41,858 nt of DNA from a virus. Shown one piece after another: positions 1 through 41,858 of the stretch. The position numbers were made by a program, and so were the translations under genes. How positions within the stretch are numbered: the stretch's first letter is position 1; every line of letters begins with the position of its first letter. The stretch lies in the UHGV virus genome UHGV-0466892; one strand, written 5' to 3'. The notes under the pieces were generated by a model. The model had not been told where the DNA came from and searched no databases. It worked only from the letters and a program-made list of their open reading frames with translations.

Positions 1-361
1 GATAATCCAGCCACAAATTATATTGCGCCAGTTCCTCACCTTTCAGACGACCAATCGCCGCTTTACCAGGCCATTGCTTACTGTTTATGTATTCGTTGAC
101 CTGATTAATCAATTGCTGCTTTTCCAATTCGGCTGCGGCAATTTGTTCCTCATGAGTTGGCGGTGGAATATCAATCCATGCAGGCATTCTGTCGATGACA
201 CCTCTGTATTTTCCTTCTGGTGCTTCCTTCATAAATTCGGCGGCAACAGTGTCGTCAATTTCGATTCCATCATCTGGCCATTCGCCGGATTCCTGATAAG
301 CGATTTTAAGCTCCACAGGGAAAAACGCATTTTTATTGGCACTGAAAATATATTTCTGCAT
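1..361 (-). CDS. tail fiber assembly protein (Tfa), 5' part; the ORF runs off the window start and continues at 41858..41779
   Basis: Not in the ORF track because it has no stop inside the window. ATG at 361-359; translation MQKYIFSANKNAFFPVELKIAYQESGEWPDDGIEIDD...GRLKGEELAQYNLWLDY is typical of the lambda Tfa / Mu U family; lies 2 nt downstream of the fiber gene stop. Confidence 0.8.
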   Translation of the reverse strand, partial: MQKYIFSANKNAFFPVELKIAYQESGEWPDDGIEIDDTVAAEFMKEAPEGKYRGVIDRMPAWIDIPPPTHEEQIAAAELEKQQLINQVNEYINSKQWPGKAAIGRLKGEELAQYNLWLDY

Positions 362-363
362 TT

Positions 364-1170
364 CTACCGTCCTATCGAAATATAACTGAATCTGTATTGC
401 TGTGAGATATCACTGGTTGCCACACGCCACGCTGAATTACTGATATGTTCAAAATTTACAGACAAAACCTGCGGGGCAGGATTCGACGGGTCTGACTGAA
501 CGGCATCAGACATAACACTGACTGAAACCATCGGCTGATTAGGGAATGGTATAGGGAAGTGTCCACTGATAAAGCGGGTCGTGTTTCCTGAAAAAGTGCC
601 AAACTGAACAATATATCCACCTGGTAGCCTGAACCATCCCGAACCAGAAGCGAATGCTCCCATATCCGGTATCTGATTTTCCCCCGTCCCGACATTCCTT
701 TTCGATGCCGTTCCCAAACCAAGGTATGTGAGAATGTCAGCAATAGTATTTTTCCCAATAATGTCACGGCCAACAGAAGTTAAATCAGTCTGCGCTGCTG
801 TATCATTTCCAGTGAAATATGGGAGTTTATTTGCACCTGTTGCGAGCCCAGCTAATGCCGACAGCGTGGCATCAAGCGCCTGGAAATCTTTCCCGAAAGC
901 GGTCCCCATTTTGGATATAAACCCGTTCAGGTCTCCATCATCAAGCACATCCAGCCTGCTTTTGTTGGCGGTGTACTGCGCCAACGCTGCCGCGATAAAG
1001 CTGGCTTGCCGAATAGCTTTGTTGACCTGTGCGCTGGATGCTTTACCTGCCGTAAACCCTGAAAGCAGAGCCGGAAGTGCTTCCCAGTCAGCTTGTGAGG
1101 TGACGTTAGCGTTCGGATCAAGCGCGAAAGGTTTAAAGTTGTTTATTGCCATTAGAGTATTGTCCCCCAT
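364..1170 (-). CDS. tail fiber protein (gpH-like); constant N-terminal part about residues 1-153, variable C-terminal part after a GLG motif
   Basis: 268-aa ORF positioned after baseplate J and gpI-like genes and before Tfa; the internal gix-like site at 709-734 divides constant and variable parts. Confidence 0.75.
   Translation of the reverse strand: MGDNTLMAINNFKPFALDPNANVTSQADWEALPALLSGFTAGKASSAQVNKAIRQASFIAAALAQYTANKSRLDVLDDGDLNGFISKMGTAFGKDFQALDATLSALAGLATGANKLPYFTGNDTAAQTDLTSVGRDIIGKNTIADILTYLGLGTASKRNVGTGENQIPDMGAFASGSGWFRLPGGYIVQFGTFSGNTTRFISGHFPIPFPNQPMVSVSVMSDAVQSDPSNPAPQVLSVNFEHISNSAWRVATSDISQQYRFSYISIGR
709..734. other. gix/hix-like inversion crossover site inside the tail fiber gene
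   Basis: Plus strand cgttcccaaacc aa ggtatgtgagaa; falls exactly at the GLG codons (fiber residues 151-153) that also occur at the head of the start-less fiber cassette. Confidence 0.6.
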
Positions 1171-1832
1171 GCTCCAACATCGAACCCGCCGATGTATTCG
1201 TTATCCATATCAAACCCAAAGAATTTAGAGCCCTCGGATGGTGCTTCTACCGAAGGCGTTTCAACATCACCGGCCCATACGCCAGCTGCTTTAACGGTGA
1301 GATAGCCCTGTTTGATAGCGGCAATCAGTTCAAGAGACACATCAGAAATATCAGTCTCGGGGAATACCCAAACCGATATCGTCATGTCCTGGTTGTCGAC
1401 AATTTGCATCCTCAGGCCTGAGCCTTCAGTCGCAGCGTCAAGGATGGGAGGCAGAGAGTCGTTCCGACCGTCCCAGTTGTTGATAGCGATTTTCGCTTTC
1501 AGAATGATGCGGTACGTCTCATCGCTTAGCGTCGTATAGCCAGAATCAGGATCATATGGCCCTTGCCAGATGCCCTGGTCATACCCAAGCCCGTCAGTGT
1601 CCCAGCTGAAATAAACTCCGCTAATTGGCTGGCTGACTATGCGACTGCGTCCGATCCACAGACCGAGGATGTCGAGCTGTACACCGACAGCAGTATCAAT
1701 ATCGAAGGCTGTTATAAGCCCTGACATAGTGCTGGACACATCAATCAGCGGGCGGGTGCTCAGATCTATATGGTCAAAAAAGAGTGGCTTGGTAGCGTGG
1801 TAGTTAGTGATCAGTTCGGTGTATTTGCTCAT
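1152..1832 (-). CDS. baseplate/tail protein, P2 gpI-like
   Basis: 226-aa ORF between baseplate J-like gene and tail fiber, matching the P2 V-W-J-I-H-G gene order; family assignment by position and size only. Confidence 0.55.
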   Translation of the reverse strand: MSKYTELITNYHATKPLFFDHIDLSTRPLIDVSSTMSGLITAFDIDTAVGVQLDILGLWIGRSRIVSQPISGVYFSWDTDGLGYDQGIWQGPYDPDSGYTTLSDETYRIILKAKIAINNWDGRNDSLPPILDAATEGSGLRMQIVDNQDMTISVWVFPETDISDVSLELIAAIKQGYLTVKAAGVWAGDVETPSVEAPSEGSKFFGFDMDNEYIGGFDVGAWGTIL

Positions 1833-3028
1833 GAGGTCACCGTGATACTGATATTCGCGGTGCTACAGGACGCAGAAGCATCATAGGCAATATCAATGTT
1901 TGATGCCGATACGCTGCCAGACGACTTACCGATCAGCAGGTCGGTAATATCGTAATAGCGGGCATTCCCGCCGCTCACAACGCCGAGGTTTGCCGGGGAA
2001 TAAATACGGCTCAGCAGAACGTCGTCGCCAATTGTTAGGCCATTTATATAATCGGCAACAGCCTGTTTAATCTGCTCGCCGATTTGAGAGGTATAGCCGG
2101 TAAAAACTTTCAGGGTAATGGCTACGAAAATTGGCACATCGGTAGAGCGCGAAAAACTGATGACGTGTGGATTACCGTAAGTATCCGGCACCGTGACAGA
2201 AGTTTTACCGTAAGTTGCGGTTCCCTGCCCTTTACTCCCCCGGATTGTTTGGGCTATCTCGGTAACATCCCCTCCATCGACGATGGCGGAAATAGAGTGT
2301 GGCGGCAGCCCGTTGCTGTCGGTTGCCCCAGTGTCGTTCTCATATAGTTTGTGACGTGTCACGCCAGCAACATTAGCGATAGCACCGTCGACACCTTCAA
2401 ACGGTGTGATCGATGGTAGCGCGACGCTTTGCCCCTGCCGAATGCGCAGCTCTGCGTCGGTTTCGGCTGGTGAACCGACAGTAGCCGCAACTGGATTGGT
2501 TACCGACACCCAACCTCGGGTCGGGGTGTTGATAGTGGTAATAGTCCCGGCCAGCGCCGCAACCGAACCGCTATTCGCACATGTGGCCGTCACCAGCACA
2601 GTACCATCAACGCCGATCGCTACACTTGCGGGAAAATTCCAGATAATGCCGTTTTTATCCCGTGCGGAGCCATTCGTGATAGTCGTGCCTGCCGTACCGG
2701 TTAACAGAAGGTCAGCAGTAGAGTTTGTCGCTACTTTTCGCGTGATCCCGTTAATTTTCACATTGCTGCTAAGCGCTGCGGCCTGCGCTGTCGTCGGTGA
2801 AAAAGAGTTGTAGATCCCGATAGCGGTGTTGTTAGCGTCATGCACGGCAAGAGCCACCAGCGCGACCATCTGCCCGTCTTTGCTGTCTGGTTCGAGGTAG
2901 GCATCACTACCGTAAATCTGCCTGAAATAGCTGGTCAGTGTATCTAGGATTGTCTGGTAATCAGGCGCACTAATCCCCTGGGCGGTTACCGTTGCCGATA
3001 GCCCCAGCGTGTCGAGGTTCAAAGCCAT
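1829..3028 (-). CDS. baseplate J-like protein (P2 gpJ / Mu gp47 family)
   Basis: 399-aa ORF, overlapping stop/start with neighbours; position in baseplate module; sequence character of baseplate J proteins. Confidence 0.75.
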   Translation of the reverse strand: MALNLDTLGLSATVTAQGISAPDYQTILDTLTSYFRQIYGSDAYLEPDSKDGQMVALVALAVHDANNTAIGIYNSFSPTTAQAAALSSNVKINGITRKVATNSTADLLLTGTAGTTITNGSARDKNGIIWNFPASVAIGVDGTVLVTATCANSGSVAALAGTITTINTPTRGWVSVTNPVAATVGSPAETDAELRIRQGQSVALPSITPFEGVDGAIANVAGVTRHKLYENDTGATDSNGLPPHSISAIVDGGDVTEIAQTIRGSKGQGTATYGKTSVTVPDTYGNPHVISFSRSTDVPIFVAITLKVFTGYTSQIGEQIKQAVADYINGLTIGDDVLLSRIYSPANLGVVSGGNARYYDITDLLIGKSSGSVSASNIDIAYDASASCSTANISITVTS

Positions 3029-3382
3029 TTATGCCTCGCTTGTTACAGTCGTCTGGCCGTAGATTGTGTCAATGGAGGAAGTGAAGGTGACGCGACGGCT
3101 GGTGCCGTCATAATTGGTATCGAAGGAAAGAATCGACAGAACGCCCGGTGTATCCTGTATGCGTTCGCGTATAGCCAGGATGTAGACATCTGATCGCTGC
3201 TTCCCAAGCACTGACTGAACATACGGCGTGCCTTCCGTCAGATCGAGAAACCACTGACCGCGCCACAGCTCGAAACGGGTTTTTACGGCCTGGGCGACAC
3301 ATTCCGGACTGTCGATAAGGAAAGTATCGTCACCCTGGCCGAAAGTGTAATCGCCTTCAGTATCTTCGCGACGGTATCGCAT
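3029..3382 (-). CDS. baseplate wedge protein (gpW / gp25-like)
   Basis: 117-aa ORF between spike and baseplate J genes; size and position typical of gpW/gp25. Confidence 0.55.
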   Translation of the reverse strand: MRYRREDTEGDYTFGQGDDTFLIDSPECVAQAVKTRFELWRGQWFLDLTEGTPYVQSVLGKQRSDVYILAIRERIQDTPGVLSILSFDTNYDGTSRRVTFTSSIDTIYGQTTVTSEA

Positions 3383-4122
3383 TATTGCGGCCCTCCGGTA
3401 GTTCCCCCGCCAGTCTGTACTCCGCCATGTTTATGCGTGGCGACACTGATACCAGAAGCTGTTACGTCATTCGTTACCGTCACCGGCCCAAGCATCGTCG
3501 CAGTACCGCCGCTTTCGCCCATTCCCTGAGACAAGTTGCCATTAATCGTTACGTTGCCGTTCAGCGTGATAGTCGGGGATGTGATTGTCGTTCCACCTTC
3601 AGCCGTAGCTGTAAGCTGGCCCGGTGTTTTAATGGTGATGTTATGTCCTGCGGCGACTTCTACAAACGCCGCACCATCATCGGTTCGCAGCTGCGCGGCG
3701 CTGGTACTGATACCGCTGATTTTCCGTGCTTGCGACTGCGGGCCAACGATGGCGAACGCATCAGATAAGTCATGCTGGCGCGGGTCGACGGTCTCCTGAA
3801 CGCCGCCGCTCTGCCACCAAAAATCGATGCAACGGTCAGCAAAAATCAGGAGGCACTCGTCGCCTTCTTTTACCGGAAAGGTCAGCGTGCAACCGCCGCC
3901 GCGCGGGAAGATGACCGGCACATCCACCAGCGGTTTTAATTCGGTGGATCCATCGCCAACAATACCGCGTAGCGCCACCTCTACTGTGCAGGTAACAGTC
4001 TCAGGATCGAACGACTGAATGATGCCGGGCATCGCTACGCGCATCTGGGTCGACACCGAATCGGCAATGGCCTGCGCGGTCTGCTGCTCACCGCCGATCT
4101 GTGATTGAGTTGGAATTGGCAT
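3382..4122 (-). CDS. baseplate spike / puncturing protein (gpV / gp5-like)
   Basis: 246-aa ORF; Gly/Thr-rich beta-helix-like C-terminus (NITIKTPGQLTATAEGGTTITSPTITLNGNVTINGN) typical of tail spikes; ATG at 4122-4120 preceded by a G-rich Shine-Dalgarno. Confidence 0.7.
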   Translation of the reverse strand: MPIPTQSQIGGEQQTAQAIADSVSTQMRVAMPGIIQSFDPETVTCTVEVALRGIVGDGSTELKPLVDVPVIFPRGGGCTLTFPVKEGDECLLIFADRCIDFWWQSGGVQETVDPRQHDLSDAFAIVGPQSQARKISGISTSAAQLRTDDGAAFVEVAAGHNITIKTPGQLTATAEGGTTITSPTITLNGNVTINGNLSQGMGESGGTATMLGPVTVTNDVTASGISVATHKHGGVQTGGGTTGGPQ

Positions 4123-4137
4123 AAAACCCCCATAAAA

Positions 4138-4157
4138 AAACCAGCCGAAGCTGGTTT
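4138..4157 (-). terminator. rho-independent terminator hairpin (minus strand) directly upstream of the spike gene
   Basis: Stem aaaccagc / gctggttt with 4-nt loop; on the minus strand it is followed by a T-run (complement of 4134-4137). Confidence 0.5.
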
Positions 4158-4344
4158 GGTATCAATTATCTCTTAGTAACTAAGCTACATCAGTGTGAAG
4201 TAAGGCTTTTCCGCTGCAATGGCACACATTCACAAGGTGTATTAGGATATGTTTGCAACAAGTAAGCATTGAAAATCAATTTCAGCCATGAAGCCGCCAT
4301 AGAGTGGACCTGCACCATCGCATTATTGACTACAGGAGTAACAA

Positions 4345-4635
4345 ATGGGATTTAGATTTCGTAAAAGAATCCGGATTGCGCCCGGACTCGCGATCAACAT
4401 TAGTAAAAGCGGAGTAAGCACTTCAATTGGTGGTAAAGGTTCCACCATTAACATCGGGAAAAAAGGCGTAAAGATGACAAATGGCCTTCCCGGCACGGGG
4501 CTGTCGCATACCACTAACCTTTACTCTCCCGGGAAATCGACAGAAAAAAAACAACTTACTCATAAGCAAAAAATAATTAGAAACATCCTGTTCGTAATTA
4601 TTGTGTTTATTATAATTAAAGCTCAATATTTTTGA
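4345..4635 (+). CDS. DUF4236-like small protein with C-terminal transmembrane helix (cargo gene)
   Basis: ATG at 4345 with AGGAG 7 nt upstream; N-terminus MGFRFRKRIRIAPGLAINISKSGVSTSIGGKG matches the DUF4236 signature as recalled; hydrophobic C-terminus ILFVIIVFIII; opposite strand to the tail operon; followed by a terminator. Confidence 0.65.
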   Translation: MGFRFRKRIRIAPGLAINISKSGVSTSIGGKGSTINIGKKGVKMTNGLPGTGLSHTTNLYSPGKSTEKKQLTHKQKIIRNILFVIIVFIIIKAQYF

Positions 4636-4640
4636 CGCAT

Positions 4641-4670
4641 GCCCGCCTATCTGGCGGGCTATTTTACTTT
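4641..4670 (+). terminator. rho-independent terminator after the DUF4236 gene
   Basis: gcccgcc tatct ggcgggc stem-loop followed by tattttactttt. Confidence 0.65.
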
Positions 4671-5003
4671 TCGGCAGTCGTATGTTGCATACTGACGCGG
4701 CGAATCCATGCTGGCTTGCAACCACTGTGCGTTGAGAATGGCTTTGCCGTTTCGATTGATGTACTCAAGACCAACCCATCTTCCAGGCTGATCGGTAGCC
4801 ATACGCCAATCCATCTTGATATTGTTATAATCGCCTTTGTTTTTCAGGAAGGTGATTTTTTGCATTTCTGGCTTTGCGCCATTGATTCTGGCTAAGCCAT
4901 CATCTGCCCAATGGATTTTAAAATCACCACATTGCTGATCCGCAAAAGCGGGTGCTGATATAAGCACCGCGAACACGGTAACAGTGCAAAGTAAATGTCT
5001 CAC
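4659..5003 (-). CDS. small secreted protein with cleavable signal peptide (cargo gene)
   Basis: GTG start at 5003 with GAGGTGG Shine-Dalgarno; N-terminus MRHLLCTVTVFAVLISAPAFA|DQQ is a classic Sec signal; two Cys in the mature part; unrelated to tail proteins. Confidence 0.55.
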   Translation of the reverse strand: MRHLLCTVTVFAVLISAPAFADQQCGDFKIHWADDGLARINGAKPEMQKITFLKNKGDYNNIKMDWRMATDQPGRWVGLEYINRNGKAILNAQWLQASMDSPRQYATYDCRKVK

Positions 5004-5015
5004 GGCCCCACCTCA

Positions 5016-6080
5016 CTAATTCGTCGTCCCTTGCATTGCTTTCGGGCTATAAAGATCACGAGCGCCACGCGCAAAACACATCAAATCCATGTACCACGCC
5101 TGACCTCTGGTGTCGCCAGTATAGTCGATAGCTTTGACGATATAAACGCCATCCGTCGCAATGCTGGCAGCCTGTGACGTCGTGCCGGTCAGCACACGGT
5201 TGCCGTTCTCTTCTGTTTCGGTGATACGCCCGGGCGACTGTGCTATTTCGCTATTGCCGAGCGTGGCGCGGTACACCGAAGCCTGATCGAGCTGGATAAG
5301 ACCATTAATACGGATGTTTGGGTTTATCAGGCACCGCACGTTTACTCCGCCGCCCATCGTTTGTTGCGGCATACCGATCAGGCCAGTATTGGCATTCAAC
5401 ACAATGGCTTCGTGAATATATTTATCCTCCGGCACCATCTGGACCTGACCATCCACCAGTTGCCATGTCGCTTTGCACTGCGCAGCAATATTATCCATCA
5501 CGTTGCGGCTGGATGAGTAAATCGCGCGGCCACGAGGAAACACGGTATCAGGAAAATCGCCGGTAATGCCCTGTGTCACGCCGAACGCGTTGAAATCCTG
5601 CATCGTCGCCCGGTGCAGATCCGCAACGGTATAGCCAGCGGCAAGCGTGGTGATGGTAGTCGCGTAGAGGAACGCTTCGTGGTTACTGATGGCCTGAATC
5701 AGCACCCAGGAATCGGTGATGTTGTCCTTCCCGGTGACGGTGAAGCGAATATCACCGTCAAATATCAGGCCGTAGTTCTGACCGTTCACCTGCCCTACCT
5801 GGTCTGGTGAAATCTCCCGGGCGACACCAACCTGGCTCGCATCAACATCCGGCGCAATACCGTCATACCCGGCAATGATGCGAATTTTTGCAAACTCCTG
5901 CCCCAGTATCTTGTTCGTGGTATCGGTCGAAAGGTTGTAAATTTTCACGTTTGCCACGCGCGGCCAGCGTGTATCTGCCCACTCGATCTGGAACGTGACC
6001 TTAAAATCAGACAGGGAAATACCCTGCCCGTTCTGGTCCAACAGCTGCAACTCAAAATGGCGCATCCAGTTAAGAGACAT
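5016..6080 (-). CDS. baseplate hub / tail protein (gpD / gp27-like)
   Basis: 354-aa ORF between tape measure-proximal genes and the spike; assignment by position and size. Confidence 0.5.
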   Translation of the reverse strand: MSLNWMRHFELQLLDQNGQGISLSDFKVTFQIEWADTRWPRVANVKIYNLSTDTTNKILGQEFAKIRIIAGYDGIAPDVDASQVGVAREISPDQVGQVNGQNYGLIFDGDIRFTVTGKDNITDSWVLIQAISNHEAFLYATTITTLAAGYTVADLHRATMQDFNAFGVTQGITGDFPDTVFPRGRAIYSSSRNVMDNIAAQCKATWQLVDGQVQMVPEDKYIHEAIVLNANTGLIGMPQQTMGGGVNVRCLINPNIRINGLIQLDQASVYRATLGNSEIAQSPGRITETEENGNRVLTGTTSQAASIATDGVYIVKAIDYTGDTRGQAWYMDLMCFARGARDLYSPKAMQGTTN

Positions 6081-6082
6081 TT

Positions 6083-6388
6083 CTACTCCTGCACGAAAAT
6101 GAGGTGGCTGTATGTGCCGAGGTTGGTTTTGGTGGGCTCGTCTGGTGCGCCCTTATCGGTCGCCACCACCAGCGCACCATCAATGCCAAGCTGTGGAAAT
6201 TGTCGTAAAAGGTTCACGCCGGTCAGTAGAGGTACGCCAGAGAGAAGCGCGGCACCGCCGCTATCCATCACGTCCATAATCCAACCAGCCGCATCGCGCC
6301 AGATGATCCTGAGCGTATACGTAGTATTGCCCAGCAAAACGCGGAACTGCTGATTGTCAGGAGAAAGCGGTATTTCGTTAAACTGCAT
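6083..6388 (-). CDS. tail/baseplate assembly protein (hypothetical)
   Basis: 101-aa ORF tightly packed in the tail operon. Confidence 0.45.
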   Translation of the reverse strand: MQFNEIPLSPDNQQFRVLLGNTTYTLRIIWRDAAGWIMDVMDSGGAALLSGVPLLTGVNLLRQFPQLGIDGALVVATDKGAPDEPTKTNLGTYSHLIFVQE

Positions 6389-6389
6389 A

Positions 6390-6992
6390 TCATCCCCCGA
6401 ATGCTGATGTAACGCTTCCGCCCAGCTGGCTCAGCAAAGATTCGTTTGGCGGTGTAGTGGATTTCGTCCCGGAATTTTGCACCGCCGATGTGCTGACGCC
6501 ATCCTGCATATCTGATTTATCAGCAACGCTAACGCTCTGCGTTTGCGACATGATCACTTCACGCAGGGTAAGCGTGCAGTTCAGCACGTTCTCGCTGGTT
6601 TTGTCCGTTGTCACCTCGATGGCTCTCACCAGCATATTGCTGTACACCCGCTTCCCGGTCACCACATCGAACGGCACCCGGGAGGACTGGAGATCCAGCA
6701 GTTGCTGATAGGTCTCTTTCGGGCTCAGTCCGGCGCTGAGGCCGATTGAAGATGTATCAATGAAGTCCAGCAACGAACCGCCCCCAGCGAAGCCGCATTC
6801 CATTGTGACTTCGCTGGGGCGCTTATACGCATGATCGGCGATGAAACCCGAGGCGCTATTCGTTGTTGGCTTCTCCACCGGGTGCTCAGTAATTTCGAGC
6901 GCATCAGAATGCTTTTCGGAAACGACCACGCTGGGGATCAGCAGGCCAATTCGCCGTGATTGCTGGCGAAAAATCGCTGATAAAATATCCAT
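6390..6992 (-). CDS. tail protein downstream of tape measure (hypothetical)
   Basis: 200-aa ORF; its start overlaps the tape measure stop at 6992. Confidence 0.45.
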   Translation of the reverse strand: MDILSAIFRQQSRRIGLLIPSVVVSEKHSDALEITEHPVEKPTTNSASGFIADHAYKRPSEVTMECGFAGGGSLLDFIDTSSIGLSAGLSPKETYQQLLDLQSSRVPFDVVTGKRVYSNMLVRAIEVTTDKTSENVLNCTLTLREVIMSQTQSVSVADKSDMQDGVSTSAVQNSGTKSTTPPNESLLSQLGGSVTSAFGG

Positions 6993-9259
6993 TATCTCGG
7001 TCCTGCGGGGAGTTGCTGGGTTAACTGTGAATTCACACCCTTTTGACGGTCAACAGTCAAACGGGCAGCTTCGCGAGGATCGGAAACGCCGTGGATGTTA
7101 ATGTTCGTTTCCTGCTGAATCACCGGGGCGCTGGTGGGCATATTGCTCATTACTTTCGGAATGTAATTGCGCGTTTCCTGCGGCATTAGCCCCATTCCAT
7201 AACGTTGAACGTTCCCGATTCCCCAGTTATATGATGCAAGTGCTTTGCTAAGGTCTCCGCCGTTCTGCCGCAATAGCTGGCTAAGGTACTTAGCGGCTGC
7301 CTGAGCTGACTTTTCCGGGTCGAACACATCGTTACCACGCAGGCCCATGTCTCGCGCCGTGCCATCCATGAACTGGAACAGCCCCTTTGCACCCGCGCCG
7401 GACATGGCGAACTGGTTACCACCTGACTCGGTTATCGCCACACTTTTCAATAGACCAGCTGGAAGTTGATAAAGCGACTCAAGTTTATTGAACATTGGCC
7501 CCATCCAGTCGAGCAATACTTTGCCCTGGGCTGTGGCCTGTGGACGTTTGACTGATTGCGCAAACTGGGAGGGGTCACCCGATATATTTGGAGAGATTTC
7601 AGCAGCTCCAGCCGGGGAGAAAAATAAATTACCGATTTTGGCAATCCCGTCTGAGATTTTTTCAAGATAACCATTAGCAGCCTGCTGACGGTTTTTTATT
7701 TCATCTCTTTCATGCGGGGCAATTTCATTACTACGAACATGCTGTTCCGCCCCGGGAATGTCAGGCTGAACATTATCGCCATAAACGACGCCATTGCTTT
7801 GCGCCTGACGAATAATCTTACCTGGGCCACCATGCAGCCAATCCATCCATGCGGGCCATTCTCTTACCTCGCTAACATCTTTTCGCCCAAGGTCGGTTTT
7901 GATGCCAACCGTAGCAAGAGCATCACCAATGTTCCTTTTGGTATAGTCCAAAGATGATTTAGCACTGGCTTTTATGTTTTCACGATCTGAAACCAGGTAA
8001 CCAGCATACGCTCCCCATAATTTAAGCCATGGAGGTATCGGAAGACCGGATATTTTTGCGAATGCTCCCAATACTTTTGTTACCCATACCCCAGCGATGA
8101 AAGTAGCCAAAATTTCCAGCGAGTTCTGCCATCCACCAACAGAATCTTTCAGCCCCAGAAGCTTATCGCGCAGCCAGAGAATTGCCTTTTTCGCCTTTTC
8201 TATTGCAGGCTCCCACTTGGACCAGTCAATCAGGCTTTTACCGCCTTCTTTCCACGTCTGATAATCGTCATAGAGTAATCCGATCGCCAGAATCAGCGTG
8301 GTGATAATTCCAATCGGGGATTTCAGGAACGCAGAATTAAGCAGACGCCATGCGACAAGTAGAGCACCGAATATTTTCAGCAGATTTTTACTGCCATCGT
8401 CAAGACGCTTCCACCAGTCAATGACAGAGCCAGCGCCCTGTATGAGCCGCCACGCCATTCGCGTGAAGGCGTTCGCAAGCCAGATCACGCCTTTAATAAC
8501 TCTGGTCAGCGTCTCTTCAATCTTCGGGAAGTTGTCGAGGATGCGCCGCCGCAGGCTGTCCAGCGAACCAGCAAGACCACCAGCGAGGTTTGAGCCGATC
8601 TTGTCCCGCATAATGCCGAACAGCGACGTAAGCCCGCGCATGGACGTCATGAATTTATTGGACTGCACAGCCGCCTTATCAGCGTTGAACCCAGTCTTTT
8701 GCAGCATAGACTGGTAATCGGCGGTAAAGCCATTCATGCCGCGCCGCATCGCCATCAGCGTGTTTTCATCGATGCCAAGCATCTGCGCGTATTGCTTCGC
8801 GCGGTAATACGGCATGTTGTTGAGCTTTTGCCCAACGCCAGTAAAGATGGCCGCAGTATCACGCATCTTTCCGCTGGCATCTCGGGTCTGGACACCAAGA
8901 CGGTTCAGGAAGCCTTCCGCCCCCGGATTGCTACGCATGAAACCGGCCAGCCCTTCGAGGGAGGACATGGCCGACTCGGCGCTGGCACCGGTTTGCGACG
9001 CGGCATAGCCCAGCGCTTTGATGCCCTGGACGCTGGCCCCCGTCCGTTGGGATGCCCAGTAAATTTTATCCAGACCATTCGCGATCTGGGTGGTAAATCC
9101 GACAATGCTCAGCGCTGCGCCTTCCACCACCGCGCCGACCTTCAGAACGTTTGCGGTAACGCCTTTCAGCACGGCTTCAAACTTATTAGCGCCAGCCTGA
9201 TCGATATCGAATCCCAGCGAAACAAGGAAGTCTTTAATCGTATCTGCGTTACCGCTCAT
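6992..9259 (-). CDS. tail tape measure protein with C-terminal lytic transglycosylase domain
   Basis: 755-aa ORF after the chaperone gene; membrane-like central region; C-terminal motifs ITESGGN, GLFQFMDGTARDMG, ASYNWG typical of SLT-type lytic transglycosylases. Confidence 0.85.
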   Translation of the reverse strand: MSGNADTIKDFLVSLGFDIDQAGANKFEAVLKGVTANVLKVGAVVEGAALSIVGFTTQIANGLDKIYWASQRTGASVQGIKALGYAASQTGASAESAMSSLEGLAGFMRSNPGAEGFLNRLGVQTRDASGKMRDTAAIFTGVGQKLNNMPYYRAKQYAQMLGIDENTLMAMRRGMNGFTADYQSMLQKTGFNADKAAVQSNKFMTSMRGLTSLFGIMRDKIGSNLAGGLAGSLDSLRRRILDNFPKIEETLTRVIKGVIWLANAFTRMAWRLIQGAGSVIDWWKRLDDGSKNLLKIFGALLVAWRLLNSAFLKSPIGIITTLILAIGLLYDDYQTWKEGGKSLIDWSKWEPAIEKAKKAILWLRDKLLGLKDSVGGWQNSLEILATFIAGVWVTKVLGAFAKISGLPIPPWLKLWGAYAGYLVSDRENIKASAKSSLDYTKRNIGDALATVGIKTDLGRKDVSEVREWPAWMDWLHGGPGKIIRQAQSNGVVYGDNVQPDIPGAEQHVRSNEIAPHERDEIKNRQQAANGYLEKISDGIAKIGNLFFSPAGAAEISPNISGDPSQFAQSVKRPQATAQGKVLLDWMGPMFNKLESLYQLPAGLLKSVAITESGGNQFAMSGAGAKGLFQFMDGTARDMGLRGNDVFDPEKSAQAAAKYLSQLLRQNGGDLSKALASYNWGIGNVQRYGMGLMPQETRNYIPKVMSNMPTSAPVIQQETNINIHGVSDPREAARLTVDRQKGVNSQLTQQLPAGPR

Positions 9260-9488
9260 TGGCCGCTCTCCATTTATCTACCCGGGCGTCGTTATCCTCG
9301 CGCATGTCGAGGTAGTCATTGAGAAGCGCGATACGGCAGAGGTCTACCGCACCGCTGTTAAGGTCTTTCTGGTCAATATGGAAGGCAAGCGCCGGACGAA
9401 GAATAAAGTCTTCACCGCCCGGCAGGCTGTTGAAGGTTATTCCGCTGGCGGGGTGGGCGTCTCGCTGGTAGGGAGTCCTTGCAAAAAA
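9249..9488 (-). CDS. putative -1 frameshift extension of the tail assembly chaperone (gpG-T-like)
   Basis: Slippery heptamer T_TTT_TTG on the minus strand (plus coords 9482-9488) near the chaperone 3' end; the -1 frame is open from there to a TAA at 9251-9249, just inside the tape measure start. Confidence 0.45.
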   Translation of the reverse strand, partial: FFARTPYQRDAHPASGITFNSLPGGEDFILRPALAFHIDQKDLNSGAVDLCRIALLNDYLDMREDNDARVDKWRAANER

Positions 9489-9862
9489 TTTCCCAGCGAG
9501 TCGGCGACCACCCGCGCCACCAGTTGCAGCATGGTCAGCAGGTCGATATCGTCAAACGCCATTTCGCCATGCTGGCAGACCGGCACCCAGCCTTTCATGT
9601 GCTCGCGTGAAACAACGGAAAGGCAGGGGAACAGGATAGCGTCAACGTCGCCATCGCTCAGATCGGACACAGCATTGGCAATCTTTGGCAGGATGGTAGC
9701 CATCGCGCCTTCGGTGTCTTTGCTGCTGATCTTCTCCTGAACGCTCCGGAAGTCAGAAACCATCCCGGCCAGCACCGGCAACAGCTTTCGGGACACCTTC
9801 AGCTGTTCGAAAACGCTGAGCTTTGCGGTGCGATATTTCACGCCTTTAATTTCGAATTCCAT
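9437..9862 (-). CDS. tail assembly chaperone
   Basis: 141-aa acidic protein between tail tube and tape measure genes. Confidence 0.6.
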   Translation of the reverse strand: MEFEIKGVKYRTAKLSVFEQLKVSRKLLPVLAGMVSDFRSVQEKISSKDTEGAMATILPKIANAVSDLSDGDVDAILFPCLSVVSREHMKGWVPVCQHGEMAFDDIDLLTMLQLVARVVADSLGNFLQGLPTSETPTPPAE

Positions 9863-9865
9863 GCG

Positions 9866-10306
9866 TTAAAACTCCCCGAGCAGCTGGTCAATCTTGCCGC
9901 AATCGAATACCCAGGCTACGGTTCCGCCCTCTTTGGCGTTATTGAAATCAGGCTGTTTCTGGAATGCACACGAACGCGCAGTAGAAATATCACCCGATGC
10001 CGTGTTGCGAATGACGATCACGTTATTTCCCCAGGTGGCAGAGGACTGGCTTTGCGCGTTATACGCCAGAGACAGCTTCTTGTTCACCGGGGAGGTTTTC
10101 AGCAGCGTCACCGTAATGGTGCCTGACTTATCGGCGTGCAGGCTGTGCATCACTTCGCCATCGGCACCGATGGTCATGGTGTTCTTGTTGCCGCCCATAG
10201 TCTGGGTGATACCTTCCTCAGAGTTCGCAGAACCCTGACCAAGATCGATAACTCCGGTCGGCCCGGTGAGCGACGCGGTTACATCGAGAAAAGAATAAGT
10301 TGCCAT
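9866..10306 (-). CDS. tail tube protein (DUF3277-like)
   Basis: 146-aa ORF immediately downstream of the sheath gene. Confidence 0.65.
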   Translation of the reverse strand: MATYSFLDVTASLTGPTGVIDLGQGSANSEEGITQTMGGNKNTMTIGADGEVMHSLHADKSGTITVTLLKTSPVNKKLSLAYNAQSQSSATWGNNVIVIRNTASGDISTARSCAFQKQPDFNNAKEGGTVAWVFDCGKIDQLLGEF

Positions 10307-10316
10307 TTATCGCTCC

Positions 10317-11477
10317 TTAGCGAACCACGTTGATCTGCACATCGGCAGAATGAACTGCGCCAGCCAGCTTACAGGCCACCTGGATTAACGGTGCTTTGCG
10401 CGCTTCGCGGTCGGCCTGCGCCTGTTCGGACAGCGGTTGCGCATACACGTAATAGCCTTTGGTCAGCGTATCGCCGGAATTCAGCTGTCCGATAGGGCCA
10501 CCATTCCACACGCCAGCCGCTACCAGACCATTCGTGACGGACTGATCCATGGACTGTTCAACGTTGGAAAGCAGACGGGTCACACCGGCATCAGTCTGCG
10601 GAATTTTGGTGGTGCTGGTGTAAAGCAGGTTATAGAGGTTGGTCTGAACGTAGTTCTGCAACCAGTCGAGCCCGTGGCGCTCGTCGAAGAAGTCACCGTT
10701 CGCCATGACACCCTGTTGCAGGATCGCCGTGTCGTTGGCGTAGTACACGAACACGTTCGCATTCTTCGCATCCACAGCCGCCGCCTGTCCTACCGTCAGC
10801 GTTTCGTAGGTTACGCTCGGTTCCTGTTTGAATTTCAGGGTAATGGTAGTATTGCTGCCGTTGAAATTGACAGTAAACGCGCGACCGAAAGCTGAAACCG
10901 CCGCATAAGGGCTGCTGGTGGAATATTGAATAAAGGTACGGGTATACTTACCGGCCTTTAATTTAGACGCAACATCGGTCGTCGAAGTCGTGCTGATGAT
11001 CTCAGCGTCGGCTGACGTTACCCCGAAAATGCGGCTCAGGCTGGACGCTTCGATGAGTTTAGCAACCTCAATCACGTCGTCAGCATCAAGCACATCATCG
11101 CCATCAGCAACATCATCAGCGACAACCAGCCCATACCAGTTGGTATACTGCAGGCAGGCATTAACAGCTTGCACGATGGTTTCCACGCTTCCACCTTCGG
11201 AAGAGGTCAGCGTCTTCGCCCAGCGGCCAACATAAACCTGCGTCGGCTTCGGCGACTGGCTGAAGAAAACCTGCGCCGCTTCATATTCCGGGCTGTCGAC
11301 TCCGAAGTCCTCGCCAATGTCCTCAACGGACGCATAAAGGCGAACGCGCTCCTGCACCGGAATGACAGTGGAAGAACCGAGGATCAGCAGCGCGCCGAAG
11401 TTACGACCAGTAGCCGCTTTCGGCGAGATGATCACATCAACGTTTACAACGTTGGATACAGGTAAGCCCTGCGTCAT
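10317..11477 (-). CDS. tail sheath protein (DUF3383-like)
   Basis: 386-aa ORF preceding the tube, chaperone and tape measure genes. Confidence 0.65.
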
Positions 11478-11480
11478 AGT

Positions 11481-12086
11481 TTATTCTCCAAAAAAGGTGA
11501 CTGGCGCTTCCACCAGCGATTTAATGCCGTACTCGCGCACGACCTTCCGGCGCAGGCGCACCGTCATGTCGTAGCGGCGAACCCATTGCTGGTTGATAAG
11601 TTCGGGGAAAGGGGTCAGACCGGTATAGTCGCCCAGAGACAAACCAAGCGCGTTCAGCTCAGCATTGTTTTGCGGGACAGATATGCCATCGCGAAAACGG
11701 GACGCATAAGACATACCAGCCGGGCCATAGAACGACGCCATGCACTCGAACGTTTCATGCCGCCAGAGCTGAGCGCCCTCGTCGGTCTGATTGGTGAATG
11801 CAGGGTTGTTATCAATGAGCAACCCGGTAACGCCAAACGCGCACCAGTTCGTTTCAACGGGTGGCTGTGGCGGCTGATTTTTCTGCCAGCGCGGACGAAC
11901 CATTCCAGACGGCAAGCCGGAAACATTGCGCATCCACTGGCTTAGCAGCCTGTCGAGCGCTTCGTCATAATCCGGATCGCCACTGGTTGGTATCAGCCAG
12001 CCGCGCTCTGTGCTGGTGTTATTGCTCAATGGGAGTTCCCCCATCAAACGGCAGTAATTCACAATGAGCCTGGACGAAGCCAGCAC
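11481..12086 (-). CDS. virion structural protein (tail completion / neck); start uncertain
   Basis: 201-aa ORF between connector genes and sheath; overlaps the upstream gene, so the true start may be the internal Met near 12044. Confidence 0.4.
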   Translation of the reverse strand: MLASSRLIVNYCRLMGELPLSNNTSTERGWLIPTSGDPDYDEALDRLLSQWMRNVSGLPSGMVRPRWQKNQPPQPPVETNWCAFGVTGLLIDNNPAFTNQTDEGAQLWRHETFECMASFYGPAGMSYASRFRDGISVPQNNAELNALGLSLGDYTGLTPFPELINQQWVRRYDMTVRLRRKVVREYGIKSLVEAPVTFFGE

Positions 12087-12408
12087 CGTAAGCCGTATAC
12101 GGGTCGACGAATGTCACGCGATAATCACGGTTCTGATACGTCACGATATCGGCATCACGGCCAGTCTGCCCCTGCGTCAGCCGCTCAGTTGTCACGATGA
12201 GAATCGCGCCGCTGATAACCTGCCCGGCCTGCATGCGGCGGTTTTCCAGGGAGCGGTCAACAGTAACAACCCCGGCAAACTGCGTTTTAACTTCGCTGTC
12301 GCTGCCGATCCCGTCATCGTCCACCGTTTGCGCGCGACGCGTTACCCACAGGTTGAAGTCGCAAAAATCGGGGTCAAAAAGCACGTCTGTTACATCAAGA
12401 GTCGGCAT
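12019..12408 (-). CDS. head-tail joining protein (hypothetical)
   Basis: 129-aa ORF in the connector region. Confidence 0.4.
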   Translation of the reverse strand: MPTLDVTDVLFDPDFCDFNLWVTRRAQTVDDDGIGSDSEVKTQFAGVVTVDRSLENRRMQAGQVISGAILIVTTERLTQGQTGRDADIVTYQNRDYRVTFVDPYTAYGAGFVQAHCELLPFDGGTPIEQ

Positions 12409-12949
12409 CTTTATCCCTCACAATATGGGTAATAGCTCTGCGATATTGCCCGGTGTCGATTAGCGGTTTCACCAGATCGGTTCCAGGAGACTCACCAGCA
12501 GCGCGCCGCGCAAGTTCCTCTTTTGCCCCTTTGCGCCCACGGCGTGCGCGTGCTTCAACGGTGCTATCAGCAAGCGGTGTAAAGCCGGTAATGGTCATGT
12601 AACGCCTGACACCATTCGCGGCCAGCGTTCCGGCGCGGTTAAGCGCTCTTTCCGCACCCGCCGCATTTCCATCAAGCGCAGCCTGCGCCGCTGCTTTGAG
12701 CTGCGGCACCGTCTGTTCCTCTACGGATTTAACGCCGGGGATCAGGTGCGGGCGTGGGGGTATGTTTTGCGCTGGTGAGCCGTATTCGTTGACGTAACCG
12801 ATCCCGGCATTACCAAACGGAACATCCTCACGCTCGCTGTCTTCTTCCGGGATGCCCACCAGCACATCCTTTTTGGTTAGCGACCGGAGCGCATCCAGAA
12901 TGGCCTGAGCGTTATCAACCCTCGTTGTTACACCACTTTTGAAACTCAT
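12395..12949 (-). CDS. virion morphogenesis / head completion protein (hypothetical)
   Basis: 184-aa ORF in the connector region; Ala/Arg-rich. Confidence 0.4.
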
Positions 12950-13356
12950 AGCTGGCGACCGCCCGCACCGAACATCGTGATCAGCTGATAAAATTCAGCG
13001 CCATATCGGGTGTTATTCCAGAAGCCTGCGTCAGGGTTTAGCGTCGCGCTGGTGTCATAGCTGACGCTTACCTTGTCAACGGACTTGGAGGACTGAACAC
13101 CATTGGTTGAGCCACCCGGGCCGCCGACGAGCATTGCCCGGCTATCTGCCGCCCAGAGCGTCATGTAGTGAGCCACGAACAACTCGACAAAGTACGGAAA
13201 CAACTCTTTGCCGGTGACGTTTTCGCTCAGCAGCACATCAGCCAGATTCAGACGAAACTGGATTTGTGCTTCGGGATATTTGGCAGGGTCAGCAAACTGT
13301 GGAAAGTCGCGCCGAAAATCACTTACTGTTGGCAGGCTTTGATTCTTTGGCATCTT
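12946..13356 (-). CDS. DUF4054-like head-tail connector protein (start trimmed to an internal Met)
   Basis: ORF 12946..13452; the first ~30 codons are Cys/Arg-rich and overlap the upstream gene, so the likely start is [10 protein letters not shown]. Confidence 0.45.
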
Positions 13357-13708
13357 TCGCCCCATTACCGCCAGTCTGGGCGGCAGCAATCTGCGCTTGC
13401 AGGCTGTCGTTCTGCTCTTGCAGCTTGAGCAGCGCTTCTCGCAGATCGGCAATCAACTGATCTTTATCGATAATCTGCTTATCTTTGTCGGCAATCTGAG
13501 CTTGCAGGCTGTCGATAATGGGTTGCAGATCATCGGTGTCGCTAATCACGCTTTCGGAAAGCTCGGAGTGCGCCTGGGTGAACCAGTGCGACGCGACCTC
13601 TTCCGGTACGTTATGCCGTCCCCGGCCAAACTCCCTTTTTGACTGATCGCCGAGCGTCAGCGTAAACGGGGTGTGAACATGGATGGTAACCAGCTTTTCT
13701 TTCGCCAT
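13319..13708 (-). CDS. coiled-coil head protein (hypothetical)
   Basis: 129 aa; heptad-like segment [42 protein letters not shown]; lies just downstream of the major capsid gene. Confidence 0.45.
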
Positions 13709-13749
13709 TTTCAGTTCCCTTCTGGCCCCTTTCGGGGCCGTTCTGGTTA

Positions 13750-14691
13750 TCAGATACCGTCCACGTAGGACAGGGTTTCTTTGTACACTGGCTCAACCGC
13801 ACCGAGCTTGCCGTAGTAGGTCGCAATCTGATACAGACCGCGATACTGGACAGGAACGCTCTGCAACGGCACCAGCGGATAGCGCACGTATTTCTTGTCG
13901 TTGGTGTAGGCGATCATACGGTCTTTACCGCCAACCCCACGCCCTTTCAGCCATTTGACCGCTTTGATTTCAAGCGGAACGCCGTTCTGGTGGAAAGCGA
14001 TAGTGTTCACAGCCAGATAGGTCAGCAGTGACTGGTTACCCGCTTCGGAAACCTTACGGCTCGCCAGCAGTGAATACTGCTCTGGCGGAATGCGCAGATC
14101 AGAAGGCACGATGGAATAACCGGATGCTGCCCAGGCATTAGACAGAATGCTGTTCACGCTATCGAGGATCTCGTCGTTGGTTGAGTTCGCCCAGGTCTTC
14201 GGCGCGTTGTTCAGCGTCACACCGACGAGGTTTGCCAGACCTTTCAGGCCGAGTGCGTCATCACCGATGTAAACCTGCTCGTCGTTGTCCATCTGCCATT
14301 TGAGCTGCATCCCGTCGTACTTCTGGGTATCAATCGGGCGGCCTACCTGCTGAGCAGCTGCCAGCTCTACAACGGTCCAGCCCAGTTCCATACCCCAGAG
14401 GTTCAGTGGATTGCCGTCTTTGCTGATATCCACGTTCACGCCAGCAATAGCGGTGGAGTCTTTGCCTACCCAGTTTTTACCATTCGGATTTGCACCAGTA
14501 CCCGCAGCGGCGAAGCTGGTATTCGTCCAGCTGGAAATGTCATCTGCGATAGACACGTCTTCACGCAGTTGAATATCTCGGGTCCAGGTGTACCCCACCA
14601 GAGGCAGGTTCAGCGTCTGGTCGAGTCGCTCCAGCTCCCCGATGAGAAAGGCACCGGAGCTATCTACGGTTGCCTGATCAAAAGTAATCAT
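13750..14691 (-). CDS. major capsid protein (DUF2184-like)
   Basis: 313-aa ORF after scaffold and decoration-like genes. Confidence 0.7.
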   Translation of the reverse strand: MITFDQATVDSSGAFLIGELERLDQTLNLPLVGYTWTRDIQLREDVSIADDISSWTNTSFAAAGTGANPNGKNWVGKDSTAIAGVNVDISKDGNPLNLWGMELGWTVVELAAAQQVGRPIDTQKYDGMQLKWQMDNDEQVYIGDDALGLKGLANLVGVTLNNAPKTWANSTNDEILDSVNSILSNAWAASGYSIVPSDLRIPPEQYSLLASRKVSEAGNQSLLTYLAVNTIAFHQNGVPLEIKAVKWLKGRGVGGKDRMIAYTNDKKYVRYPLVPLQSVPVQYRGLYQIATYYGKLGAVEPVYKETLSYVDGI

Positions 14692-14702
14692 TTGTCTGTT
14701 CC

Positions 14703-15206
14703 TTAAATCTTCCAGGAGATTTCTACATTGCCGTTAGCGTCACCGGCCCCTGTGAATTCGGCGTTGGTCAGCGCCACGTTTTTGCCACTGACGGACGTGG
14801 ACATGAAGCCGCCCAGCGGCACTTTTATGGATTCATCAGTGGAGACGACAACGTATACCGGGTCGCCTTTTTTGATGGTGCTGGCATCAAAATCAGAACC
14901 GAGATTAACGGTCATGTAGCCACGCTTCATGGCGTCACCCGGGAAGTTCTTATCCGTCCCCACCTGGCGAACCATGTCTGGCTGCGATGTGGTCGGATAC
15001 GGACGAACGTAGATCCCCTTCACCTTGTCGGCGGTGTCACCGTCCGCCAGCGGCACGAAAAAGCCGTCAGCGTCATATTTGCCAGCCAGACCATAGGCAG
15101 CGAAGGCGTTAGCGGATTTAAGGATCACCGGTTCGACGGTTAAGTCCTGCGGGCGAGAGATAGCCCCGGCAATGCCAACAGGCATCCGGTACAGATATGC
15201 AGTCAT
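14703..15206 (-). CDS. capsid-associated protein (head decoration / DUF2190-like)
   Basis: 167-aa ORF between scaffold and major capsid genes. Confidence 0.45.
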   Translation of the reverse strand: MTAYLYRMPVGIAGAISRPQDLTVEPVILKSANAFAAYGLAGKYDADGFFVPLADGDTADKVKGIYVRPYPTTSQPDMVRQVGTDKNFPGDAMKRGYMTVNLGSDFDASTIKKGDPVYVVVSTDESIKVPLGGFMSTSVSGKNVALTNAEFTGAGDANGNVEISWKI

Positions 15207-15210
15207 TGGA

Positions 15211-16443
15211 TTATCCTTTGCGGTTAGACCAGAAGTCGGCGTTTTGTTTGTTCAGGGAAGCGATGCTGGTCATGCCCATATTTGGACGTTGTGCATCGCC
15301 CGTGGTGCTGCGGGTGTTTCGCCCTTTGGCAATCTCTGACACGGCGTTAAACGCCATATCTACCGATTGCTTGGGCAATTTGCGGATATCCGCATCACCG
15401 ACAACCTGGCGAACCAGTGTTTTGTCAGCGGCAGCCAGCACATCACGTTTGAACGCGGTCGGTTTCACCTTACGGCTCAGATCGATACCCGGGACGATAA
15501 CCTCGGCACGATAGGCAGAGTCACCGGTAATCGTGGTTTCCTCTTCGTCGTCCTCGCCGTCGCCGGTCGGATCTTTTTTGTCTTTTTCGTCAGGCTTATT
15601 GTCGTTATCGCCCGTCGCAGTTCCTTCGAGCTTAGCCAGCAGGGCTTTGAGCAAGGTTTTGATATCGTCCTCGCCGTCGCCGGTTGGATCTCCGCCCATT
15701 TCCGGCTTTTTGTCCGGCAATGGTTGCTGCGGTGAAAGGTTAATGTTGAGGTTAACGCCGCTCGGCAGATCCCCTTCGTCACCCGTTACCGCCGCTGGCG
15801 CAGAGTCCAGCAGTTCGTTCATGGTGTCAGCGTCACCCGTTTTGATGGCCGTGCGCATGCGGGTCCACCAGCTTTTCTTTTGATTTGCCATTGTGTCTCT
15901 GTCTCCAATTGCACAACGATTTCCGGCTCTGCCTTTAGGGACAAGAGCCACATGGTTTCCGGTAATATCGACCTGCTCGGCTTTACCTGGCTCGGTCTGC
16001 TCGTACTCCGCGTCATAGCCGCACGACACTTCGCGCAGACCATCTTCGATAAGCTGAATGGCGCTTTCGTCTTTGACGATAAGGTCTGCCAGCATCAAAT
16101 CAGACTGGTCACCAGTCCCGCGCCGAACGTTCTGAAGATGCCCGACCGCAAGCTCTTTCCAGTTCTCGGGATTTACCAGCCGCACATTCCCGTTTTCATC
16201 TTCAGGATGCAGGATCGTGATGCTCATCCCTTCGAATGAGGCGAGCGTGGCCGGATGGAATACCTGCTCAGGAGAACGCGTTACGACTATCTCACCGAGC
16301 TTGTCGGGTTTGAGGTTTGGCAGATCGGCAGCGCCGTAGAGCTGCTTACCCGTTCGACCTATCGGCACGTCTTTACACAACAGCGAGCCGTCAGCCAGCT
16401 GATAGCGGGTTTCCCCCAGCCGGGTATTGAAAAAATATTTCAT
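15211..16443 (-). CDS. head scaffold / maturation protein (DUF2213-like) with acidic repeat linker
   Basis: 410-aa ORF after the Mu F-like gene; acidic central region containing an in-frame 26-bp duplication. Confidence 0.6.
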   Translation of the reverse strand: MKYFFNTRLGETRYQLADGSLLCKDVPIGRTGKQLYGAADLPNLKPDKLGEIVVTRSPEQVFHPATLASFEGMSITILHPEDENGNVRLVNPENWKELAVGHLQNVRRGTGDQSDLMLADLIVKDESAIQLIEDGLREVSCGYDAEYEQTEPGKAEQVDITGNHVALVPKGRAGNRCAIGDRDTMANQKKSWWTRMRTAIKTGDADTMNELLDSAPAAVTGDEGDLPSGVNLNINLSPQQPLPDKKPEMGGDPTGDGEDDIKTLLKALLAKLEGTATGDNDNKPDEKDKKDPTGDGEDDEEETTITGDSAYRAEVIVPGIDLSRKVKPTAFKRDVLAAADKTLVRQVVGDADIRKLPKQSVDMAFNAVSEIAKGRNTRSTTGDAQRPNMGMTSIASLNKQNADFWSNRKG

Positions 16444-16457
16444 GGTTTACCTGCGAT

Positions 16458-17231
16458 TCAGGCGAGATAAGAATGAGGGTTGGGGAAGACGATTTCTTTG
16501 TAACAGCGGCAGTTCGGCAGCTCACCAGCGTGACCGGTCATACCGTCAAGCGTTGGAGGTCGGCCCCATTCGACAAACTTACCTTCCATCTCCCGATGAG
16601 AATGCCGGACGTCGCCATCTTCGGCTGTACGCCAGATATAACCATTCGAGCCGATTGACAGCGCACGCGCCTGATCCAATGCACCGGTTGCGCGCCCAAG
16701 CTCAGTCCGGGCGATAAGGTTCGCTCGTGAGCGTGACACGTCACCGGAAGCAGCTATCTCTTTCGCGAATGGCTCAGCGCGGCCACCAGTTACTACAGCC
16801 TCGATGGCCTTGTTCTGAATGTCATACACCCGATCGGCGGCCTCAAGAGGCAGAGATTTGATGTACTTAATTTGCTCGGCGACGATGGATTTCATCACCT
16901 GGCCTACCGGGGCGCGGTCGACCATGTTGCGTAGTTCTGCGCTGATGTTCCGACTGTGCTGACGCCACTGCTTTTCATTCTGGCGCGCAATGTCGGCGGT
17001 GAAGCTCTCAGCAACCTTAGTCGCCCAGGGGGTGATGATTTCGCTGTAGCGCTCCAGCGCATCCATTATTTCGGTGACGCTATCGTTTGAACCATCGTAG
17101 CGACCATTTACGATATCCCCGACCGCCCGCGCTATCTGCCGTAGACTCGTTCGATATCGGATCTCCGCCTGGCGGCTCTGGCGGTTTGTCGCCAAGTTCG
17201 CCGATGCCTGGCGGCGCTTCGTCTTCGGCAT
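16458..17231 (-). CDS. head morphogenesis protein, Mu F / SPP1 gp7 family
   Basis: 257-aa ORF downstream of portal; its first ~50 codons overlap the portal 3' end in another frame; alternative start at Met56 near 17066. Confidence 0.7.
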   Translation of the reverse strand: MPKTKRRQASANLATNRQSRQAEIRYRTSLRQIARAVGDIVNGRYDGSNDSVTEIMDALERYSEIITPWATKVAESFTADIARQNEKQWRQHSRNISAELRNMVDRAPVGQVMKSIVAEQIKYIKSLPLEAADRVYDIQNKAIEAVVTGGRAEPFAKEIAASGDVSRSRANLIARTELGRATGALDQARALSIGSNGYIWRTAEDGDVRHSHREMEGKFVEWGRPPTLDGMTGHAGELPNCRCYKEIVFPNPHSYLA

Positions 17232-18549
17232 TCTCGATATCCTCGTCGGTAATGGATGCCCCGATGCCGGTGACGTCAGAGTTTTCGCGCAGGTCGGTCA
17301 TCGCCGCCTTACGCGTCATCAATCCGTCGCCCAGCGCGGTACTGATCGCGTTGGTGGTGTTTACGGCCACCGTTGATCGGTCAACGTCTGACATTTGCCA
17401 TAGCGGGTTAAACTCAAACGTGAAATCGTCCGGCAGCGGCTTTCCGAGTTCCGAGCGGTGCATAATGTCCAGTATCCGGCGCATCGGCAGCCGTAAGCGG
17501 CGCTCCTGCAATGAGCTCACCCGGTCGTAATAGTTGGCGAGGTCTGCATCACCAGTAGAGAAGCCTTTCGGGGATTGACCGAACAGGCGTACCAGCGGGA
17601 TACCAACGGCACCGCTGATCTGCTCAGCAAACTGCGAAAGAATGTCATCCAGACCACTAAAGCTGTACTGGTGGGTTTCGAACTTATCCCGCGAGTCCAT
17701 GAGCGTCATACCTTCATTGCTCTGGAACTGGCGGATCAGGTCGATGTTCTTCAGCAACGCTTCGAACGCCGGGCCTCCAAGCGCGATAAGCTCGCGCAAC
17801 TTCTCCACGCTATAGGTACGCAGATGCGCTTTATAGACCAGCTGCGCCGCGCCGACAGTAGCGCTATCGAACGCAGTAAGCCGATCCCAGATACGCTCTA
17901 CAACCGACATTCCCCATTCGTTTTCGGTCATCTTCTGCTGGAATGGCAGCGTCACCCCGTCGAAGCGAATCAGGCGGCTGTGATGGATGCGCCAGGCCGG
18001 GATGCCCGTTGCAGTGGTCACCACGTCGTAAAACTCAGGCTTGCCGAGGTCCGGCCCCATATCTTTAATGCGGCGGGTCAGCACCGGGTTAATCATCCAG
18101 CGGTCGAGCGGGAGAATGCCCTTAAACTTGCCTTCTCCAATGGTTTCGAGCCGCAACGGGGTCATTGGTGCCTGCCCCTCAATCATGATGAAGCCCACCG
18201 CGCCGCCGTAGAGACGCGACCATTTCAGCACGTCGTTCAGCGCATCCCAGATCTGCAACTCATCCAGCTGCGCTTCCAGGGTGCCACGGTCTTTGGCGTC
18301 AATCTCCGAAGTGATGCGAATGCCTTTCCGGGTCATATCGTCCGGGATAGCGTCGACCGCTTCGCCGATAACCCACGATCCGCGATATGACCATTCCACC
18401 AGCATGCGGTTGCGGCTGGTGAAGTTCGCCCGGTAGGTCGATGCTGAATGCTGGTTAGGCGTCTGCATCCCCACGCGGGCGACAAAGTTTTCATAGCCAT
18501 CAGCGGTGGCCTGCGCCGTTCGCTGAGAGGCTTGCTTGTTTCGTGCCAT
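17080..18549 (-). CDS. portal protein
   Basis: 489-aa ORF immediately after the large terminase gene; acidic C-terminus. Confidence 0.8.
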   Translation of the reverse strand: MARNKQASQRTAQATADGYENFVARVGMQTPNQHSASTYRANFTSRNRMLVEWSYRGSWVIGEAVDAIPDDMTRKGIRITSEIDAKDRGTLEAQLDELQIWDALNDVLKWSRLYGGAVGFIMIEGQAPMTPLRLETIGEGKFKGILPLDRWMINPVLTRRIKDMGPDLGKPEFYDVVTTATGIPAWRIHHSRLIRFDGVTLPFQQKMTENEWGMSVVERIWDRLTAFDSATVGAAQLVYKAHLRTYSVEKLRELIALGGPAFEALLKNIDLIRQFQSNEGMTLMDSRDKFETHQYSFSGLDDILSQFAEQISGAVGIPLVRLFGQSPKGFSTGDADLANYYDRVSSLQERRLRLPMRRILDIMHRSELGKPLPDDFTFEFNPLWQMSDVDRSTVAVNTTNAISTALGDGLMTRKAAMTDLRENSDVTGIGASITDEDIENAEDEAPPGIGELGDKPPEPPGGDPISNESTADSAGGRGYRKWSLRWFKR

Positions 18550-20177
18550 CAGGCCTGTCTCCCTAGCAGCTCCCAGATGTTCAGGGCTGAATTCATTGGC
18601 GCGTAGCTGATCATCACCGAGTCGGCGAGGTTCGGCGACTTGGTGCCGTCAGGCTGTTTATCAACAACGATTTTCCCCACACCGTTAATGGAATAGGTCG
18701 GTTGCGACAGCTCGATGATGAGTTTGTCTTTGCTCGCCATGGCGCTGCTGATTGAGATAATTTCGTCCGGGTTGTAGGCCATTCCCTCAACCACGGCGCG
18801 CCAGGTGTTCTGGAAAAGCTTGCGTAATTGCCACCAGCTCTGGGCCTTGGCGTTAGCAAAGAAGTCCTTGTTCAGGCGGGCGGCCTGTCCGTTGTCGCCG
18901 CGCACCGCTTCGTCGTCCGGATCAAACACCGCGCCGCTACCGCGAAACGGTGTGGCGAGTATTGACGGTCGGCGCGCAGCGTTACGCAGTTCGTTGATGG
19001 CGCGTGCATCGCCGCGAACGCCAGCGCCCAGGCCGTCCTCGTCGAAGCGAAATTCTTCGAGGTTGTCCTGTTCGCAAAAGCCGAAGACCTTCTCAACGGA
19101 CTGGTAAATGTCGCTGCCCACGCCGGACCATTCCCGCACGTTCTCCAGGAGGAAGCCGTGACGGGTCGAAAAGGCGTTTTTGTCCCGGCCTTCGTCGGCG
19201 ACGTCCATCGCGCCCAGTCGCTTGCCCGTTGGCTGAATACCAAGTTTGATATGCGCGTCGACGGCAGCCTGTACCCAGTCGGACGGGATCAGGACGCCTT
19301 CCGCAGATGCGCTGTAGTTCAGGTCAAGTTCCTGCGCCACCACCACCGGATTGTCGATTTTCTCGCACTCCCTGCGATACCACTCTTCATCCTTGCGCGG
19401 GTCATCTCGCCAGTGGAACGTGAATACTGGTATTTTTCCGCCGTGGCGCTTCTGCGCGAACGGGTTCGCCATGCCATTAACCGAGCTCAGGTCAATACGG
19501 CAACGGGTGGTTTGCGACAGCGCCGCATCAATCAACAGAGGACGCTGGAGGAATGCAGCTTCATCCACCAGGTAGAGCGTGGTACGGTCACCACGTCCGA
19601 TATTGTCGCCAGCCTCGCCTTTGATAACCGCGCCAGTATCGGGAAACTCAACGCGCATGTACGGCGCGTGCTTCTTCTCGTCCCACGAACCGCGAAACTC
19701 GACGGGCAGCGTTTCCACGAACTTGCGCGCCTTCCAGAACAGCGCCTTCGGGTCTCCGGTGCTGTCGACGTATTCCTCTTTACGGGAGCCGAAGCCGATG
19801 ACCATTTCTTTGTTGAAGAGGCAGAGCGAACAGGCCAGCCCGATCGCCGTCCAGCTGAGCCCCATTTCGCGGCTCTTTTCGGTGATGCCGTTCTCCAGCC
19901 GTTCGCGCCGCTCCATGATCCAGTGAATCCACTCTTCCTGTTTCGGAAACAGCAGAAAAGGGATGGTGACCGGCAGGCCATAATCGATGTTACGCGGGTC
20001 AGTAGTCATCCCCCAGTCGATGATGAACTGTGCCGGGTTGGTGCGGTAAAACTGCTTTAGCGCTGGCAGCATTTCAGGGTTCTGGCGAATGCGCTGTAAG
20101 CGCTCCATCCGCCATTCAAAAACCATCTGGTAATCAGGGTTTCTGAAATCGAATTCAAACGGGAGAGGCATGATCAC
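18549..20177 (-). CDS. terminase large subunit
   Basis: 542-aa ORF; position after the small subunit; Walker-like and nuclease-domain character; GTG start overlapping the TerS stop. Confidence 0.85.
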
Positions 20178-20647
20178 CCCATCATCTTGCGGTAAATCTC
20201 TGCGGCCTGATCTGCAGTGAGATTGGTCGTCTCGGTCTTGATCGGGCCGCCATCCTTGCCGGTGCTCTCAACCTTCAGCTTATTGGTGTAAGCGTCGCCA
20301 ACCTCTTTCGCGGCCTGTTCAATCAGCTGCGCCGTCAGGGAGAAGTTTTTCATCCCCTCGGTTTTGGTTGCCATGCGGTCAAGCACGCGGAGGCGATAGG
20401 ATTTGTTCGCGATCGGAATGTCGCTGGTTTCGGTCAGGAACCGTTCGCGCGTCGCGTGGAACATCTCGATCCACTTTTTGGCGAGCGTCTTACCGCTGGC
20501 CTTCGTGGGGTCGTGAGATTCAGCCTGCTGGCGGGTGATCTTGATCCCAAATTCTTTTTGGACAGCCTCGACCACCTGCGATGGCGTGTCATAGCACGCA
20601 AGCGACTGAATGATGAAGGCTTTCACATCAGGTTTTAATGCAGCCAT
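20174..20647 (-). CDS. terminase small subunit (putative)
   Basis: 157-aa ORF immediately upstream of TerL. Confidence 0.6.
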
Positions 20648-20678
20648 AAATCACCATTCGTCTTATACAGTCCAGTAT

Positions 20679-21299
20679 TTAAGCCAGTCGCAGCATGCAC
20701 GTCCCGCACGCTCTGGCAATATCGAGATGAGCAACCTCCGCTGGCTGATTCGCCGCATCAATCATTTCCTGCACGTCCCGGCTTGCACCGTAACGGCGAA
20801 CCACGCCCACAAACTCTTCCACGTCATGACCGCGCAGCTTCAGCTTTGGCTGCCCTTCCTGCGTGAACTTCGGCGCGCCAAATTCATCTGTCGCCTGGCA
20901 GATGTGATAAAGCTCGTGCTCTATCAGCGCGCAGAACTCCAGATCGGAACATTGCGAACAGTAATCGGCGGCGAGCGTGATGATGAAATGCGGCACCCTG
21001 CCGAACCATTCATACATCTGCTGCTCCATCCGCGCTTTCTGCCAGCCTCCGGCACGCATTGCCACTTCTTCCGCCTGCCCCAGCACGGAACGCCCTTTCT
21101 TCTCGAAAGCGTTCGACGCCCAGAGAAAGCACAGATCCGCTTCAAGCAAATGCTGGTGGTCAGGGTTGTAGAGGTCACCCTCATCGCTCAGGATGTGCTG
21201 ATTCAGCCACTCGCCAACGTCATTAGCGGGCATAATGCTGATGTACGGCTTCGGGTCAGGTGGCATCGTAAAATGCGCTGGTGGGTGTGGTCTGTTCAT
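20679..21299 (-). CDS. putative zinc metallopeptidase (HExxH)
   Basis: 206 aa; motif IEHELYHICQ contains HExxH; lies between the lysis cassette and terminase. Confidence 0.55.
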   Translation of the reverse strand: MNRPHPPAHFTMPPDPKPYISIMPANDVGEWLNQHILSDEGDLYNPDHQHLLEADLCFLWASNAFEKKGRSVLGQAEEVAMRAGGWQKARMEQQMYEWFGRVPHFIITLAADYCSQCSDLEFCALIEHELYHICQATDEFGAPKFTQEGQPKLKLRGHDVEEFVGVVRRYGASRDVQEMIDAANQPAEVAHLDIARACGTCMLRLA

Positions 21300-21353
21300 G
21301 AATAATTCCAGTGCTCCATTATCGAAGCCCCTCAGTGAAGGGCTTCTGTAATG

Positions 21354-21539
21354 TCAGTCCCGGACGAACGTAACCTTTGTGGTTATCATTCGCCGCACAA
21401 GGCGCGCCACTTCGCGTTGCATTTCATCAATTACTTTTGGCGTCAGTGGTTGATGCGCATATTTACGCTCAATCTCTGCAAAAATCCCGTTCAGCGCCTC
21501 GCTGCTTGGCGGGATAACTTCAACGTTTAATCGTGCCAT
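21354..21539 (-). CDS. small hypothetical protein
   Basis: 61-aa ORF downstream of the spanin genes; no recognisable motif. Confidence 0.3.
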   Translation of the reverse strand: MARLNVEVIPPSSEALNGIFAEIERKYAHQPLTPKVIDEMQREVARLVRRMITTKVTFVRD

Positions 21540-21798
21540 CGGTTTGTCCTGCCCTGTTGTTCTCGAAAGTCCTGATATCAGCCTTATCCCTGTTGCACTG
21601 TGCTAACGCTGACAACAACGCAACATTCAGGTTAAGGCTTGCTCCCCACGTAAACGGATCGGGTAAATCTGGCTGGGGTGTTTCAGCCGTCAGGTTGGCT
21701 GGTAACGGAACCACCGGAACTGGAACGTAGACCGTTCGCGTAGTCGTGCAGCCGCTTAACTGCGCCAGAAGGCACAAAACGAACAGCACAATCATCAT
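21520..21798 (-). CDS. o-spanin (Rz1-like outer-membrane lipoprotein), start at the internal MM
   Basis: Lipobox LAQLSGC after a hydrophobic leader (MMIVLFVLCLLAQLSGC), proline-rich body; begins inside the Rz gene in a different frame. Confidence 0.65.
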   Translation of the reverse strand: MMIVLFVLCLLAQLSGCTTTRTVYVPVPVVPLPANLTAETPQPDLPDPFTWGASLNLNVALLSALAQCNRDKADIRTFENNRAGQTDGTIKR

Positions 21799-22075
21799 CC
21801 GCAACAGCCACTTTGATATCTTCCTCGGTTCTCTGTGACTCCAGTGCGATCTGCTGCCTGGCATATTGATTTGTCTCCAGAATGATGTTCGTTATTGCTA
21901 CGGTGCGCAGGACATTCGCGGTGATGGTCTCAAAGGAATCAGCGCGCTGTTCTGCATCGTCAGCGCGCCGCTGTTCCTCCAGAAACTTTCCATGGTAATG
22001 ATTCGCTGACCAGACAAGACCACCAGCAATACAAGCAATAAACGTTAAAATGAGCGCCCAATAACTCATCTTCAT
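21683..22075 (-). CDS. i-spanin (Rz-like)
   Basis: 130 aa; N-terminal transmembrane helix then charged coiled-coil region; ATGA overlap with the endolysin stop. Confidence 0.7.
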   Translation of the reverse strand: MKMSYWALILTFIACIAGGLVWSANHYHGKFLEEQRRADDAEQRADSFETITANVLRTVAITNIILETNQYARQQIALESQRTEEDIKVAVADDDCAVRFVPSGAVKRLHDYANGLRSSSGGSVTSQPDG

Positions 22076-22686
22076 ACCAGCAGCGCCGCCCGCGCCTTGT
22101 TGTATCGGACCTTACGATCCTCAATACCGTTCAGACCGCCGTTAATGATGCGAGTAACACGATTAATATCGGCACCGTAGATCATGCAGCCTTTAGAGGT
22201 GTAGAACCATGCAGCTGAGCGCGCAGCCTGTAGTTCCTGTTCCAGTTGTTCAGGTGAAGTCACCAAATCTAACTTCAGAGCAGCCCCGCAGGTGCGATAA
22301 TTGTCGAGGCCAGTGATTTGAATTAACCCTCTGCCGCGATATTTCCAGCCGTCGCCGGGCGCTTTGTTACCCAGGCGGTTGCTATACACCAGATTGGCAA
22401 TAGCATCCTGACGAGCTGCATGTCCGGATGTTCTGCCAAGGGCATCAGCCTGCTGCTGTGTGATCCTCTTTCCGAACGTCGCCACCAGCGCAGATGGTGT
22501 GTAGTTCAAATTTTCAACTACAGCGCTAAAGCCACCAGACTCATGACCTACCTGAGCGATGAACATGGCCTGATCCGCGGGTGCTGTAATGCCGAATTCT
22601 TTCATCGCTGCATCTACTGGTTGAAACCAGCGCACAGCCAGTCCGGCGCTGATACCAGCCGCCTTTTGAAATAATTGTTGGTTCAT
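22072..22686 (-). CDS. endolysin, glycoside hydrolase family 19 (chitinase-like lysozyme)
   Basis: 204 aa; motif WKYRGRGLIQITGLDNYRTCG typical of GH19 phage endolysins; follows the holin genes. Confidence 0.85.
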   Translation of the reverse strand: MNQQLFQKAAGISAGLAVRWFQPVDAAMKEFGITAPADQAMFIAQVGHESGGFSAVVENLNYTPSALVATFGKRITQQQADALGRTSGHAARQDAIANLVYSNRLGNKAPGDGWKYRGRGLIQITGLDNYRTCGAALKLDLVTSPEQLEQELQAARSAAWFYTSKGCMIYGADINRVTRIINGGLNGIEDRKVRYNKARAALLV

Positions 22687-22967
22687 TAGTGCCTCAGATG
22701 ATCAACCAGGCGTGCAACGTTGCCTCTGACGGCCACCAGCACGGAAAGAAAAATAGTATTCGCCACGATAATGGGCCATGAGGAATGGGGATAAATCCCA
22801 CAGAGATAGGCCAACGGAACAGCACTGTATGTAACAGTAATCAGCCAGGCTAAACGTGAAACCCAAGGACGATGCCGCGAATCACCACGACGATAAAACA
22901 TCAGAGTAATAACAACACAAGCACATAACAGCGCGTTTATAGTTGCTGTCGGGTCATTTAGCTCCAC
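22686..22967 (-). CDS. holin/antiholin-like membrane protein
   Basis: 93 aa with 2-3 hydrophobic helices, between the first holin and the endolysin. Confidence 0.55.
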   Translation of the reverse strand: MELNDPTATINALLCACVVITLMFYRRGDSRHRPWVSRLAWLITVTYSAVPLAYLCGIYPHSSWPIIVANTIFLSVLVAVRGNVARLVDHLRH

Positions 22968-23340
22968 CTGAACCTCCCCGGCGCGTTATGAGCGCCACCA
23001 GCGACCCGATATCCTGATTATTCAGGAACGTCAGGATCTTAACGGCTAAAGCAGATACGATTACGGCACCAATGGCATCCAGAGGTTTATCACTGTATCC
23101 GGTCAAGCTTGCCAGCTTGGAGCCAACCAACCCAGAGCAAAGGATCCCGGCAATATACGACACGATAAAATATGCCAGTCGGCGCGATGCGCTCAGATCC
23201 GCTGCTGTTGCTATGTAGAATACAGTCCCTGCAAATGCGCCAAATACAACGCCGTAATCAGTTCCGGTCAGCAGTCCATAAACACTGGCACCCGTCAGGG
23301 CACCACCAGCCAGCCCAGTACCGGAAATTGGATCGGACAT
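22954..23340 (-). CDS. holin
   Basis: 128 aa, glycine-rich with multiple transmembrane segments; first gene of the lysis cassette. Confidence 0.6.
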   Translation of the reverse strand: MSDPISGTGLAGGALTGASVYGLLTGTDYGVVFGAFAGTVFYIATAADLSASRRLAYFIVSYIAGILCSGLVGSKLASLTGYSDKPLDAIGAVIVSALAVKILTFLNNQDIGSLVALITRRGGSGGAK

Positions 23341-23451
23341 TTAGCCCCCTCTTAATTGCTGTGAGTCCTCTCAGGTATGAGGGGAAATAGGCTCAGGCTT
23401 CACGGGTTGGATTTATCAACAAAGCACGTAGCGGATGATTACCGTGAGCCG

Positions 23452-23483
23452 GAAATAAAAAAGCCCCAGCGGGTGCCGGGGCG
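23452..23483 (-). terminator. rho-independent terminator (minus strand)
   Basis: GC stem around 23463-23482 followed on the minus strand by a T-run (complement of aaataaaaaa at 23452-23461). Confidence 0.5.
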
Positions 23484-23574
23484 AGTTATAGATAAGTGCA
23501 TGCTCTAGCAGCAAATCACTGTATTTGATATCGTTAAATCGCCAAAAATAACCCTATCAAACATGGAGAATTAT

Positions 23575-23724
23575 ATGAGTGAATCAAACAAACCATCTGG
23601 AGAAAATAAGCCTCAACCCGCACCACAGCCTAAACCGGCTCCACAGCCAGCCGAAAGAAATCTGAGGACAGGTTATACCTTTGTTGCCGATTCTGCTGAA
23701 AACATCAGAAAAAAAGGTAAGTAA
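23575..23724 (+). CDS. candidate small proline-rich protein (49 aa), uncertain
   Basis: ATG at 23575 with GGAG 7 nt upstream; MSESNKPSGENKPQPAPQPKPAPQPAERNLRTGYTFVADSAENIRKKGK; 3' end overlaps the convergent minus-strand gene by 20 nt. Confidence 0.25.
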   Translation: MSESNKPSGENKPQPAPQPKPAPQPAERNLRTGYTFVADSAENIRKKGK

Positions 23725-24274
23725 GTACTGAGATTACAAGTGCACAAACAGGGGTGAGGATTGTAGCGATCCTTACCCTTTCTAGTTCTCGGCCTATTCT
23801 GGCATTCTCTTTTTTACTCATTTCAGCCATTCTGGTTAAATCCGCAAGCCGGTAGCGCCGCAAGACGTTCAATGTTGAACGCTTTCCTGAAAATCCTTTC
23901 GACTCAAAACCAGTGTAATCATCTTCAGTAAACCCTTTATAGTCATCATGGTAAAGCGCATAGGGTGTCGATGACACGAGAGCTCGTGACCTTACAACGA
24001 GGACGCAGCGAACAAGATAAGCCGCACACATTGCCCAGTAGACTAAAAAAACAGACATTCCAGCGGTGAGGTAATCAAAACCTGTACGTTGCGTTAATAA
24101 CAAAAATGACGAGCCCACGCCAGCAATGAGTATACTCAATAACTTCTGGCCATTTTCTTTGTTTAGTGCGTTGGACTGGTGAATTTCGCGTATACAATCC
24201 TCGCCCTGCTTCTCCAGAAAAGCAACGAGTTCGTCGTCCGCATCCAAAAAGTAATCATCGGGTAGATTATTCAT
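23705..24274 (-). CDS. membrane protein of unknown function (cargo gene between Q and the lysis cassette)
   Basis: 189 aa; acidic N-terminal segment, two central transmembrane helices and a C-terminal hydrophobic anchor; ATG at 24274; flanked by terminator-like hairpins. Confidence 0.6.
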   Translation of the reverse strand: MNNLPDDYFLDADDELVAFLEKQGEDCIREIHQSNALNKENGQKLLSILIAGVGSSFLLLTQRTGFDYLTAGMSVFLVYWAMCAAYLVRCVLVVRSRALVSSTPYALYHDDYKGFTEDDYTGFESKGFSGKRSTLNVLRRYRLADLTRMAEMSKKENARIGRELERVRIATILTPVCALVISVLTYLFF

Positions 24275-24350
24275 TCCCCAACCTCACATCCTGTAATGCA
24301 TCAATTTTACCTGAATGTCTCGAACCTTGGTATTGCTGTCTCCAGAAACG

Positions 24351-24379
24351 CAAAAAACCCCACGGTGTTATCCGCAGGG
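24351..24379 (-). terminator. tR'-like terminator downstream of the late promoter
   Basis: On the minus-strand transcript CCCTGCGG-ataacac-CCGTGGGG forms an 8-bp stem (two G-U pairs) followed by TTTTTTG; the plus-strand version has mismatches. Confidence 0.5.
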
Positions 24380-24478
24380 CTTGAAACGAAGGCATTAACC
24401 CATCGTTGGGACAAAATTAACACAGATTCGGGAAAAGTAAATAGCCCAAGACAAAATCATAGGCTATCGCTATAGGCG
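24380..24478 (-). promoter_or_regulatory. probable late promoter / Q-utilisation region (pR'-like)
   Basis: About 100-bp AT-rich non-coding stretch immediately downstream of Q with weak -35/-10-like hexamers (TTTACT ... TAATTT), followed by the terminator. Confidence 0.35.
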
Positions 24479-25261
24479 TTACCGCGTTATCTGCTTAAGC
24501 TGTTTTTCGGCCCAGGACTCTTCGATATCAAATTTCGTGATCAGCAGGTCGTAGAATGGCTTAACAGACTTTTTCCAGGTGTCCAGGCTAATGGCGTCAG
24601 TAATCTGGCATACAGCAGCATAGGCTTCAGTCGACGGAAGTCGTTCATACCCACGCCCTCCGCAGCGCTTACAGTCAGCCAGAACAGGAACGCCCTGTTT
24701 CTCAGTAAGAGCCTGGTTCACTGCCTTGCCGCGCCCATGGCAATCACTGCAAGAAGCACTAACCACACCAGAGCCATTACACTTTTTGCATAGCACTTTG
24801 ATGGATTCTTTGACCTTCACCATCCCGGACACGGTCATTTTCCCTTCTGGCTTACGGAATTTATTGGTAAACACGTCAGCCTCAATGAAGCCCTGACCGT
24901 CACAACAATCGCACTGCTTCACGCTGGCAGCGCTGCGGGAATAGTCCTCAAAAGCGAAGGTGGCCAACTGGTGCATCACCTGAGGTTTAACCGCGGCACC
25001 GAGCTTACGCAGTGCGGCAACCTTGTCGCATTTTGTCATCGCGTACTCAGCCAGCAGACCGATCGCCCGATCCCGGTCGTTATTGCTTATGCCCATCTTG
25101 CCGAGGAAGGCGCTGTAACCCATTGCGGCGCGTTCCTGCGTCATGCCCATGGCAGCCATTATGTCGGTACCGGTCAGTGAATCGGAGGCGGTAGCGCGCG
25201 GAGAATCGCTAATCAGTGTGGATTTAGCGAAGTGGTATTTCACTGTGTTTTCAAGGTTCAT
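24479..25261 (-). CDS. Q: late-gene antitermination protein Q
   Basis: 260 aa; Cys-rich zinc-binding region (CDCCDGQG ... CKKCNGSG ... CSDCHGRG ... CKRCGGRG); located between RusA and the lysis genes as in lambdoid phages. Confidence 0.8.
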   Translation of the reverse strand: MNLENTVKYHFAKSTLISDSPRATASDSLTGTDIMAAMGMTQERAAMGYSAFLGKMGISNNDRDRAIGLLAEYAMTKCDKVAALRKLGAAVKPQVMHQLATFAFEDYSRSAASVKQCDCCDGQGFIEADVFTNKFRKPEGKMTVSGMVKVKESIKVLCKKCNGSGVVSASCSDCHGRGKAVNQALTEKQGVPVLADCKRCGGRGYERLPSTEAYAAVCQITDAISLDTWKKSVKPFYDLLITKFDIEESWAEKQLKQITR

Positions 25262-25394
25262 AGCGCTTCTCCAGCATAAGTTTTCACGTAATTCTTCAGT
25301 ATCCGGTAGTCCGTTAGCACAGAGCCGGGAAAGTGGTATAAGCGAAGCCGCTGCCAGCGAACGCGGAGGTGATCGGAAAAACAGGATTCAAATG

Positions 25395-25757
25395 TCATAC
25401 GGCCTCCAGCCCGGTGATTGTCAGTTCCAGCTTTCCACCTTTGGTAACGGGCATCTTCACAACGCGATAATCAACGACCTGAGCATCGTCCAGCCAGAAA
25501 CCTGCTTTGGTGAGTGCGTCAAAAGCGGCCTTTTGCAGATTATCCAGGTCACGGCGACGGCGATCCGGCATGTGGCACTCAATGCGGATTTTCACAGGCA
25601 TAGCCAGACCGATATCCAGCATTGCGTTTTTAATGATTCGGGCGACGTTATCGCGGTATGCCTGCCCTTCTGCGCTGATGTGCGTGCGCCCGCGATTATG
25701 GCGGTAGTAGCGGTTATTGCTCGGCGGCCAGGGCAATGTGATGTTGTAAGTATTCAC
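25395..25757 (-). CDS. rusA: Holliday junction resolvase RusA
   Basis: N-terminus (V)[22 protein letters not shown] matches the RusA family; GTG start overlaps the stop of the upstream gene (GTGA). Confidence 0.9.
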
Positions 25758-26044
25758 GCCTTGATTACCCCCTCTTTCAGCCAGATAACCTGCGTTCTCG
25801 CCATACCTTCCAGCGCGCATTCTTTAGCATACTCAGCATCGACAAAATGTGTACGGCGGTCGATCTCGTCGTGACAGGCAGAGCATGCAATGGTGGCAAT
25901 CAGATCAGGCGGTTTGATTCCGGTGCCACATAACCCGGCCAGGCGAATGTGCGCCAGTACAGACGTTTCCGGGTTACCGTTGCAGACGCCGGGAATTCGA
26001 ACCTGACAATCACGACCACGAGCCTCTTTGCGTAAATTTGCCAT
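25754..26044 (-). CDS. ybcO: YbcO-like protein (DUF1364, putative nuclease)
   Basis: [42 protein letters not shown]... closely resembles E. coli DLP12 YbcO as recalled; start trimmed to the internal Met; precedes rusA as in DLP12. Confidence 0.75.
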
Positions 26045-26046
26045 GC

Positions 26047-26256
26047 TCACCCCCACGCCTTGCTTTGCCATACCCGGCTCGGGCGAGGCGCGTTGTCGCC
26101 TTCCGGCAATTGCGCGCTGACGGTCCAGGTGATGTTGTCGCGATTCAGGCTGCGCTCTGTCTTTACACCGCGCGCCCGGTATTTCTCCACCAGCTCGTCG
26201 GCCTGTTCGGTGGTGCATTCGTGATGGTGGAACCAGGAAAATTTCATCGCCATCAC
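26047..26256 (-). CDS. small nin-region protein (hypothetical)
   Basis: 69-aa ORF, tightly coupled to both neighbours. Confidence 0.4.
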   Translation of the reverse strand: MMAMKFSWFHHHECTTEQADELVEKYRARGVKTERSLNRDNITWTVSAQLPEGDNAPRPSRVWQSKAWG

Positions 26257-26852
26257 CCCGCAAAGCTCATCAGCTGGGCGGCGGCGTTTTCTGCCTCTTC
26301 ACAACTGCGAAATGATCGGGAGAGTATCCATCGCCACAGAACATCGAGCGCGGCTTTGTACAGCTGCTGGAACTCGGTTTCGTCCATGTTAGCGAAGGCA
26401 ATACTGCGGGGATGTTTGCGAAGTGTTCCGTCAGGAAGCTGAATAGCGTCATAGTGACCAGACTCGACGATCACCCAGGCGCGATAAGCATCATAGGATT
26501 TGCAGATGCTGATGCTACCGGCGCGCTTATCGGCGATGCGGTCCAGATATTGCTCGGCAGCATCCAGCAGTGCGCCTTCGTTTCCACCAAATGCCGCGAG
26601 GAATTTAGCATAACCATTTACGAGCTTACGCTCATTGCTGGATATCGCCCCTCCAGTAGGTTCCCAGTATTCAAACCCGAGATTCAGGAGCGCAAAAAAA
26701 CGGCGATGGAATGCGGGATTCCTCACCTGGCGAAATTCGGCTACCAGCACGGCGCCGAGTTTGATTTTTGATTGCAGAATATCGCTGGTCTCCGGCGTCG
26801 CGGGGATCAGGATTCCTGATGACTGCTTGATGAGTTGTAGTTCGTGCGCCAT
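26253..26852 (-). CDS. nin-region protein (DUF1367-like)
   Basis: 199-aa ORF in the nin-like region. Confidence 0.5.
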   Translation of the reverse strand: MAHELQLIKQSSGILIPATPETSDILQSKIKLGAVLVAEFRQVRNPAFHRRFFALLNLGFEYWEPTGGAISSNERKLVNGYAKFLAAFGGNEGALLDAAEQYLDRIADKRAGSISICKSYDAYRAWVIVESGHYDAIQLPDGTLRKHPRSIAFANMDETEFQQLYKAALDVLWRWILSRSFRSCEEAENAAAQLMSFAG

Positions 26853-26886
26853 GGTTTCTCTCCGTGGCGCAGTAGGTTACGGTTGT

Positions 26887-27135
26887 TCAGACCGTTGATT
26901 TCATATTATCAGAAGGTGGGGTTACCCGGTAGCCGAGACGGTGAATAAACTGCATAAAACCATTAGGAGTAAAGACCTCTTCATCATCCAGCAAAGGCCG
27001 CATAGAAACCATGCCATTGACGCGATAAATTAGATGCCTGCCCGATGAAGGAAAGCTAAACACCACGCAGCCGTCAGACCTTCTTACAATGTCATACCAG
27101 TTGTCATCTGACGTTTGCAAAGCTGAATCACTCAC
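26887..27135 (-). CDS. hypothetical protein
   Basis: 82-aa ORF; no motif recognised. Confidence 0.35.
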   Translation of the reverse strand: MSDSALQTSDDNWYDIVRRSDGCVVFSFPSSGRHLIYRVNGMVSMRPLLDDEEVFTPNGFMQFIHRLGYRVTPPSDNMKSTV

Positions 27136-27288
27136 ATTTATGTTCTCCCTTCGAGCGACTAACAGACGCGATTAAAGATTGTCGGCAGCAGCATCAGAGG
27201 GTTACGCAAATTGCGGTATTCTGATAAATGCGCGCCAGCCTTAAGCGCAATTCTAATAAAACCAGTCGTCAGCGCTTTCCCAGGTTTC

Positions 27289-27486
27289 CTAGAGGATGGA
27301 TTCGATTTTCTTTTTATCGTCCTTGTCTCCACCGAAAACACTTAACCCATCGGACCCGGCACGGCGGATTGTGAGCCTGCAATTGTCATAGTGATCATTC
27401 AGGCGCTTAAGCAATTCTTTCTCCAGTGCTGGTACCGCGCCTTTAGGAAGTTCTTTCATGCGATCAATGGTTAATTCAACTTTCAT
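27289..27486 (-). CDS. dinI: DinI-like SOS-regulated protein
   Basis: MKVELTIDRMKELPKGAVPALEKELLKRLNDHY... resembles DinI; start set at the second ATG, which has a GGAGG Shine-Dalgarno; LexA box just upstream. Confidence 0.7.
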   Translation of the reverse strand: MKVELTIDRMKELPKGAVPALEKELLKRLNDHYDNCRLTIRRAGSDGLSVFGGDKDDKKKIESIL

Positions 27487-27504
27487 AATGGCCTCCATTG
27501 CATG

Positions 27505-27524
27505 TACTGTGTTTTTATACAGTA
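27505..27524. promoter_or_regulatory. LexA (SOS) box TACTGTGTTTTTATACAGTA
   Basis: Perfect CTGT-N8-ACAG palindrome with flanking TA, located just upstream of the dinI-like start. Confidence 0.7.
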
Positions 27525-27582
27525 TACCTATGCACGGAAATGATCAACGTTTTAAGAGCACAAATTGTTAATTTTCTGTCAG

Positions 27583-27614
27583 TAGTAAAAAAAGAAAACC
27601 CGCCGTAGCGGGTT
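27583..27614 (-). terminator. rho-independent terminator (minus strand)
   Basis: aacccgc cgta gcgggtt stem-loop followed on the minus strand by ttcttttttt. Confidence 0.6.
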
Positions 27615-27817
27615 GAATTAGCAATGTTTTATTAAGCCGCTATTTGTTTCTGCTGACAAAGCTCTGGCAAATTTGCACGCACCAGTGCTTCAGCAAACAT
27701 CGCTGGCTCCGCCGTGAAATCGCGGGATTCTGTTTTGTATCTGCTAATTATGAACCAGCAGAAACTTTACTAAGATATGAAAATTAGCCTGCTTAAACAG
27801 CCTTTATGAAAGGTTAG

Positions 27818-28285
27818 TTAATCTTCAAAAAGCTTAAAAGCCAAGTAAGCAACACTTGCGACTGCTGCGACAGGTGCCACCGCTGTGATTATTGCCCCGG
27901 CGGCCATTCCTCCTCCAACAACCGAACCAACGGCTGCCATTCCGGATGAGATCGACGCAGCCCCTGCCGTTCCTGCTGCGCCTGCTAAAGATGCAACACT
28001 GGCTCCAACTGTTCCAGCTGTTGCAGACATTATAGTAGCAGCTGACCCACCAGTAACGGCCGAAGCTGTAGTGGCTGCAACGCCAGCAGTTCCGATCAAT
28101 CCACCAGCACCGACAATTGTTGAAGATTTTATTTCTGAATTTGAATCAAGCACAGTTTTTCCAGGCGACCGAGAGTTCGAATCTTCTATAGTGTTCTCCC
28201 TAACGGCTTGTTCAAGGGCCTCGGCAAATACTCTCACTGCCTGCTGGGGTGATGAATGTTGCACAACTTCATTCTTAGTATCCAT
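27818..28285 (-). CDS. Gly/Ala-rich glycine-zipper membrane protein (cargo gene)
   Basis: 155 aa; polar ~60-aa N-terminus, then about 90 aa of G/A/S/T/V-rich hydrophobic sequence with repeated small-xxx-small spacing; own upstream AT-rich region and downstream terminator. Confidence 0.55.
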   Translation of the reverse strand: MDTKNEVVQHSSPQQAVRVFAEALEQAVRENTIEDSNSRSPGKTVLDSNSEIKSSTIVGAGGLIGTAGVAATTASAVTGGSAATIMSATAGTVGASVASLAGAAGTAGAASISSGMAAVGSVVGGGMAAGAIITAVAPVAAVASVAYLAFKLFED

Positions 28286-28413
28286 TATCGCTCTCCGGGT
28301 ATAATTTCATTGCTGTCCATTATCATAAACTAAGATTTACACTCTCAGTAATGTCCATCTCACAATGCATAATCAAATACACTCGAAACATTATTCATTG
28401 TTGCTACGGTGAG

Positions 28414-28893
28414 TCAGCTAAAATCAATACGCTCATGATTCATTCTGTCATGTACACATGGCTCACCGTCTTTCGGCTCAGGCCATTTGCGCTGTTTGTT
28501 AATCGCCAACTTCTCTACCATCGCTTGGGTAATCTGTTCATCACTGATACCGGCACGACGCTGCGTATCCCATAACAGGAATTGCATGTCAGCCCATTCG
28601 CTAAGGTCGCCAGGTTCAGCAGCAGCCTCGAGCGCTTCTTTAGAAAGGTGCTTCAGAGGACCAACTGGACCGACATCGCCGAAAGTAGCCTGTGACCATG
28701 TAGCATGCTCACGGCGTACTTGCTCACGGGCCATCGACTCCAGAACTCCATTGATCACCTTCACAGCATCAGCCATCGCATAGCCGACATTACCGCCGTC
28801 GCTTTGTGCTGCTGCTTTGCTGAGTATTTCACGTATCTGGTGCAGGCGATCGAGTGATACAGGACCGTGCGCCGGGTGGTTGTTAGTTGTCAT
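28414..28893 (-). CDS. DUF550-like protein (putative dATP/dGTP pyrophosphohydrolase domain)
   Basis: 159-aa ORF; family assignment from memory of prophage DUF550 proteins, not verified. Confidence 0.45.
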   Translation of the reverse strand: MTTNNHPAHGPVSLDRLHQIREILSKAAAQSDGGNVGYAMADAVKVINGVLESMAREQVRREHATWSQATFGDVGPVGPLKHLSKEALEAAAEPGDLSEWADMQFLLWDTQRRAGISDEQITQAMVEKLAINKQRKWPEPKDGEPCVHDRMNHERIDFS

Positions 28894-29261
28894 GCTGACG
28901 CTCCTTCTTGATATTTTTCGAACCAGAACACCACTGGGTCAGATTTCATTTCAACCAATCCCATACGAACCAGCGCTTTGCCTTTCCCGGACACAAGGAA
29001 TTCACGACGACCATCACCGATAATTCGCCGGTAATCTTCCAGGCTACTGCAATGCTTGTGCAGATTGCATGGGTGGCATGCTGGAACCATGTTTGATATA
29101 TCGTCACGTTCCTGGTGAAGCATATTTCCATCAAAACGAATGACCGGTTTTACATGGTCAGCATGCCCGCCTTTCTCTGGTAGTTCGCATCCACAATAAG
29201 CACAGCGACCGCCAAACTTCATGCGTAGCTCTGCGCGTTGCTTTTTGGTAATAGTTGTCAT
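28890..29261 (-). CDS. HNH endonuclease
   Basis: 123 aa; CAYCGC ... HADHVKP ... CHPCNLHKH is a classic HNH / zinc-finger nuclease motif. Confidence 0.85.
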   Translation of the reverse strand: MTTITKKQRAELRMKFGGRCAYCGCELPEKGGHADHVKPVIRFDGNMLHQERDDISNMVPACHPCNLHKHCSSLEDYRRIIGDGRREFLVSGKGKALVRMGLVEMKSDPVVFWFEKYQEGASA

Positions 29262-29464
29262 GGGTTAGTCCTCGAAATCTTGTGACCTGGCGCGAACGCT
29301 CGCGTTCTATCCTTGCTGATACGCCAGCCATGTGGCCGCGCCTCTTTAGCGCAGCCAGACCATGAATTTCCAATGTACTCGGCAAAATCTGGGCTTCCCC
29401 ATTGCTTACCGGTGCACTCATCGCAGTCGCAGTAGAGATTGACTATGTAGTTTGCAGCAATCAT
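29258..29464 (-). CDS. small Cys-containing protein (hypothetical)
   Basis: 68 aa with CDCDEC and a second Cys cluster. Confidence 0.35.
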   Translation of the reverse strand: MIAANYIVNLYCDCDECTGKQWGSPDFAEYIGNSWSGCAKEARPHGWRISKDRTRAFAPGHKISRTNP

Positions 29465-29465
29465 C

Positions 29466-29660
29466 TCAATCCCCCTTCACGCCAATGCCAGCAGTAAATC
29501 GCGACGGTGACCAATCGCAATATGTGTTCGACTCCGTGTGTCCAAAAATTGCTTTACAACGATGGATATGGTGGCAATTACCACATGTTATGCCAGCCGG
29601 TAATCGCATCTTGTCGGGATCGGCTGGGTCATAATTCAACGCCAGTTTTTCGGTTGTCAT
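29466..29660 (-). CDS. small Cys/His-rich protein (hypothetical zinc-binding)
   Basis: 64 aa; CGNCHHIHRC ... C. Confidence 0.35.
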   Translation of the reverse strand: MTTEKLALNYDPADPDKMRLPAGITCGNCHHIHRCKAIFGHTESNTYCDWSPSRFTAGIGVKGD

Positions 29661-29995
29661 GCTGGCATCCTCCCCACGATATCTATAACCCGACGCATAA
29701 CCGCACTTCCCCGAAAATCTGCTGGTAACTCAATCAGAGGCTTACTCGAACCGTATGAGAATCGTTGGAGATCGAAATCAATTACAGCCTTTGGGTCCCT
29801 GAACAAACCTAGACGACCGTAACGAATGAGTTCGCCGCGTTCGGCTGCTACGCGGAAATACTTCTCAGCAGTCTGACGATGCAGCGACAACATCTGTGAT
29901 GCCTCGCTAACGGTTAAGCGTCCACGGATTTTCACCTCTTCGATGATCACCCGGATAAGTGCCGCCTGCTCTTCTGGTGTATTTGGTCTTGGCAT
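29657..29995 (-). CDS. replication-associated protein (hypothetical, HTH-like), in the lambda P position
   Basis: 112-aa ORF immediately downstream of the O-like gene; function not recognisable. Confidence 0.4.
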   Translation of the reverse strand: MPRPNTPEEQAALIRVIIEEVKIRGRLTVSEASQMLSLHRQTAEKYFRVAAERGELIRYGRLGLFRDPKAVIDFDLQRFSYGSSKPLIELPADFRGSAVMRRVIDIVGRMPA

Positions 29996-29997
29996 GC

Positions 29998-30909
29998 TTA
30001 CCCCCTGAATCCGGGTGGGATTGTTTTGTCTGGCTCAGAAATGCGGTTCACATCCCTGCCCGTTTTGCGAGCGTTGAGAGCGAACTTCGGTTTAAACAGT
30101 CCCTGGTACCCGTTGGCGATACTGGTGTTGATCACATCAACGGGGTCATGCCCAGCGTCCAGGCAAGCCTTGAGCAACTTGAATGCTTTGGTGACCGTCA
30201 TTTCGGTCTTGATGGCTTTGCCAGACTGTTGGCGGTAGGCCACCCACTCACTCCAGGACACAGAATCAAGCCACTCAGGAACGGGAATCGTCAGCGGGTC
30301 AAACTTACCCTTCCCCTTTGGGGGATTAGAGGGGGTTAGATCTGTATTTATATTTGTATTTGGAAGAATGTCTTTGGTGTTCCCTGTTTTCAGGGATACC
30401 TCTCCCTGTTTTTGGGGATGGTTATCCCCGTTTTCAGGGATGATTGAAGGGGTAAAATTGCTATCCCTGAATTCAGGGATGGTAATAACCCATGTGACAA
30501 CTTCAGCAGCAGGAAACACCGCTGGACACTTCATGCAATTTGGCTTGGTATACGCCCATTTATCCAGGCTGGTATTAATCCCTATGTATCTGGTTTGCCC
30601 AATGCGGCGCAGGATGATGATGTTCCGATAGGCAAGGCTCAACACGGCTTCAGAGACGTGTTTCACCTTCAGCGTCGTTTTATCTGCAATGAGGCTATTG
30701 GCGATGCGGTCAGAACTCTTAGACCAGCCATAGGTCAGACGAACGATAGCATTCAGCACCCGGAACTCGCGCCCGGATAGTTCGACGATACACAGGGCAT
30801 CCTGAATCTGGTTGGCCAGGCGCAAATAGCCTTTCTCCAGTTCAGCCATGCTGCTCTCCTGTTTCCCCTGCTGTGTGGGGAATTTGAATATTTCAGCGGT
30901 ATTTGACAT
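29998..30909 (-). CDS. replication initiation protein O-like
   Basis: Start set at MSNTAEIFKF (ATG 30909 with GGAG); N-terminal region resembles lambda O (...YGWSKSSDRI...); ori iterons lie inside the gene. Confidence 0.8.
   Translation of the reverse strand: MSNTAEIFKFPTQQGKQESSMAELEKGYLRLANQIQDALCIVELSGREFRVLNAIVRLTYGWSKSSDRIANSLIADKTTLKVKHVSEAVLSLAYRNIIILRRIGQTRYIGINTSLDKWAYTKPNCMKCPAVFPAAEVVTWVITIPEFRDSNFTPSIIPENGDNHPQKQGEVSLKTGNTKDILPNTNINTDLTPSNPPKGKGKFDPLTIPVPEWLDSVSWSEWVAYRQQSGKAIKTEMTVTKAFKLLKACLDAGHDPVDVINTSIANGYQGLFKPKFALNARKTGRDVNRISEPDKTIPPGFRG
30341..30479. repeat. phage replication origin: four palindromic iterons TCCCTG-N4-CAGGGA plus adjacent AT-rich tract
   Basis: Iterons at 30381-30396, 30403-30418, 30425-30440 and 30464-30479 (the first three at 22-bp spacing); AT-rich tctgtatttatatttgtattt at 30341-30361; layout matches the lambda ori inside O. 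Confidence 0.75.
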
Positions 30910-30993
30910 ACTGTTCTCCGCAATTACGCACAGTTTTTGCACCTGAAAGCCGTTGGTGTTCGAGCACCGCGGCTTTCGCCATTTCTGAGCCCG

Positions 30994-31551
30994 TCATAGC
31001 GCACCACCCAGCATCGTTGTAACCATCGCCATAATGGGCGCCACAGAATCAGGTCCGTCCAGGTAGAGCTTGGCTACGATGCTCTCGCTGATTTCCTTCA
31101 TCCGTTCGTGTCTGGGGGCTTTGAGGACGACAGCCTGTATCGCCTCAGCGTCTTCTTTCACCGACCTGGCGACACGAACCGCAAAGCAGTCGTGCTTAAT
31201 CACGCGATCCCGGTACGCCAGCGGCAGAACCGAAATTATTACCGGCGCCAGCTGCTCGACGTTCGCCCGGTAGGCCGGTGATTTCTCGTGGTTGTCCAGC
31301 CAGCGAAACAGCTTCACGTTCCACACATCGGCGCTGCCGGTCATGTCAATGCTGTCAAGCTCGGCCTGTTCGGCAGCCTCTTTAATCGCCAGAGCGACCG
31401 CCACGCGGCCCTCTGCCGCCGCCCAGGCGCGGACGGCAGAACAGATAGCCCGGTGATCGACCGGCTGGCCTTCAGCCTCACTGTGTTGATACTGGAATTT
31501 CAGGTGCTCTGATGGCGCTCTGTTATTCTGTTGAAAAGAAAGTGTTTGCAT
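30994..31551 (-). CDS. YdaT-like protein (Rac prophage-type putative toxin/regulator), uncertain
   Basis: 185-aa ORF directly downstream of the Cro/YdaS-like gene, as ydaS-ydaT in Rac. Confidence 0.4.
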   Translation of the reverse strand: MQTLSFQQNNRAPSEHLKFQYQHSEAEGQPVDHRAICSAVRAWAAAEGRVAVALAIKEAAEQAELDSIDMTGSADVWNVKLFRWLDNHEKSPAYRANVEQLAPVIISVLPLAYRDRVIKHDCFAVRVARSVKEDAEAIQAVVLKAPRHERMKEISESIVAKLYLDGPDSVAPIMAMVTTMLGGAL

Positions 31552-31562
31552 TGTCAGTGCTC

Positions 31563-31781
31563 CTACTTTGGTAATCCGTCAGTGGGATTTGGATAGAGAT
31601 CAGGGCGCAGCTCGTGGGGGGTTACGCCTGTCATTTTGAAAATCGGGAAGATATAGCTTGGCGGGACGATCCCTTGGTCACGATTCTTCCAATGACTTAC
31701 AGACATACTCGTCACACCAAGCGCGATGCTGAGCTTTCTGGCAGAGCCAGCGGCTTTAATTGCTTTATCGAGTGCGGACAT
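31563..31781 (-). CDS. cro: Cro-like HTH regulator (YdaS family)
   Basis: 72 aa; KLSIALGVTSMSVSHWKNRDQGIVP ... ELRPDLYP matches the YdaS/Cro-like HTH pattern; AGGAG Shine-Dalgarno; divergent from the repressor. Confidence 0.7.
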   Translation of the reverse strand: MSALDKAIKAAGSARKLSIALGVTSMSVSHWKNRDQGIVPPSYIFPIFKMTGVTPHELRPDLYPNPTDGLPK

Positions 31782-31810
31782 GTGCTTCTCCTGCTTATTG
31801 ATAGCAGAAG

Positions 31811-31875
31811 TAAACCACAGATTTATACTTCATGCAAACTTTGGATTTATTGCGTGCATAAACCAAATATTTACA
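31811..31875. promoter_or_regulatory. OR-like operator cluster with divergent promoters
   Basis: Three related 15-17-bp sites: TAAACCACAGATTTATA (31811-31827), AAACTTTGGATTTATT (31836-31851), TAAACCAAATATTTACA (31859-31875), about 24 bp apart, between the cro and cI starts. Confidence 0.6.
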
Positions 31876-31883
31876 ATGACCAT

Positions 31884-32273
31884 ATGAGAAAAGAAGAACC
31901 CAACCTCGTTCTGGTGGAGCGCCTTACTGAGATCACTGATCGCGGCGTTACCAAAGCAGACATGGCAAGAATAGCTGGAGTCACCCCTCAGGCCGTAAAC
32001 GGCTGGTTCAAAAAAGGCGTGATTAGTAAGAAATCGGCACTGGCCATAGCCGACGCTGTTGGTATTTCTGTCGCCTGGCTACTCGGTGAAGACGTTGGGG
32101 AGAAAGACGGTCTCAAACCGGACGAACAGCGTTTGCTCGAGCTCTACCGCCAGTTACCGGAAGAAGAGCAGCAGAACATGCTCCGCATTTTTGCGCTTCG
32201 CCTGAAAGAGTTAGATGAGCTGTACGAGAAGTACATGAAGGGTCGGATTCGATCGCAAGGTGAGCAAACCTAA
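31884..32273 (+). CDS. cI: CI-like repressor (XRE-family HTH)
   Basis: Start set at ATG 31884 (MRKEEPNLVLVERL...); HTH segment GVTKADMARIAGVTPQAVNGWFKKG; divergent from cro across the operators. Confidence 0.7.
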   Translation: MRKEEPNLVLVERLTEITDRGVTKADMARIAGVTPQAVNGWFKKGVISKKSALAIADAVGISVAWLLGEDVGEKDGLKPDEQRLLELYRQLPEEEQQNMLRIFALRLKELDELYEKYMKGRIRSQGEQT

Positions 32274-32337
32274 ACCAGTAGTATCTAATTCCATGTAATA
32301 AAAATATTTCAAGATTTAATATCTTCTGGAGGATTCG

Positions 32338-32619
32338 GTGTCTAAAGAAACAACCGTCGAACTTATGCATCTTAATGATGTAATCGAAGCGAAAAATTTC
32401 ATCGAGACCAATGCTGACGGTGTCGTAACAATCGGCACACAAAATGCCGGTTACGAAGTTTACAATTTTGTGTTCCTGAATAGCAGCCCGATCATCGGTA
32501 CGGATAATGCGGATATAGTCGTCAAGGGCATGCAGCGAACCAAAGTTGTGTCTGTGACTTTAAGCAAACAAAAGGCTTATGATTTTTATCAATCCTTAAA
32601 AAGTATGTTTGAGGAATAA
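32338..32619 (+). CDS. hypothetical protein co-transcribed with cI
   Basis: 93 aa; GTG start with GGAGG Shine-Dalgarno; no recognisable motif. Confidence 0.5.
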   Translation: MSKETTVELMHLNDVIEAKNFIETNADGVVTIGTQNAGYEVYNFVFLNSSPIIGTDNADIVVKGMQRTKVVSVTLSKQKAYDFYQSLKSMFEE

Positions 32620-32622
32620 TAA

Positions 32623-33147
32623 TTGATGGATGCGGCTCAATCATCTCTTGGTGAAGGGAAGTTATTGATTGCATATTCAGACCATAGCGGAGCTACAGTA
32701 GGCTTAGAGTTTTCATCAGTAGCTTCGAGCCAAGCAACCTTCCTTATGGGTGCTTGTAGTTTTGCCGCTTCGGATAAACAAAAACGGATTGTCACATCAG
32801 TTGCTATGGATGATACTGAAATCATTCATACGTCAACTGAAGATGGAGGTGACGACATGGAAAAGAGATTGGCTATTCTTGAGGTTGAAGTTGCCCACAT
32901 CAAGAAAGATGTTGCCGAGATAAAAAACACAGTTTCAAAAGTTGATACGACAGTGAATTCACTGGACAAAAATATGGCTGTAGTTTTGGAGAGGCTGTCT
33001 AGTATCAAAGAGTCTGTAGACAAAAAGCCCTCATCAGACACAGTGGACAAGAAAATCTCTGATGCTAAATTGGCGATTCTCTTAGGTGTCCCTGCGATTA
33101 TCGCCATTGGTACAGGGCTGTACAAAGCTTTTATGCACTTCTTTTAG
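32623..33147 (+). CDS. tail-anchored coiled-coil membrane protein (XhlA-like C-terminal half)
   Basis: 174 aa; N-terminal ~75-aa domain, then coiled coil (MEKRLAILEVEVAHIKKDVAEIKNTVSKVDTTVNSLDKNM...), then C-terminal transmembrane helix LAILLGVPAIIAIGTGLYKAF. Confidence 0.5.
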   Translation: MMDAAQSSLGEGKLLIAYSDHSGATVGLEFSSVASSQATFLMGACSFAASDKQKRIVTSVAMDDTEIIHTSTEDGGDDMEKRLAILEVEVAHIKKDVAEIKNTVSKVDTTVNSLDKNMAVVLERLSSIKESVDKKPSSDTVDKKISDAKLAILLGVPAIIAIGTGLYKAFMHFF

Positions 33148-33220
33148 TCAGATTTGGTCAATACGCCTGAGTTATAAGGCTCTCAGCTACTAACTCTGTC
33201 GCCTTCCCCGAACCTTCTCA

Positions 33221-33246
33221 TCCCGACCACGCGTCGGGATTTTTTT
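33221..33246 (+). terminator. rho-independent terminator ending the cI operon
   Basis: cccgac cacgc gtcggg followed by a run of eight T. Confidence 0.8.
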
Positions 33247-33285
33247 TGCCTGCGATTCTGCAGACGTGTCACAAAACCCAGCCAC

Positions 33286-33349
33286 ATAAACCTCAGATTT
33301 ACAATTAACACTAACCTTAAGTTGACATGTATATAAACCAGTGATTTAA
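33286..33349 (+). promoter_or_regulatory. pL-like promoter with OL operators
   Basis: TTGACA (33321-33326), 17-bp spacer, TTTAAT (33344-33349); operator-like sites TAAACCTCAGATTTA (33286-33300) and TAAACCAGTGATTTA (33333-33347) share the OR consensus. Confidence 0.6.
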
Positions 33350-33602
33350 TCTAACTCACCAAGACGCACCACGAACCACCCAGGCATGGAGCCCACGAAG
33401 TAGCCGTCCGGGGCATACGAAAACCGGAATGAGGTGGTGATATTAACGCGCAGTAGGTTTGAAACGTTCCGCCAGCCTGGCGACAAGGGCAAACACAGAA
33501 GTGAGCTTCGCGGTGGTGAATTGCAGAGTTAAAACGCTCAACTGTGAAGATCAGCGTCACGGCACCACCAGCGAAGTTCACTCAGCAATAGTGGAGAACA
33601 TC

Positions 33603-33809
33603 ATGGTTCATCAGCACTACGGTACACAGACAGTAAACCGCGGCGCAGTTCAGCCGGGGATGCTTGTAAAACACAAAGACTCAACCTGGACCGCATCTGC
33701 TAACGCACGCGGTCGCCTGTATCTTCACCGTGGCATCGAACGTACCTACACCAAAGATTTGCTGGTTGAGGTTTATCTAAACGGTTTAGGACATGGCCTT
33801 AGCCATTAA
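33603..33809 (+). CDS. small early protein (hypothetical)
   Basis: ATG 33603 with GGAGA Shine-Dalgarno; 68 aa; first ORF after the pL leader. Confidence 0.4.
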   Translation: MVHQHYGTQTVNRGAVQPGMLVKHKDSTWTASANARGRLYLHRGIERTYTKDLLVEVYLNGLGHGLSH

Positions 33810-33820
33810 CGGAGTGAGTT

Positions 33821-33982
33821 ATGCAGGAGAAAAAATGCGCGTACTGCCGCAAGCCGATCAAGCAAGGGAAGGAAGTTAAAAACGAACTGCTCTTTATCCA
33901 CGGCACGCAGTTGAAACGCGAGCAACGTGATTACTGTTCAGTACGTTGCGCTTCGTTCGACCAGATGGCCCACGAAGCATAA
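33821..33982 (+). CDS. small zinc-ribbon protein (53 aa)
   Basis: Not in the ORF track (under 60 aa). ATG 33821 with GGAGTGAG Shine-Dalgarno; MQEKKCAYCRKPIKQGK...DYCSVRCASF contains CxxC ... CxxxC. Confidence 0.4.
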   Translation: MQEKKCAYCRKPIKQGKEVKNELLFIHGTQLKREQRDYCSVRCASFDQMAHEA

Positions 33983-34120
33983 CGAAAACCCCGCGCAAGG
34001 CGGGATTCACGTCCGGTGCCACCGACCAAAGTTACACCGGAATTTATACCAAACCAAAAAACATCCAATGGGCGCTATCTCTGGCCCGGGGATTCTAACA
34101 CTCAAAAAAGAGGATCTCAC

Positions 34121-36955
34121 ATGGAATTTTTCCATCTGATAAAAGCCAGTCAGAAGTCTGGCAAGAAAGATGCAGTGATTTGGTTCACTGCGAAAAGTGT
34201 AGCGCGCGCCAATCTCCAACTCGATGTGGCACTGGAAGAAGCCGGAATTGAAGAAACTGGCCGCGGTAAAGATTATGCCAAACCAATCCGCACCGATTTC
34301 CCGGTATATGACGACCTGCCGGAAGAAGGCGCAGTGGATTACACCTGGTGCAAACGCTACGAACTGCAGAACGATGACCGCACCTGGCTGCCAAAAGTCA
34401 CAGCTGAAAACTCTGACGAGAAAACGGCTCAGACCGTTGATAGTCACATAACTACTGAGTCAACGCTGCCAGAAACCGCTGGCATCACGCTGGACGAACA
34501 CGACGACGACTCAACCCTCTACCCGGTAGTGCAGATGCCGTTTCGTAAGCAACTGCTTTCCCAGTTCACCGCCGACGAACTGCGCCACCACGTAACCCGC
34601 GAAGAGTACGAAGCTATCGGCGCGCTGGAGATGGACACTGATAACAGTTACGTCCAGAACTTGCTGTTAGCTGCTGAGAACTGCCCGGAAGTGAAGGGTT
34701 ACGACACCAAAGACCTGTGGCGCTACACCGATGCCATTCGCAAAGTGTTCAGCCAGGACAAGCGTCACGAACTCGCGCTGGTACTCCGTTTCACCAGAAT
34801 GTGGGCGGCGACTGATTACATTGACCGTGGCATCCTGGCGCGTGAATGGGCTGCCGGTAATCACATCAGTAGTGTTCAGCGCACTGACGCAGGTACCAAT
34901 GCCGATGGTGGATATGTCACCGACCGCGGCGAAGGTGCGCATCACACGCTGGACACACTGGATCTGGAGATCGCCTGTGCCCTGCTGCCGATGGATTTCA
35001 ACCACCTTGAGATCCCGGGCAGCATTCACCGTCGCGCCAAAGAAATCGTGGCGAAAAAAGAAGAGCCCTGGAAATCATGGAGCGCCCTTCTGCGTAACCA
35101 GCCTGGCGTTCTGTCGGTAAACCGTGCGGCCATTTTCAACCTGGTACGGATCGCACCGGAAAACATTCATCGTACGCCGGCGGCCCATCTGGAGTTCGTT
35201 AACCAGACCATGACCGCTGAGTTTAACGCCGCAACTGAACTGATGCCCCTGCGCGCGTCCGCGGTTCAGACGCAAGTAGAGGTTGAGGAACCAACAGCTC
35301 AGCCGCAGGTCGCGAACCTCGGCGGTGGCATGTTCTCCATCAATGGCCTGTTGAGTGGAAATACTAACCCGGTCATCAATATTCCCTCAAATGAAGCAGA
35401 AAAACCGGAAACCGTAGTGGAGACCACCAGCGATGTGCAGATGGAAGCGACTCAGCCAGAGAAAGACAAAACTGTTGATACGGTACCACCAGGCGAAAGC
35501 GCTGATGCAACTGATCCGCAAACAGATACCCTGAACCCGGCTGAGGTGCTCTCCGCCGCGGCGCCGGAGCTGGCGAACGCCACTACGCAGGAATTGACCA
35601 CCGAAGCATCAGAGGAGAAAGCGAGCGCGCCGGAAGAGCAACCTTCACAACCGGTCCCGGAATACCCGGCGTACTTCGAACCGGGCCGCTATGAAGGCGT
35701 GCCGAATGACGTTTATCACGCGGCGAACGGGATCAGTTCCACCCAGGTGAAGGATGCCAGGGTCAGCCTGATGTACTTCAACGCGCGCCACGTCGCCAAA
35801 ACTATCCCGCGGGCCCCTTCCAAGGTGCTGGACATGGGTAATCTGGTTCACGCCCTGGCGCTGCAGCCTGAAAACCTTGAGGCAGAGTTCAGCGTGGAGC
35901 CGGAGATCCCGGAAGATGCTTTTACTACCACCGCCACCCTGCGCGAGTTCATCGATTCGCACAACGCCACCCTGCCGGCACTGCTGAGCACTGACGATAT
36001 CAAAGCGCTGCTTGAAGAGCACAACGCCACCCTGCCCGCGCAGCTGCCGCTGGGCGCCAGCCTGGAGGAAACGGCCCAGAGCTATATGGCTTTGCCGGCA
36101 GAGTACCAGCGCATCGAGCCAGACCAGAAGCAGACCGCAGCAGCTATGAAAGCCTGCATCAAAGAGTACAACGCCACCCTGCCCGCGCCGGTTAAAACCA
36201 GCGGCAGCCGCGATGCGCTGCTTGAACAGCTGGCAATCATCAACCCTGACCTGGTGGAGCAGGAAGCCCAGAAGCCGGCACCGCTTAAGGTGTCCGGCAG
36301 CAAAGCGGAAATGATCCAAGCGATTAAGTCGGTTAAACCCGATGCCGTATTCGCCGACGAGCTGCTGGACGCCTGGCGAGAAAATCCGGGCGACAAGATT
36401 CTGGTGACGCGCCAGCAGCTGGTGACCGCCCAGGCCATCCAGTCGGCCCTGCTGGCACACCCGACCGCAGGCATGCTGCTAACCCACCCGAGCCGCGCCG
36501 TTGAGGTGAGCTACTTTGGCTTTGACGAGGAGACGGGACTGGAAGTTCGTGTGCGCCCTGACCTTGAGATCGACCTAGACGGCGTGCGTATCGGTGCTGA
36601 CCTGAAAACCATCAGCATGTGGAATGTTAAGCAGGAAAGCCTGCGCGCCAGGCTACACCGGGAAATTATTGAACGTGATTATCACCTGAGCGCGGCTATG
36701 TACTGCGAAACCGCAGCGCTGGATCAGTTCTTCTGGATTTTCGTCAACAAAGACGAGAACTACCACTGGATCGCCATCATCGAGGCATCCGCTGAACTAC
36801 TGGAGCTGGGTATGCTCGAGTACCGCAAAGCGATGCGCAATATCGCAACCGGATTCGACACAGGTGAATGGCCAGCGCCAATCACTGCTGACTACACCGA
36901 CGAACTGAACGACTTCGACCTGCGCCGCCTTGAAGCGCTGCGTACTCAGGCATAA
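34121..36955 (+). CDS. RecE-like 5'-3' exonuclease (exodeoxyribonuclease VIII-like, C-terminal PD-(D/E)xK domain)
   Basis: Start set at ATG 34121 (AGAGGA Shine-Dalgarno); ~944 aa; acidic low-complexity middle with repeats; C-terminal VRPDLEIDLDGVRIGADLKT fits PD-(D/E)xK; immediately followed by an annealing-protein gene. Confidence 0.55.
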   Translation: MEFFHLIKASQKSGKKDAVIWFTAKSVARANLQLDVALEEAGIEETGRGKDYAKPIRTDFPVYDDLPEEGAVDYTWCKRYELQNDDRTWLPKVTAENSDEKTAQTVDSHITTESTLPETAGITLDEHDDDSTLYPVVQMPFRKQLLSQFTADELRHHVTREEYEAIGALEMDTDNSYVQNLLLAAENCPEVKGYDTKDLWRYTDAIRKVFSQDKRHELALVLRFTRMWAATDYIDRGILAREWAAGNHISSVQRTDAGTNADGGYVTDRGEGAHHTLDTLDLEIACALLPMDFNHLEIPGSIHRRAKEIVAKKEEPWKSWSALLRNQPGVLSVNRAAIFNLVRIAPENIHRTPAAHLEFVNQTMTAEFNAATELMPLRASAVQTQVEVEEPTAQPQVANLGGGMFSINGLLSGNTNPVINIPSNEAEKPETVVETTSDVQMEATQPEKDKTVDTVPPGESADATDPQTDTLNPAEVLSAAAPELANATTQELTTEASEEKASAPEEQPSQPVPEYPAYFEPGRYEGVPNDVYHAANGISSTQVKDARVSLMYFNARHVAKTIPRAPSKVLDMGNLVHALALQPENLEAEFSVEPEIPEDAFTTTATLREFIDSHNATLPALLSTDDIKALLEEHNATLPAQLPLGASLEETAQSYMALPAEYQRIEPDQKQTAAAMKACIKEYNATLPAPVKTSGSRDALLEQLAIINPDLVEQEAQKPAPLKVSGSKAEMIQAIKSVKPDAVFADELLDAWRENPGDKILVTRQQLVTAQAIQSALLAHPTAGMLLTHPSRAVEVSYFGFDEETGLEVRVRPDLEIDLDGVRIGADLKTISMWNVKQESLRARLHREIIERDYHLSAAMYCETAALDQFFWIFVNKDENYHWIAIIEASAELLELGMLEYRKAMRNIATGFDTGEWPAPITADYTDELNDFDLRRLEALRTQA

Positions 36956-36960
36956 GGGGA

Positions 36961-38079
36961 ATGATGATGGAAAACACGAATATCGTAACCGCTGAACAGC
37001 AGACTCCAAACACGATCTCAGCCAGCAATGCCATTTTCAACGTGCAGGCTTTAACCCAGCTTCAGTCTGTCGCCGGGTTGATGGCACAGGCAGCCGTAAC
37101 GGTGCCTGAGCACCTCCGCGGCAATCCGGCAGACTGCATGGCCATCATCATGCAGGCGATGCAGTGGGGTATGAACCCTTACGCCGTGGCGCAAAAGACG
37201 CACCTGGTTAACGGTGTCCTGGGATACGAAGCGCAACTGGTTAATGCGGTGATCTCCAGCTCAAACGCCATCGTTGGCCGCTTTCACTATGAGTACGAGG
37301 GCGACTGGTCGAAATGTGCCAGCAGCCGCGAGATAACCGTTAAAAAGCCTGCGAAAGGTGGCGGGACGTACGACAAGAAAGAAATGGTACGCGGTTGGGA
37401 AAGTGCTGATGAACAAGGACTGTCGGTACGGGTAGGTGCCGTTATTCGCGGTGAAAGTGATATCACCTGGGGAGAGCCTGTTTTCCTCTCCAGCGTAATC
37501 ACACGTAATTCTCCACTTTGGGTATCAAACCCGAAACAGCAGATCGCTTATCTGGCACTCAAATACTGGGCGCGCCTGTATTGCCCTGCAGTTGTTCTTG
37601 GTGTGTACACCCCTGATGAGATTGAACAGCGCACAGAAAAAGAGATCAACCCAACGCCGCAACGCGTTAGCCTGGCTGATATCTCAGGTGACACCGTCAC
37701 AACCACGCAAAGCGCACAGGAATCGTCGGTAAATGTCGGCTCTCTTGCCGATGATTTCCGCGAACGCATCGAATCTGCTCAGGACGTGGATAGCGCCAAA
37801 TCGCTGCGTGCCGACATTGAAACGGCGAAAGCTACGCTGGGATCCGCACTATTCACCGAGCTGAAAAACAAAGCCGTAAAGCGTTATTACCTAGTGGATG
37901 CACGCAACAAGGTTGAGGAGGCTATTAAATCCCTGCCCCAGCCCGACGAGCCGCATGCAGCCGAACGGTTCGCTGAAGCCGAGCGCATGCTTGCATCTTC
38001 AAAGCGTCACTTAGGCGATGAACTGCACGATCAATTCAGCATCACCCTGGCGGATATGAAACCGGAATACGTGGCCTGA
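36961..38079 (+). CDS. single-strand annealing recombinase, RecT/Red-beta superfamily
   Basis: 372 aa; segment ADCMAIIMQAMQWGMNPYAV ... GVLGYEAQL resembles the conserved core of Red-beta/RecT proteins. Confidence 0.7.
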   Translation: MMMENTNIVTAEQQTPNTISASNAIFNVQALTQLQSVAGLMAQAAVTVPEHLRGNPADCMAIIMQAMQWGMNPYAVAQKTHLVNGVLGYEAQLVNAVISSSNAIVGRFHYEYEGDWSKCASSREITVKKPAKGGGTYDKKEMVRGWESADEQGLSVRVGAVIRGESDITWGEPVFLSSVITRNSPLWVSNPKQQIAYLALKYWARLYCPAVVLGVYTPDEIEQRTEKEINPTPQRVSLADISGDTVTTTQSAQESSVNVGSLADDFRERIESAQDVDSAKSLRADIETAKATLGSALFTELKNKAVKRYYLVDARNKVEEAIKSLPQPDEPHAAERFAEAERMLASSKRHLGDELHDQFSITLADMKPEYVA

Positions 38080-38117
38080 CGAGACCGGGAGGGGTAACCC
38101 TCCCTCAAGGAGATTAT

Positions 38118-38360
38118 ATGCGACTGATCAATCGAGGAAGTAAGCAATCACCTTTAGCTCGCCAAGCATGCGACATCGCGCTGGCAGCTCACTTGCAAAC
38201 ATATGGCGACTATGGGCGAAGCAAGATGAAAGAGACTTATACGGTGAAGGTTGAAGGCGTGAAAGTCTGGGTGGAGGTGGTGAACCGAAAGGCGAGCTAC
38301 GTGGCCACAGCGATGACCGGCATGCGCCGTCTCCGCTCCCTGCCCGGGCAGGTTGGTTGA
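38118..38360 (+). CDS. small hypothetical protein
   Basis: 80 aa; ATG with AGGAG Shine-Dalgarno, preceded by a GC hairpin gggaggg-gtaa-ccctccc. Confidence 0.4.
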   Translation: MRLINRGSKQSPLARQACDIALAAHLQTYGDYGRSKMKETYTVKVEGVKVWVEVVNRKASYVATAMTGMRRLRSLPGQVG

Positions 38361-38401
38361 AAAAGATTTTGAATGGCCCGAACGGGCAACTGGAGAGAGC
38401 T

Positions 38402-38599
38402 ATGGATGATATTTTGGTAACGTCAGACCTGACCAGTCGCTACAAAATTTCACGCAAAACCCTTTGGTCATGGCAAAGTGCAGACACAATGCCTCGGGGC
38501 TTCGTATGCCCGTTCCCACCCCCTGACTGGCCCGGCAACCCTAACCGCTGGCGCTCTGAGTCAATCAAAGAGTGGGAGGATAAAAAGAAGATAAATTAA
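38402..38599 (+). CDS. xis: excisionase / AlpA-family DNA-binding protein
   Basis: Start set at ATG 38402 ([25 protein letters not shown]...FPPPDW...WRSESIKEW) matching the AlpA/Xis HTH pattern; 3' end abuts the integrase 3' end. Confidence 0.6.
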
Positions 38600-39789
38600 C
38601 TGAAGGGCTCTCCGATGATCTCTTCAAGATGGCTCTGCCAAACGCGGAGCCAGTGTTTCTGATCATCGATATAGTCATGAAGGTTGTAATGCGCCATAAC
38701 CCCCACCATCTGATGCCCGAGCAGCTTTTCAATTACGTGCGGCGGGCAACCTAACTCAGAGAGATTTGTGGCTATCGTCCGCCTCATATCATGAAGCGAC
38801 CACTCTGCCATACCTGTTCCATTCCAAATAGAACGGGCGTAATTGGATGCCACAGGTGAATGAACGGGCGAATCTTTGATCCCGCCATCAATTTTACGTT
38901 GTGAAGTCACCAGGTGATTGGTGTTTATTTTCTTGAGGTGATTTCTGACCAAGTTAACGGCGGCGTCTGAGAGCCCCCTTCTAATATGTACCCGAGTTTT
39001 ATAACTGCCCGCAGGCACGACCCACTCATTATCATCCAATCGAAACCATGATCTCTCACTAAGTCGAATCTCAGCCGTACGGCATCCGGTAAGCATAATA
39101 AATTTCACCAGGAAAACGGACTCTATCGACATATGGCTTTTCAACCACTGATAGATTTTGCGCAGATCGTCATCGTCCATCCTGCGAGTTCTCTTTTTAG
39201 GCTTTTGCCCGACATCAGATGGCAGTAATCCCTCGAGTGGGTTTGAGGCGATCACACTTCTGTTAACGCAGAACCTAAACGCCCGTTTGCACAGCGAAAG
39301 CATGTAATGAGCCATCACCCTGCTTTCTATAGAATCGAAGACGTTGATCCAGTGCATTTTCGCTGTGTTATCGACTTTGACATTCTTCATCGGTTCGGCG
39401 ATATGTTTCTCAAACACCTGGCGATAGTAATCGACTTTAACTAGCCCGTTAGCGATACAGTGCCTTTCAATCCAGTAATTGAACGCTTCGGCAACGGACA
39501 TCGCTTCCTGTCGGGTCTGCTTATCCAGCTTCACCTGCTCTCGCGGATCCAGTCCCTCAGTTAACCAGTTTCTGAATTGTTGGCGACGCTCTCTTGCCTG
39601 GGTGATACTCATTGCAGGATAATCACCAACATTGAGTTTTACCGCTTTACCGGCCCAGCGATACCGATAGAAAAATGATATTTTTCCGGCCTGGCTGATT
39701 CTGGCGTTGAGCCCGTGCGAATCAGAAATAATCTCGATATCATCTCTTTTCTTGCCGAGCGCCTTCCTGAGCTTTGTGTCGGTGATCAT
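38596..39789 (-). CDS. int: tyrosine site-specific integrase (P4-like family)
   Basis: Start set at the Met of [14 protein letters not shown]...[10 protein letters not shown] (typical N-terminus); C-terminal HDMRRT ... LGH ... AHY region carries the catalytic R/H/Y motifs; the track start at 39846 is a GTG through upstream repeats. Confidence 0.85.
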
Positions 39790-39794
39790 TGAAT

Positions 39795-39835
39795 GGGTAC
39801 ACATTTTTGTTTTTGGGTACACAAAAGTGTACACA
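39795..39835. repeat. three direct repeats G(G/T)GTACACA upstream of int (candidate regulator or arm-type sites)
   Basis: gggtacaca at 39795-39803 and 39815-39823, gtgtacaca at 39827-39835. Confidence 0.45.
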
Positions 39836-40060
39836 AAGTTGCCCACTCAAAGCTACACGCAATGTAACACTAGTTCGCAGAGTGTTATGGTTTACATCCT
39901 TGAAAGCCTGCTGGATAAGGGTTTAGCGTAACAGAACGTTTTTACGCGGAATTGTTCGTAATATGCCAAATGACAATTTAAGAAAGTGTTCTAATTTATT
40001 AGAAATTTGCACTTAAATCAAAAAGTTACGGACAATTCAACCACCAGTCAATAAATTAAA

Positions 40061-40092
40061 GGGCACATTAAAGTACACAATATTTGTGCCCT
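40061..40092 (-). terminator. terminator-like hairpin downstream of the invertase gene
   Basis: gggcaca ... tgtgccc 7-bp stem with an 18-nt loop, flanked by A/T-rich sequence on both sides. Confidence 0.4.
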
Positions 40093-40112
40093 TCTCTGTT
40101 TCTTTCCCGTTA

Positions 40113-40661
40113 TCAGCTAGCTGGAAACTTTTTATACAGAGTTGAGAGCCCTACTCCATACGTTTTTGATACGCTTTGTCGTGATTCACCGGTTGCCATC
40201 CGCTCCCCCATTTCCCGCCATTGCTCATCCGTGAACTTAGGCCTGCGACCACCAACTCGCCCTTTTGCCCTGGCTACGGCCAGCCCTGCTAAGGTACGTT
40301 CGCTATTAAGATCAGATTCATATTGTGCTGCGGAAAGGATGTTACGAAAGTTATAGCGGCCGCTGGCTGTTTTGAGATCCACGCCATCGGTAATACTGCG
40401 GAAGTTGATACCCTTTTCCTGTAACTGCTGGAACATCAACAGCGCATGCAGAACGTTGCGGCCTATCCTGTCCAGCTTCCAGACCACCAGTTCATCCCCC
40501 GGCTGCATAGTGGCGATCAGCCGTTTTAGAACCGGCCGATTCGATTTCCTCCCGCTGGCATGCTCTTCAAAAATTTTCTCACAACCCGCTGACTTGAGCG
40601 CCGTTAGTTGCAATTCAGTGTCCTGGTGGTTTGTTGATACTCGGGCATAACCGTAAATCAT
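40113..40661 (-). CDS. serine recombinase, DNA invertase of the Hin/Gin/Cin/Pin family
   Basis: Start set at MIYGYARVSTNHQDTELQ (catalytic Ser-containing N-terminus); C-terminal HTH; GGAGA Shine-Dalgarno; lies adjacent to an invertible fiber segment. Confidence 0.9.
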   Translation of the reverse strand: MIYGYARVSTNHQDTELQLTALKSAGCEKIFEEHASGRKSNRPVLKRLIATMQPGDELVVWKLDRIGRNVLHALLMFQQLQEKGINFRSITDGVDLKTASGRYNFRNILSAAQYESDLNSERTLAGLAVARAKGRVGGRRPKFTDEQWREMGERMATGESRQSVSKTYGVGLSTLYKKFPAS

Positions 40662-40665
40662 GGGA

Positions 40666-40692
40666 TTTCTCCTGTTATGAAAACAGGAGAAA
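40666..40692. repeat. perfect 11-bp inverted repeat tttctcctgtt / aacaggagaaa spanning the invertase ribosome-binding site
   Basis: Arms at 40666-40676 and 40682-40692 with a 5-nt spacer; the left arm supplies the invertase Shine-Dalgarno on the minus strand. Confidence 0.5.
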
Positions 40693-40713
40693 CGGCGAAG
40701 CATCACCAGATTT

Positions 40714-41205
40714 TTGATGGTTATAAAAAAGGTTGGTTTGGGAGAAGGCTCAGCGTTACCCGTTGGTGTACCTGTTCCGTGGCCTTCAGCCACTCCTCCA
40801 ACAGGCTGGCTGAAATGCAATGGTGCGCCTTTTTCTGCCGCACAATATCCGAAGTTGGCACTGGCTTATCCTAGTCTGGCATTGCCGAATTTACGCGGTG
40901 AGTTCATCCGTGGCTGGGATGACGGGCGCGGTATTGACGCGGGGCGCGAAATTCTGTCTGCTCAGGGTGACGCCATTCGAAATATCGTTGGACACATCTC
41001 ATGCGTGCGTCGTGGGAGTGGATTTTCAGACCTTAAAGATGGCGCGTTTAGATACGATAGCAACTGGTCTACAAAAATTAAAGGGGATGGGGTCGAAGAC
41101 GACTGGGGGAGCGTAGTCTCATTTGATGCCAGTCGCGTAGTTCCAACTGCACCAGAAAACCGTCCACGCAGTATCGCATTTAACTTCATCGTGAGGGCCG
41201 CATAA
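40714..41205 (+). CDS. alternative tail fiber C-terminal (receptor-binding) cassette, start-less; expressed only after inversion
   Basis: Frame open from 40681 with no proper ATG or Shine-Dalgarno; KKVGLGEGSALPVGVPVPWPSATPPTGWLKCNGAPFSAAQYP...LRGEFIRGWDDGRGID is a typical variable fiber C-terminus. Confidence 0.7.
   Translation: MMVIKKVGLGEGSALPVGVPVPWPSATPPTGWLKCNGAPFSAAQYPKLALAYPSLALPNLRGEFIRGWDDGRGIDAGREILSAQGDAIRNIVGHISCVRRGSGFSDLKDGAFRYDSNWSTKIKGDGVEDDWGSVVSFDASRVVPTAPENRPRSIAFNFIVRAA
40721..40746. other. gix/hix-like inversion crossover site (partner of 709-734)
   Basis: TTATAAAAAAGG TT GGTTTGGGAGAA; the right half and TT core match the reverse complement of the site inside the fiber gene (TTCTCACATACC TT GGTTTGGGAACG). 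Confidence 0.6.
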
Positions 41206-41807
41206 TGACACAGGCAAAATTAAACAGTGAATTTATTGCCACAGTAGCGGGTGATATTACCGTCTATAACTATGACAACACGACACGGGAATACATTTCA
41301 TCATCAACAGAATATCTTGCCGTTGGCGTCGGTATCCCGGCATGTTCTTGTTTAGATGCGCCAGTTACACATAAAGCTGGTTATGCAATCTGCCGTTCTG
41401 CAGATTTTAACTCATGGGAATATGTGCCAGACCATCGCGGTGAAATCATCTATAGCACCGAAACAGGAGAATCGAAAGAAATCACAGCTCTGGGTGATTA
41501 CCCTGAAAATACAACCACTATCGCCCCGTTAACGCCATATGATAAATGGGATGGTGAGAAATGGGTGACGGATACTGAGGCACAGCATAGCGCCGCAGTA
41601 GAAGCGGCAGAAGCACAGCGCCAGTCACTGATTGATGCAGCAATGGCTTCCATTAGTCTGATTCAGCTGAAATTACAGGCCGGACGTAAACTTACGCAGG
41701 CAGAAACAACCAGGCTTAACGCTGTGCTGGATTACATTGACGCGGTGACGGCAACAGATACCAGCACCGCGCCGGATGTCATCTGGCCTGAACTGCCGGA
41801 GGTGTAG
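41205..41807 (+). CDS. tail fiber assembly protein (alternative Tfa)
   Basis: 200 aa; C-terminus ...TDTSTAPDVIWPELPEV is a typical Tfa ending; ATGA-coupled to the fiber cassette. Confidence 0.85.
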   Translation: MTQAKLNSEFIATVAGDITVYNYDNTTREYISSSTEYLAVGVGIPACSCLDAPVTHKAGYAICRSADFNSWEYVPDHRGEIIYSTETGESKEITALGDYPENTTTIAPLTPYDKWDGEKWVTDTEAQHSAAVEAAEAQRQSLIDAAMASISLIQLKLQAGRKLTQAETTRLNAVLDYIDAVTATDTSTAPDVIWPELPEV

Positions 41808-41858
41808 GCCATTCAATATCTGGCGCACCGGAAGTATCGACCAGTTCCAGTGTGTCCA
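41779..41858 (-). CDS. 3' end of the Tfa gene that begins at 361 (continuation across the window junction)
   Basis: Reading the minus strand from position 1 into 41858 keeps the frame: ...NLWLDY-LDTLELVDTSGAPDIEWPTPPAVQAR-stop at 41781-41779, a typical Tfa C-terminus. Confidence 0.6.
   Translation of the reverse strand, partial: DTLELVDTSGAPDIEWPTPPAVQAR

Follow-up and report, generated by a model that had tools for sequence, protein, structure and literature searches.

Continuity across the ends of a 41,858-bp phage record and its probable reading as the opened circle of a temperate myovirus

Textbook knowledge already covers phi80-type integration, circular assemblies obtained for temperate phages, and invertible tail fibre segments in which chaperone genes come in pairs. 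Among the described systems closest to the locus considered here are the G segment of Mu, the C segment of P1, the integration region of phi80 and the P segment of e14, which is 1,797 bp long and has the inverted repeat TTGGTTTGGGAGAAGG (PMC12529663). The sequence analysed here (the window) is the whole 41,858-nucleotide record of virus genome UHGV-0466892. A first-pass annotation, made from the letters alone, had noticed that a tail fibre assembly (Tfa) gene is split across the two ends, and had proposed a complete circular or circularly permuted phage genome, or a phage-plasmid. The observation is confirmed and the reading is supported in its main part: with high confidence, the window is the complete genome of an ordinary integrative temperate myovirus of E. 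coli type, its circle cut open at an arbitrary position. The phage-plasmid part is not supported.

The 5' part of the Tfa gene occupies 1..361 on the minus strand (translation and Pfam Caudo_TAP), where a frame beginning with ATG at 361-359 continues for 120 codons and the first base of codon 121, free of stops, to position 1, as had been reported. The 3' part, at 41779..41858 on the same strand (translation, Pfam and orthologues), supplies the remainder of codon 121 to codon 146 and the TGA at 41781-41779. When position 1 is joined to 41858, codon 121 is completed from base 1 and bases 41858-41857 (CTG, Leu), and the predicted 26 further codons (LDTLELVDTSGAPDIEWPTPPAVQAR) give a total of 146 aa; such an in-frame continuation is far above chance. 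The joined product scores 116.8 bits against Pfam PF02413 (Caudo_TAP; gathering cut-off 22.1), with model positions 2-130/131 aligned to residues 9-141 and the join at residue 120/121, the match reaching the C-terminal end of the domain. It is identical at 141/146 positions (97%, 0 gaps) to URC08680.1, an annotated 146-aa Tfa, at 146/146 in assemblies L145 and L146, and at 143-145/146 in six other contigs, while a search of solved structures at E <= 0.01 found no match. In length and collinearity it agrees with uninterrupted orthologues that lie directly downstream of a fibre gene. The joined frame is a bona fide Tfa of the lambda Tfa/Mu U/P2 G family.

The same continuity is found in sequences from other sources. 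A 30-mer spanning the junction occurs exactly inside 11 independent IMG/VR contigs (it was not found in a one-genome-per-species collection), and in many phages a single ungapped BLAST piece crosses 41858/1. In L145 (GCA_013066335.1) and L146 (SRR9971424), a gap-free alignment of 7,835 nt at 99.987% identity follows the window from 39973 through 41858/1 to 5949. Two further sequences place window base 41858 next to base 1: the E. coli GPEC60-12-649 prophage, at 39831/39830, and Citrobacter phage Omnitron, a circular record, at 39998/39997. A chance in-frame join is rejected because identical unbroken sequence exists in many independent assemblies. With base 41858 adjoining base 1 the gene is intact; the cut point lies 80 nt before the Tfa stop, and therefore Tfa looks split over both ends.

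The window ends have no terminal direct repeat (8 nt or longer) and no inverted repeat able to cause an assembly break. The missing terminal repeat is consistent with a trimmed circle, but it is not a positive assembler signature. The lack of both repeats also argues against the reading that the genome is linear with true physical ends (cos or fixed) inside Tfa, the gene being interrupted in virion DNA, for which the sole support is that the record starts there. The junction position is featureless in relatives, and the packaging genes speak against such ends as well. The large terminase gene (TerL; 18549..20177, minus strand) corresponds to an annotated TerL in the prophage and gave no match in a Pfam search; its nuclease domain is related to Sf6 gp2 (4IDH, E = 2.2e-27), the match covering the nuclease half alone. 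Sf6 is a headful packager, and this partial similarity may point to headful packaging for the present phage too. Directly upstream of TerL, a probable small terminase gene (Pfam DUF2280; 20174..20647, minus strand) lies about 20 kb from the junction, whereas packaging sites are usually near terS. Physical ends within Tfa are accordingly given only the slightest probability.

The int/attP module is complete. An intact attP core of phi80 type, ACAATTTAAGAAAGTGT, is found at 39973..39989 (phi80 annotation, exact match and prophage junctions), with attB identity reaching beyond it to about 39995. It adjoins a phi80-type tyrosine integrase gene at 38596..39846 on the minus strand (Pfam Arm-DNA-bind_3 and Phage_integrase), which is 98-99.8% identical at the DNA level to the int of phi80/mEpX1, although its start codon is placed with some uncertainty. 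In hundreds of E. coli chromosomes the match covers 36859..39995 and breaks off at 39995, the int-side att break, and the pin-side break of integrated relatives falls at 39973 (L145/L146), where host yciI sequence precedes it. The prophage is bordered by kch on one side and yciI on the other, and each of its ends carries the att core; an integrase beside the attP core and a core duplicated at the prophage ends place the window among the phi80-att integrative lambdoid prophages. The window is a precise circular permutation of the 41.1-kb GPEC60-12-649 prophage, collinear with it from attL to attR and with every module present, and it is likewise an exact circular permutation of the Omnitron record.

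A chromosomal fragment with host flanks, which had already been argued against, is rejected because all bases are collinear with phage DNA and attP is intact. With phage DNA on either side of the intact attP, the window represents the circle after excision, or else circularly permuted virion DNA as assembled, and not an integrated prophage. An intact attP and perfect closure would be equally expected from a head-to-tail dimer: in a tandem array, be it a tandem double lysogen or a replication or packaging concatemer, attP is regenerated between copies and any unit-length window closes on itself, with a sequence like that of a monomer circle. Such a slice would have to measure exactly one unit and meet at the join without a base missing or repeated; a circular record does this as a matter of course, a slice by coincidence. 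Moreover, all integrated relatives observed are single copies with attL and attR. The tandem slice is thus regarded as highly improbable. Since the phage, plasmid, E. coli complete-genome and IMG/VR collections yielded no copy of the whole window, the circularity of the present molecule is deduced from its relatives, and the source record is presumably circular.

The first-pass annotation had left room for a phage-plasmid, in which the circle would be a stable, autonomously replicating prophage, where an excised or packaged form would be transient. In favour of this are the absence of host flanks from the window and the related Omnitron (41,923 bp), which a bacterial genome project deposited as a circular molecule in its own right. 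Against it, partition, plasmid Rep or telomerase genes, which would mark plasmid-type replication and partition, were found neither in the annotation of the near-identical prophage nor in the early region where the window diverges from it. The latter carries Phage_rep_O, a lambda-type O replication function, the phi80-type int/attP module is complete, and copies 99.99% identical over the compared portion are integrated at yciI. The best coverage of the first 25 kb by any plasmid record is <= 34%. A plasmid lifestyle is very doubtful on these grounds; the intact attP, the circular permutation and the lack of host flanks and plasmid genes therefore indicate an excised or packaged integrative temperate myovirus. 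It is unlikely, too, that spontaneous excision or a carrier state lets the phage, in the manner of Omnitron, persist or accumulate in its host as a free circular episome, with its phi80-type integration module still working; if it did, the phage would combine integration with a facultative prophage state outside the chromosome.

The cut point lies in the middle of an invertible tail fibre segment of 1,848 bp (40733..722) that spans the record ends, and the inversion sites flank the junction, as had been stated. Next to the segment is pin (40113..40661, minus strand), predicted to encode a serine DNA invertase of 182 aa with Pfam Resolvase and HTH_7 domains; it matches Mu Gin (3UJ3) over its full length at E = 1.4e-56, residues 1-181 on 1-181, YARVS motif included. 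The pin-proximal site is TTATAAAAAAGG-TT-GGTTTGGGAGAA (40721..40746), and positions 40733-40748 are identical to the published 16-nt repeat of the e14 P segment (PMC12529663). The other site, CGTTCCCAAACC-AA-GGTATGTGAGAA, lies within the tail fibre gene at 709..734, inverted relative to the first; common to both are TCCCAAACCAA and the central dinucleotide, and TCCCAAACC-AA is likewise common to both. Positions 709-734 form a conserved boundary, directly downstream of which about 45 different 15-nt sequences occur in IMG/VR loci. A literature search on gix/cix/hix site tables and on Omnitron yielded nothing useful.

The expressed tail fibre gene (364..1170, minus strand; Pfam and translation) encodes 268 aa, with a constant N-terminal part at 1170..723 and a variable Gp53-like_C part at 722..364; the exact protein is not on record. 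A silent alternative C-terminal cassette with a Collar domain (Pfam, 54.6 bits) lies on the plus strand at 40735..41205 without its own start codon; L147, L148 and L149 have it fused to fibres of full length. Both cassettes are in the same frame at the sites (GGT TTG GGA). A second Tfa gene, Tfa' (41205..41807, plus strand; 200 aa; Caudo_TAP 113.8 bits), is convergent with the first and overlaps it by 29 nt at its 3' end; in 8/8 places among the matches listed, a convergent 146-aa Tfa comes next after the identical Tfa' protein.

Both orientations of the segment exist in nature, among relatives and not inside the present molecule. For L148/L151, the 1,848-bp segment is 99.9% identical and lies in opposite orientation relative to pin; L147 and L144 differ by a flip, both in P2-like backbones; and L079, a relative at 98% identity, also has the segment flipped. 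In the proposed mechanism, Pin would flip the segment between the two 26-bp inverted sites. Within the segment, two fibre-tip cassettes that lack promoters lie tail to tail, both accompanied by a Tfa chaperone gene of their own, and a flip would exchange the receptor-binding tip that is read in frame with the fibre's constant N-terminal part. Pin is probably active in the present phage, and the segment appears to be of the e14 P/Mu G/P1 C (Hin/Gin/Cin/Pin) type.

Annotation should handle the window as a circle, with Tfa as one 146-aa product over the origin, neither two fragments nor a pseudogene, and the invertible fibre segment should likewise be read over the record ends. The finding is a fact of record topology on a well-known kind of element, correct but ordinary, and it leaves phage biology unchanged.

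Three parts make up the genome: an early region of lambdoid kind, an int-attP-pin module of phi80 type, and structural genes like those of SEN34/Omnitron. Its structural module is 96-98.8% identical to those of Omnitron (CP115737.1) and the GPEC60-12-649 prophage and about 89% identical to that of Salmonella phage SEN34, all with genomes of about 41-42 kb; Omnitron, recorded as circular, and the prophage also share the convergent Tfa pair. The related genomes differ in part of the early/immunity region, of which 27698-33369 is nearly without match in the prophage, and in window 110-660, one half of the invertible segment, which is replaced. A unique 40-mer from the early region matches in 7 IMG/VR contigs. 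With phi80, the window shares the 17-bp attP core, the kch/yciI integration locus and an int-attP-pinL region that is 95.6% identical over 39801-40747. However, phi80 keeps only pinL and a Collar-domain pseudogene fragment, whereas the invertible segment here is intact, and the phi80 virion is a siphovirus, whereas this segment would serve a contractile-tail baseplate fibre.

As in the P segment/PinE system of e14 in E. coli K-12, a serine invertase adjoins a segment, about 1.8 kb in length, in which alternative C-termini of the tail fibre are encoded. The two differ in that e14 is a defective cryptic prophage and the window an apparently complete myovirus, and the second site of the window has just 11/16 repeat bases in common with the e14 repeat. 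With Mu G/Gin and P1 C/Cin, the locus shares a constant fibre N-terminus outside the segment, an adjoining invertase gene, and two variable C-termini with their own Tfa (Mu U/U') placed tail to tail inside. In contrast to these, its cassettes are Gp53-like_C and Collar tips, its segment measures 1.85 kb against 3 and 4.2 kb, and its backbone is neither a transposable phage nor a plasmid prophage.

The minus-strand tail fibre assembly (Tfa) gene starts at an ATG (361-359) and is stop-free for 120 codons and one base down to position 1, with codon 121 divided between base 1 and bases 41858-41857. Past the join the same frame continues for 26 further codons (LDTLELVDTSGAPDIEWPTPPAVQAR) to a TGA at 41781-41779, giving 146 aa in total. 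Translation from 361 thus bore out both the open frame and the continuation described in the first-pass annotation, whose arithmetic was correct. A second Tfa gene (Tfa', 41205-41807, plus strand, 200 aa) converges on the first, and their 3' ends overlap antisense by 29 nt (41779-41807). This overlap is also annotated in Escherichia phage vB_EcoM-606R2, in the GPEC60-12-649 prophage (an integrated E. coli relative) and in 8/8 contigs shown for Tfa'.

The joined protein matches Pfam Caudo_TAP with 116.8 bits (cut-off 22.1), residues 9-141 aligning to profile positions 2-130 of 131; the match therefore passes unbroken through the join at residue 120/121. The tail fibre assembly protein annotated in vB_EcoM-606R2, likewise 146 aa long, is identical to it at 141/146 positions with no gaps, so that the proposed alignment with Tfa proteins over the junction was obtained. 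When a junction-spanning query was searched by BLAST, single pieces crossed the join in many phage records, where they are annotated as 'tail fiber assembly protein (x2)', and the exact 30-mer over the join occurs within 11 independent IMG/VR contigs. An identical 200-aa Tfa' was located in 24 contigs; at each of the eight loci shown, a convergent Caudo_TAP gene of 146 aa comes next and overlaps it by the same 29 nt. Two of these eight loci, from NCBI assembly GCA_013066335.1 and Logan accession SRR9971424, align gap-free over 7,835 nt at 99.987% identity from window 39973 through 41858/1 to 5949, and their Tfa is identical to the joined one (146/146). Chance as the origin of the in-frame join is excluded.

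The region at 38596-40747 corresponds to the int-attP-pin region of phi80 and its relatives (95.6-99.8% identity), and the 17-bp phi80 attP core ACAATTTAAGAAAGTGT is matched exactly at 39973-39989. Hundreds of E. coli chromosomes match 36859..39995 at 99.8-100% and end there, while the match of the two 7,835-nt loci begins from the opposite side at 39973, preceded by yciI, tonB and yciA-C. The GPEC60-12-649 prophage sits between kch and yciI with the att core at both ends, and is 98.5-99.6% identical to the window across the shared ~85%. The window is an exact circular permutation of this prophage, window 39995 meeting attL and 39976 meeting attR, and bases 41858 and 1 are neighbours in it (39831/39830), as they are in Citrobacter phage Omnitron (39998/39997; a 41,923-bp record flagged circular). 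It follows that attP is intact, both its arms being phage, and comparison with integrated relatives revealed no host DNA within the window, in agreement with the proposed lack of chromosomal flanks. Mosaic replacements relative to the prophage were observed at 110-660, comprising the Tfa N-terminus and Gp53-like tip, and at 27698-33369, a stretch of about 5.7 kb in the immunity/replication region, where HNH endonuclease, dATP/dGTP pyrophosphohydrolase, DUF977, Phage_rep_O and YdaS/YdaT genes stand in place of HicAB.

These results support the proposal of a complete circular or circularly permuted phage genome: the genome in its excised or packaged state, recorded as a circle whose opening point is arbitrary. 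From attL to attR the prophage measures about 41.1 kb, and the window is one full genome unit; a piece cut out of a tandem lysogen or a concatemer would have to be of exactly unit length by coincidence, and is very improbable. Genuine physical ends within the Tfa gene are the least credible reading of all, being without support: terminal repeats are absent from the window ends and the terminase looks headful-type. Sf6 packages DNA by a headful mechanism, and the nuclease half of TerL resembles Sf6 gp2 (4IDH, E = 2.2e-27), which makes circularly permuted virion DNA a reasonable but unproven expectation.

Judged from the annotated GPEC60-12-649 prophage and Pfam scans, the window appears to carry a full set of phage modules, including genes for lysis, for TerS (DUF2280), TerL, the portal (Phage_portal_3) and the head, for the sheath and tube (DUF3383, DUF3277), the tape measure and the baseplate (Baseplate_J, DUF2612/Wedge1), and for the fibre and both Tfa proteins. 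The set further comprises pin, attP and int, RecET, an immunity region with repressor, YdaS and YdaT, an antiterminator and an O protein of the lambda type. Within the baseplate cluster the opposite strand carries a 96-aa ORF (4345-4635, plus strand), the counterpart of a DUF4236 gene annotated in relatives and a probable moron. Genes for partition or plasmid replication were absent from the same sources, and coverage of the first 25 kb by any plasmid record stays at or below 34%. The phage-plasmid option of the first-pass annotation is therefore unsupported, and a stable episomal lifestyle, which also conflicts with near-identical integrated copies, is highly unlikely. The split gene is confirmed and, with this exception, its interpretation supported; it is a matter of record topology in a temperate phage of a well-understood type. 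In practice, annotations of Tfa and of the invertible segment should run over the origin.

The cut lies within a predicted invertible tail fibre segment. The inversion sites expected around the junction are present as 26-bp sequences at 40721-40746 (TTATAAAAAAGG-TT-GGTTTGGGAGAA) and, inverted, at 709-734 (CGTTCCCAAACC-AA-GGTATGTGAGAA), sharing TCCCAAACC and a central dinucleotide; between the dinucleotides lie 1,848 bp (40733..41858 plus 1..722). The segment adjoins pin (40113-40661), which encodes a 182-aa serine invertase with a full-length match to Mu Gin (3UJ3, E = 1.4e-56). Inside the fibre gene that is expressed (1170..364, 268 aa), the 709-734 site marks the boundary between the constant N-terminal portion and a Gp53-like_C tip; a start-less Collar-domain tip (40735-41205) follows the other site in the same frame, GGT TTG GGA, as the expressed fibre. 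A separate Tfa gene comes after each tip.

The segment also occurs at 99.0-99.9% identity in loci L144 and L147-L151, which represent P2-like, further myovirus and lambdoid (siphovirus) backbones, with homology starting and stopping within a few bases of both sites. These unrelated backbones and sharp limits suggest that the whole segment is exchanged horizontally as a module whose borders are its own recombination sites. Relative to pin it is flipped in two of these loci (L148/L151), and that of L147 has the opposite orientation to that of L144; wherever it is flipped, the Collar tip is fused to a full-length fibre. The flipped arrangement is also found in a 98% identical structural relative (L079). 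In IMG/VR, 15/120 matches to the fibre-side site have a locus ending 3-5 nt past it (including L017, L052, L053, L056, L080 and L088; in L056 it makes up the whole contig), which looks like assembly breaks from mixed orientations in the sequenced populations. Among viral contigs (L017-L134), about 45 different 15-nt sequences directly follow the 21-nt constant-side site CTCACATACCTTGGTTTGGGA, the commonest encoding EGSAL (Collar-type tips), then EAAKR, ETINK, EARYV and DASGY, which shows that the tips joined at this single conserved site are extremely diverse.

Window 40733-40748 is identical to the published e14 P-segment inverted repeat, TTGGTTTGGGAGAAGG (PMC12529663), and on sequence grounds the segment is assigned to the host-range switching mechanism of Mu G, P1 C and e14 P. 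From pin through the site to the Collar start (39801-40747), the window is 95.6% identical to phi80 (L002 2501-3447), where the counterparts are named pinL, an 'IR3' hairpin and an 'internal fragment, tail collar domain pseudogene'; in the window a hairpin lies at 40666-40692, directly upstream of the pin start. The phi80 arrangement looks like what decay would leave of the invertible segment that is intact here.

What the first reader, a model, noticed from the sequence alone, without database searches (positions are those of the whole stretch)
15548..15690. In-frame 26-bp duplication in the scaffold gene
tcgtcctcgccgtcgccggt(c/t)ggatc occurs at 15548-15573 and 15665-15690, 117 bp apart, encoding two copies of a DPTGDGEDD acidic motif within the linker of the DUF2213-like protein. 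This suggests a recent internal duplication of a flexible acidic spacer.
Basis: seen in the sequence. Interest (0 to 1): 0.25.

Follow-up and report, generated by a model that had tools for sequence, protein, structure and literature searches.

The report
Conserved acidic repeat in phage scaffold
The 27-base repeat is real, but it is an old, conserved pair of acidic motifs on either side of the probable capsid-docking helix of a phage protease-scaffold protein, not a recent duplication of an inert spacer; it is an ordinary feature of a known protein family.

Summary
Observation confirmed. A 27-nt direct repeat (26/27) lies at 15548-15574 and 15665-15691, 117 nt apart and in frame. It encodes DPTGDGEDD twice in the 410-aa product of ORF 15211-16443 (- strand). 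The protein (Pfam PF09979, DUF2213/Pa193_gp24) has an N-terminal domain with the T4 gp21/herpesvirus assemblin protease fold, joined to a scaffold region. The repeats flank a conserved amphipathic helix. That helix aligns with the Pa193 gp24 helix seen by cryo-EM under capsid pentons, and copy 1 aligns with that protein's acidic capsid-contacting turn. The pair is not recent. A copy-specific Pro codon (CCA versus CCG/CCT) is shared by relatives in Citrobacter, Salmonella, E. coli, Hafnia, Pantoea, Shimwellia and Apirhabdus. Both motif cores are conserved in 117 protein clusters, while the spacer between them varies in sequence and length. Length heterogeneity exists: a 449-aa variant carries an exact extra 117-bp unit, and 392-407-aa variants carry deletions. 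Across the wider family, lineage-specific repeats in the scaffold region are about 9-fold enriched over a composition control, and many flank the same helix. Low interest: a new detail in a known kind of protein.

The parts
15211..16443 (-). Gene for the 410-aa protease-scaffold protein (PF09979, DUF2213/Pa193_gp24 family); stop codon at 15211-15213
   Evidence: ORF list. Pfam 8.4e-42. PHROG 1961 2.4e-199, plus PHROGs 530 and 12864 'head maturation protease'. 99.7% nt identity to Citrobacter phage Omnitron and 100% to a prophage of E. coli WEM25.
15901..16443 (-). N-terminal domain, aa 1-181: assemblin / T4 gp21-type prohead protease fold with invariant H79, S140 and H164
15889..15891 (-). ATG of M185, candidate nested in-frame start for a scaffold-only product (M185-G410, 226 aa)
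   Evidence: A Met occurs in this short segment in 42/43 and 65/68 family members. GGAG lies 11 nt upstream here, and an SD-like motif precedes the equivalent Met in 7/7 diverse homologs. Translation shown. Inferred, not shown.
15664..15690 (-). Motif copy 1, DPTGDGEDD (aa 252-260), at the N-terminal cap of the central helix; the DNA repeat copy is 15665-15691
   Evidence: BLASTP aligns T254-A276 with Pa193 gp24 S303-A326, which places D260 opposite E310; ungapped extension places D252 opposite E301. The paper reports E301 and E310 as the residues salt-bridged to the capsid.
15616..15663 (-). Central amphipathic helix IKTLLKALLAKLEGTA (aa 261-276), homolog of the Pa193 gp24 'interior helix' that pentamerises under the capsid five-fold vertex
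   Evidence: AF2 predicts helix 258-276 at low pLDDT. KALLAKLEGTA against KAILARLEGTA of gp24. Columns 263-272 are 93-100% conserved in 117 clusters. A helix is present at this position throughout the diverse alignment.
15574..15615 (-). Variable spacer TGDNDNKPDEKDKK (aa 277-290). It starts with a conserved T-G-D; the rest varies in sequence and length
   Evidence: Mostly 1-2 bits of entropy per column and up to 36% gaps at 280-291. Indels of 3-5 aa in yong1, 606R2, E2348/69 and ABWA45.
15547..15573 (-). Motif copy 2, DPTGDGEDD (aa 291-299), before the acidic run EEE and the conserved TGDSAY that opens the C-terminal domain; the DNA repeat copy is 15548-15574
   Evidence: Conserved 79-97% per column. 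Aligns with HGEGKDV of Pa193 gp24. Absent in the natural 392-aa variants and merged with the preceding ATGD in the 394-aa variant.
15214..15546 (-). C-terminal helical domain (aa 300-410) of the scaffold part
   Evidence: AF2 block-mean pLDDT 82-91 over residues 301-370, 41-72 beyond (segment 380-391 below 50), six helices. Conserved motifs TGDSAY and RAE(I/V)xxPG, with D308, E314, P318 and G319 invariant.

Best explanation
The 27-nt repeat encodes two copies of an acidic motif (D-P-T-G-D-G-E-D-D) on either side of the conserved amphipathic helix in the scaffold half of a protease-scaffold fusion protein of a SEN34/Omnitron-like temperate myophage. Shown: the N-terminal 180 residues have the assemblin/T4 gp21 prohead-protease fold with invariant His79, Ser140 and His164. 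The helix between the repeats aligns with the Pa193 gp24 helix that cryo-EM shows as a pentameric bundle under the capsid five-fold vertex. Motif copy 1 aligns with that protein's acidic turn. Both copies predate the divergence of this phage clade and are under purifying selection. Inferred: copy 1 plus the helix form the element that docks the scaffold onto the capsid inner surface through charge contacts. Copy 2 is a second acidic element of the same kind, between the helix and the C-terminal domain. The near-identity of the two copies at DNA level is inherited from an old duplication or homogenisation. Its side effect is to provide a substrate for unequal recombination or replication slippage. 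That has added a whole 39-residue unit in some prophages (449 aa, three motif copies and two helices), and microhomologies at other TGD codons have given deletions (392-394 aa). So the feature is a functional motif pair and a minor recombination hotspot, not a fresh duplication of filler sequence.
Against: The link to Pa193 rests on a short local alignment (E 0.003 for one pairwise comparison), and a MAFFT-based alignment shifts the helix register by about 4 residues. The window protein lacks an obvious counterpart of the Pa193 'exterior helix': aa 236-251 are Pro-rich and predicted as coil. The basic capsid residues contacted in Pa193 (K293, R295) do not align with basic residues in the window capsid protein, but that alignment is below 20% identity and unreliable. 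The Pa193 authors did not see the same density in the related phage E217. Natural 392-aa variants lack copy 2, so copy 2 may be dispensable. No experiment on this protein exists.
Confidence: 0.6

Rival explanations
1. One reading: a recent internal duplication of a flexible acidic spacer with no specific role, so the near-identity at DNA level reflects youth.
For: 26/27 nt identity. The region has low AF2 confidence. The linker does vary in length among homologs. A truly recent 117-bp duplication exists in another lineage, P0001.
Against: Both copies are orthologously conserved across the whole clade, with copy-specific synonymous markers. The motif cores are more conserved than the neighbouring spacer. 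Synonymous divergence with peptide conservation is seen in yong1. The intervening sequence is a conserved helix, not filler.
Confidence: 0.07
2. The T-G-D motifs, including the two repeat copies, are recognition or cleavage sites for the protein's own N-terminal protease. Cutting at them would chop the scaffold into short peptides and release the helix-containing peptide that stays under the pentons. The two flanks resemble each other because both must fit the same protease. This is compatible with the best explanation.
For: 8 of the 12 TGD tripeptides in the whole predicted proteome of the window lie in this protein, against 0.13 expected. T and D of the sites at 254-256, 277-279, 293-295 and 306-308 are 95-100% conserved. 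D204 and D308 are nearly invariant or invariant family-wide. TGD and TKD are each 5.6-fold over-represented in 133 diverse members. The N-domain has a prohead-protease fold. Only residues 286-326 of Pa193 gp24 are ordered in the virion, and the authors suggest possible cleavage.
Against: There are no cleavage data for any PF09979 protein: a full-text search for DUF2213 gave 7 papers, none about processing, and the Pa193 MS tables are not held. In Pa193 the residues aligned with copy 1 lie inside the ordered fragment, not at its end. Three of the eight TGDs (aa 202-204, 254-256, 306-308) sit directly before a predicted helix, so they could simply be helix-capping or helix-breaking punctuation.
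Confidence: 0.2
3. The acidic D-x-T-G-D-G-E-D-D loops bind divalent cations (calcium-type loops), and the repeat reflects two metal sites.
For: Only the resemblance of DPTGDGEDD to D-x-D-x-D-G type loops, recalled from general knowledge. No tool result supports it.
Against: No Pfam match other than PF09979. The region is predicted disordered. Motif sequences at the same positions in other lineages are not calcium-loop-like, for example KKDEPKK and ETEEEKKKREA.
Confidence: 0.03
4. Chance match or low-complexity artefact, or a DNA/RNA-level signal or a gene on the opposite strand.
For: GC-rich, compositionally biased coding sequence. Antisense ORFs of 116-122 aa overlap the site.
Against: 0 of 100 shuffles give any match. 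The antisense and alternative-frame ORFs have no Pfam hit. There is no credible Rfam match: the single hit has E 0.65, scores far below its gathering threshold and lies elsewhere. Synonymous variation with peptide conservation points to selection on the protein.
Confidence: 0.01

Closest known systems
Pseudomonas phage Pa193 gp24, 'putative scaffolding protein' (PDB 9B40; Pfam PF09979, now named Pa193_gp24)
   Same: Same Pfam family, with the same gene order portal - MuF-like - gp24 - cement/decoration - major capsid. The same invariant His/Ser/His positions align. The central helix followed by LEGTA, preceded by an acidic G-D/E-G-E turn, aligns residue for residue. Pa193 also has a weak second copy, HGEGKD, after the helix.
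   Different: Only about 20-30% identity in the N-domain. Pa193 gp24 is 478 aa and has an 'exterior helix' before the turn, where the window protein has a Pro-rich coil. The Pa193 flanks (SGEGE / HGEGK) are only loosely alike, whereas here they are identical 9-mers. The Pa193 paper does not mention a protease fold (0 occurrences of 'protease').
Nested protease/scaffold genes: herpesvirus UL26/UL26.5, lambda C/Nu3, Mu I/Z
   Same: An assemblin-fold protease is fused N-terminally to a scaffold. A conserved Met with an SD-like motif lies just after the protease domain, which would give a scaffold-only product in the same frame.
   Different: Internal initiation is inferred only. There is no sequence similarity to those proteins beyond the fold. 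The comparison with the lambda, Mu and herpesvirus arrangements is from general knowledge, not a tool result.
T4 gp21 prohead core protease (PDB 5JBL)
   Different: 9% sequence identity. T4's protease is not fused to a scaffold. Cleavage specificity here is unknown.
P22 gp8 scaffolding protein, coat-binding helix-turn-helix
   Same: A charge-based contact of a helix-turn-helix with the capsid interior, the analogy drawn by the Pa193 authors.
   Different: There is no homology. P22 gp8 has no protease domain and exits intact. The polarity of the charges and the binding site on the coat protein differ.

Membership tests
Pfam PF09979 (DUF2213 / Pa193_gp24) | Match to the family HMM above the gathering score | tested here: met
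   143.4 bits against a cut-off of 22, residues 16-181, profile positions 4-166 of 167. A profile of 43 members hits PDB 9b40_G gp24 at E 8.3e-12.
Assemblin / T4 gp21-type prohead serine proteases | Assemblin-like fold of the catalytic domain | tested here: met
   [not shown]
Assemblin / T4 gp21-type prohead serine proteases | Conserved catalytic Ser and His residues | tested here: inconclusive
   H79, S140 and H164 are invariant in 43 and 68 diverse sequences and conserved in Pa193 gp24. Their spatial arrangement and superposition on known triads could not be checked, because no residue-level structural alignment is available.
Assemblin / T4 gp21-type prohead serine proteases | Proteolytic activity on head proteins | not testable with these tools
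   No experimental data were found for any PF09979 protein.
Pa193 gp24-type capsid-docking helix-turn-helix | Interior (pentamerising) amphipathic helix preceded by an acidic turn | tested here: met
   BLASTP of window 254-307 against gp24 303-352, E 0.003. L265, L269, L272 and A276 lie opposite V315, L319, L322 and A326. D260 lies opposite E310, and D252 opposite E301 by ungapped extension.
Pa193 gp24-type capsid-docking helix-turn-helix | Exterior helix N-terminal to the turn | tested here: not met
   Window aa 236-251 (SPQQPLPDKKPEMGG) is Pro-rich and predicted as coil with pLDDT below 50.
Pa193 gp24-type capsid-docking helix-turn-helix | Complementary basic residues on the capsid protein inner surface | tested here: inconclusive
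   Window MCP against Pa193 gp26: BLASTP E 0.15. A four-sequence MAFFT alignment puts A232 and H234 opposite K293 and R295, but identity is below 20%.
Nested protease/scaffold gene pair (lambda C/Nu3 type) | Conserved in-frame internal start with a ribosome-binding site at the protease/scaffold boundary | tested here: inconclusive
   Met present in 42/43 and 65/68 members. An SD-like motif is found in 7/7 homologs, but in five it lies within the conserved I-G-D codons. Expression is not testable.
Tandem-repeat contingency or phase-variable locus | Head-to-tail array whose copy-number changes switch the reading frame or expression | tested here: not met
   TRF finds no array covering the two copies. 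The copies are 117 nt apart, and all natural length variants keep the frame.

The most novel reading that the evidence does not exclude
Across the PF09979 family, the segments on either side of the penton-docking helix are repeatedly made identical within a genome while differing between lineages (DPTGDGEDD x2 here, KEPTGDED x2, KTKDAEGEE x2, KKTDDEDESAE x2, and a 20-residue pair in P0374). The most novel reading is that these are twin functional sites: either two cuts by the cis-encoded protease that excise the helix peptide retained in the virion, or two equivalent capsid contacts. They would be kept matched by gene conversion and would co-evolve with the protease or the capsid, rather than being by-products of slippage in acidic low-complexity sequence.
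Probability: 0.15. Interest if true: 0.5.

Novelty: new member of a known kind. Interest (0 to 1): 0.25.

Why it matters
The finding itself matters little: it is a conserved internal repeat in a known phage head-assembly protein. The follow-up adds three modest points. (1) It ties the repeat to a structurally characterised element, the Pa193 gp24 penton 'dowel pin', and so predicts which residues of SEN34/Omnitron-like scaffolds touch the capsid. (2) The 'putative scaffolding protein' family PF09979 carries an assemblin-fold protease domain with invariant His/Ser/His and probably a nested scaffold-only start. That places it with the lambda C/Nu3 and herpesvirus UL26/UL26.5 arrangement. (3) It documents natural copy-number variants (one extra 39-residue helix unit, or loss of copy 2). 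These are ready-made material for testing how scaffold length and acidic contacts affect capsid assembly.

Tried and rejected
- phmmer of the protein against PDB sequences gave nothing at E up to 1. Only the family profile reached 9b40_G.
- tblastn of a 36-aa Pa193 peptide against the phage collection found nothing, probably because of the low-complexity filter. The N-domain peptide worked.
- The genome-contig scan returned only 6 loci, so the codon-level comparison rests on 14 genes rather than the roughly 80 hoped for.
- Recent gene conversion as the cause of the 26/27 identity in this lineage was considered and rejected, because the copy-specific Pro codons are shared across genomes. Homogenisation at an earlier time, and in other lineages, is still likely.
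- Conservation of the Pa193 capsid contact residues in the window capsid protein was inconclusive.
- The Pa193 mass-spectrometry supplement is not held.
- The literature on DUF2213 is sparse and says nothing on processing.
- Antisense ORFs, RNA families and tandem arrays all gave nothing.
- TGD enrichment in other head proteins, which would suggest shared protease substrates, was not seen: the portal and the terminase each have one TGD, and the capsid, cement and MuF-like proteins have none.

Full report
1. THE OBSERVATION. The window holds a 27-nt direct repeat at 15548-15574 and 15665-15691 (26/27 identical), 117 nt start to start. With up to three mismatches it occurs nowhere else in the 41,858 nt, and 0 of 100 dinucleotide-preserving shuffles give any match. 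Both copies lie in ORF 15211-16443 on the minus strand (410 aa). In codon register they are aa 252-260 (15664-15690) and aa 291-299 (15547-15573), and both translate to DPTGDGEDD. The 30 residues between them are IKTLLKALLAKLEGTATGDNDNKPDEKDKK.

2. THE PROTEIN AND ITS SURROUNDINGS. The ORF matches Pfam PF09979 (DUF2213; 143 bits, residues 16-181) and PHROG 1961, plus PHROGs annotated 'head maturation protease'. Its minus-strand neighbours form a standard head module: portal (17080-18549), Mu F-like protein (16458-17231), cement/minor capsid protein of the E217 gp24/XM1 gp53 type (14703-15206) and major capsid protein PF09950 (13750-14691). The gene is 99.7% identical to Citrobacter phage Omnitron and 88-93% identical to Salmonella phage SEN34 (Brunovirus), four E. 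coli phages and Hafnia phage yong1. It is present in prophages of 338 of 5,426 complete E. coli genomes, one of them 100% identical.

3. LINK TO A SOLVED STRUCTURE. Current Pfam labels PF09979 'Pa193_gp24'. The Pa193 cryo-EM paper (PMC11456595) reports that gp24 residues 286-326 form a helix-turn-helix. Five copies make a bundle under each capsid five-fold vertex. The interior helix contributes V308, I312, V315, L319, L322 and A326. The acidic turn is EMSGE (301-305), and E301 and E310 are salt-bridged to capsid R295 and K293.

A profile of 43 family members hits the gp24 chain 9b40_G at E 8e-12. I retrieved the gp24 gene. BLASTP aligns window 254-307 with gp24 303-352 (E 0.003): TGDGE-DDIKTLLKALLAKLEGTA against SGEGEVAELISQVKAILARLEGTA. 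This places window L265, L269, L272 and A276 opposite gp24 V315, L319, L322 and A326, and D260 opposite E310. By ungapped extension D252 lies opposite E301. Copy 2 (TGDGEDD) aligns with gp24 HGEGKDV.

So the segment between the repeats is the homolog of the penton-docking helix, and copy 1 occupies the position of the capsid-contacting acidic turn. There are caveats. The alignment is short. A MAFFT-based alignment shifts the register by about four residues. The window protein has a Pro-rich coil where Pa193 has its exterior helix. The capsid-side contact residues could not be shown to be conserved.

4. AGE AND SELECTION. Both copies are present at the same positions in SEN34, vB_EcoM-606R2 and yong1, in prophages of Shimwellia, Pantoea, Apirhabdus, Enterobacter and several E. 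coli strains, and in most of the 120 closest database clusters.

Codon by codon, copy 1 uses Pro codon CCA in all 13 genomes where position 2 is Pro (SEN34 has Val, GTG). Copy 2 uses CCG or CCT in all 14. The two copies were therefore already distinct before these phages diverged, at about 12% gene divergence. In yong1 the copies differ at five synonymous sites yet both encode PTGDGED.

In an alignment of 117 clusters the motif cores are strongly conserved: T254 and D256 at 100%, D259 and D260 at 97-98%, and P292, T293, D295, E297 at 91-97%. The spacer at 280-291 has mostly 1-2 bits of entropy per column and up to 36% gaps. This is purifying selection on both motifs. It is not the pattern of a young duplicate or of filler sequence.

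5. LENGTH HETEROGENEITY. Cluster lengths are 410 (57 clusters), 406 (26), 407 (16), with rarer 392-394, 408-418, 446 and 449 aa.
- P0001 (449 aa = 410 + 39) occurs in two independent assemblies with identical genes. It has three motif copies and two helices. Its two 117-bp units differ at one nucleotide, and the middle motif has the copy 2 start (GAT CCG) and the copy 1 end (GAT ATC). That is the product expected from unequal recombination or slippage between the two 27-nt repeats.
- P0002 (446 aa, one contig) is a separate duplication with different breakpoints.
- P0021 (394 aa) fuses ATGD276 to GEDD296.
- P0020, P0025 and P0027 (392 aa) lack copy 2 entirely.
- No 371-aa single-unit deletion appears among the 120 best clusters.

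6. A FAMILY-WIDE PATTERN. HMMER finds 6,415 representatives at E up to 0.001. In a diverse alignment the post-protease architecture is conserved. It runs: helix, T-G/K-D, helix (about aa 190-213), an acidic variable stretch, the central amphipathic helix followed by (L)EGxT-x-D, a second acidic stretch, then TGDSAY and RAEIxxPG opening the C-domain.

Of 237 diverse members, 67 carry a near-exact internal repeat of at least 7 residues in this region, against 7.6 (maximum 15) in block-shuffled controls. Nine carry exact 8-mers, against none in the controls. Many of these pairs flank the central helix, and their sequences are lineage-specific: KEPTGDED, KTKDAEGEE, EAKDGDDE, KKTDDEDESAE and a 20-mer in P0374. 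Two pairs checked at DNA level are 57/60 and 32/33 identical. Duplication or homogenisation in this region is therefore recurrent. The 237 proteins are not phylogenetically independent, so the enrichment is qualitative.

7. THE TGD TRIPEPTIDE. The protein contains eight TGDs, at aa 110, 202, 220, 254, 277, 293, 306 and 381. The whole predicted proteome of the window has twelve, and 0.13 would be expected per 410 aa from composition. TGD and TKD are each 5.6-fold over-represented across 133 diverse members. D204 and D308 are nearly invariant or invariant. Three of the TGDs (202, 254, 306) sit directly before a predicted helix. They may be cleavage sites for the cis protease or helix-capping punctuation. 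Neither can be tested here, and no processing data were found.

8. OTHER READINGS EXCLUDED. The antisense and alternative-frame ORFs have no family match. No credible RNA family matches. There is no tandem array covering the copies.

9. VERDICT. It is wrong on the two points that carry meaning. The duplication is not recent in this lineage, and the region is not an inert spacer. The best explanation (confidence about 0.6) is a conserved pair of acidic motifs flanking the capsid-docking helix of a protease-scaffold protein, whose DNA identity also makes it a minor recombination hotspot. This is a new detail within a known family, and interest is low (0.25).

Noticed in passing
window 15889-15891 (ATG of M185, - strand), with GGAG 11 nt upstream (about 15903-15906): A Met recurs just after the protease domain in 42/43 and 65/68 family members (background Met frequency 2.1%). 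An SD-like motif precedes it in 7/7 diverse homologs, including Pa193 gp24. This suggests a nested in-frame start giving a 226-aa scaffold-only product, as in lambda C/Nu3, Mu I/Z and herpesvirus UL26/UL26.5. In five homologs the SD-like motif lies within the conserved I-G-D codons, so the evidence is not fully independent.
   Followed up: partly
L022 (E. coli ABWA45 NZ_CP022154.1, about 3581.9-3593.9 kb); also L005:4565-5794, L007:2400-3185 and L018:1-86: An island of about 12 kb is inserted between the DUF2213 gene and the cement-protein gene of a SEN34-like prophage. It carries an arm-type integrase, an Icd-like protein, a second tyrosine recombinase, a TOPRIM/DUF927 primase and an M41-peptidase-like gene. 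The same integrase position directly after the DUF2213 gene is seen in three separate genomes. It looks like a P4-like or satellite-type element that integrates inside the head operon of this prophage type.
   Followed up: partly
[not shown]
   Followed up: yes
P0006 and P0008 (576 aa; Logan and ENA contigs); corresponds to window 14703-16443: Two database proteins are fusions of the DUF2213 protein with the downstream cement protein (Pfam PF09979 + PF22758/PF23982). In the window the stop codon at 15211-15213 and the cement start at 15206 are only 4 nt apart. This is likely loss of the stop codon, a frameshift or a sequencing error.
   Followed up: no
window 13319-13708 (- strand, 129 aa), just downstream of the major capsid gene: A small coiled-coil protein (PHROG 2619, unknown function) has weak sub-threshold similarity to phage scaffolding proteins (Pfam PF06810 E 0.004; PHROG 194 'head scaffolding protein' E 1e-3). 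It is annotated as 'STY1053 family phage-associated protein' in E. coli.
   Followed up: no
[not shown]
   Followed up: no
window 17080-18549 (portal, - strand), C-terminal tail: The portal C-terminus contains PPGGDPISNESTAD, which resembles the EMGGDPTGDGEDD context of motif copy 1. The portal also has one STGDAD (TGD at aa 332). This may be chance.
   Followed up: no

Follow-up and report, generated by a model that had tools for sequence, protein, structure and literature searches.

The locus and its late genes

The gene under study lies in a viral genome of 41,858 nucleotides (UHGV-0466892), which was analysed as one continuous stretch and is referred to here in its entirety as the window. 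The window as a whole represents a lambdoid E. coli prophage, and besides the genes discussed below it encodes an integrase, a RecE-like exonuclease, RusA, a Mu-F-like head protein and a PF09950 capsid protein. The original prediction, made from the sequence alone, had placed here a gene for a 206-aa protein with an HELYH motif, situated between the lysis cassette and the terminase, and these descriptive elements were borne out: the reading frame, with an ATG start, is present on the minus strand in a mechanical ORF list, the motif can be read directly from the DNA, and the gene is flanked by Rz/Rz1 and a 61-aa ORF on one side and by the terminase genes on the other (Table 1). The DUF2280 gene starts 31 nt after the metallopeptidase stop codon and its own stop codon adjoins the start of TerL, for which the third codon of the listed frame is the likely start, matching a homologue of 540 aa. 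The 1.5 kb surrounding the metallopeptidase gene are 100% identical to E. coli strain AR_0119, in which PGAP has named the three products "putative metallopeptidase", "DUF2280 domain-containing protein" and "bacteriophage TerL protein".

Since a strong terminator-like hairpin precedes the holin genes and no terminator was predicted between Rz1 and the metallopeptidase gene, we infer that the latter is transcribed in the late phase, within the Q-dependent late operon. The imperfect inverted repeat found in the spacer upstream of the gene was not regarded as a terminator, because no T-run follows it on the minus strand.

Table 1. Positions in the window of the metallopeptidase gene, its conserved motifs and the neighbouring late genes and features
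Feature	Position	Strand	Remarks
Antiterminator Q	24479-25261		window gene
Strong terminator-like hairpin	23482-23463	-	upstream of holin
Phage_holin_8 holin	22954-23340	-	
3TM holin	22686-22967	-	
GH19 endolysin	22072-22686	-	
Rz	21683-22075	-	
Rz1/LysC	21520-21864	-	
61-aa ORF	21354-21539	-	PHROG 12811, no function given
Imperfect inverted repeat	21317..21353		arms of 18 nt with 83% complementarity; within the 54 nt preceding the gene
PF18894 PhageMetallopep gene	20679..21299	-	206 aa; first packaging-module gene
H48-x-H50 ("DHxHL")	21150..21158	-	H48 in 86/88, H50 in 84/88 homologues
HELYH, zincin metal-binding/catalytic motif	20904..20918	-	aa 128-132; reverse complement CAC GAG CTT TAT CAC
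H158-D159-V-E161-E162 ("GHDVEEF") block	20814..20828	-	H158 in 88/88, D159 in 84/88, E161 in 86/88 homologues
C198-G-T-C201, C-terminal motif	20697..20708	-	C198 and G199 invariant
DUF2280 protein, predicted small terminase	20174-20647	-	157 aa; Pfam DUF2280, E 5e-50
TerL	18549-20177	-	542 aa as listed; PHROG 2 TerL
Phage_portal_3 portal	17080-18549	-	

Family membership, conserved residues and predicted fold

The protein matches Pfam family PF18894 (PhageMetallopep) with an E-value of 2.8e-43 and a score of 147.7 bits (cut-off 23.7), residues 30-184 being aligned to positions 2-134 of a profile of 134 positions, which makes it a full-length member. Its homologues form 3499 clusters at 90% identity (E up to 1e-3) and 907 at 50% identity in an exhaustive search. 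With a Pfam family and the RefSeq product name "putative metallopeptidase", the gene was already catalogued, and the object of the original prediction was therefore already known. No match was obtained for the metallopeptidase in a profile search of NCBIfam, nor in sequence searches of the PDB with either the single protein or a profile of 88 sequences.

Residue conservation was assessed in an alignment of 88 diverse full-length homologues that are 33-53% identical to the window protein. In this alignment H128, E129, H132, H158, G171, C198 and G199 are invariant, H48, H50, L51, W60, W86, T108, L130, D159, E161 and F163 are nearly so, and C201 is kept in 78 of the 88 sequences. The N-terminus has the conserved form M-x-R-P-x-P-P, and the presence of M1 in 85 of 88 homologues, followed by the equally conserved R-P-x-P-P, supports the ATG start codon. 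Judging from this pattern, H158 would be the third metal ligand, and the H48-x-H50 pair possibly forms a second metal site. In a distant homologue of 173 aa from phage PHB04 the HxH pair is kept and the CxxC motif is absent, the sequence ending before it.

Loss of HExxH among homologues was named in the original prediction as grounds for abandoning it, and what was found is a conserved motif, the H, E and H being invariant throughout the 88-sequence alignment. In a broader set of cluster representatives HExxH is present in 140 of 150; of the ten exceptions, nine are fragments, either truncated or frameshifted, and the tenth (P0203) has HELYY. Among 72 non-redundant relatives the median pairwise dN/dS is 0.07 for the metallopeptidase as against 0.155 for the small terminase (TerS) encoded downstream, values that argue for strong purifying selection on a functional protein with a conserved catalytic-type motif. 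In view of the PF18894 score, the invariance of H128, E129 and H132, the fragmentary state of the exceptions and the low dN/dS, HELYH is not a chance occurrence of HExxH.

A confident AlphaFold2 model calculated from the 88-homologue alignment (mean pLDDT 94.1, pTM 0.87) contains a beta-sheet formed by residues 56-61, 65-67, 70-72, 74-78 and 105-110, a backing helix at 85-99, and a helix at 119-131 whose C-terminal end bears the start of HExxH. The order of these elements in the model is that of a zincin, with a mixed beta-sheet, a backing helix and an active-site helix all predicted. When the model was compared with known structures, the figures obtained were 7.8 for projannalysin, 6.9 for the SprT domain of Spartan, 6.9 for selecase, 6.5 for proabylysin, 6.3 for BepA, 5.9 for YbeY, 5.3 for Wss1, 3.6 for CapP and 3.6 for ArdC, so that the best matches are minimal zincins, over about 90 of the 206 residues and at 12-15% identity. 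A Foldseek search of the model against the PDB returned nothing below an E-value of 0.1, and a structure search of BFVD returned only other PF18894 proteins together with weak SprT-like or Bacillus phage G matches. A metallopeptidase-like zincin, for which homology and structure searches had been proposed as a check, is supported by family membership, by the invariant HExxH with its invariant downstream His and by the matches of the model. The protein is accordingly best described, on the evidence of the model, as a predicted minimal zincin core with family-specific additions that belongs to no characterised peptidase family; the claim is kept to a minimal core because only some 90 residues can be aligned, at 12-15% identity, and neither Foldseek nor the PDB sequence search gave a significant match.

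Several known groups come close to the window protein in predicted structure. The minigluzincins (projannalysin, 4jix; proabylysin, 4jiu; selecase, 4qhf) share 12-15% identity with it, which amounts to no sequence-level relationship, and the same absence of a sequence-level relationship applies to the catalytic cores of M48 and M56 peptidases (BepA, HtpX, BlaR1), to which the minigluzincins are related. The RPxPP, DHxHL, GHDVEEF and CGxC motifs of the window protein are not seen in any of these cores, from which it also differs in its context, a phage packaging module. SprT, Spartan and Wss1 constitute a further group, SprT/Spartan proteins being DNA-dependent proteases; the window protein differs from it in having no Pfam SprT-like or WLM match at E-values up to 1, and in the spacing of 25 residues to the putative third ligand.

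Some relatives are longer. In 24 of the 150 cluster representatives an N-terminal extension of 45-60 aa, which the window protein does not have, is followed by a variable and often acidic linker and then by RPxPP. These extensions give sub-threshold matches to helix-turn-helix (HTH) families (HTH_Tnp_1 at 5e-5, HTH_8 at 6.5e-5, and also MerR, HTH_28 and HTH_23). Two loci encoding extended proteins were recovered, one from Armatimonadota (L176) and one from a metagenome (L180), and both have DUF2280 and a TerL-sized ORF downstream. The idea that the extension might be a Rosetta-stone counterpart of the DUF2280 N-domain was rejected, the two being non-homologous (hhalign probability 0.2%). No fusion of metallopeptidase and DUF2280 occurs among the 150 representatives, and an HMM of the extension matched no neighbouring ORF in 179 loci, that is, no separate upstream HTH gene was found. 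Being unrelated to DUF2280, and with no fusions at hand, the extension is therefore more readily seen as an added HTH-like, putative DNA-binding module than as a Rosetta-stone fusion.

Pairing with DUF2280 and the packaging module

Gene neighbourhoods were compared in 80 IMG/VR loci retrieved with a window-type query, 11 IMG/VR loci retrieved with a divergent query, 80 loci from GTDB species genomes, which include Alpha- and Betaproteobacteria, Acidobacteriota, Armatimonadota and Chloroflexota, and 8 loci from metagenomes. DUF2280 and the metallopeptidase were called with HMMs built for this analysis, ORFs were called mechanically, and the 80 loci retrieved with the window-type query (L004-L083) stem from close relatives of the window and are hence non-independent samples. 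Of the 177 loci bearing the metallopeptidase gene, drawn from Proteobacteria, Acidobacteriota, Armatimonadota and Chloroflexota, 173 have a DUF2280 gene following it in the same orientation; these include all 83 loci of close and mid-range relatives and 88 of the 91 diverse loci (L089-L179), the latter taken from several phyla represented in IMG/VR and in GTDB genomes. The distance between the two genes is at most 60 nt in 137 of the 173 loci, 61-300 nt in 14 and longer in the remaining 22, where an extra gene has been inserted between them.

The exceptions are few. Two Brevundimonas genomes (L108, L111) carry, 22 nt after the metallopeptidase gene, a different small Arg/Gly-rich TerS-like protein that is followed by TerL, while Bordetella phage PHB04 and a Rhodovastum plasmid-prophage encode short homologues, 31-33% identical, located 1-2 kb upstream of GpA-type terminases and without DUF2280. 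In one more contig the arrangement is ambiguous. As a general rule PF18894 genes sit just upstream of terminase genes, with DUF2280 as the specific partner in the main branch of the family.

The same arrangement is found in cultured phages. The protein is present in 144 phage GenBank records (Acinetobacter 62, Pseudomonas 44, Klebsiella 8, Vibrio 8, Burkholderia 7, and others), and in ZF40, JBD44, AM106, Athena1 and a Rhizobium phage the metallopeptidase gene is followed by DUF2280 and then by TerL, the genes on its 5' side varying among these five phages (Mom/theta, holin, Vsr-like endonuclease, small ORFs). The counts per genus of metallopeptidase and DUF2280 in records of cultured phages are nearly identical with the exception of one Salinibacter clade, where 181 phage records contain a DUF2280 protein (33% identity) and are absent from the zincin matches; in the one Salinibacter locus examined there was no zincin homologue within 4 kb. 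A zincin is therefore not universally required by a DUF2280 TerS. In the searchable literature we found neither a functional study nor any report of the pairing for PF18894/PhageMetallopep or DUF2280.

The nature of the partner can be approached through a natural module swap. Escherichia phage vB_EcoM-606R2 has a TerL that is 97% identical to that of the window, and its TerS is a Terminase_2 (PF03592) protein which has only its last 39 residues in common with the window DUF2280 protein, at 64% identity; this TerS gene directly follows the lysis genes and no metallopeptidase is present. The TerS of the window is therefore a chimera, made up of a DUF2280 N-domain (aa 1-102), which co-varies with the metallopeptidase, and a tail of 39 aa matched to TerL, and on this comparison the zincin appears to come and go with the DUF2280 N-domain. 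The ORF list of the window offers no other TerS candidate between the DUF2280 gene and TerL. By its position adjoining TerL and its TerL-specific tail, the DUF2280 protein is thus predicted to be the small terminase, with a putative DNA-recognition domain at its N-terminus.

Comparison of 155 loci gave a consistent picture: the pairwise similarity of the zincins is correlated with that of the DUF2280 N-domains (Spearman 0.78) as against 0.15 for TerL, and the region of TerS beyond residue 100 follows TerL similarity (Pearson 0.83). TerL was taken here as whichever ORF of 350 aa or more comes first after DUF2280, and the 155 presumed TerLs obtained in this way fall into two big groups unrelated by BLAST, of 79 and 68, and small groups of 4, 2, 1 and 1, the two singletons being unlike terminases; only 25% of all pairs are detectably similar. 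Four TerLs that were checked individually include the Pfam types Terminase_3 and Terminase_6, and no Pfam terminase family was matched by TerLs of the window type and the ZF40 type.

Nucleotide comparisons delimit the unit. In megablast searches a 98% homology to Citrobacter phage Omnitron ends at window position 21353, 54 nt upstream of the metallopeptidase start codon, which coincides with the end of the inverted repeat and constitutes a mosaic joint, and in two Klebsiella phages nucleotide homology is limited to the metallopeptidase-DUF2280 pair. The gene is therefore part of the packaging module and belongs to a mobile cassette of two genes. Together, the zincin and the DUF2280 TerS form a conserved, horizontally mobile cassette that opens the packaging module, whatever the types of TerL, portal and lysis genes that accompany it. 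The original prediction had considered the position of the gene to be required by neither lysis nor packaging, a view that has to be given up given the linkage to DUF2280 in 173 of 177 loci, its independence of the type of TerL, and the joint at 21353.

Proposed role and alternative explanations

We propose that the gene encodes a small zinc-dependent zincin with putative peptidase activity which would be the partner of the DUF2280 TerS, acting on, or jointly with, the complex of TerS and DNA that initiates packaging. It may process or turn over TerS, or it may clear DNA-bound protein from the site at which packaging starts. That the protein is an active Zn metallopeptidase acting in this manner is a tentative reading, to which we give somewhat less than an even chance. 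A more far-reaching version, in which a widespread class of terminases would have the PF18894 zincin as its obligatory third component, one that partners the DUF2280 domain and controls headful initiation through cleavage of TerS or of a pac-bound protein, is doubtful.

Known systems provide analogies. Small zincins encoded beside, or fused to, the HTH DNA-binding protein that they cleave are represented by ImmA/ImmR, IrrE/DdrO and BlaR1/BlaI, the DNA-dependent SprT/Spartan proteases being a further analogue, and the logic of a zincin beside a DNA-binding protein is the same here, although the neighbour in this case is the DNA-binding domain of a TerS and the window protein is a member of none of the ImmA/IrrE (COG2856), BlaR1/BlaI or SprT/Spartan families. 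HNH endonucleases are encoded beside the terminases of HK97-like cos phages, and these accessory genes (HK97 gp74 type) likewise specify a small metal-binding protein inherited with terminase genes. The window zincin differs from them in fold and motif, having no HNH signature, and in being linked to the DNA-recognition domain of TerS rather than to TerL.

The most serious alternative is that the two genes are held together in cis, because a pac site or another site recognised by DUF2280 lies in or near the metallopeptidase gene and recombination rarely splits the pair, the protease itself having an unrelated late role, for example in host takeover, in anti-defence or in the processing of another phage protein. 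Pac sites are commonly located in or near TerS genes, as in P22 and SPP1, and this general location favours such an explanation, as do the lower mean synonymous-codon diversity of the metallopeptidase gene (about 0.6) compared with the DUF2280 gene (about 0.72), mild dips of diversity at codons 1-20 and 191-205, and the existence of DUF2280 terminases without a metallopeptidase. No sharp trough of synonymous variation was however observed in 72 non-redundant gene pairs, and no repeat array is present in or near the gene, where only two-copy repeats at chance level occur within genes; both are weak tests, as pac sites co-vary with TerS. The pairing moreover outlasts the insertion of genes, the gap exceeding 60 nt in 36 of 173 loci, it holds across phyla where no DNA similarity remains, and the co-divergence of the two proteins is strong at the protein level (Spearman 0.78), all of which speaks against linkage through a DNA site. 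The part of this explanation that concerns an unrelated function is further weakened by the PADLOC defence-system models, none of which was matched at E-values up to 0.01. On balance the cis explanation is unlikely, though it deserves to be kept in mind.

The same absence of PADLOC matches, for defence or anti-defence, and a context that consists of nothing but terminase genes leave the "late-stage host takeover" suggested in the original prediction unsupported. The other role suggested there, "protein processing", is possible, now in a packaging context. Of the earlier reading as a whole, what stood is the metallopeptidase-like zincin, and what did not are the arbitrary position and the takeover of the host.

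Next to be considered instead of a peptidase partner of TerS is a metal-dependent, nucleic-acid-processing terminase accessory, in other words an analogue of the HNH proteins built on a zincin-like scaffold in the manner of the RNase YbeY. This is improbable, since the motif is a peptidase-type HExxH with an invariant Glu and not the H-x3-H-x5-H of YbeY, the best structural matches are peptidases, no HNH or nuclease family was matched in Pfam, and the downstream TerLs that were checked have RNaseH-like nuclease domains of their own.

Still less can be said for a regulatory protease of the ImmA/IrrE type that would cleave DUF2280, taken as an HTH regulator instead of a terminase, and thereby switch on packaging or late functions. 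There is no Pfam match to Peptidase_M78/ImmA, and the gene is part of the late operon and distant from the immunity region, beside a predicted TerS and not an XRE-type repressor; DUF2280 itself occupies the TerS position, adjoins TerL, shares its tail with a Terminase_2 TerS whose TerL is 97% identical, and is the only candidate for a TerS before TerL. We regard such a regulator as very improbable.

Finally, the transposase label carried by PHROG 513 and several GenBank records (ZF40 gp39, JBD44 gp16 and phiPSA1 are annotated alike) is already ruled out by sequence and fold: neither Pfam nor NCBIfam yields a transposase catalytic domain (DDE, HUH or serine/tyrosine recombinase) or a transposase DNA-binding domain, the predicted fold is that of a zincin, and weak HTH_Tnp_1-like matches are confined to the N-terminal extension of some relatives. 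The label can be traced to the genome paper on ZF40, where a part in transposition is already called into doubt and the ZF40 terminase is listed as "L only" (PMC3391216). It is a propagated misannotation, contradicted by both fold and family, and needs correcting in PHROG 513 and in the GenBank records concerned.

In conclusion, viewed simply as an HExxH protein the gene is ordinary, and it is the pairing that provides a directly testable lead, albeit one of modest interest. The small-terminase annotation can be extended to DUF2280 proteins, and the zincin-DUF2280 pair usefully marks where the packaging module begins in prophages from many phyla. Should the zincin act in the initiation of packaging, proteolysis would be a further terminase accessory activity beside those of HNH nucleases and host factors, and this would also account for the TerS reported as missing in phages such as ZF40. 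If the reading as an obligatory third component were true, the functional "small terminase" would consist of two genes travelling as a unit among packaging motors that are otherwise unrelated.

The mosaic joint and its lysis-side neighbours

Nucleotide homology with Citrobacter phage Omnitron ends exactly at the imperfect inverted repeat upstream of the metallopeptidase gene. The repeat is not followed by a T-run and may either mark a recombination joint or form an mRNA structure. The 61-aa ORF falls on the lysis-module side of the mosaic joint. Two differing holin-family genes overlap by 14 nt and are followed by that of a GH19 endolysin. The gene for a 189-aa protein with hydrophobic stretches is placed between the gene of antiterminator Q and the tR'-like terminator with the lysis cassette. 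This gene is flanked on both sides by terminator-like hairpins, its position is moron-like, and its product found no match in Pfam and PADLOC searches. Four CxxCxGxG DnaJ-type zinc-finger repeats were found within Q itself.

Coordinates of the features discussed (L-numbers denote collected loci)
Feature	Location	Strand	Remarks
C-terminal 39 aa of DUF2280 protein	window 20174-20290		
Inverted repeat, 18-nt arms	window 21317-21353		spacer between 61-aa ORF and metallopeptidase gene
61-aa ORF	window 21354-21539	-	PHROG 12811 (E 3e-35); between Rz1 and metallopeptidase gene
Tandem holin-family genes	window 22686-23340	-	Phage_holin_8 and 3TM Phage_holin_3_7
Terminator-like hairpin	window 23482-23463		
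189-aa protein	window 23705-24274	-	PHROG 11870
Terminator-like hairpin	window 24382-24355		
Q antiterminator	window 24479-25261	-	PF03589
Salinibacter phage 2_3 locus	L087 3432-4480		
Terminase_2 TerS	L088 3548-4120		used for tail comparison
Brevundimonas protein after zincin	L108 5640-5978		in place of DUF2280
Brevundimonas protein after zincin	L111 5611-5964		in place of DUF2280
Helix-turn-helix-like fusion	L176 4938-5858		
Helix-turn-helix-like fusion	L180 595-1398		

Variation in the zincin-DUF2280 pairing

A clade of Salinibacter phages (181 records) carries the DUF2280 terminase and was absent from the PF18894 hits. In the one locus examined, that of Salinibacter phage 2_3, there is no zincin within 4 kb, and the gene upstream of DUF2280 encodes a 172-aa, apparently multi-pass membrane protein instead. 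In two Brevundimonas loci the zincin is followed by a 112-117-aa protein starting MARGGKRPGAGRKPG and then by TerL, with no DUF2280 between them; a Pfam search of this protein gave no match, and it is presumably another type of TerS that has captured the zincin. The zincin itself also varies: in about one in six PF18894 cluster representatives (P0130, P0131, P0133, P0144, P0186 and others) it is fused at its N-terminus to a helix-turn-helix-like domain, with an acidic linker in between.

The transposase label

PHROG 513 is labelled 'transposase', as are the GenBank entries for ZF40 gp39, JBD44 gp16, phiPSA1, YMC11/02/R656 and vB_AbaS_TRS1. For the PF18894 zincin family this name is a propagated error, traceable to the ZF40 genome paper, in which that phage was scored as being without a TerS (PMC3391216). 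The TerS reported missing is the DUF2280 gene, gp40.

A chimeric small terminase

When the DUF2280 protein of the window was compared with the Terminase_2 TerS of phage vB_EcoM-606R2, whose TerL is 97% identical to that paired with the DUF2280 protein, the C-terminal tails were found to be 64% identical and the N-terminal 118 aa of the DUF2280 protein to be unrelated. The window's small terminase is a chimera, and a clean example of domain shuffling within TerS, the break falling where the DNA-binding domain meets the TerL-binding tail.

What the first reader, a model, noticed from the sequence alone, without database searches (positions are those of the whole stretch)
23341..24478. Cargo gene between Q and the lysis cassette encoding a multi-pass membrane protein
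The Q-to-holin interval is the classic lambdoid insertion point for lysogenic-conversion cargo. Here it holds a 189-aa protein with an acidic N-terminal segment, two central transmembrane helices and a C-terminal hydrophobic anchor, bracketed by a tR'-like terminator (24351-24379) and another terminator (23452-23483). A convergent 49-aa proline-rich ORF (23575-23724) overlaps its 3' end. I could not identify a known family; the topology is loosely reminiscent of small 2-TM effector proteins.
Basis: partly seen in the sequence, partly recalled or inferred. Interest (0 to 1): 0.6.

Follow-up and report, generated by a model that had tools for sequence, protein, structure and literature searches.

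The report
Two-gene prophage cargo cassette, function unknown
Between the late-gene activator Q and the lysis genes, this E. coli prophage carries a mobile cassette of unknown function: a three-pass membrane protein gene paired with a tiny proline-rich gene read from the opposite strand, a pairing conserved in prophages of distant bacteria and most likely used for phage exclusion.

Summary
On the minus strand, Q (24479-25261) and a tR'-type terminator are followed by an ~870-bp low-GC insert (23468-24339), then the holins. The insert holds the 189-aa gene (23705-24274, -) and the convergent 49-aa ORF (23575-23724, +). The slot is empty or holds other cargo in related phages.

The 189-aa protein has three predicted membrane helices (N-terminus inside). 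It matches no Pfam, NCBIfam, PADLOC or solved-structure family, only PHROG 11870 (unknown function).

The main new result concerns the small ORF. It is a real gene (dN/dS 0.37) and an obligate partner, present in 83 of 83 loci. It recurs with a 30%-identical Pasteurella homologue and with ~25%-identical 158-aa relatives in environmental prophages. There a 25-60-aa convergent micro-ORF carries a conserved P-[VI]-[IV]-P-Q-P-x-P-E-R-R core.

In enterobacteria the cassette always sits between Q and holin, whatever the Q or holin family. Distant relatives occupy other typical accessory-gene sites in prophages.

I read it as an autonomous two-gene accessory cassette (a "moron"). Most likely it is a membrane-acting exclusion or abortive-infection system held in check by the micro-protein and/or its antisense transcript. 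Function is inferred, not shown.

The parts
24479..25261 (-). Q antiterminator gene (260 aa), upstream boundary of the slot
   Evidence: Pfam Antiterm PF03589 E 2.2e-45; PHROG 127 E 6e-104
24340..24478 (-). Conserved late-promoter/tR' flank; tR'-type terminator with stem 24382..24355 and T-run to about 24345
   Evidence: 80-87% identical to the Q-proximal flank of HK225, mEp237 and E. coli KL53. Terminator scan. Colinear with the terminator annotated in HK225.
24304..24318 (-). Predicted promoter of the large gene: conserved ACATTCAGG followed by a TAAAAT -10 hexamer (24309..24304), about 30 nt before the ATG
   Evidence: A TAAAAT-like hexamer lies at -42..-34 in 34 of 48 distinct upstream sequences (28 exactly TAAAAT) and is rare elsewhere in 200 nt. 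No -35 box; the consensus scan did not call it.
23705..24274 (-). 189-aa three-TM inner-membrane protein gene (PHROG 11870, function unknown)
23575..23724 (+). 49-aa proline/glutamine-rich, basic micro-protein gene. It is convergent to the large gene and overlaps its 3' end by 20 nt (PHROG 14506, function unknown).
   Evidence: Present in 83 of 83 loci. 50 distinct CDS; dN/dS 0.37 against 0.97 and 1.17 in shifted frames. Annotated in RefSeq.
23524..23574 (+). Conserved promoter/leader block of the small ORF: TGATATCGT (extended -10-like, 23526-23534), conserved leader, GGAG at 23565-23568
   Evidence: Most conserved DNA of the locus. TG[AG]TAT at -53..-46 in 36 of 47 sequences. The same block precedes unrelated reverse cargo in the same slot.
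23497..23513 (.). Second conserved hairpin (GCCAGA..TCTGGC type; degenerate here as TGCATGC-TCTA-GCAGCA) between the terminator and the promoter block
   Evidence: RNAalifold: 5 pairs, 3 of them with compensatory changes
23453..23482 (-). Intrinsic terminator at the end of the cassette in the late-operon direction, shielding the holin genes
   Evidence: Scan: 8-bp stem, 7 GC pairs, T6 tail. Conserved with compensatory changes in 16 diverse loci.
22954..23340 (-). First holin gene (128 aa), downstream boundary of the slot
   Evidence: Pfam Phage_holin_8 E 3.6e-34; PHROG 198

Best explanation
The interval holds an autonomous two-gene accessory cassette (a "moron") that has moved horizontally into the Q-to-holin slot of this lambdoid prophage.

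Gene 1 encodes a 189-aa inner-membrane protein. Its N-terminus is cytoplasmic and it has a TM hairpin at 45-62/70-95. The basic cytoplasmic segment at 96-167 leads into a long helix that continues as TM3. Gene 2, on the opposite strand and overlapping gene 1's 3' end, encodes a 49-aa proline-rich, basic micro-protein. If the large gene's mRNA runs to the cassette terminator, the small gene's transcript is fully complementary to its 3' untranslated part.

My committed reading is as follows. In the lysogen both genes are transcribed from their own promoters. The micro-protein, and/or the antisense pairing, keeps the membrane protein inactive or low. The membrane protein is the effector of a prophage-encoded exclusion or abortive-infection function that acts at the inner membrane, either as a pore or depolarising oligomer or as a block to DNA entry. 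It works like Rex or SieB and is wired like a toxin-antitoxin pair. During the prophage's own lytic cycle, Q-modified polymerase reads through tR'. That would raise the large gene's mRNA and silence the convergent small gene.

Shown: the anatomy, the mobility, that both genes are coding, the obligate pairing across distant bacteria, and the typical accessory-gene positions. Inferred: the promoters, expression in the lysogen, the antagonism between the two products, and the defence function.
For: 1. Cargo status. The flanks 23386-23467 and 24340-24700 are shared with HK225, mEp237 and E. coli KL53, which have other cargo or an empty slot. GC dips in the insert. Only 6 of 5426 complete E. coli genomes carry it.

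2. Positional rule. In 80 IMG/VR loci, 28 of the 41 distinct upstream neighbours match one of three Q Pfam families and 7 more are DUF1133. The downstream neighbours include holins of six Pfam families. The cassette is therefore not tied to one lysis system.

3. Obligate partner. The small ORF is present and convergent in 83 of 83 loci and is under purifying selection. It also accompanies the 30%-identical Pasteurella homologue. A convergent micro-ORF is present in 20 of 22 loci of the 158-aa subfamily. Its P[VI][IV]PQPxPERR core lies outside the large CDS, and codon-position entropy is 9.6/10.5/21.6.

4. Autonomy. A -10 hexamer is conserved before the large gene. A terminator with covariation is conserved after the cassette.

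5. Distant relatives occupy other accessory-gene positions: antisense to the early-left operon beside the repressor (the place of sieB/rex in lambda), next to a Gabija-like OLD-ATPase/UvrD pair, at a prophage end, and after the tape-measure gene.

6. The membrane architecture is predicted with confidence.
Against: - There is no expression, toxicity or phage-resistance data of any kind.
- There is no PADLOC hit and no homology to SieB or RexB.
- The sigma-70 consensus scan found no promoter in 22900-24700. The promoter calls rest on conserved -10-like hexamers only.
- In enterobacteria the large gene is always co-oriented with, and directly downstream of, the late promoter. That fits a late lytic function equally well.
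- The terminator and small-ORF promoter unit is shared with unrelated cargo, so it says little about this cassette specifically.
- Only one relative lies beside a known defence system.
- In the distant relatives the orientation relative to the neighbouring operon is reversed, so no single transcriptional logic fits all members.
Confidence: 0.4

Rival explanations
1. Late-function accessory. The membrane protein is made essentially from the Q-dependent late transcript. It acts during the prophage's own lytic cycle, tuning lysis timing or blocking superinfection or re-adsorption late in infection. The convergent small gene only keeps it silent in the lysogen.
For: In the enterobacterial loci where neighbours could be typed, the cassette lies immediately after Q/tR' and the large gene is co-oriented with the late operon. 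No -35 box was found and the consensus scan called no promoter. Late read-through would be antisense to the small gene.
Against: It occurs with at least six unrelated holin families and several endolysin types. Homologues with the same micro-ORF lie in immunity regions, tail regions and prophage ends, far from lysis genes and often antisense to the local operon. There is no holin or antiholin profile match. A conserved -10 and a dedicated terminator are unnecessary for a purely late gene.
Confidence: 0.2
2. An addiction-type toxin-antitoxin pair that only stabilises the prophage or the cassette itself. The membrane protein is the toxin. The antidote is the micro-protein or its antisense RNA. 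There is no role in phage defence.
For: The genes form an obligate pair with convergent 3' overlap, as in 3'-overlapping type I systems. The large gene is truncated or frameshifted in some genomes, and the small ORF remains intact in one of them. A RelE/ParE pair lies nearby in the Pasteurella prophage.
Against: The putative toxin (160-190 aa, three TM helices plus a roughly 110-aa cytoplasmic part) is unlike any known type I toxin. The antisense partner is selected as a peptide, not only as RNA. There is no evidence of toxicity.
Confidence: 0.15
3. Another lysogenic-conversion function: an envelope or physiology modifier (transport, stress tolerance, host interaction) that benefits the lysogen and is unrelated to phages.
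For: The Q-to-holin slot classically carries such cargo (established knowledge: stx in Stx phages). It is a membrane protein of unknown family. A TerB-like gene sits in the same interval of one related phage.
Against: It has no export signal and essentially no periplasmic domain; the loop 63-69 and the C-terminus are minimal. The family is found almost only in prophages of very different hosts and habitats, which points to a phage-centred role.
Confidence: 0.15

Closest known systems
Moron elements of lambdoid phages (Hendrix/Juhala concept: an extra gene with its own promoter and terminator between conserved neighbours; my knowledge). HK97 gp15 is cited as a superinfection-exclusion moron in PMC11364771.
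   Same: Inserted between genes that are adjacent in relatives. Deviant GC. Own terminator and a conserved -10 hexamer. Found at several typical moron positions.
   Different: It is a two-gene unit with convergent overlapping genes. The promoters are predicted only. The function is unknown.
Lambda/P22 SieB (abortive superinfection exclusion) and lambda RexA/RexB
   Same: Membrane proteins of similar size encoded by prophages. Lambda sieB is antisense to the PL operon, as are the 158-aa relatives here. RexB is a membrane effector with a partner protein (my knowledge).
   Different: No sequence relationship: hhalign probability 0.3% and 0.2%. The topology differs. The partner here is a 25-60-aa proline-rich peptide on the opposite strand.
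Type I toxin-antitoxin systems with 3'-overlapping antisense RNA (txpA/RatA and bsrG/SR4 of Bacillus prophages; my knowledge)
   Same: Membrane protein gene plus a convergent transcript overlapping its 3' end, carried on prophages.
   Different: Known toxins are shorter than 60 aa with a single helix, and the antitoxin is non-coding. Here the large protein is 160-190 aa, and the antisense gene encodes a peptide under purifying selection.
Tai/Ati of phage phi80 (PMC11364771)
   Same: A prophage accessory pair in which one partner is read from the Q-dependent late operon. This gives different expression in lysogeny and in lytic growth.
   Different: The proteins are unrelated and soluble and act on tail assembly. 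Their location is upstream of the packaging genes.
SLATT / PycTM type 2-TM effector domains
   Same: Small helical membrane proteins with a TM hairpin.
   Different: No significant profile match. No associated nucleotide cyclase or sensor gene in any locus examined.

Membership tests
Moron (autonomous accessory cassette in a phage genome) | Lies between genes that are adjacent in related phages | tested here: met
   KL53 prophage has an empty slot; HK225 and mEp237 carry other cargo between the same flanks
Moron (autonomous accessory cassette in a phage genome) | Own terminator downstream | tested here: met
   Hairpin plus T-run at 23482..23453, conserved with compensatory changes. Prediction only. 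The unit is shared with other cargo.
Moron (autonomous accessory cassette in a phage genome) | Own promoter, expressed from the repressed prophage | tested here: inconclusive
   Conserved TAAAAT at -42..-34 in 34 of 48 sequences, but no -35 box and no call by the consensus scan. No transcript data.
Moron (autonomous accessory cassette in a phage genome) | Base composition different from the neighbours | tested here: met
   GC 42-45% against 50-54%
Holin / antiholin | Match to a holin family profile | tested here: not met
   No Pfam or PHROG holin hit for the 189-aa protein, while both neighbouring holins hit strongly
Holin / antiholin | Constant association with one lysis system | tested here: not met
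   Found next to six holin Pfam families. Relatives lie outside lysis regions.
SLATT / PycTM 2-TM effectors | Profile match and linkage to a nucleotide-signal generating enzyme | tested here: not met
   No hit at E<=1. One PycTM hit at E 0.016 among 70 relatives, about the chance rate. No cyclase in the neighbourhoods.
Known anti-phage defence systems (PADLOC-DB 2.0) | Match to a defence-system protein model | tested here: not met
   No hit for either protein at E<=1. The library dates from 2023.
Type I toxin-antitoxin | Small (<60 aa) hydrophobic toxin and a non-coding antisense antitoxin | tested here: not met
   The large protein is 189 aa. The antisense gene is a translated ORF under selection. 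RNA pairing itself is not testable here.
Type II toxin-antitoxin | Co-directional bicistronic operon with a DNA-binding antitoxin | tested here: not met
   The genes are convergent in all loci. The small protein has no recognisable domain.
SieB / RexB | Sequence homology | tested here: not met
   hhalign probability 0.3% and 0.2%; no Pfam hit

The most novel reading that the evidence does not exclude
The cassette is the founding example of a new two-component prophage system spread across Proteobacteria. A three-TM membrane effector is controlled by a translated, antisense-encoded proline-rich micro-protein with the core P-[VI]-[IV]-P-Q-P-x-P-E-R-R. This wiring fits no current toxin-antitoxin type and would provide phage exclusion or abortive infection. 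A more speculative extension rests on a resemblance recalled from memory to apidaecin-type proline-rich peptides (PVYIPQPRPPHPRL). On that reading the micro-protein itself would target a conserved cellular machine such as the ribosome exit tunnel or DnaK, and the membrane protein would be its partner or immunity factor.
Probability: 0.3. Interest if true: 0.8.

Novelty: new variant of a known kind. Interest (0 to 1): 0.6.

Why it matters
If the pair is a defence or toxin-antitoxin-like system, it adds a new architecture to prophage immunity: a sizeable membrane effector controlled by an antisense-encoded micro-protein. It also gives a well-defined, roughly 870-bp self-contained cassette that can be cloned and tested directly.

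The conservation of a 25-60-aa proline-rich ORF from Enterobacterales to Pasteurellaceae and environmental prophages is a clean example of a functional micro-protein that annotation often omits. It was called in 1 of 6 distant loci.

The side observation may be useful in its own right. A portable terminator/hairpin/promoter-leader unit serves many unrelated reverse-oriented cargo genes in the Q-to-holin slot. It could explain how this slot exchanges cargo without unleashing the lysis genes.

Tried and rejected
- Profile searches of the 189-aa protein against Pfam, NCBIfam and PADLOC found nothing. PHROGs gave only a family of unknown function.
- An exhaustive HMM search of 1.84 billion representatives with the family profile found only 102 proteins, all 100-250 aa and unannotated.
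- Pfam scans of 70 distant members gave only chance-level hits: 8xMP, DUF6249, PycTM, YLATT. A paper search for '8xMP' was irrelevant.
- Single-sequence AlphaFold2 was useless, pLDDT 51.
- A profile search against PDB sequences found nothing below E 0.6.
- Rfam found no family in 23200-24600.
- tblastn of the small protein against phages found nothing, probably because of the low-complexity filter.
- Paper searches by accession or PHROG number, and for defence cargo in the Q-holin slot, found no description of this family.
- A scan for the large gene's promoter motif in viral contigs returned cassette loci plus apparently random hits, so there is no evidence that this promoter is shared.
- The holin/antiholin reading and membership in SieB/RexB were considered and rejected.

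Full report
OBSERVATION

The window is a lambdoid prophage of E. coli. The finding interval is 100% identical to two E. coli chromosomes, AR_0119 and CH468, and at least 99.8% identical in 6 of 5426 complete genomes.

The late region runs on the minus strand:
- Q (24479-25261, Pfam Antiterm E 2e-45)
- a tR'-type terminator (stem 24382..24355)
- the 189-aa ORF (24274..23705)
- a second terminator (23482..23463 plus T-run)
- two holin genes (23340..22954, Phage_holin_8; 22967..22686, Phage_holin_3_7)
- a GH19 endolysin and the spanins

The convergent 49-aa ORF (23575-23724, +) overlaps the large gene's last 20 nt. RefSeq annotates it in the identical prophage.

IT IS CARGO IN A VARIABLE SLOT

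Only 23386-23467 and 24340-24700 are shared with phages HK225 and mEp237 and with the E. coli KL53 prophage. Between these flanks KL53 has about 255 nt and no gene. HK225 has a reverse-oriented 136-aa gene. mEp237 has a 213-aa gene. The insert (about 23468-24339) has 42-45% GC against 50-54% around it. The tR' hairpin lies in the shared flank and is colinear with the terminator annotated in HK225.

THE LARGE PROTEIN

It has no Pfam, NCBIfam or PADLOC match at E<=1. Its only hit is PHROG 11870, function unknown, full length, E 6e-84.

A word-indexed search of 5.8 billion proteins gave 115 clusters. Nearly all are exactly 189 aa, from Enterobacterales, and named 'hypothetical'. An exhaustive profile search of 1.84 billion representatives found only 102 proteins.

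Hydropathy and charge give an acidic cytoplasmic N-terminus (1-44), a TM hairpin (45-62, 70-95), a basic cytoplasmic segment (96-167) and a C-terminal TM helix (168-189). AlphaFold2 with a 48-sequence alignment gives pLDDT 83.7 and three long helices (14-62, 68-92, 134-188).

THE SMALL ORF IS A REAL, OBLIGATE PARTNER

In all 83 loci that carry the large gene (80 IMG/VR contigs, an E. coli chromosome and two phage records) a homologue of the small ORF lies convergently just downstream. By my estimate from tblastn hit ends, it overlaps the large gene by 17-32 nt.

Fifty distinct coding sequences keep the frame despite indels. They share the pattern MS(E/Q)xNKP..E(N/S)KPQ, a variable P/Q-rich stretch, then (D/N)(F/L)x.x.R..VGDSA(D/E)..RKK.K. 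Median pairwise dN/dS is 0.37 in frame, against 0.97 and 1.17 in the shifted frames. The third codon position is the most variable.

A Pasteurella multocida prophage has a 177-aa homologue (29.6% identity). It is followed by an annotated convergent 41-aa gene of the same type, ending ..PVFIGDSVDIPKKK.

The pairing extends to the most distant relatives. These are 158-aa proteins (about 22-27% identity) from environmental prophages. Twenty of 22 IMG/VR loci, and all six metagenomic loci inspected, have a convergent 25-60-aa micro-ORF overlapping the 3' end by 28-65 nt. Most share the core P-[VI]-[IV]-P-Q-P-x-P-(E/V)-(R/Y)-(R/K).

In the locus checked in detail (L235) the core lies outside the large CDS. 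Arginine is encoded by both CGN and AGR codons. Summed entropy by codon position is 9.6/10.5/21.6. The peptide, not just the DNA, is therefore under selection. The enterobacterial proteins keep a related PQP(x)(E/D)R(N/R) element.

POSITION

In the enterobacterial loci, 28 of the 41 distinct upstream neighbours match one of three unrelated Q-antiterminator Pfam families: Antiterm 15, Phage_antitermQ 11, Phage_antiter_Q 2. Seven more are DUF1133, which occupies the Q position; that reading is my inference. Downstream neighbours include holins of six Pfam families plus lysozymes. The large gene is always co-oriented with the late operon.

The distant relatives sit elsewhere:
- antisense to the early-left (recombination) operon, next to the repressor or Cro-like genes. 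This is the position and orientation of sieB in lambda, and the place of rex.
- convergent to a Gabija-like OLD-family ATPase plus UvrD helicase pair
- at a prophage end next to host genes
- after the tape-measure gene

All of these are typical accessory-gene sites. The family is rare. It occurs in only 8 of 185,579 species-representative genomes, all Enterobacterales, and three of those copies are truncated or frameshifted.

REGULATORY ANATOMY

Upstream of the large gene, ACATTCAGG-TAAAAT is conserved across otherwise diverged loci. A TAAAAT-like hexamer lies at -42..-34 in 34 of 48 distinct sequences. In the window it is at 24309..24304, with a GAGG/GGGG Shine-Dalgarno before the ATG at 24274. 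No -35 box is evident, and the consensus scan found no promoter.

Upstream of the small ORF lies the most conserved DNA of the locus. It reads TCTGATATYGTTAAATCGCCARAARTAACCACATCAAAYATGGAGAA..ATG, at 23524-23577 in the window. I read it as an extended -10 (TGATATCGT), a leader and a Shine-Dalgarno. Before it come a conserved hairpin (GCCAGA..TCTGGC) and the late-sense terminator, both with compensatory changes. No plus-strand terminator follows the small ORF, so its transcript may run antisense into the large gene.

A CORRECTION TO MY OWN FIRST READING

The terminator/hairpin/promoter-leader unit is not specific to this cassette. An exact-pattern scan found the block in 107 viral contig stretches. 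Of 79 loci read, 40 lack the large gene. In the 35 of these I examined the block has the same orientation, and wherever a Q or holin homologue was detected it flanks the block as in the window. About 45-50 nt downstream lie the start codons of unrelated reverse-oriented cargo:
- 92-99-aa proteins, one with a weak GhoS-like hit
- 67-aa zinc-ribbon proteins
- a DUF2441 protein
- several orphans
- two truncated remnants of the small ORF

About 270 of 5426 E. coli genomes match part of the 128-nt unit, most over its promoter-leader portion. The unit is therefore a portable element of the slot. Its conservation across cargoes supports it being a working promoter/leader, but it cannot be used as evidence about this cassette's particular function.

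HOW IT MOST LIKELY WORKS

What is shown:
- It is a mobile, compositionally foreign, two-gene unit.
- Both genes are under purifying selection.
- The pairing and the convergent 3' overlap are conserved over very large distances.
- Family members occupy lysogen-type accessory positions in prophages.
- The large protein is a three-TM inner-membrane protein with a sizeable cytoplasmic helical part.

What is inferred:
- Both genes are transcribed in the lysogen from their own promoters.
- The micro-protein, and/or RNA pairing between the convergent transcripts, holds the membrane protein in check.
- The membrane protein is the effector of an exclusion or abortive-infection function.
- During the prophage's own late phase, Q-dependent read-through raises the large mRNA and interferes with the small gene.

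A basic micro-protein tail facing an acidic N-terminal helix of the large protein would suit a direct interaction, but I could not model it. I put 0.4 on this reading.

RIVALS

- A purely late function such as lysis timing or late exclusion (0.2). The strict Q-proximal, co-oriented position favours it. The six holin families and the non-lysis locations of relatives disfavour it.
- An addiction-only toxin-antitoxin pair (0.15).
- An unrelated lysogenic-conversion function (0.15).
- The remainder covers a decaying or neutral passenger, which the purifying selection on both genes makes unlikely.

COMPARISON AND NOVELTY

The cassette works like, and meets most criteria of, a moron. It resembles SieB and RexAB in context and size, and 3'-overlapping type I toxin-antitoxin systems in wiring. 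It is not a member of any of these: homology and the defining features were tested and not met.

I found no paper describing the family. I rate it a new variant of a known kind. It is an uncharacterised two-gene accessory cassette whose antisense partner is a conserved, translated proline-rich micro-protein.

The resemblance of the micro-protein core to apidaecin-type proline-rich peptides is recalled from memory. It is a lead only.

Noticed in passing
window 23453-23577 (+ sense); also L101-L176: The late-sense terminator, the GCCAGA..TCTGGC hairpin and the TGATATYGTTAAATCGCCARAA promoter/leader block form a portable unit. In 40 of 79 viral loci it precedes unrelated reverse-oriented cargo genes in the same Q-to-holin slot. 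About 270 of 5426 E. coli genomes match part of it, mostly the promoter-leader portion. It may be how this slot swaps cargo while keeping the holin genes insulated.
   Followed up: partly
L147, L108, L127 (genes directly after the block): The commonest alternative reverse cargo is a 92-99-aa family (MASFTVRVELVG.. / MSTFTIRVELHNAD..). One member has a sub-threshold Pfam match to GhoS, the antitoxin of the GhoT/GhoS membrane-toxin system (E 9e-4, 19.6 bits against a cutoff of 21).
   Followed up: no
window 21683-22075 (-) and 21520-21864 (-): A 130-aa ORF with an N-terminal TM helix sits where the Rz-like inner-membrane spanin gene would be; this assignment is by position only. It overlaps the LysC/Rz1-type lipoprotein gene. 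The RefSeq record of the identical prophage annotates only the lipoprotein gene and leaves this ORF uncalled.
   Followed up: no
window 22686-23340 (-): Two overlapping genes from different holin families (Phage_holin_8, 128 aa; Phage_holin_3_7, 93 aa) sit in tandem before a GH19 endolysin. They may be a two-component holin or a holin/antiholin pair.
   Followed up: no
L093 3298-7061: A 158-aa relative of the membrane protein, with its micro-ORF, lies convergent to an OLD-family ATPase (577 aa) plus UvrD-like helicase (475 aa) pair that looks like Gabija. This would place the family in a defence neighbourhood, but it is a single case.
   Followed up: partly
L106, L125, L128, L132, L134, L135, L142, L150 (about 70-115 nt upstream of the block): In several loci the terminator is replaced by a sequence that looks like the end of a tRNA gene (..GAGTCGCACGCTCTAACCAACTGAGCTAAAGGGCC..). 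This suggests tRNA genes in the Q-to-holin slot of those phages, as in Stx phages.
   Followed up: no
PP818812.1 (L002) and plasmid record CP100067.1 (H32): The record named Actinobacillus phage vB_Apl-pPE4 has an enterobacterial-style lambdoid late region. It gives the same tblastn score (209 bits, 58.2% identity) as a 47.7-kb E. coli 'plasmid'. The host assignment of one record, or the plasmid status of the other, may deserve a check.
   Followed up: no
L234 3001-3560; L232; L233: In Leclercia adecarboxylata the large gene is frameshifted while the small ORF is intact. In Symbiopectobacterium and Yersinia pekkanenii the large gene is truncated and no small ORF was detected. The sample is too small to read as toxin-antitoxin-type decay.
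   Followed up: partly
L235-L255, L087-L094 (micro-ORFs): The micro-protein core (for example KPVVPQPQPVYR, QPVIPQPAPERR) recalls apidaecin-type proline-rich antimicrobial peptides (PVYIPQPRPPHPRL). This comes from memory and was not tested.
   Followed up: no

What the first reader, a model, noticed from the sequence alone, without database searches (positions are those of the whole stretch)
27486..27524. Phage-borne DinI-like gene under a canonical LexA box
A perfect SOS box TACTGTGTTTTTATACAGTA lies just upstream of a DinI-like gene. DinI homologs modulate RecA co-protease activity, so the phage may tune SOS-dependent induction through a LexA-controlled product of its own.
Basis: partly seen in the sequence, partly recalled or inferred. 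Interest (0 to 1): 0.4.

Follow-up and report, generated by a model that had tools for sequence, protein, structure and literature searches.

The report
SOS-controlled prophage induction switch, broken dinI
A perfect LexA (DNA-damage) operator does sit in front of a phage dinI-like gene, but this is the already-described Gifsy-type induction module whose working part is most likely the small antirepressor gene that follows, and in this phage the dinI gene is cut short by a stop codon that removes its RecA-binding end.

Summary
TACTGTGTTTTTATACAGTA (27505-27524) is the only perfect LexA box in the window. It overlaps the promoter of a minus-strand DinI-family gene (ATG 27486) and is almost invariant in 58 related loci.

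The locus matches, gene for gene, the published Gifsy-prophage SOS module (Lemire 2011; Owen 2017):
- terminator
- LexA box
- dinI
- a small GUG-started antirepressor (window 27135-26887; published gfoA primer arms match 20/21 and 33/34 nt)
- an irsA homologue

It is paired with a 129-aa HTH-only repressor that has no S24 cleavage domain. The box is therefore most likely the phage's induction switch, acting through the antirepressor rather than through DinI.

The dinI copy here carries an in-frame amber codon (CAG to TAG, 27291-27289). It deletes 11 residues, including five of the eight residues shown by cryo-EM and mutagenesis to hold DinI on RecA. The allele is real: it occurs on at least 28 E. 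coli contigs, against 288 for the intact twin. It arose at a CCAGG Dcm site and recurs independently in a Citrobacter prophage.

This is a new member of a known system and of low interest. The recurrent hotspot pseudogenisation is a minor curiosity.

The parts
27597..27614 (-). Rho-independent terminator (AACCCGCTACGGCGGGTT plus a T-run). It ends the upstream moron and early-operon transcript and insulates the LexA promoter.
   Evidence: Conserved in relatives and in Gifsy-2/SPN3UB. Lemire 2011 describes the same terminator before the Gifsy LexA boxes.
27542..27547 (-). Putative -35 hexamer TTGATC.
   Evidence: Read from the sequence. At least 90% conserved among 40 distinct upstream sequences, while the spacer after it varies. 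Not flagged by the consensus scan.
27519..27526 (-). Putative -10: TATACT (27526-27521, 15-nt spacer) or TACTGT (27524-27519, 17-nt spacer). Either one overlaps the LexA box.
   Evidence: Inference: the TSS was not mapped. Owen 2017 showed that a -10 SNP in the homologous Gifsy-1 promoter abolishes induction.
27505..27524 (.). LexA operator (SOS box) TACTGTGTTTTTATACAGTA. Both arms match the consensus perfectly.
27492..27496 (-). Shine-Dalgarno GGAGG, 5 nt before the dinI ATG.
27289..27486 (-). dinI' : a truncated DinI-family ORF of 65 codons plus the amber stop.
   Evidence: The same 65-aa protein is found in public E. coli assemblies.
27289..27291 (-). Premature amber codon TAG (CAG in intact relatives). 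It lies in CTAGG, the deamination product of the Dcm site CCAGG.
27253..27288 (-). Untranslated remnant of the dinI 3' end. It encodes ETWESADDWFY plus the original stop. This is the half of the C-terminal helix that carries the RecA-contact residues.
27136..27252 (-). 117-nt spacer between dinI and the antirepressor. It is 87% identical to Gifsy-2 although both flanks diverge. No terminator, Rfam family or stable fold was detected.
26887..27135 (-). GfoA-family antirepressor gene: 82 aa, GTG start, SD AGGGAG 9 nt upstream.
   Evidence: Assigned to phrog_340.
26253..26852 (-). irsA homologue (DUF1367; called NinB/Orf-like by PHROGs).
31884..32273 (+). Prophage repressor: 129 aa, HTH_3 only, no S24 peptidase domain. 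Its C-terminus resembles Gifsy-1 GfoR. It is the presumed target of the antirepressor.
31563..31781 (-). Cro-like (YdaS-family) regulator, divergent from the repressor. It marks the immunity region.

Best explanation
The LexA box is the operator of a sigma-70 promoter that drives a minus-strand operon: dinI' (27486-27289), a GfoA-family antirepressor (27135-26887), an irsA homologue (26852-26253), and possibly further nin-region genes. A terminator immediately upstream insulates this promoter from the early-right transcript.

**In a lysogen.** LexA sits on the -10/start region and keeps the operon off.

**After DNA damage.** RecA-stimulated LexA cleavage frees the promoter and the 82-aa antirepressor is made. 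It binds the phage's short, non-cleavable 129-aa repressor, strips it from its operators, and the prophage is induced. Both box arms are perfect consensus, so binding should be tight and derepression late, which would limit induction to serious damage (inference).

**The dinI cistron.** In this phage lineage it is a nonsense allele. A C-to-T transition at the inner cytosine of a Dcm site (CCAGG to CTAGG) turned Gln66 into amber. This removes the distal half of the C-terminal helix, including 3 of the 5 residues of the hydrophobic pocket that receives RecA F203 and 2 of the 3 acidic contact residues. The product is therefore most likely unable to act on RecA filaments. Its loss appears to be tolerated, because dinI is dispensable for induction.

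**Shown here:** the sequence anatomy, the homologies, the allele distribution and the mutational context.

**Inferred:** LexA binding, co-transcription, antirepressor-repressor binding, and loss of DinI function.
For: **Architecture** is identical to the experimentally dissected Gifsy module:
- Terminator.
- Perfect box 18 nt from the ATG, against 19 nt in Gifsy.
- DinI family hit.
- A GTG-started small ORF, then a DUF1367 gene.

**Published Gifsy-1(14028) primer arms** map to the expected places in the window:

| Arm | Identity | Window position |
|---|---|---|
| gfoA 5' | 20/21 | 27134-27114 |
| gfoA 3' | 33/34 | 26940-26907 |
| irsA 5' | 35/36 | 26855-26820 |
| gfoR 3' | 30/33 | 32224-32256 |

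**Antirepressor homologues.** A Salmonella cluster (P0003, 270 member sequences) carries the GfoA N-terminus MSNSALQK and the motif RRLGYRVTPPSD, and is 89% identical to the window ORF.

**Repressor.** It is HTH-only. In GfoA-type loci that reach the immunity region, the repressor C-half is 72-100% identical while the N-half is 52-100%. SPN3UB-type loci match the C-half at only 37-54%, and the one GftA-type locus does not match it at all.

**Literature:**
- LexA-dependent induction, sufficiency of the antirepressor, and non-cleaved repressors (PMC3121763).
- gfoA is co-transcribed from PdinI, and a -10 SNP abolishes Gifsy-1 induction (PMC5322425).
- Gifsy dinI homologues are induced 4.6- to 23-fold by nalidixic acid (PMC8072944).

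**Conservation.** The box is conserved in 58 loci and the promoter elements are conserved.

**Amber allele:**
- TAG against CAG in 5 close relatives.
- 0 of 49 complete E. coli genomes with the locus match the TAG-bearing 81-nt query perfectly; the best match differs by one base.
- The exact 65-aa product is indexed in 62 blocks of public assemblies, and the flanks are 100% identical to the window over 6.2 kb.
- 28 contigs carry it, against 288 for the intact twin.
- Dcm context, and the only CTAGG in the window against 104 CCWGG.
- The same codon is hit on a different haplotype in a different Citrobacter prophage.
- Lost residues mapped with the 1GHH/7YWA alignment and Gao 2023.
Against: - Nothing was tested experimentally for this phage.
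- The consensus promoter scan did not call this promoter. With TATACT as the -10 the spacer is only 15 nt, and with a 17-nt spacer the -10 is the weak TACTGT.
- The window ORF has no detectable similarity to GftA, the best-studied antirepressor. Its identity as GfoA rests on primer-arm matches and a proxy homologue, not on a full-length published GfoA sequence.
- The repressor's N-terminus differs from GfoR, so cognate pairing is inferred.
- 2 of 8 GfoA-type loci with enough upstream sequence showed no repressor C-half hit.
- That the truncated DinI is non-functional is inferred from E. coli DinI mutagenesis. Residual or altered activity of residues 1-65 is not excluded.
- The Dcm origin is inferred from sequence context. 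No methylation state or mutation rate was measured.
Confidence: 0.8

Rival explanations
1. One reading: the LexA-controlled phage DinI protein binds RecA filaments and modulates co-protease activity, and in that way tunes SOS-dependent induction of this phage.
For: The gene is a bona fide DinI-family member under a LexA box. Intact alleles are strongly conserved at the protein level across 58 loci, so DinI presumably does something useful for such phages. Lemire 2011 also argues from conservation.
Against: In this window the gene is amber-truncated and lacks 5 of the 8 validated RecA-contact residues. Non-polar dinI deletions had no significant effect on Gifsy induction. The repressor lacks an S24 domain, so RecA co-protease acts only on LexA.
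Confidence: 0.08
2. The amber codon is decoded, by a suppressor tRNA or by context-dependent read-through, so a functional full-length 77-aa DinI is still made, possibly at a low and regulated level.
For: The 11 codons after the TAG are still intact and in frame in the E. coli lineage.
Against: There is no tRNA gene in the window. The copies carrying TAG are 99.9-100% identical over 6.2 kb, so an intact tail says nothing about selection. In the independent Citrobacter lineage the tail has a 3-nt deletion and a second stop, so it is not maintained. Natural E. coli isolates rarely carry amber suppressors (general knowledge).
Confidence: 0.05
3. The truncation is adaptive rather than neutral. Recurrent loss of the DinI tail is selected, for example to change SOS or induction kinetics, or because residues 1-65 have a new activity. 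The Dcm hotspot merely supplies the mutation.
For: The same codon was hit independently in two prophage lineages in two genera, each found on at least 20 contigs. The first 65 codons remain open in both.
Against: This is the only CAG/CAA/CGA codon in the gene. It is one of only two nonsense-capable positions at Dcm inner cytosines, out of 32 possible nonsense substitutions, so recurrence is expected from mutation bias alone. The allele is a minority: 28 against 288 contigs, and 0 against 61 in IMG/VR. The Citrobacter locus also shows changes in the promoter and box and lies next to non-phage genes, which suggests general decay.
Confidence: 0.08
4. The TAG is a sequencing or assembly error in the window, and the gene is really intact.
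For: It is a single-base difference from the closest complete-genome relative.
Against: The exact truncated protein is recorded in 62 index blocks and at least 24 contigs from independent NCBI, ENA and Logan assemblies. Two of them are 100% identical to the window over 6.2 kb.
Confidence: 0.01
5. The LexA box controls only dinI. The downstream 82-aa ORF has its own promoter, or is not an antirepressor, so the box is irrelevant to induction.
For: A 117-nt spacer separates the genes. No experiment exists for this phage. The ORF is annotated 'hypothetical' everywhere.
Against: No terminator or promoter-like site was found between the genes. In Gifsy-2, replacing the LexA-box region with PBAD made induction arabinose-dependent, and in Gifsy-1 a PdinI -10 SNP abolished induction through gfoA. 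The ORF matches gfoA at both ends.
Confidence: 0.05

Closest known systems
PdinI-gfoA operon of Salmonella prophage Gifsy-1 (strain ATCC14028) with repressor GfoR (Lemire, Figueroa-Bossi & Bossi 2011, PMC3121763; Owen et al. 2017, PMC5322425)
   Same: The order is the same: terminator, LexA box, dinI, GUG-started small antirepressor, irsA. The antirepressor is of the same family (primer arms 20/21 and 33/34 nt; the proxy homologue is 89% identical). The repressor is short and HTH-only, with a matching C-terminal segment (EKYMKGRIR). The box-to-ATG distance is 18 nt against 19 nt.
   Different: The host is E. coli and the phage backbone is different (mEp237-like early region, Omnitron-like virion genes). 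The repressor N-terminus, and so the immunity specificity, differs. The window ORF runs 5 codons past the GfoA stop. The dinI cistron is amber-truncated here.
dinI-gftA module of Gifsy-2 and Gifsy-1 of strain LT2
   Same: Same promoter, operator and operon layout. The dinI tail and the spacer are 87-92% identical to the window. The irsA homologue is 81% identical.
   Different: The antirepressor GftA belongs to a different family, with no BLASTP similarity (phrog_4847 against phrog_340). The Gln codon context is CTGCAGG, which is not a Dcm site.
Tum antirepressor of coliphage 186 and the split tum genes of Fels-2/PSP3 (as discussed in PMC3121763)
   Same: A LexA-controlled antirepressor is physically linked to a DinI-like sequence, and SOS induction works without repressor cleavage.
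   Different: In 186 the antirepressor and DinI-like parts are fused in one protein with the antirepressor part first. Here they are separate genes with dinI first. The phage type is also different (P2-like).
Chromosomal E. coli DinI (PDB 1GHH; RecA-DinI complex 7YWA, Gao et al. 2023, PMC9926225)
   Same: Same fold family (phmmer E = 1e-17). The C-terminal motif ILQETWESADDWF is identical in intact phage alleles. Both are LexA-regulated.
   Different: The window's product stops after ...IL. It lacks the equivalents of E69, W71, D76, W77 and F78 and keeps only L13, L21 and E24.
Amber hotspots at CCAGG Dcm sites in lacI (Coulondre, Miller, Farabaugh & Gilbert 1978; cited from my own knowledge, not retrieved here)
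   Same: A C-to-T change at the inner, methylated cytosine of CCAGG converts CAG to TAG. It recurs at the same site.
   Different: Here it is seen in natural prophage populations rather than in a laboratory mutation spectrum. Methylation at this site was not measured.
dinIR of Klebsiella pneumoniae (DinR sRNA processed from the dinI 3' end; PMC10907235)
   Same: A LexA-controlled dinI transcript whose 3' portion has a function beyond coding. In the window the dinI tail and spacer are unusually conserved.
   Different: DinR is chromosomal and Klebsiella-specific, and it ends at its own terminator. The window has no terminator after dinI, no Rfam hit and no stable fold.

Membership tests
LexA operator (E. 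coli-type SOS box) | A 20-bp palindrome TACTG(TA)5CAGTA with an invariant CTGT-N8-ACAG core. | tested here: met
   27505-27524. Both 6-nt arms are perfect, 17 of 20 positions match the full consensus, and all mismatches lie in the central AT-rich spacer.
LexA operator (E. coli-type SOS box) | Positioned to occlude a promoter or transcription start. | tested here: inconclusive
   It overlaps both candidate -10 hexamers, and a conserved -35 TTGATC lies upstream. The TSS is not mapped, and the consensus scan did not call the promoter.
LexA operator (E. coli-type SOS box) | Binds LexA, and the gene is derepressed by DNA damage. | not testable with these tools
   Shown only for the homologous Gifsy loci (PMC3121763, PMC8072944).
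DinI family (PF06183) | Sequence match above the Pfam gathering threshold. | tested here: met
   58.2 bits against a cut-off of 24.2 for the 65-aa product, covering profile positions 1-52 of 63. Also phrog_189 and PDB 1GHH at E = 1e-17 for the read-through form.
DinI family (PF06183) | A complete C-terminal helix carrying the RecA-binding pocket residues (W71, W77, F78) and the acidic residues (E69, D76). | tested here: not met
   The amber codon at position 66 removes all five. Intact relatives keep them. The window copy is best described as a dinI nonsense allele or pseudogene.
Gifsy-type LexA/antirepressor induction module | A Rho-independent terminator immediately upstream of the LexA-controlled promoter. 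| tested here: met
   27614-27597, 7-bp stem with 5 GC pairs plus a T-run. Conserved in relatives.
Gifsy-type LexA/antirepressor induction module | A dinI homologue as the first cistron, then a small (70-85 aa) antirepressor ORF with a non-AUG start, then an irsA homologue. | tested here: met
   GTG start at 27135. In 58 related loci the ORF after dinI starts with GTG in 54.
Gifsy-type LexA/antirepressor induction module | The antirepressor is homologous to an experimentally validated one (GfoA, GfhA, GftA or FsoA). | tested here: met
   For GfoA: primer arms match 20/21 and 33/34 nt at both ends of the ORF, the decoded termini match, and the ORF is 89% identical to Salmonella homologue P0003, which carries both GfoA motifs. 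For GftA: no similarity.
Gifsy-type LexA/antirepressor induction module | A short lysogenic repressor (about 130-150 aa) without an S24 autocleavage domain. | tested here: met
   129 aa, with HTH_3 and CI-HTH hits only. Its 3' end matches the gfoR primer arm at 30/33 nt.
Gifsy-type LexA/antirepressor induction module | The antirepressor binds the repressor and is necessary and sufficient for SOS induction. | not testable with these tools
   Only indirect support: the repressor C-half co-varies with antirepressor type in the few loci that reach the immunity region.
Dcm (CCWGG) deamination hotspot | The mutated base is the inner C of CCWGG in the ancestral sequence, and the change is C to T. | tested here: met
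   Intact alleles have CCAGG at CDS nt 195-199. TAG alleles have CTAGG there.
Dcm (CCWGG) deamination hotspot | Independent recurrence at the same site. | tested here: met
   The E. coli and Citrobacter alleles lie on different flanking haplotypes, each with an intact CAG sibling, and in different prophages. No formal phylogeny was built.
Dcm (CCWGG) deamination hotspot | The site is actually methylated in the host, and the mutation rate is Dcm-dependent. | not testable with these tools
   No methylome or mutation-rate data.

The most novel reading that the evidence does not exclude
The recurrent amber at the CCAGG site is not mere decay. Prophage dinI would then be a contingency locus whose Dcm-hotspot knockout is repeatedly selected because it changes SOS or induction dynamics. 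Alternatively, the retained 65-codon leader, together with the unusually conserved dinI-tail and spacer block (27153-27290), acts in cis at the RNA level to set antirepressor output, as a processing or stability element distantly analogous to Klebsiella DinR.
Probability: 0.06. Interest if true: 0.5.

Novelty: new member of a known kind. Interest (0 to 1): 0.2.

Why it matters
The main value is correct annotation. In this phage, and in at least dozens of E. coli, Citrobacter, Klebsiella and Salmonella prophages, the LexA box upstream of dinI should be read as the induction switch, and the unannotated 'hypothetical' 82-aa gene behind dinI as the likely antirepressor. This matters for predicting which prophages are SOS-inducible by antibiotics such as quinolones. 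It also matters for prophage cross-talk, because antirepressors can act in trans on other prophages' repressors.

The natural TAG/CAG pair is a smaller point. The proteins are otherwise identical, and the closest intact locus is 99.6% identical over 3.4 kb. The pair occurs on 28 and 288 contigs respectively. It offers a ready-made, near-isogenic test of the still unclear role of phage DinI.

Tried and rejected
- **GftA homology.** BLASTP of the 82-aa ORF against Gifsy-2 GftA found no alignment, and the PHROG families differ. Homology to GftA is rejected. The link is to GfoA instead.
- **RNA element in the spacer.** Rfam found nothing at gathering threshold over the whole window or at E <= 1 over 26800-27900. 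The fold of the dinI tail plus spacer is no more stable than shuffles (z = 0.16). There is no evidence for a structured RNA or a DinR-like sRNA.
- **Overlapping alternative-frame ORF.** The 60-aa ORF at 27159-27341 (minus strand) is conserved only because the DNA is. A 2-nt indel in the Citrobacter spacer breaks it. Rejected as a gene.
- **Phage-encoded suppressor tRNA.** None found.
- **Other LexA sites in the window.** None found.
- **Consensus promoter scan.** It does not call the dinI promoter. The promoter assignment rests on conservation and on homology to Gifsy.
- **Heterology index.** I did not compute a Lewis heterology index because I do not hold the matrix. Published values for the Gifsy boxes are 3.9-5.3.
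- **The upstream ATG at 27498 (MEAIMKVEL...).** Rejected as the start: it has no SD, it lies 6 nt from the box, and homologues start at MKVEL/MRIEL.
- **Supplementary figures of Lemire 2011.** These alignments of GfoA homologues are images and could not be read. The primer table was used instead.
Full report
**1. What is in the sequence**

The 20-mer TACTGTGTTTTTATACAGTA lies at 27505-27524. It is the only perfect match in the window to TACTGT-N8-ACAGTA. The four other hits need two mismatches each, and no shuffle gave five hits. The bare CTGT-N8-ACAG core also occurs only here, but a single such core is not rare by chance (31 of 100 shuffles). The strength of the observation therefore comes from the two perfect 6-nt arms (about 0.0025 expected in 41.9 kb, by arithmetic) and from the position.

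The gene it precedes is on the minus strand. The layout in the 5' to 3' direction of that strand is:
- A Rho-independent terminator at 27614-27597.
- TTGATC at 27547-27542.
- TATACT at 27526-27521, overlapping the box.
- GGAGG at 27496-27492.
- ATG at 27486.

The finding's coordinates run from that ATG to the far end of the box. The ORF is a clear DinI-family member: PF06183 at 58.2 bits against a cut-off of 24.2, and phrog_189.

**2. The dinI copy is interrupted**

Translating through the end of the ORF gives ...KKIESIL*ETWESADDWFY*. An in-frame TAG at 27291-27289 is followed by the conserved DinI C-terminus. Phage mEp237 and four E. coli prophages are 97-99% identical over this locus. All read CAG at that codon and encode a 77-aa protein, and the LexA box is identical in all six sequences.

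The stop is not an error:
- The exact 65-aa product is indexed in 62 blocks of public assemblies.
- Two NCBI E. coli drafts are 100% identical to the window over 6.2 kb, and a Logan assembly is 99.9% identical.
- A cluster look-up counts the truncated form on 28 contigs and its otherwise identical intact twin on 288.
- None of the 49 complete E. coli genomes that carry the locus matches the TAG-bearing 81-nt query perfectly; the closest differs by one base.
- IMG/VR holds 0 TAG and 61 CAG alleles for the same flanking pattern.

**3. What the truncation removes**

The read-through protein aligns to E. coli DinI (PDB 1GHH/7YWA) at E = 1e-17. After residue 36 the window numbering equals the E. 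coli numbering minus 2.

Gao et al. 2023 (PMC9926225) report two sets of contacts:
- RecA F203 inserts into a DinI pocket made of L13, L21, W71, W77 and F78.
- E24, E69 and D76 contact a basic patch on RecA.

Substituting any of these residues impairs filament stabilisation. The window product keeps the equivalents of L13, L21 and E24 and loses those of E69, W71, D76, W77 and F78. I infer that it cannot act on RecA filaments as DinI does. This has not been tested.

**4. How the stop arose**

In intact alleles the codon lies in CTC CAG GAA, which contains CCAGG. This is a Dcm site whose inner (methylated) cytosine is the first base of CAG. The TAG alleles read CTAGG. The evidence for a hotspot origin is as follows:
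- This is the only CTAGG in the whole window, against 104 CCWGG sites.
- 32 single substitutions could create a stop in this gene. Five are transitions, and only two lie at Dcm inner cytosines: Q66 and W69.
- A second 65-aa allele (P0043, G47C) occurs in Citrobacter freundii on 20 contigs.
- That allele sits in a different prophage. It has an autotransporter upstream, a GftA-type antirepressor, NinG and a different Q.
- Its flanking haplotype also differs: TCAATCCTCTAGGAT against the window's TCCATCCTCTAGGAA. Each haplotype has an intact CAG sibling.

The two alleles therefore arose independently. Deamination of 5-methylcytosine at CCAGG is the classical source of amber hotspots (Coulondre et al. 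1978, cited from my own knowledge), and it accounts for the recurrence without invoking selection.

In the Citrobacter lineage the dead tail has also lost 3 nt and gained a second stop. The promoter and box carry changes as well (TATACT to TTTACT, and the last box base A to G). All of this fits decay.

**5. What the LexA box is most likely for**

Lemire, Figueroa-Bossi and Bossi (2011, PMC3121763) dissected this same arrangement in Salmonella Gifsy-1, -2 and -3. Their findings:
- A terminator is followed by a LexA box next to a dinI homologue.
- Next comes a small ORF starting at a non-canonical codon. It encodes an antirepressor (GftA, GfoA or GfhA).
- Next comes an irsA homologue.
- The prophage repressors are about 150 aa and are not cleaved.
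- Replacing the LexA-box region with PBAD made induction arabinose-dependent.
- The antirepressor alone was sufficient for induction.
- Non-polar dinI or irsA deletions had no significant effect on induction.

Owen et al. (2017, PMC5322425) showed that gfoA is co-transcribed from PdinI. They also showed that a single -10 SNP silences Gifsy-1, and that repairing it restores phage release to 1e4 PFU/ml uninduced and 2e6 PFU/ml with mitomycin C. Mérida-Floriano et al. (2021, PMC8072944) measured 4.6- to 23-fold induction of the three Gifsy dinI homologues by nalidixic acid, with the box 19 bp from the ATG. In the window the distance is 18 bp.

**6. Testing the window against that module**

Downstream of dinI' there is a 117-nt spacer. 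Then comes an 82-aa ORF with a GTG start (27135-26887) and an AGGGAG SD, followed by a DUF1367 gene at 26852-26253.

The ORF has no similarity to GftA and falls in a different PHROG family. However, the primer table of Lemire et al. gives the ends of the Gifsy-1(14028) genes:
- The gfoA cloning primer decodes to MSNSALQ. The tagging primer decodes to RRLGYRVTPPSDI.
- The window ORF begins MSDSALQ and contains HRLGYRVTPPSDN.
- At the DNA level the two arms match the window at 20/21 nt (27134-27114) and 33/34 nt (26940-26907).
- A Salmonella cluster with 270 member sequences (P0003) has MSNSALQK and RRLGYRVTPPSD and is 89% identical to the window ORF.
- A 1-nt difference (GATAATATGA against GATATATGA) explains why GfoA stops five codons earlier. 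This is read from the sequences.
- The irsA deletion primer decodes to MAHELQLIKQS, the exact N-terminus of the window's DUF1367 protein, and matches at 35/36 nt.

The repressor (31884-32273, plus strand) is 129 aa with only HTH hits and no S24 domain. Its 3' end matches the gfoR tagging arm at 30/33 nt (EKYMKGRIR). The gfoR 5' arm finds nothing, which fits a different operator specificity.

**7. Comparative support**

In 58 loci with this dinI haplogroup, the ORF after dinI falls into four types:

| Type of ORF after dinI | Loci |
|---|---|
| GfoA-like | 39 |
| GftA-like | 7 |
| SPN3UB-like (a distant GfoA relative; 38% identity) | 8 |
| Fourth type | 4 |

54 of the 58 start with GTG. dinI and its promoter/operator are therefore a constant module, and the antirepressor is a swappable cassette.

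Where the loci reach the immunity region, GfoA-type loci carry a repressor whose C-terminal half is 72-100% identical to the window's, while the N-terminal half is only 52-100% identical. SPN3UB-type loci match the C-half at 37-54%. The single GftA-type locus has no C-half match. The sample is small, and two GfoA-type loci gave no hit. Still, the pattern fits an antirepressor that recognises the repressor's C-terminal part, as expected from GfoA acting on the heteroimmune GfoR and GfhR.

**8. Operon limits**

On the minus strand no terminator-like site was found between 27597 and 24382. The first one lies just after Q (24479-25261). The pattern scan is simple and cannot see Rho-dependent sites. 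Whether the LexA-controlled transcript reaches Q remains open.

**9. Verdict**

- LexA control is very likely by homology, but it is unproven for this phage.
- The proposed DinI-mediated tuning of induction is not supported, because the gene is a nonsense allele here and is dispensable in the studied relatives.
- The box most likely governs induction through a GfoA-family antirepressor acting on a non-cleavable repressor.
- Lemire et al. already noted that the dinI-irsA region is conserved in prophages of Escherichia, Citrobacter, Klebsiella and Enterobacter. This is therefore a new member of a known kind.
- Literature searches found no later paper in the searchable library on E. coli GfoA-type modules or on truncated phage dinI alleles.
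- The recurrent Dcm-site amber is a tidy but minor addition.

Noticed in passing
window 27818-28285 (minus strand), with a promoter-like site at 28348-28319 and the terminator at 27614-27597: A 155-aa ORF with a polar N-terminal part and a long Gly/Ala/Ser/Thr/Val-rich hydrophobic C-terminal part. It has no Pfam or PHROG hit. It looks like a self-contained moron cassette (promoter, ORF, terminator) sitting between the replication genes and the dinI operon. In relatives the same slot holds methyltransferase remnants, a tRNA-Ile or an autotransporter.
   Followed up: partly
window 27153-27290 (minus strand): dinI tail plus the spacer before the antirepressor: This block is 87-92% identical to Salmonella Gifsy-1/-2, while dinI codons 1-65 are only about 71% identical and the antirepressor genes are unrelated. 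It may be a conserved linker flanking a swapped cassette. It has no Rfam hit and no unusually stable fold, and its function, if any, is unexplained.
   Followed up: partly
window 27284-27280 (minus strand): CCTGG covering Trp codon 69 of the ancestral dinI: This is a second Dcm site in the dinI tail. Deamination on the template strand would turn TGG into TAG. The short C-terminal segment therefore holds both Dcm-linked amber-prone positions of the gene.
   Followed up: yes
L012-L015 (Citrobacter/metagenome contigs), dinI at 3001-3198 of L012: An independent dinI amber allele lies in a different prophage. It has a 3-nt deletion and second stop in the tail, TATACT changed to TTTACT, and the last box base changed A to G. 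A 1390-aa autotransporter gene lies directly upstream. It looks like a decaying or remodelled prophage.
   Followed up: partly
window 24355-27597 (minus strand): No terminator-like site was found between the LexA-controlled promoter and the end of the Q antiterminator gene (24479-25261). The first is at 24382-24355, just after Q. SOS derepression might therefore also feed transcription into Q. The scan cannot detect Rho-dependent sites.
   Followed up: no
proteins P0011, P0027, P0033, P0035 (Salmonella homologues of the 82-aa ORF): Several database homologues of the GfoA-family protein share the N-terminal half and then diverge abruptly into unrelated sequence, as expected from frameshifts. 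Antirepressor inactivation may be a recurrent route to non-inducible prophages.
   Followed up: no
whole window: The phage is a mosaic. The early and nin region (about 23.4-40.7 kb) is 94% identical to coliphages mEp237 and HK225. The int/pin region is 98-99% identical to phi80 and mEpX1. The virion genes (1-20 kb) are 96% identical to Citrobacter phage Omnitron and 79-89% identical to myovirus-type phages of Hafnia, E. coli and Salmonella (SEN34). The right end (40.7-41.9 kb) holds tail-fibre assembly genes.
   Followed up: partly
window 28414-29261 (minus strand): An HNH endonuclease gene (28890-29261) overlaps by 4 nt a dATP/dGTP pyrophosphohydrolase-family gene (28414-28893). Both lie upstream of the moron and are not shared with mEp237 at this position.
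   Followed up: no

Follow-up and report, generated by a model that had tools for sequence, protein, structure and literature searches.

A candidate membrane-hairpin protein carried as single-gene cargo by a lambdoid prophage and other mobile elements

The 155-aa protein encoded at positions 27818–28285 (minus strand) of UHGV virus genome UHGV-0466892, whose entire 41,858 nucleotides are referred to here as the window, belongs by sequence comparison to a conserved, unnamed Gly/Ala/Ser/Thr-rich family that is found as single-gene cargo of mobile elements. Alignment with related prophages places its gene in a swappable cargo (moron) slot within the nin-like early region of a lambdoid prophage. 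We propose that the product is an oligomerising membrane-hairpin protein that likely acts at the membrane in conflicts involving phages or mobile elements, a proposal to which we give an even chance of being correct. The gene and the features that precede or overlap it are as follows.

27818–28285, minus strand: coding sequence, including the stop codon, of the 155-aa Gly/Ala-rich protein (from the ORF list, the sequence and the conserved family).
28286–28413, minus strand: AT-rich upstream intergenic region (35.9% GC vs. 52.4% for the window), which holds the GGAG Shine–Dalgarno sequence at 28296–28293.
27885–28304, plus strand: antisense ORF of 139 aa, Pro/Ala/Thr-rich (from the ORF list); a by-product, not a gene.

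Judged by its conservation, the ORF at 27818–28285 is a real gene and more than a chance reading frame, since the family is conserved over the whole core, with a common start (MSxxxK) and a common end (YGLFKLFED followed by the stop codon). The start codon is ATG, and the GGAG lies 7 nt upstream. The protein was 100% identical to a 155-aa product in four IMG/VR prophage contigs, which represent mosaic prophages, and the exact 155-aa sequence had no entry in a collection of 15 billion proteins. In addition, an Rfam scan of 27300–28600 gave no match, and thus no known antisense or regulatory RNA.

That the ORF is decaying or untranslated, having been acquired by recombination, or that the antisense ORF is the real product, was considered extremely unlikely. 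A methyltransferase pseudogene remnant does adjoin the gene in a slot scrambled by recombination, promoter hexamers occur at chance level, and homologues likewise have an open antisense frame. However, the ORF is intact, carries a ribosome-binding site and is unchanged in all four mosaic prophages, and the sense frame is maintained along its whole length in different phyla and enters in-frame fusions in hundreds of proteins. Furthermore, the protein sequence by itself predicts an open antisense frame: antisense stops require Tyr, His or Gln codons in the sense frame, and 66% of random synonymous recodings left an equally long antisense open run. The earlier note had ascribed the open antisense frame purely to codon bias; the frame does appear to be a by-product, but of the amino acid sequence. 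The boundaries of the antisense ORF differed among homologues. As the two frames have common third positions, codon-position analysis cannot separate them.

The neighbours of the cargo slot are a dATP/dGTP pyrophosphohydrolase gene on one side and a methyltransferase remnant, a terminator and the SOS-regulated dinI on the other. Downstream of the stop codon, the following features were assigned.

27699–27817, minus strand: unique 3′ flank that arrived with the gene (no match in E. coli genomes).
27631–27698, minus strand: 3′-end remnant of a DNA methyltransferase gene (partial DNA methyltransferase annotation in E. coli prophages).
27587–27614, minus strand: intrinsic terminator (AACCCGC-TACG-GCGGGTT plus T-run) upstream of dinI (from fold and conservation).

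The flank is common with mEp237 and E. coli KMi029 up to ~27694–27707, and different small genes are found there beyond this boundary, the mEp237 slot containing an annotated promoter and a small gene. The methyltransferase remnant forms the right-hand recombination boundary of the slot; in mEp237 it matches the end of gp46 and a second copy, and boundary sequences are duplicated in the mEp237/E. coli KMi029 slot. Megablast and blastn searches of 5,426 complete E. coli genomes yielded no DNA match for the gene, only the slot boundary being matched.

The terminator stem-loop (27614–27597) has a 7-bp stem with a free energy of −13.9 kcal/mol (z = −3.1) and begins 204 nt past the stop codon of the gene. 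It is kept in mEp237 and in 51 E. coli genomes, in prophages with other cargo, and on this distribution the terminator is assigned to the slot, inherited rather than brought by the gene. Terminators after the gene were inconsistent in 17 homologous loci. On the 5′ side, the region 28286–28413 contains weak sigma-70-like hexamers (CTGAGA at 28348–28343 and GATAAT at 28324–28319, with an 18-nt spacer), and 2 sites matching 9/12 positions were found vs. 1.9 expected in shuffles. Independent expression had been suggested from the AT-rich upstream DNA and the downstream terminator. Both elements are present, but the promoter hexamers do not exceed the shuffle level and the terminator comes with the slot. 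Transcription of the gene from its own unit is plausible, given the annotated promoter in the mEp237 slot; alternatively, read-through from the early operon may be all that transcribes it.

This location also bears on a role in lysis timing, in which a holin- or antiholin-like protein would permeabilise the membrane late in the lytic cycle. The protein is a small hydrophobic helical phage protein, and on one IMG/VR phage contig (L066) a 64%-identical homologue follows two small ORFs behind tail-like genes; one of these small ORFs looked endolysin-like by eye, and neither had a Pfam match. However, the window has a separate lysis cassette at ~21.6–23.4 kb, with matches to annotated genes for holin, endolysin and Rz, and the gene lies in the early region upstream of Q (24479–25261), so that its product would be made long before lysis. 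Most homologues, moreover, reside on plasmids and islands without lysis genes. We therefore regard a lysis function as very unlikely.

Homologues were numerous in a search of 1.84 billion representative proteins, with 23 close members, 142 at E ≤ 1e-10 and 526 at E ≤ 0.001. The family core comprises ~108 aa and is 55–70% identical in Gammaproteobacteria, Betaproteobacteria and Campylobacterota. Named families gave no match: hmmscan of the 155-aa protein against Pfam-A (E ≤ 1) returned 0 families, and scans against NCBIfam and PADLOC (the latter at E ≤ 0.1) were likewise negative. Homology thus points to a conserved family and not to a named Pfam one. The sole PHROG match, a tail-fibre match at E = 0.1, was taken as compositional and rejected. 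The tblastn searches of 50,697 phage records and 72,556 plasmids gave no match, a weak negative because the low-complexity filter probably masks the core. No paper on the family was found in the literature touching glycine zippers, prophages, LRAT and TerB.

Alignment of the family, together with AlphaFold prediction, divides the protein into three parts.

28130–28285, minus strand: polar N-terminal extension, residues 1–52, with a predicted amphipathic helix at ~13–35 (alignment, AlphaFold).
27974–28129, minus strand: first half of the conserved core, residues 53–104 (K-SST...GGSAATIMSATAGT.GA) (alignment, AlphaFold).
27821–27973, minus strand: C-terminal module, residues 105–155 (AAS-ISSGMAAVGSVVGGGMAAGAIITAVAPVAAVASVAY..FKLFED) (invariant residues, profile matches, hydropathy).

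The extension was absent from all homologues found, and nearly all close homologues start 5–8 residues ahead of K53. An alternative GTG start (codon 45, 28153–28151) would yield a homologue-like N-terminus; the strong ribosome-binding site ahead of the upstream ATG suggests that the extension is probably translated. The protein was predicted to be all-helical by AlphaFold at low confidence, with a mean pLDDT of 58 (23 sequences) and 63 (58 sequences) and a pTM of 0.3, and the tertiary arrangement in these models is not trustworthy. Within them, residues 11–30 reached a pLDDT of 77–80, the N-terminal helix being second in confidence to the C-terminal helix. A Foldseek search of the models against the PDB gave no match. 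Residues 53–104 are specific to the close subfamily and are predicted to form two helices (55–76 and 82–103).

A further reading is that the core is mainly a membrane tether, with the N-terminal helix (13–35) recruiting or sequestering a cytoplasmic host or phage protein. The comparatively confident prediction of this helix and its probable translation are in line with a tether, which would also mirror the logic of the hundreds of fusion proteins described below, in which an N-terminal effector domain precedes the module. Nevertheless, as nearly all close homologues lack the N-terminal domain, the core must act on its own, and no homologue of the extension was found in any search. A tether was thus judged unlikely.

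The composition of the protein was only partly as the earlier note had described it. Residues 1–52 are polar. The 103 residues from 53 to 155 include 30 A, 18 G, 12 S, 12 V and 10 T, and none of those between K53 and K151 is charged; the polar N-terminus and the G/A/S/T/V-rich stretch thus stand. A stretch that is hydrophobic throughout does not, because the Kyte–Doolittle hydropathy (19-residue average) was 1.0–1.3 over residues 58–120 and exceeded 1.6, the transmembrane threshold used, only at ~124–145. Residues 54–120 therefore remain under the classical transmembrane threshold, simple Hessa sums were positive everywhere, and transmembrane-grade hydropathy is clear only in the last ~30 residues. 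Similarly, the glycine-zipper periodicity claimed from repeated small-xxx-small motifs was not borne out by composition-preserving shuffling (5000 shuffles): 35 small-xxx-small motifs were observed vs. 33.3 ± 2.5, 3 GxxxG motifs vs. 2.9, and 1 (G/A/S)xxxGxxxG zipper motif vs. 2.2 ± 1.6. Membership of a glycine-zipper family was likewise not upheld, with no Pfam model matched and no motif above composition. The protein resembles the Pfam glycine-zipper families in being small-residue-rich and hydrophobic, with a few conserved GxxxG pairs; however, Gly-zipper_Omp (PF13488), Gly-zipper_YMGG (PF13441), Gly-zipper_OmpA (PF13436) and Rick_17kDa_Anti (PF05433) gave no match even at E ≤ 1, and the 155-aa protein lacks a lipobox or signal peptide. 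Only two GxxxG pairs, G120/G124 and G126/G130, were kept across the family. The invariant residues of the C-terminal module in the family alignment are G124, G126, M127, A128, G130, P138 and Y147, and residues 105–155 may form a putative two-helix membrane hairpin.

The C-terminal ~50–75 residues (SSGMAAVGSVVGGGMAAG...AAP...YG) form a module that also ends ~280-aa LRAT/NlpC-P60 proteins, mostly in two copies, and that is found behind HTH and ADP-ribosylglycohydrolase domains as well. A profile search retrieved 925 proteins at E ≤ 1e-5, and a Pfam scan of the 64 top matches of at least 160 aa detected LRAT in 36, HTH in 3 and ADP_ribosyl_GH in 1, the fusions being in frame. As a composition control, the HMM of the C-terminal half was compared with the equally Gly/Ala-rich N-terminal half and did not match it, indicating that the long-range matches of the module are not compositional. 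A tandem duplication of the C-terminal module as the origin of the core was rejected by the same comparison of halves (E ≥ 0.2).

In hundreds of fusion proteins the module sits behind cytoplasmic-type domains, which is the position expected of a membrane anchor, and we infer that it acts as one there. The LRAT fusions have Arg/Lys-rich linkers or tails after each module and no signal peptide before the enzyme domain, consistent with a hairpin whose two ends are cytoplasmic. The homologous module of the LRAT proteins (PF04970, ~280 aa, two C-terminal hydrophobic modules) reads SGLAAxGxxVGGGMAAG...AAP...YG and was matched by the profile of the family alignment with E down to 1e-27. In contrast to these proteins, the 155-aa protein has no LRAT catalytic domain (PF04970) and combines one common module with the subfamily-specific half-core. 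The LRAT proteins examined were chromosomal, from cyanobacteria, Luteibacter and Vibrio, and bacterial LRAT proteins with C-terminal modules represent a functional analogue of the eukaryotic PLAAT/HRASLS tail-anchored enzymes. Downstream of the LRAT-module gene of V. vulnificus, the next gene has a weak TerB (PF05099) match, and an integrase adjoins.

A TerB protein with predicted transmembrane helices is also known from the anti-phage Bunzi system, namely BnzA (bioRxiv 10.1101/2022.05.11.491447). The PADLOC BnzA model (PDLC03833; Millman et al., 2022) was matched at positions ~286–375 by 5 of the 23 family members, with E = 6e-8 for P0021. The same positions were matched by an LRAT-module fusion (P0043) and an ADP-ribosylglycohydrolase-module fusion (P0143). 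We take these positions to be the predicted transmembrane region of BnzA. The likeness to Bunzi consists of distant stand-alone members that match part of the model and of a common residence on mobile or defence islands. However, the 155-aa protein itself did not match the model at E ≤ 0.1 and is far shorter than its ~544 positions, has no TerB domain and lacks a BnzB-like partner, its neighbours being the pyrophosphohydrolase gene and dinI.

Homologues were found in diverse mobile settings, including an element inserted in comM, an AlpA/YfjJ island, a Rep3/ParA plasmid, a toxin–antitoxin island, a MobA relaxase contig, an island with type I restriction–modification and an integrase, a T6SS toxin island and a phage. 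No conserved partner gene emerged from all-against-all BLASTP of the neighbours or from a Pfam census of 133 ORFs at 19 loci. The description of the gene as stand-alone in the early region was thus supported, both by its nin-like location and by the lack of a conserved partner at ~20 homologous loci.

The composition of the 155-aa protein recalls Gly/Ala-rich pore-forming peptides, and an antibacterial pore-forming toxin that depolarises competitors was also considered, with Gly-rich microcins, CdzC-like bacteriocins and small T6SS membrane effectors (Tse4/Ssp6-like) as models. The homologue of Xenorhabdus mauleonii lies directly after a VRR-NUC toxin, its TsiV immunity gene and a PAAR gene, and at another locus (L008) an Hcp–VgrG–PAAR cluster begins ~2.4 kb downstream. 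However, T6SS adjacency was limited to these 2 loci, the window gene lies in a prophage early operon without a secretion system, and no export or immunity gene was ever conserved alongside at ~20 loci. Moreover, the protein has no signal peptide and lacks the double-glycine leader of class II microcins and Gly-rich bacteriocins. A toxin of this kind was accordingly deemed improbable.

Parallels in genetic setting are provided by prophage morons for small inner-membrane exclusion proteins, such as HK97 gp15 and P22 SieA (PMC3594210, PMC10883804), each likewise a single small hydrophobic gene in a slot that varies between lambdoid phages of otherwise collinear layout; the gene at 27818–28285 resembles morons of this type also in its flanking AT-rich DNA and terminator. 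In contrast to these morons, with which it has no sequence similarity, its family also occurs on plasmids and islands and in several phyla. A PDB profile search gave only a weak alignment, not significant at E = 0.1, between helix 1 of F-type ATP synthase subunit c, which carries a GxGxGxG packing motif, and AAisSGlAavGsvVGGGmAaG. Both would form a hairpin from a Gly-rich helix followed by a more hydrophobic one; the module lacks the carboxylate ion-binding residue, and the resemblance is an analogy of ring-type packing, not homology.

Under the proposed oligomerising hairpin, the N-terminal amphipathic helix, which is found only in this prophage lineage, would be cytoplasmic and would precede four helices rich in small residues. 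Of these, the final pair (~107–153), bent at the invariant GGG, would form a helical hairpin inserted in the inner membrane, and self-assembly by close helix packing is suggested by how tightly the Gly, Ala and Ser positions are conserved. The assembly might perturb or gate the membrane, in superinfection exclusion or abortive infection, or might interfere with a membrane-bound system that itself relies on this module. We speculated on one form of such interference, an anti-defence decoy in which the free hairpin copy co-assembles with and poisons BnzA-type or LRAT-module proteins, the protein being supplied early in infection or expressed from plasmids and integrative elements as they enter the cell. 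This would explain the lack of a partner, the many types of mobile element, the phage early region and the strongly conserved helix-packing residues, but we consider it a long shot. Alternatively, the protein itself may represent a new family of minimal effectors, each encoded by a single gene and serving in defence or exclusion at the membrane.

If the protein proves to be no more than a phenotypically silent, anchor-like hydrophobic protein, it would be an ordinary orphan moron. If the proposed hairpin reading holds, it would represent a compact, widely mobile membrane module that has no Pfam, NCBIfam or PHROG model, and would newly connect orphan phage and plasmid genes, bacterial LRAT/NlpC-P60 enzymes and part of BnzA. 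As a single gene of 108–155 aa that is easily tested, it could reveal whether the module is an anchor, a channel or an oligomerisation device, and whether its free copies serve mobile elements in exclusion or counter-defence.

The window is a Rac/lambda-like prophage with RecE-like and RecT genes, a YdaT-like gene and the features listed here, which include an ORF for a Gly/Ala-rich protein (taken from the ORF list and the sequence).

38596-39846, integrase
31614-32273, cI-like repressor
29998-30942, O-type replication gene
upstream of the next gene and together with it spanning 28414-29261, minus strand, HNH endonuclease
28414-28893, minus strand, dATP/dGTP pyrophosphohydrolase (PF04447)
27818-28285, minus strand, Gly/Ala-rich protein, 155 aa
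27885-28304, plus strand, antisense ORF (from the ORF list)
27631-27698, minus strand, 3' remnant of a DNA methyltransferase gene
27614-27597, minus strand, intrinsic terminator followed by a T-run (7-bp stem, -13.9 kcal/mol, z = -3.1)
27289-27498, minus strand, dinI
between dinI and Q, minus strand, DUF1367, YbcO and RusA genes
24479-25261, minus strand, Q
~21.6-23.4 kb, lysis genes

The minus-strand order from the HNH endonuclease gene to Q places the Gly/Ala-rich gene in the nin-like delayed-early region. That the Gly/Ala-rich protein serves lysis timing was considered highly improbable; the lysis genes form the separate group at ~21.6-23.4 kb. Directly past the integrase gene, 39900-41858 contains sequences with ~95% identity to E. 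coli tail-fibre assembly, recombinase (invertase-type) and yciI genes, suggesting a neighbouring prophage remnant or host junction and an Escherichia-like host.

The ATG of the Gly/Ala-rich gene is preceded at 7 nt by a Shine-Dalgarno GGAG (28296-28293). As the earlier note had described, a polar N-terminus (residues 1-52) is followed by a G/A/S/T/V-rich stretch, with a 103-residue core (Ala 30, Gly 18, Ser 12, Val 12, Thr 10) and not one charged residue between K53 and K151. The repeated small-xxx-small motifs claimed for this stretch did not exceed shuffle expectation (35 vs. 33.3 ± 2.5; GxxxG pairs, 3 vs. 2.9; classical zipper motif, 1 vs. 2.2 expected), and only the GxxxG pairs G120/G124 and G126/G130 are conserved in the family. 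Therefore, "glycine zipper" is a statement on composition. Kyte-Doolittle hydropathy (19-residue window) was 1.0-1.3 over residues 58-120 and rose above 1.6 only at about 124-145. Two AlphaFold runs gave all-helical models (helices 13-35, 55-76, 82-103, and 107-153; mean pLDDT 58 and 63; pTM about 0.3), and Foldseek found no match to the predicted model in the PDB. A PDB sequence-profile search aligned the Gly-rich helix with helix 1 of ATP synthase subunit c at a non-significant E = 0.1, which serves only as an analogy for how closely Gly-rich helices can pack in oligomers of hairpins.

The intergenic region 5' of the gene (28286-28413) is indeed AT-rich, with 35.9% GC against 52.4% for the window. 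The independent expression proposed from it and from the downstream terminator is plausible, but this terminator lies 204 nt past the stop and belongs to the slot, not to the gene itself, and promoter-like sites occurred at chance number (2 vs. 1.9). Within the 3' flank, a terminator-like hairpin on the opposite strand, CCGTGAAATCGCGG with a T-rich tail (27712-27725, plus strand), is probably a chance match. The antisense frame is open, as had been noted, but not through codon bias. A stop in this frame requires a Tyr, His, or Gln codon on the sense strand, of which the core has Y147 only, and the frame was equally open in 66% of random synonymous recodings; thus the antisense ORF is a by-product of the protein sequence.

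The gene occupies a recombination-prone cargo slot. Rightwards to ~27694-27707, window DNA is shared with phage mEp237 and with the prophage of E. coli KMi029; beyond, the sequences diverge. At the same position, mEp237 carries an annotated promoter and a 78-aa hypothetical gene, with the methyltransferase 3' end (window 27631-27698) present twice (L069, 1888-1954 and 2479 onward), and KMi029 carries a 55-aa cargo gene between two copies of the terminator stem-loop (L001, 3933-3958). These short duplicated sequences appear to be the recombination boundaries for cargo swaps, and the gene behaves like a moron as PMC3594210 uses the term. The identical 155-aa protein is encoded by four IMG/VR prophage contigs, one of which (L063) shares with the window only 21821-28894. 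Homology of this contig to the window sets in at 28894, precisely where the pyrophosphohydrolase gene starts; therefore, the pyrophosphohydrolase and Gly/Ala-rich genes move as a pair, in two or more mosaic backgrounds. No DNA match to the gene was found among 5,426 complete E. coli genomes, nor was the exact protein sequence found in a 15-billion-protein collection. The putative SOS promoter of dinI comes right after the terminator closing the slot: the single CTGT-N8-ACAG site of the window, TACTGTATAAAAACACAGTA (minus strand, 27507-27522), lies just 5' of dinI and looks like a LexA/SOS box, so dinI seems to be driven by an SOS-controlled promoter of its own.

Sequence searches recovered 23 unannotated homologues with a core of ~108 aa, MSxxxK-ST...GGSAATIMSATAGTTGAALA...AAISSGMAAxGSVVGGGMAAGAIITAAAPVA...YGLFKLFED-stop, in which G91, G124, G126, M127, A128, G130, P138, and Y147 are invariant. 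That the ORF is non-functional is thus very improbable. A 52-residue N-terminal extension sets the window protein apart from all homologues found; initiation at GTG codon 45 (28153-28151) would yield a start like theirs, whereas the ribosome-binding site is better at the upstream ATG. A core acting as a tether for the N-terminal helix, predicted at residues 13-35, is unlikely, the core being the part that the family shares. Hosts include Lacimicrobium, Oleiphilus, Xenorhabdus, Escherichia albertii, Acinetobacter, Vibrio, Herbaspirillum, Massilia, Sulfurovum, Arcobacter, and a Desulfobacterales metagenome-assembled genome. The homologues lie in mobile or conflict-associated contexts: an element inserted in comM with serine recombinase, Mob and Rep genes (L002), a locus beside truncated comM (L004), an AlpA/YfjJ island (L008), a 25-kb Rep3/ParA plasmid (L010), a RelE/HepT island (L012), a MobA relaxase contig (L018), a type I restriction-modification and integrase island (L024), a ResIII helicase and Bro-N setting (L017), a VRR-NUC/TsiV/PAAR island (L020), and a phage contig (L066). 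A truncated comM (ChlI/Mg-chelatase) adjoins the homologue in two unrelated loci (L002, 8450-9097; L004, 7038-7922), placing it at the edge of comM-integrated elements; comM is a known insertion hot spot. In Xenorhabdus mauleonii (L020, 2887-6336), VRR-NUC toxin, TsiV immunity, and PAAR genes directly precede the homologue, and a second VRR-NUC/TsiV pair follows downstream. A T6SS-cargo reading looks natural at this locus only, and that the window protein is a secreted or T6SS-delivered toxin is improbable. Neither all-against-all BLASTP of homologue neighbours nor a Pfam census (133 neighbouring ORFs, 19 loci) revealed a conserved partner gene, in agreement with the stand-alone gene of the earlier note, whose reading as a stand-alone membrane protein was judged reasonable and whose observation was largely right apart from the motif, promoter, terminator-ownership, and antisense-cause points. 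Its likening of the protein to glycine-zipper or pore-forming proteins went further than the data allow.

Searched with a profile of the family, 1.84 billion representative sequences yielded 526 matches at E <= 0.001, of which 142 reached E <= 1e-10. Outside the close family, matches were limited to the C-terminal ~75 profile positions and typically lay at the C-terminus of longer proteins, often twice. Among the best 150 matches, 64 proteins of at least 160 aa were scanned for domains: 36 contained LRAT (PF04970), three an XRE-type HTH, two GYF_2, one ADP-ribosylglycohydrolase, and one TPS. A second profile search gave 925 proteins at E <= 1e-5, mostly ~280-aa "lecithin retinol acyltransferase family" proteins from Nostoc, Calothrix, Luteibacter, Vibrio vulnificus, and others. 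Run against the N-terminal half of the core, which is just as rich in Gly and Ala, an HMM built on the C-terminal half found no match (E >= 0.2); therefore, the long-range matches reflect homology rather than composition. These matches show that the protein has its tail module in common with LRAT, HTH, and ADP-ribosylglycohydrolase fusion proteins. In the LRAT proteins, whose enzyme domain lacks a signal peptide, an Arg/Lys-rich linker or tail follows each module; under the positive-inside rule, this would make each module a hairpin that turns tightly at the invariant GGG and keeps its two ends in the cytoplasm.

At the level of sequence models, distant family members share this module with BnzA of the Bunzi anti-phage system. 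Five of them matched the PADLOC BnzA model (P0021, E = 6e-8), as did an LRAT fusion (P0043) and an ADP-ribosylglycohydrolase fusion (P0143), whereas the window protein itself did not. BnzA is described as a TerB protein for which transmembrane helices are predicted (bioRxiv 10.1101/2022.05.11.491447); the matched model positions (~286-375) would correspond to these helices. In V. vulnificus (L070, 5476-8252), integrase, Cpn10-like, and LRAT-plus-two-modules genes and a gene weakly matching TerB (PF05099) stand in a row and may form an as yet uncharacterised membrane system of LRAT/TerB type, partly related to Bunzi.

Taken together, the Gly/Ala-rich gene is real, conserved, partner-less, and mobile-element-borne, and fills a variable slot of the early region. 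We infer that its protein enters the inner membrane as helical hairpins, self-associates via small-residue packing, and plays a part in conflicts involving phages or mobile elements, whether by perturbing the membrane (exclusion or abortive infection) or by interference with systems using the same module. The gene is easy to test experimentally, and the unnamed module family to which it belongs links orphan genes of mobile elements with bacterial LRAT enzymes and with Bunzi BnzA.
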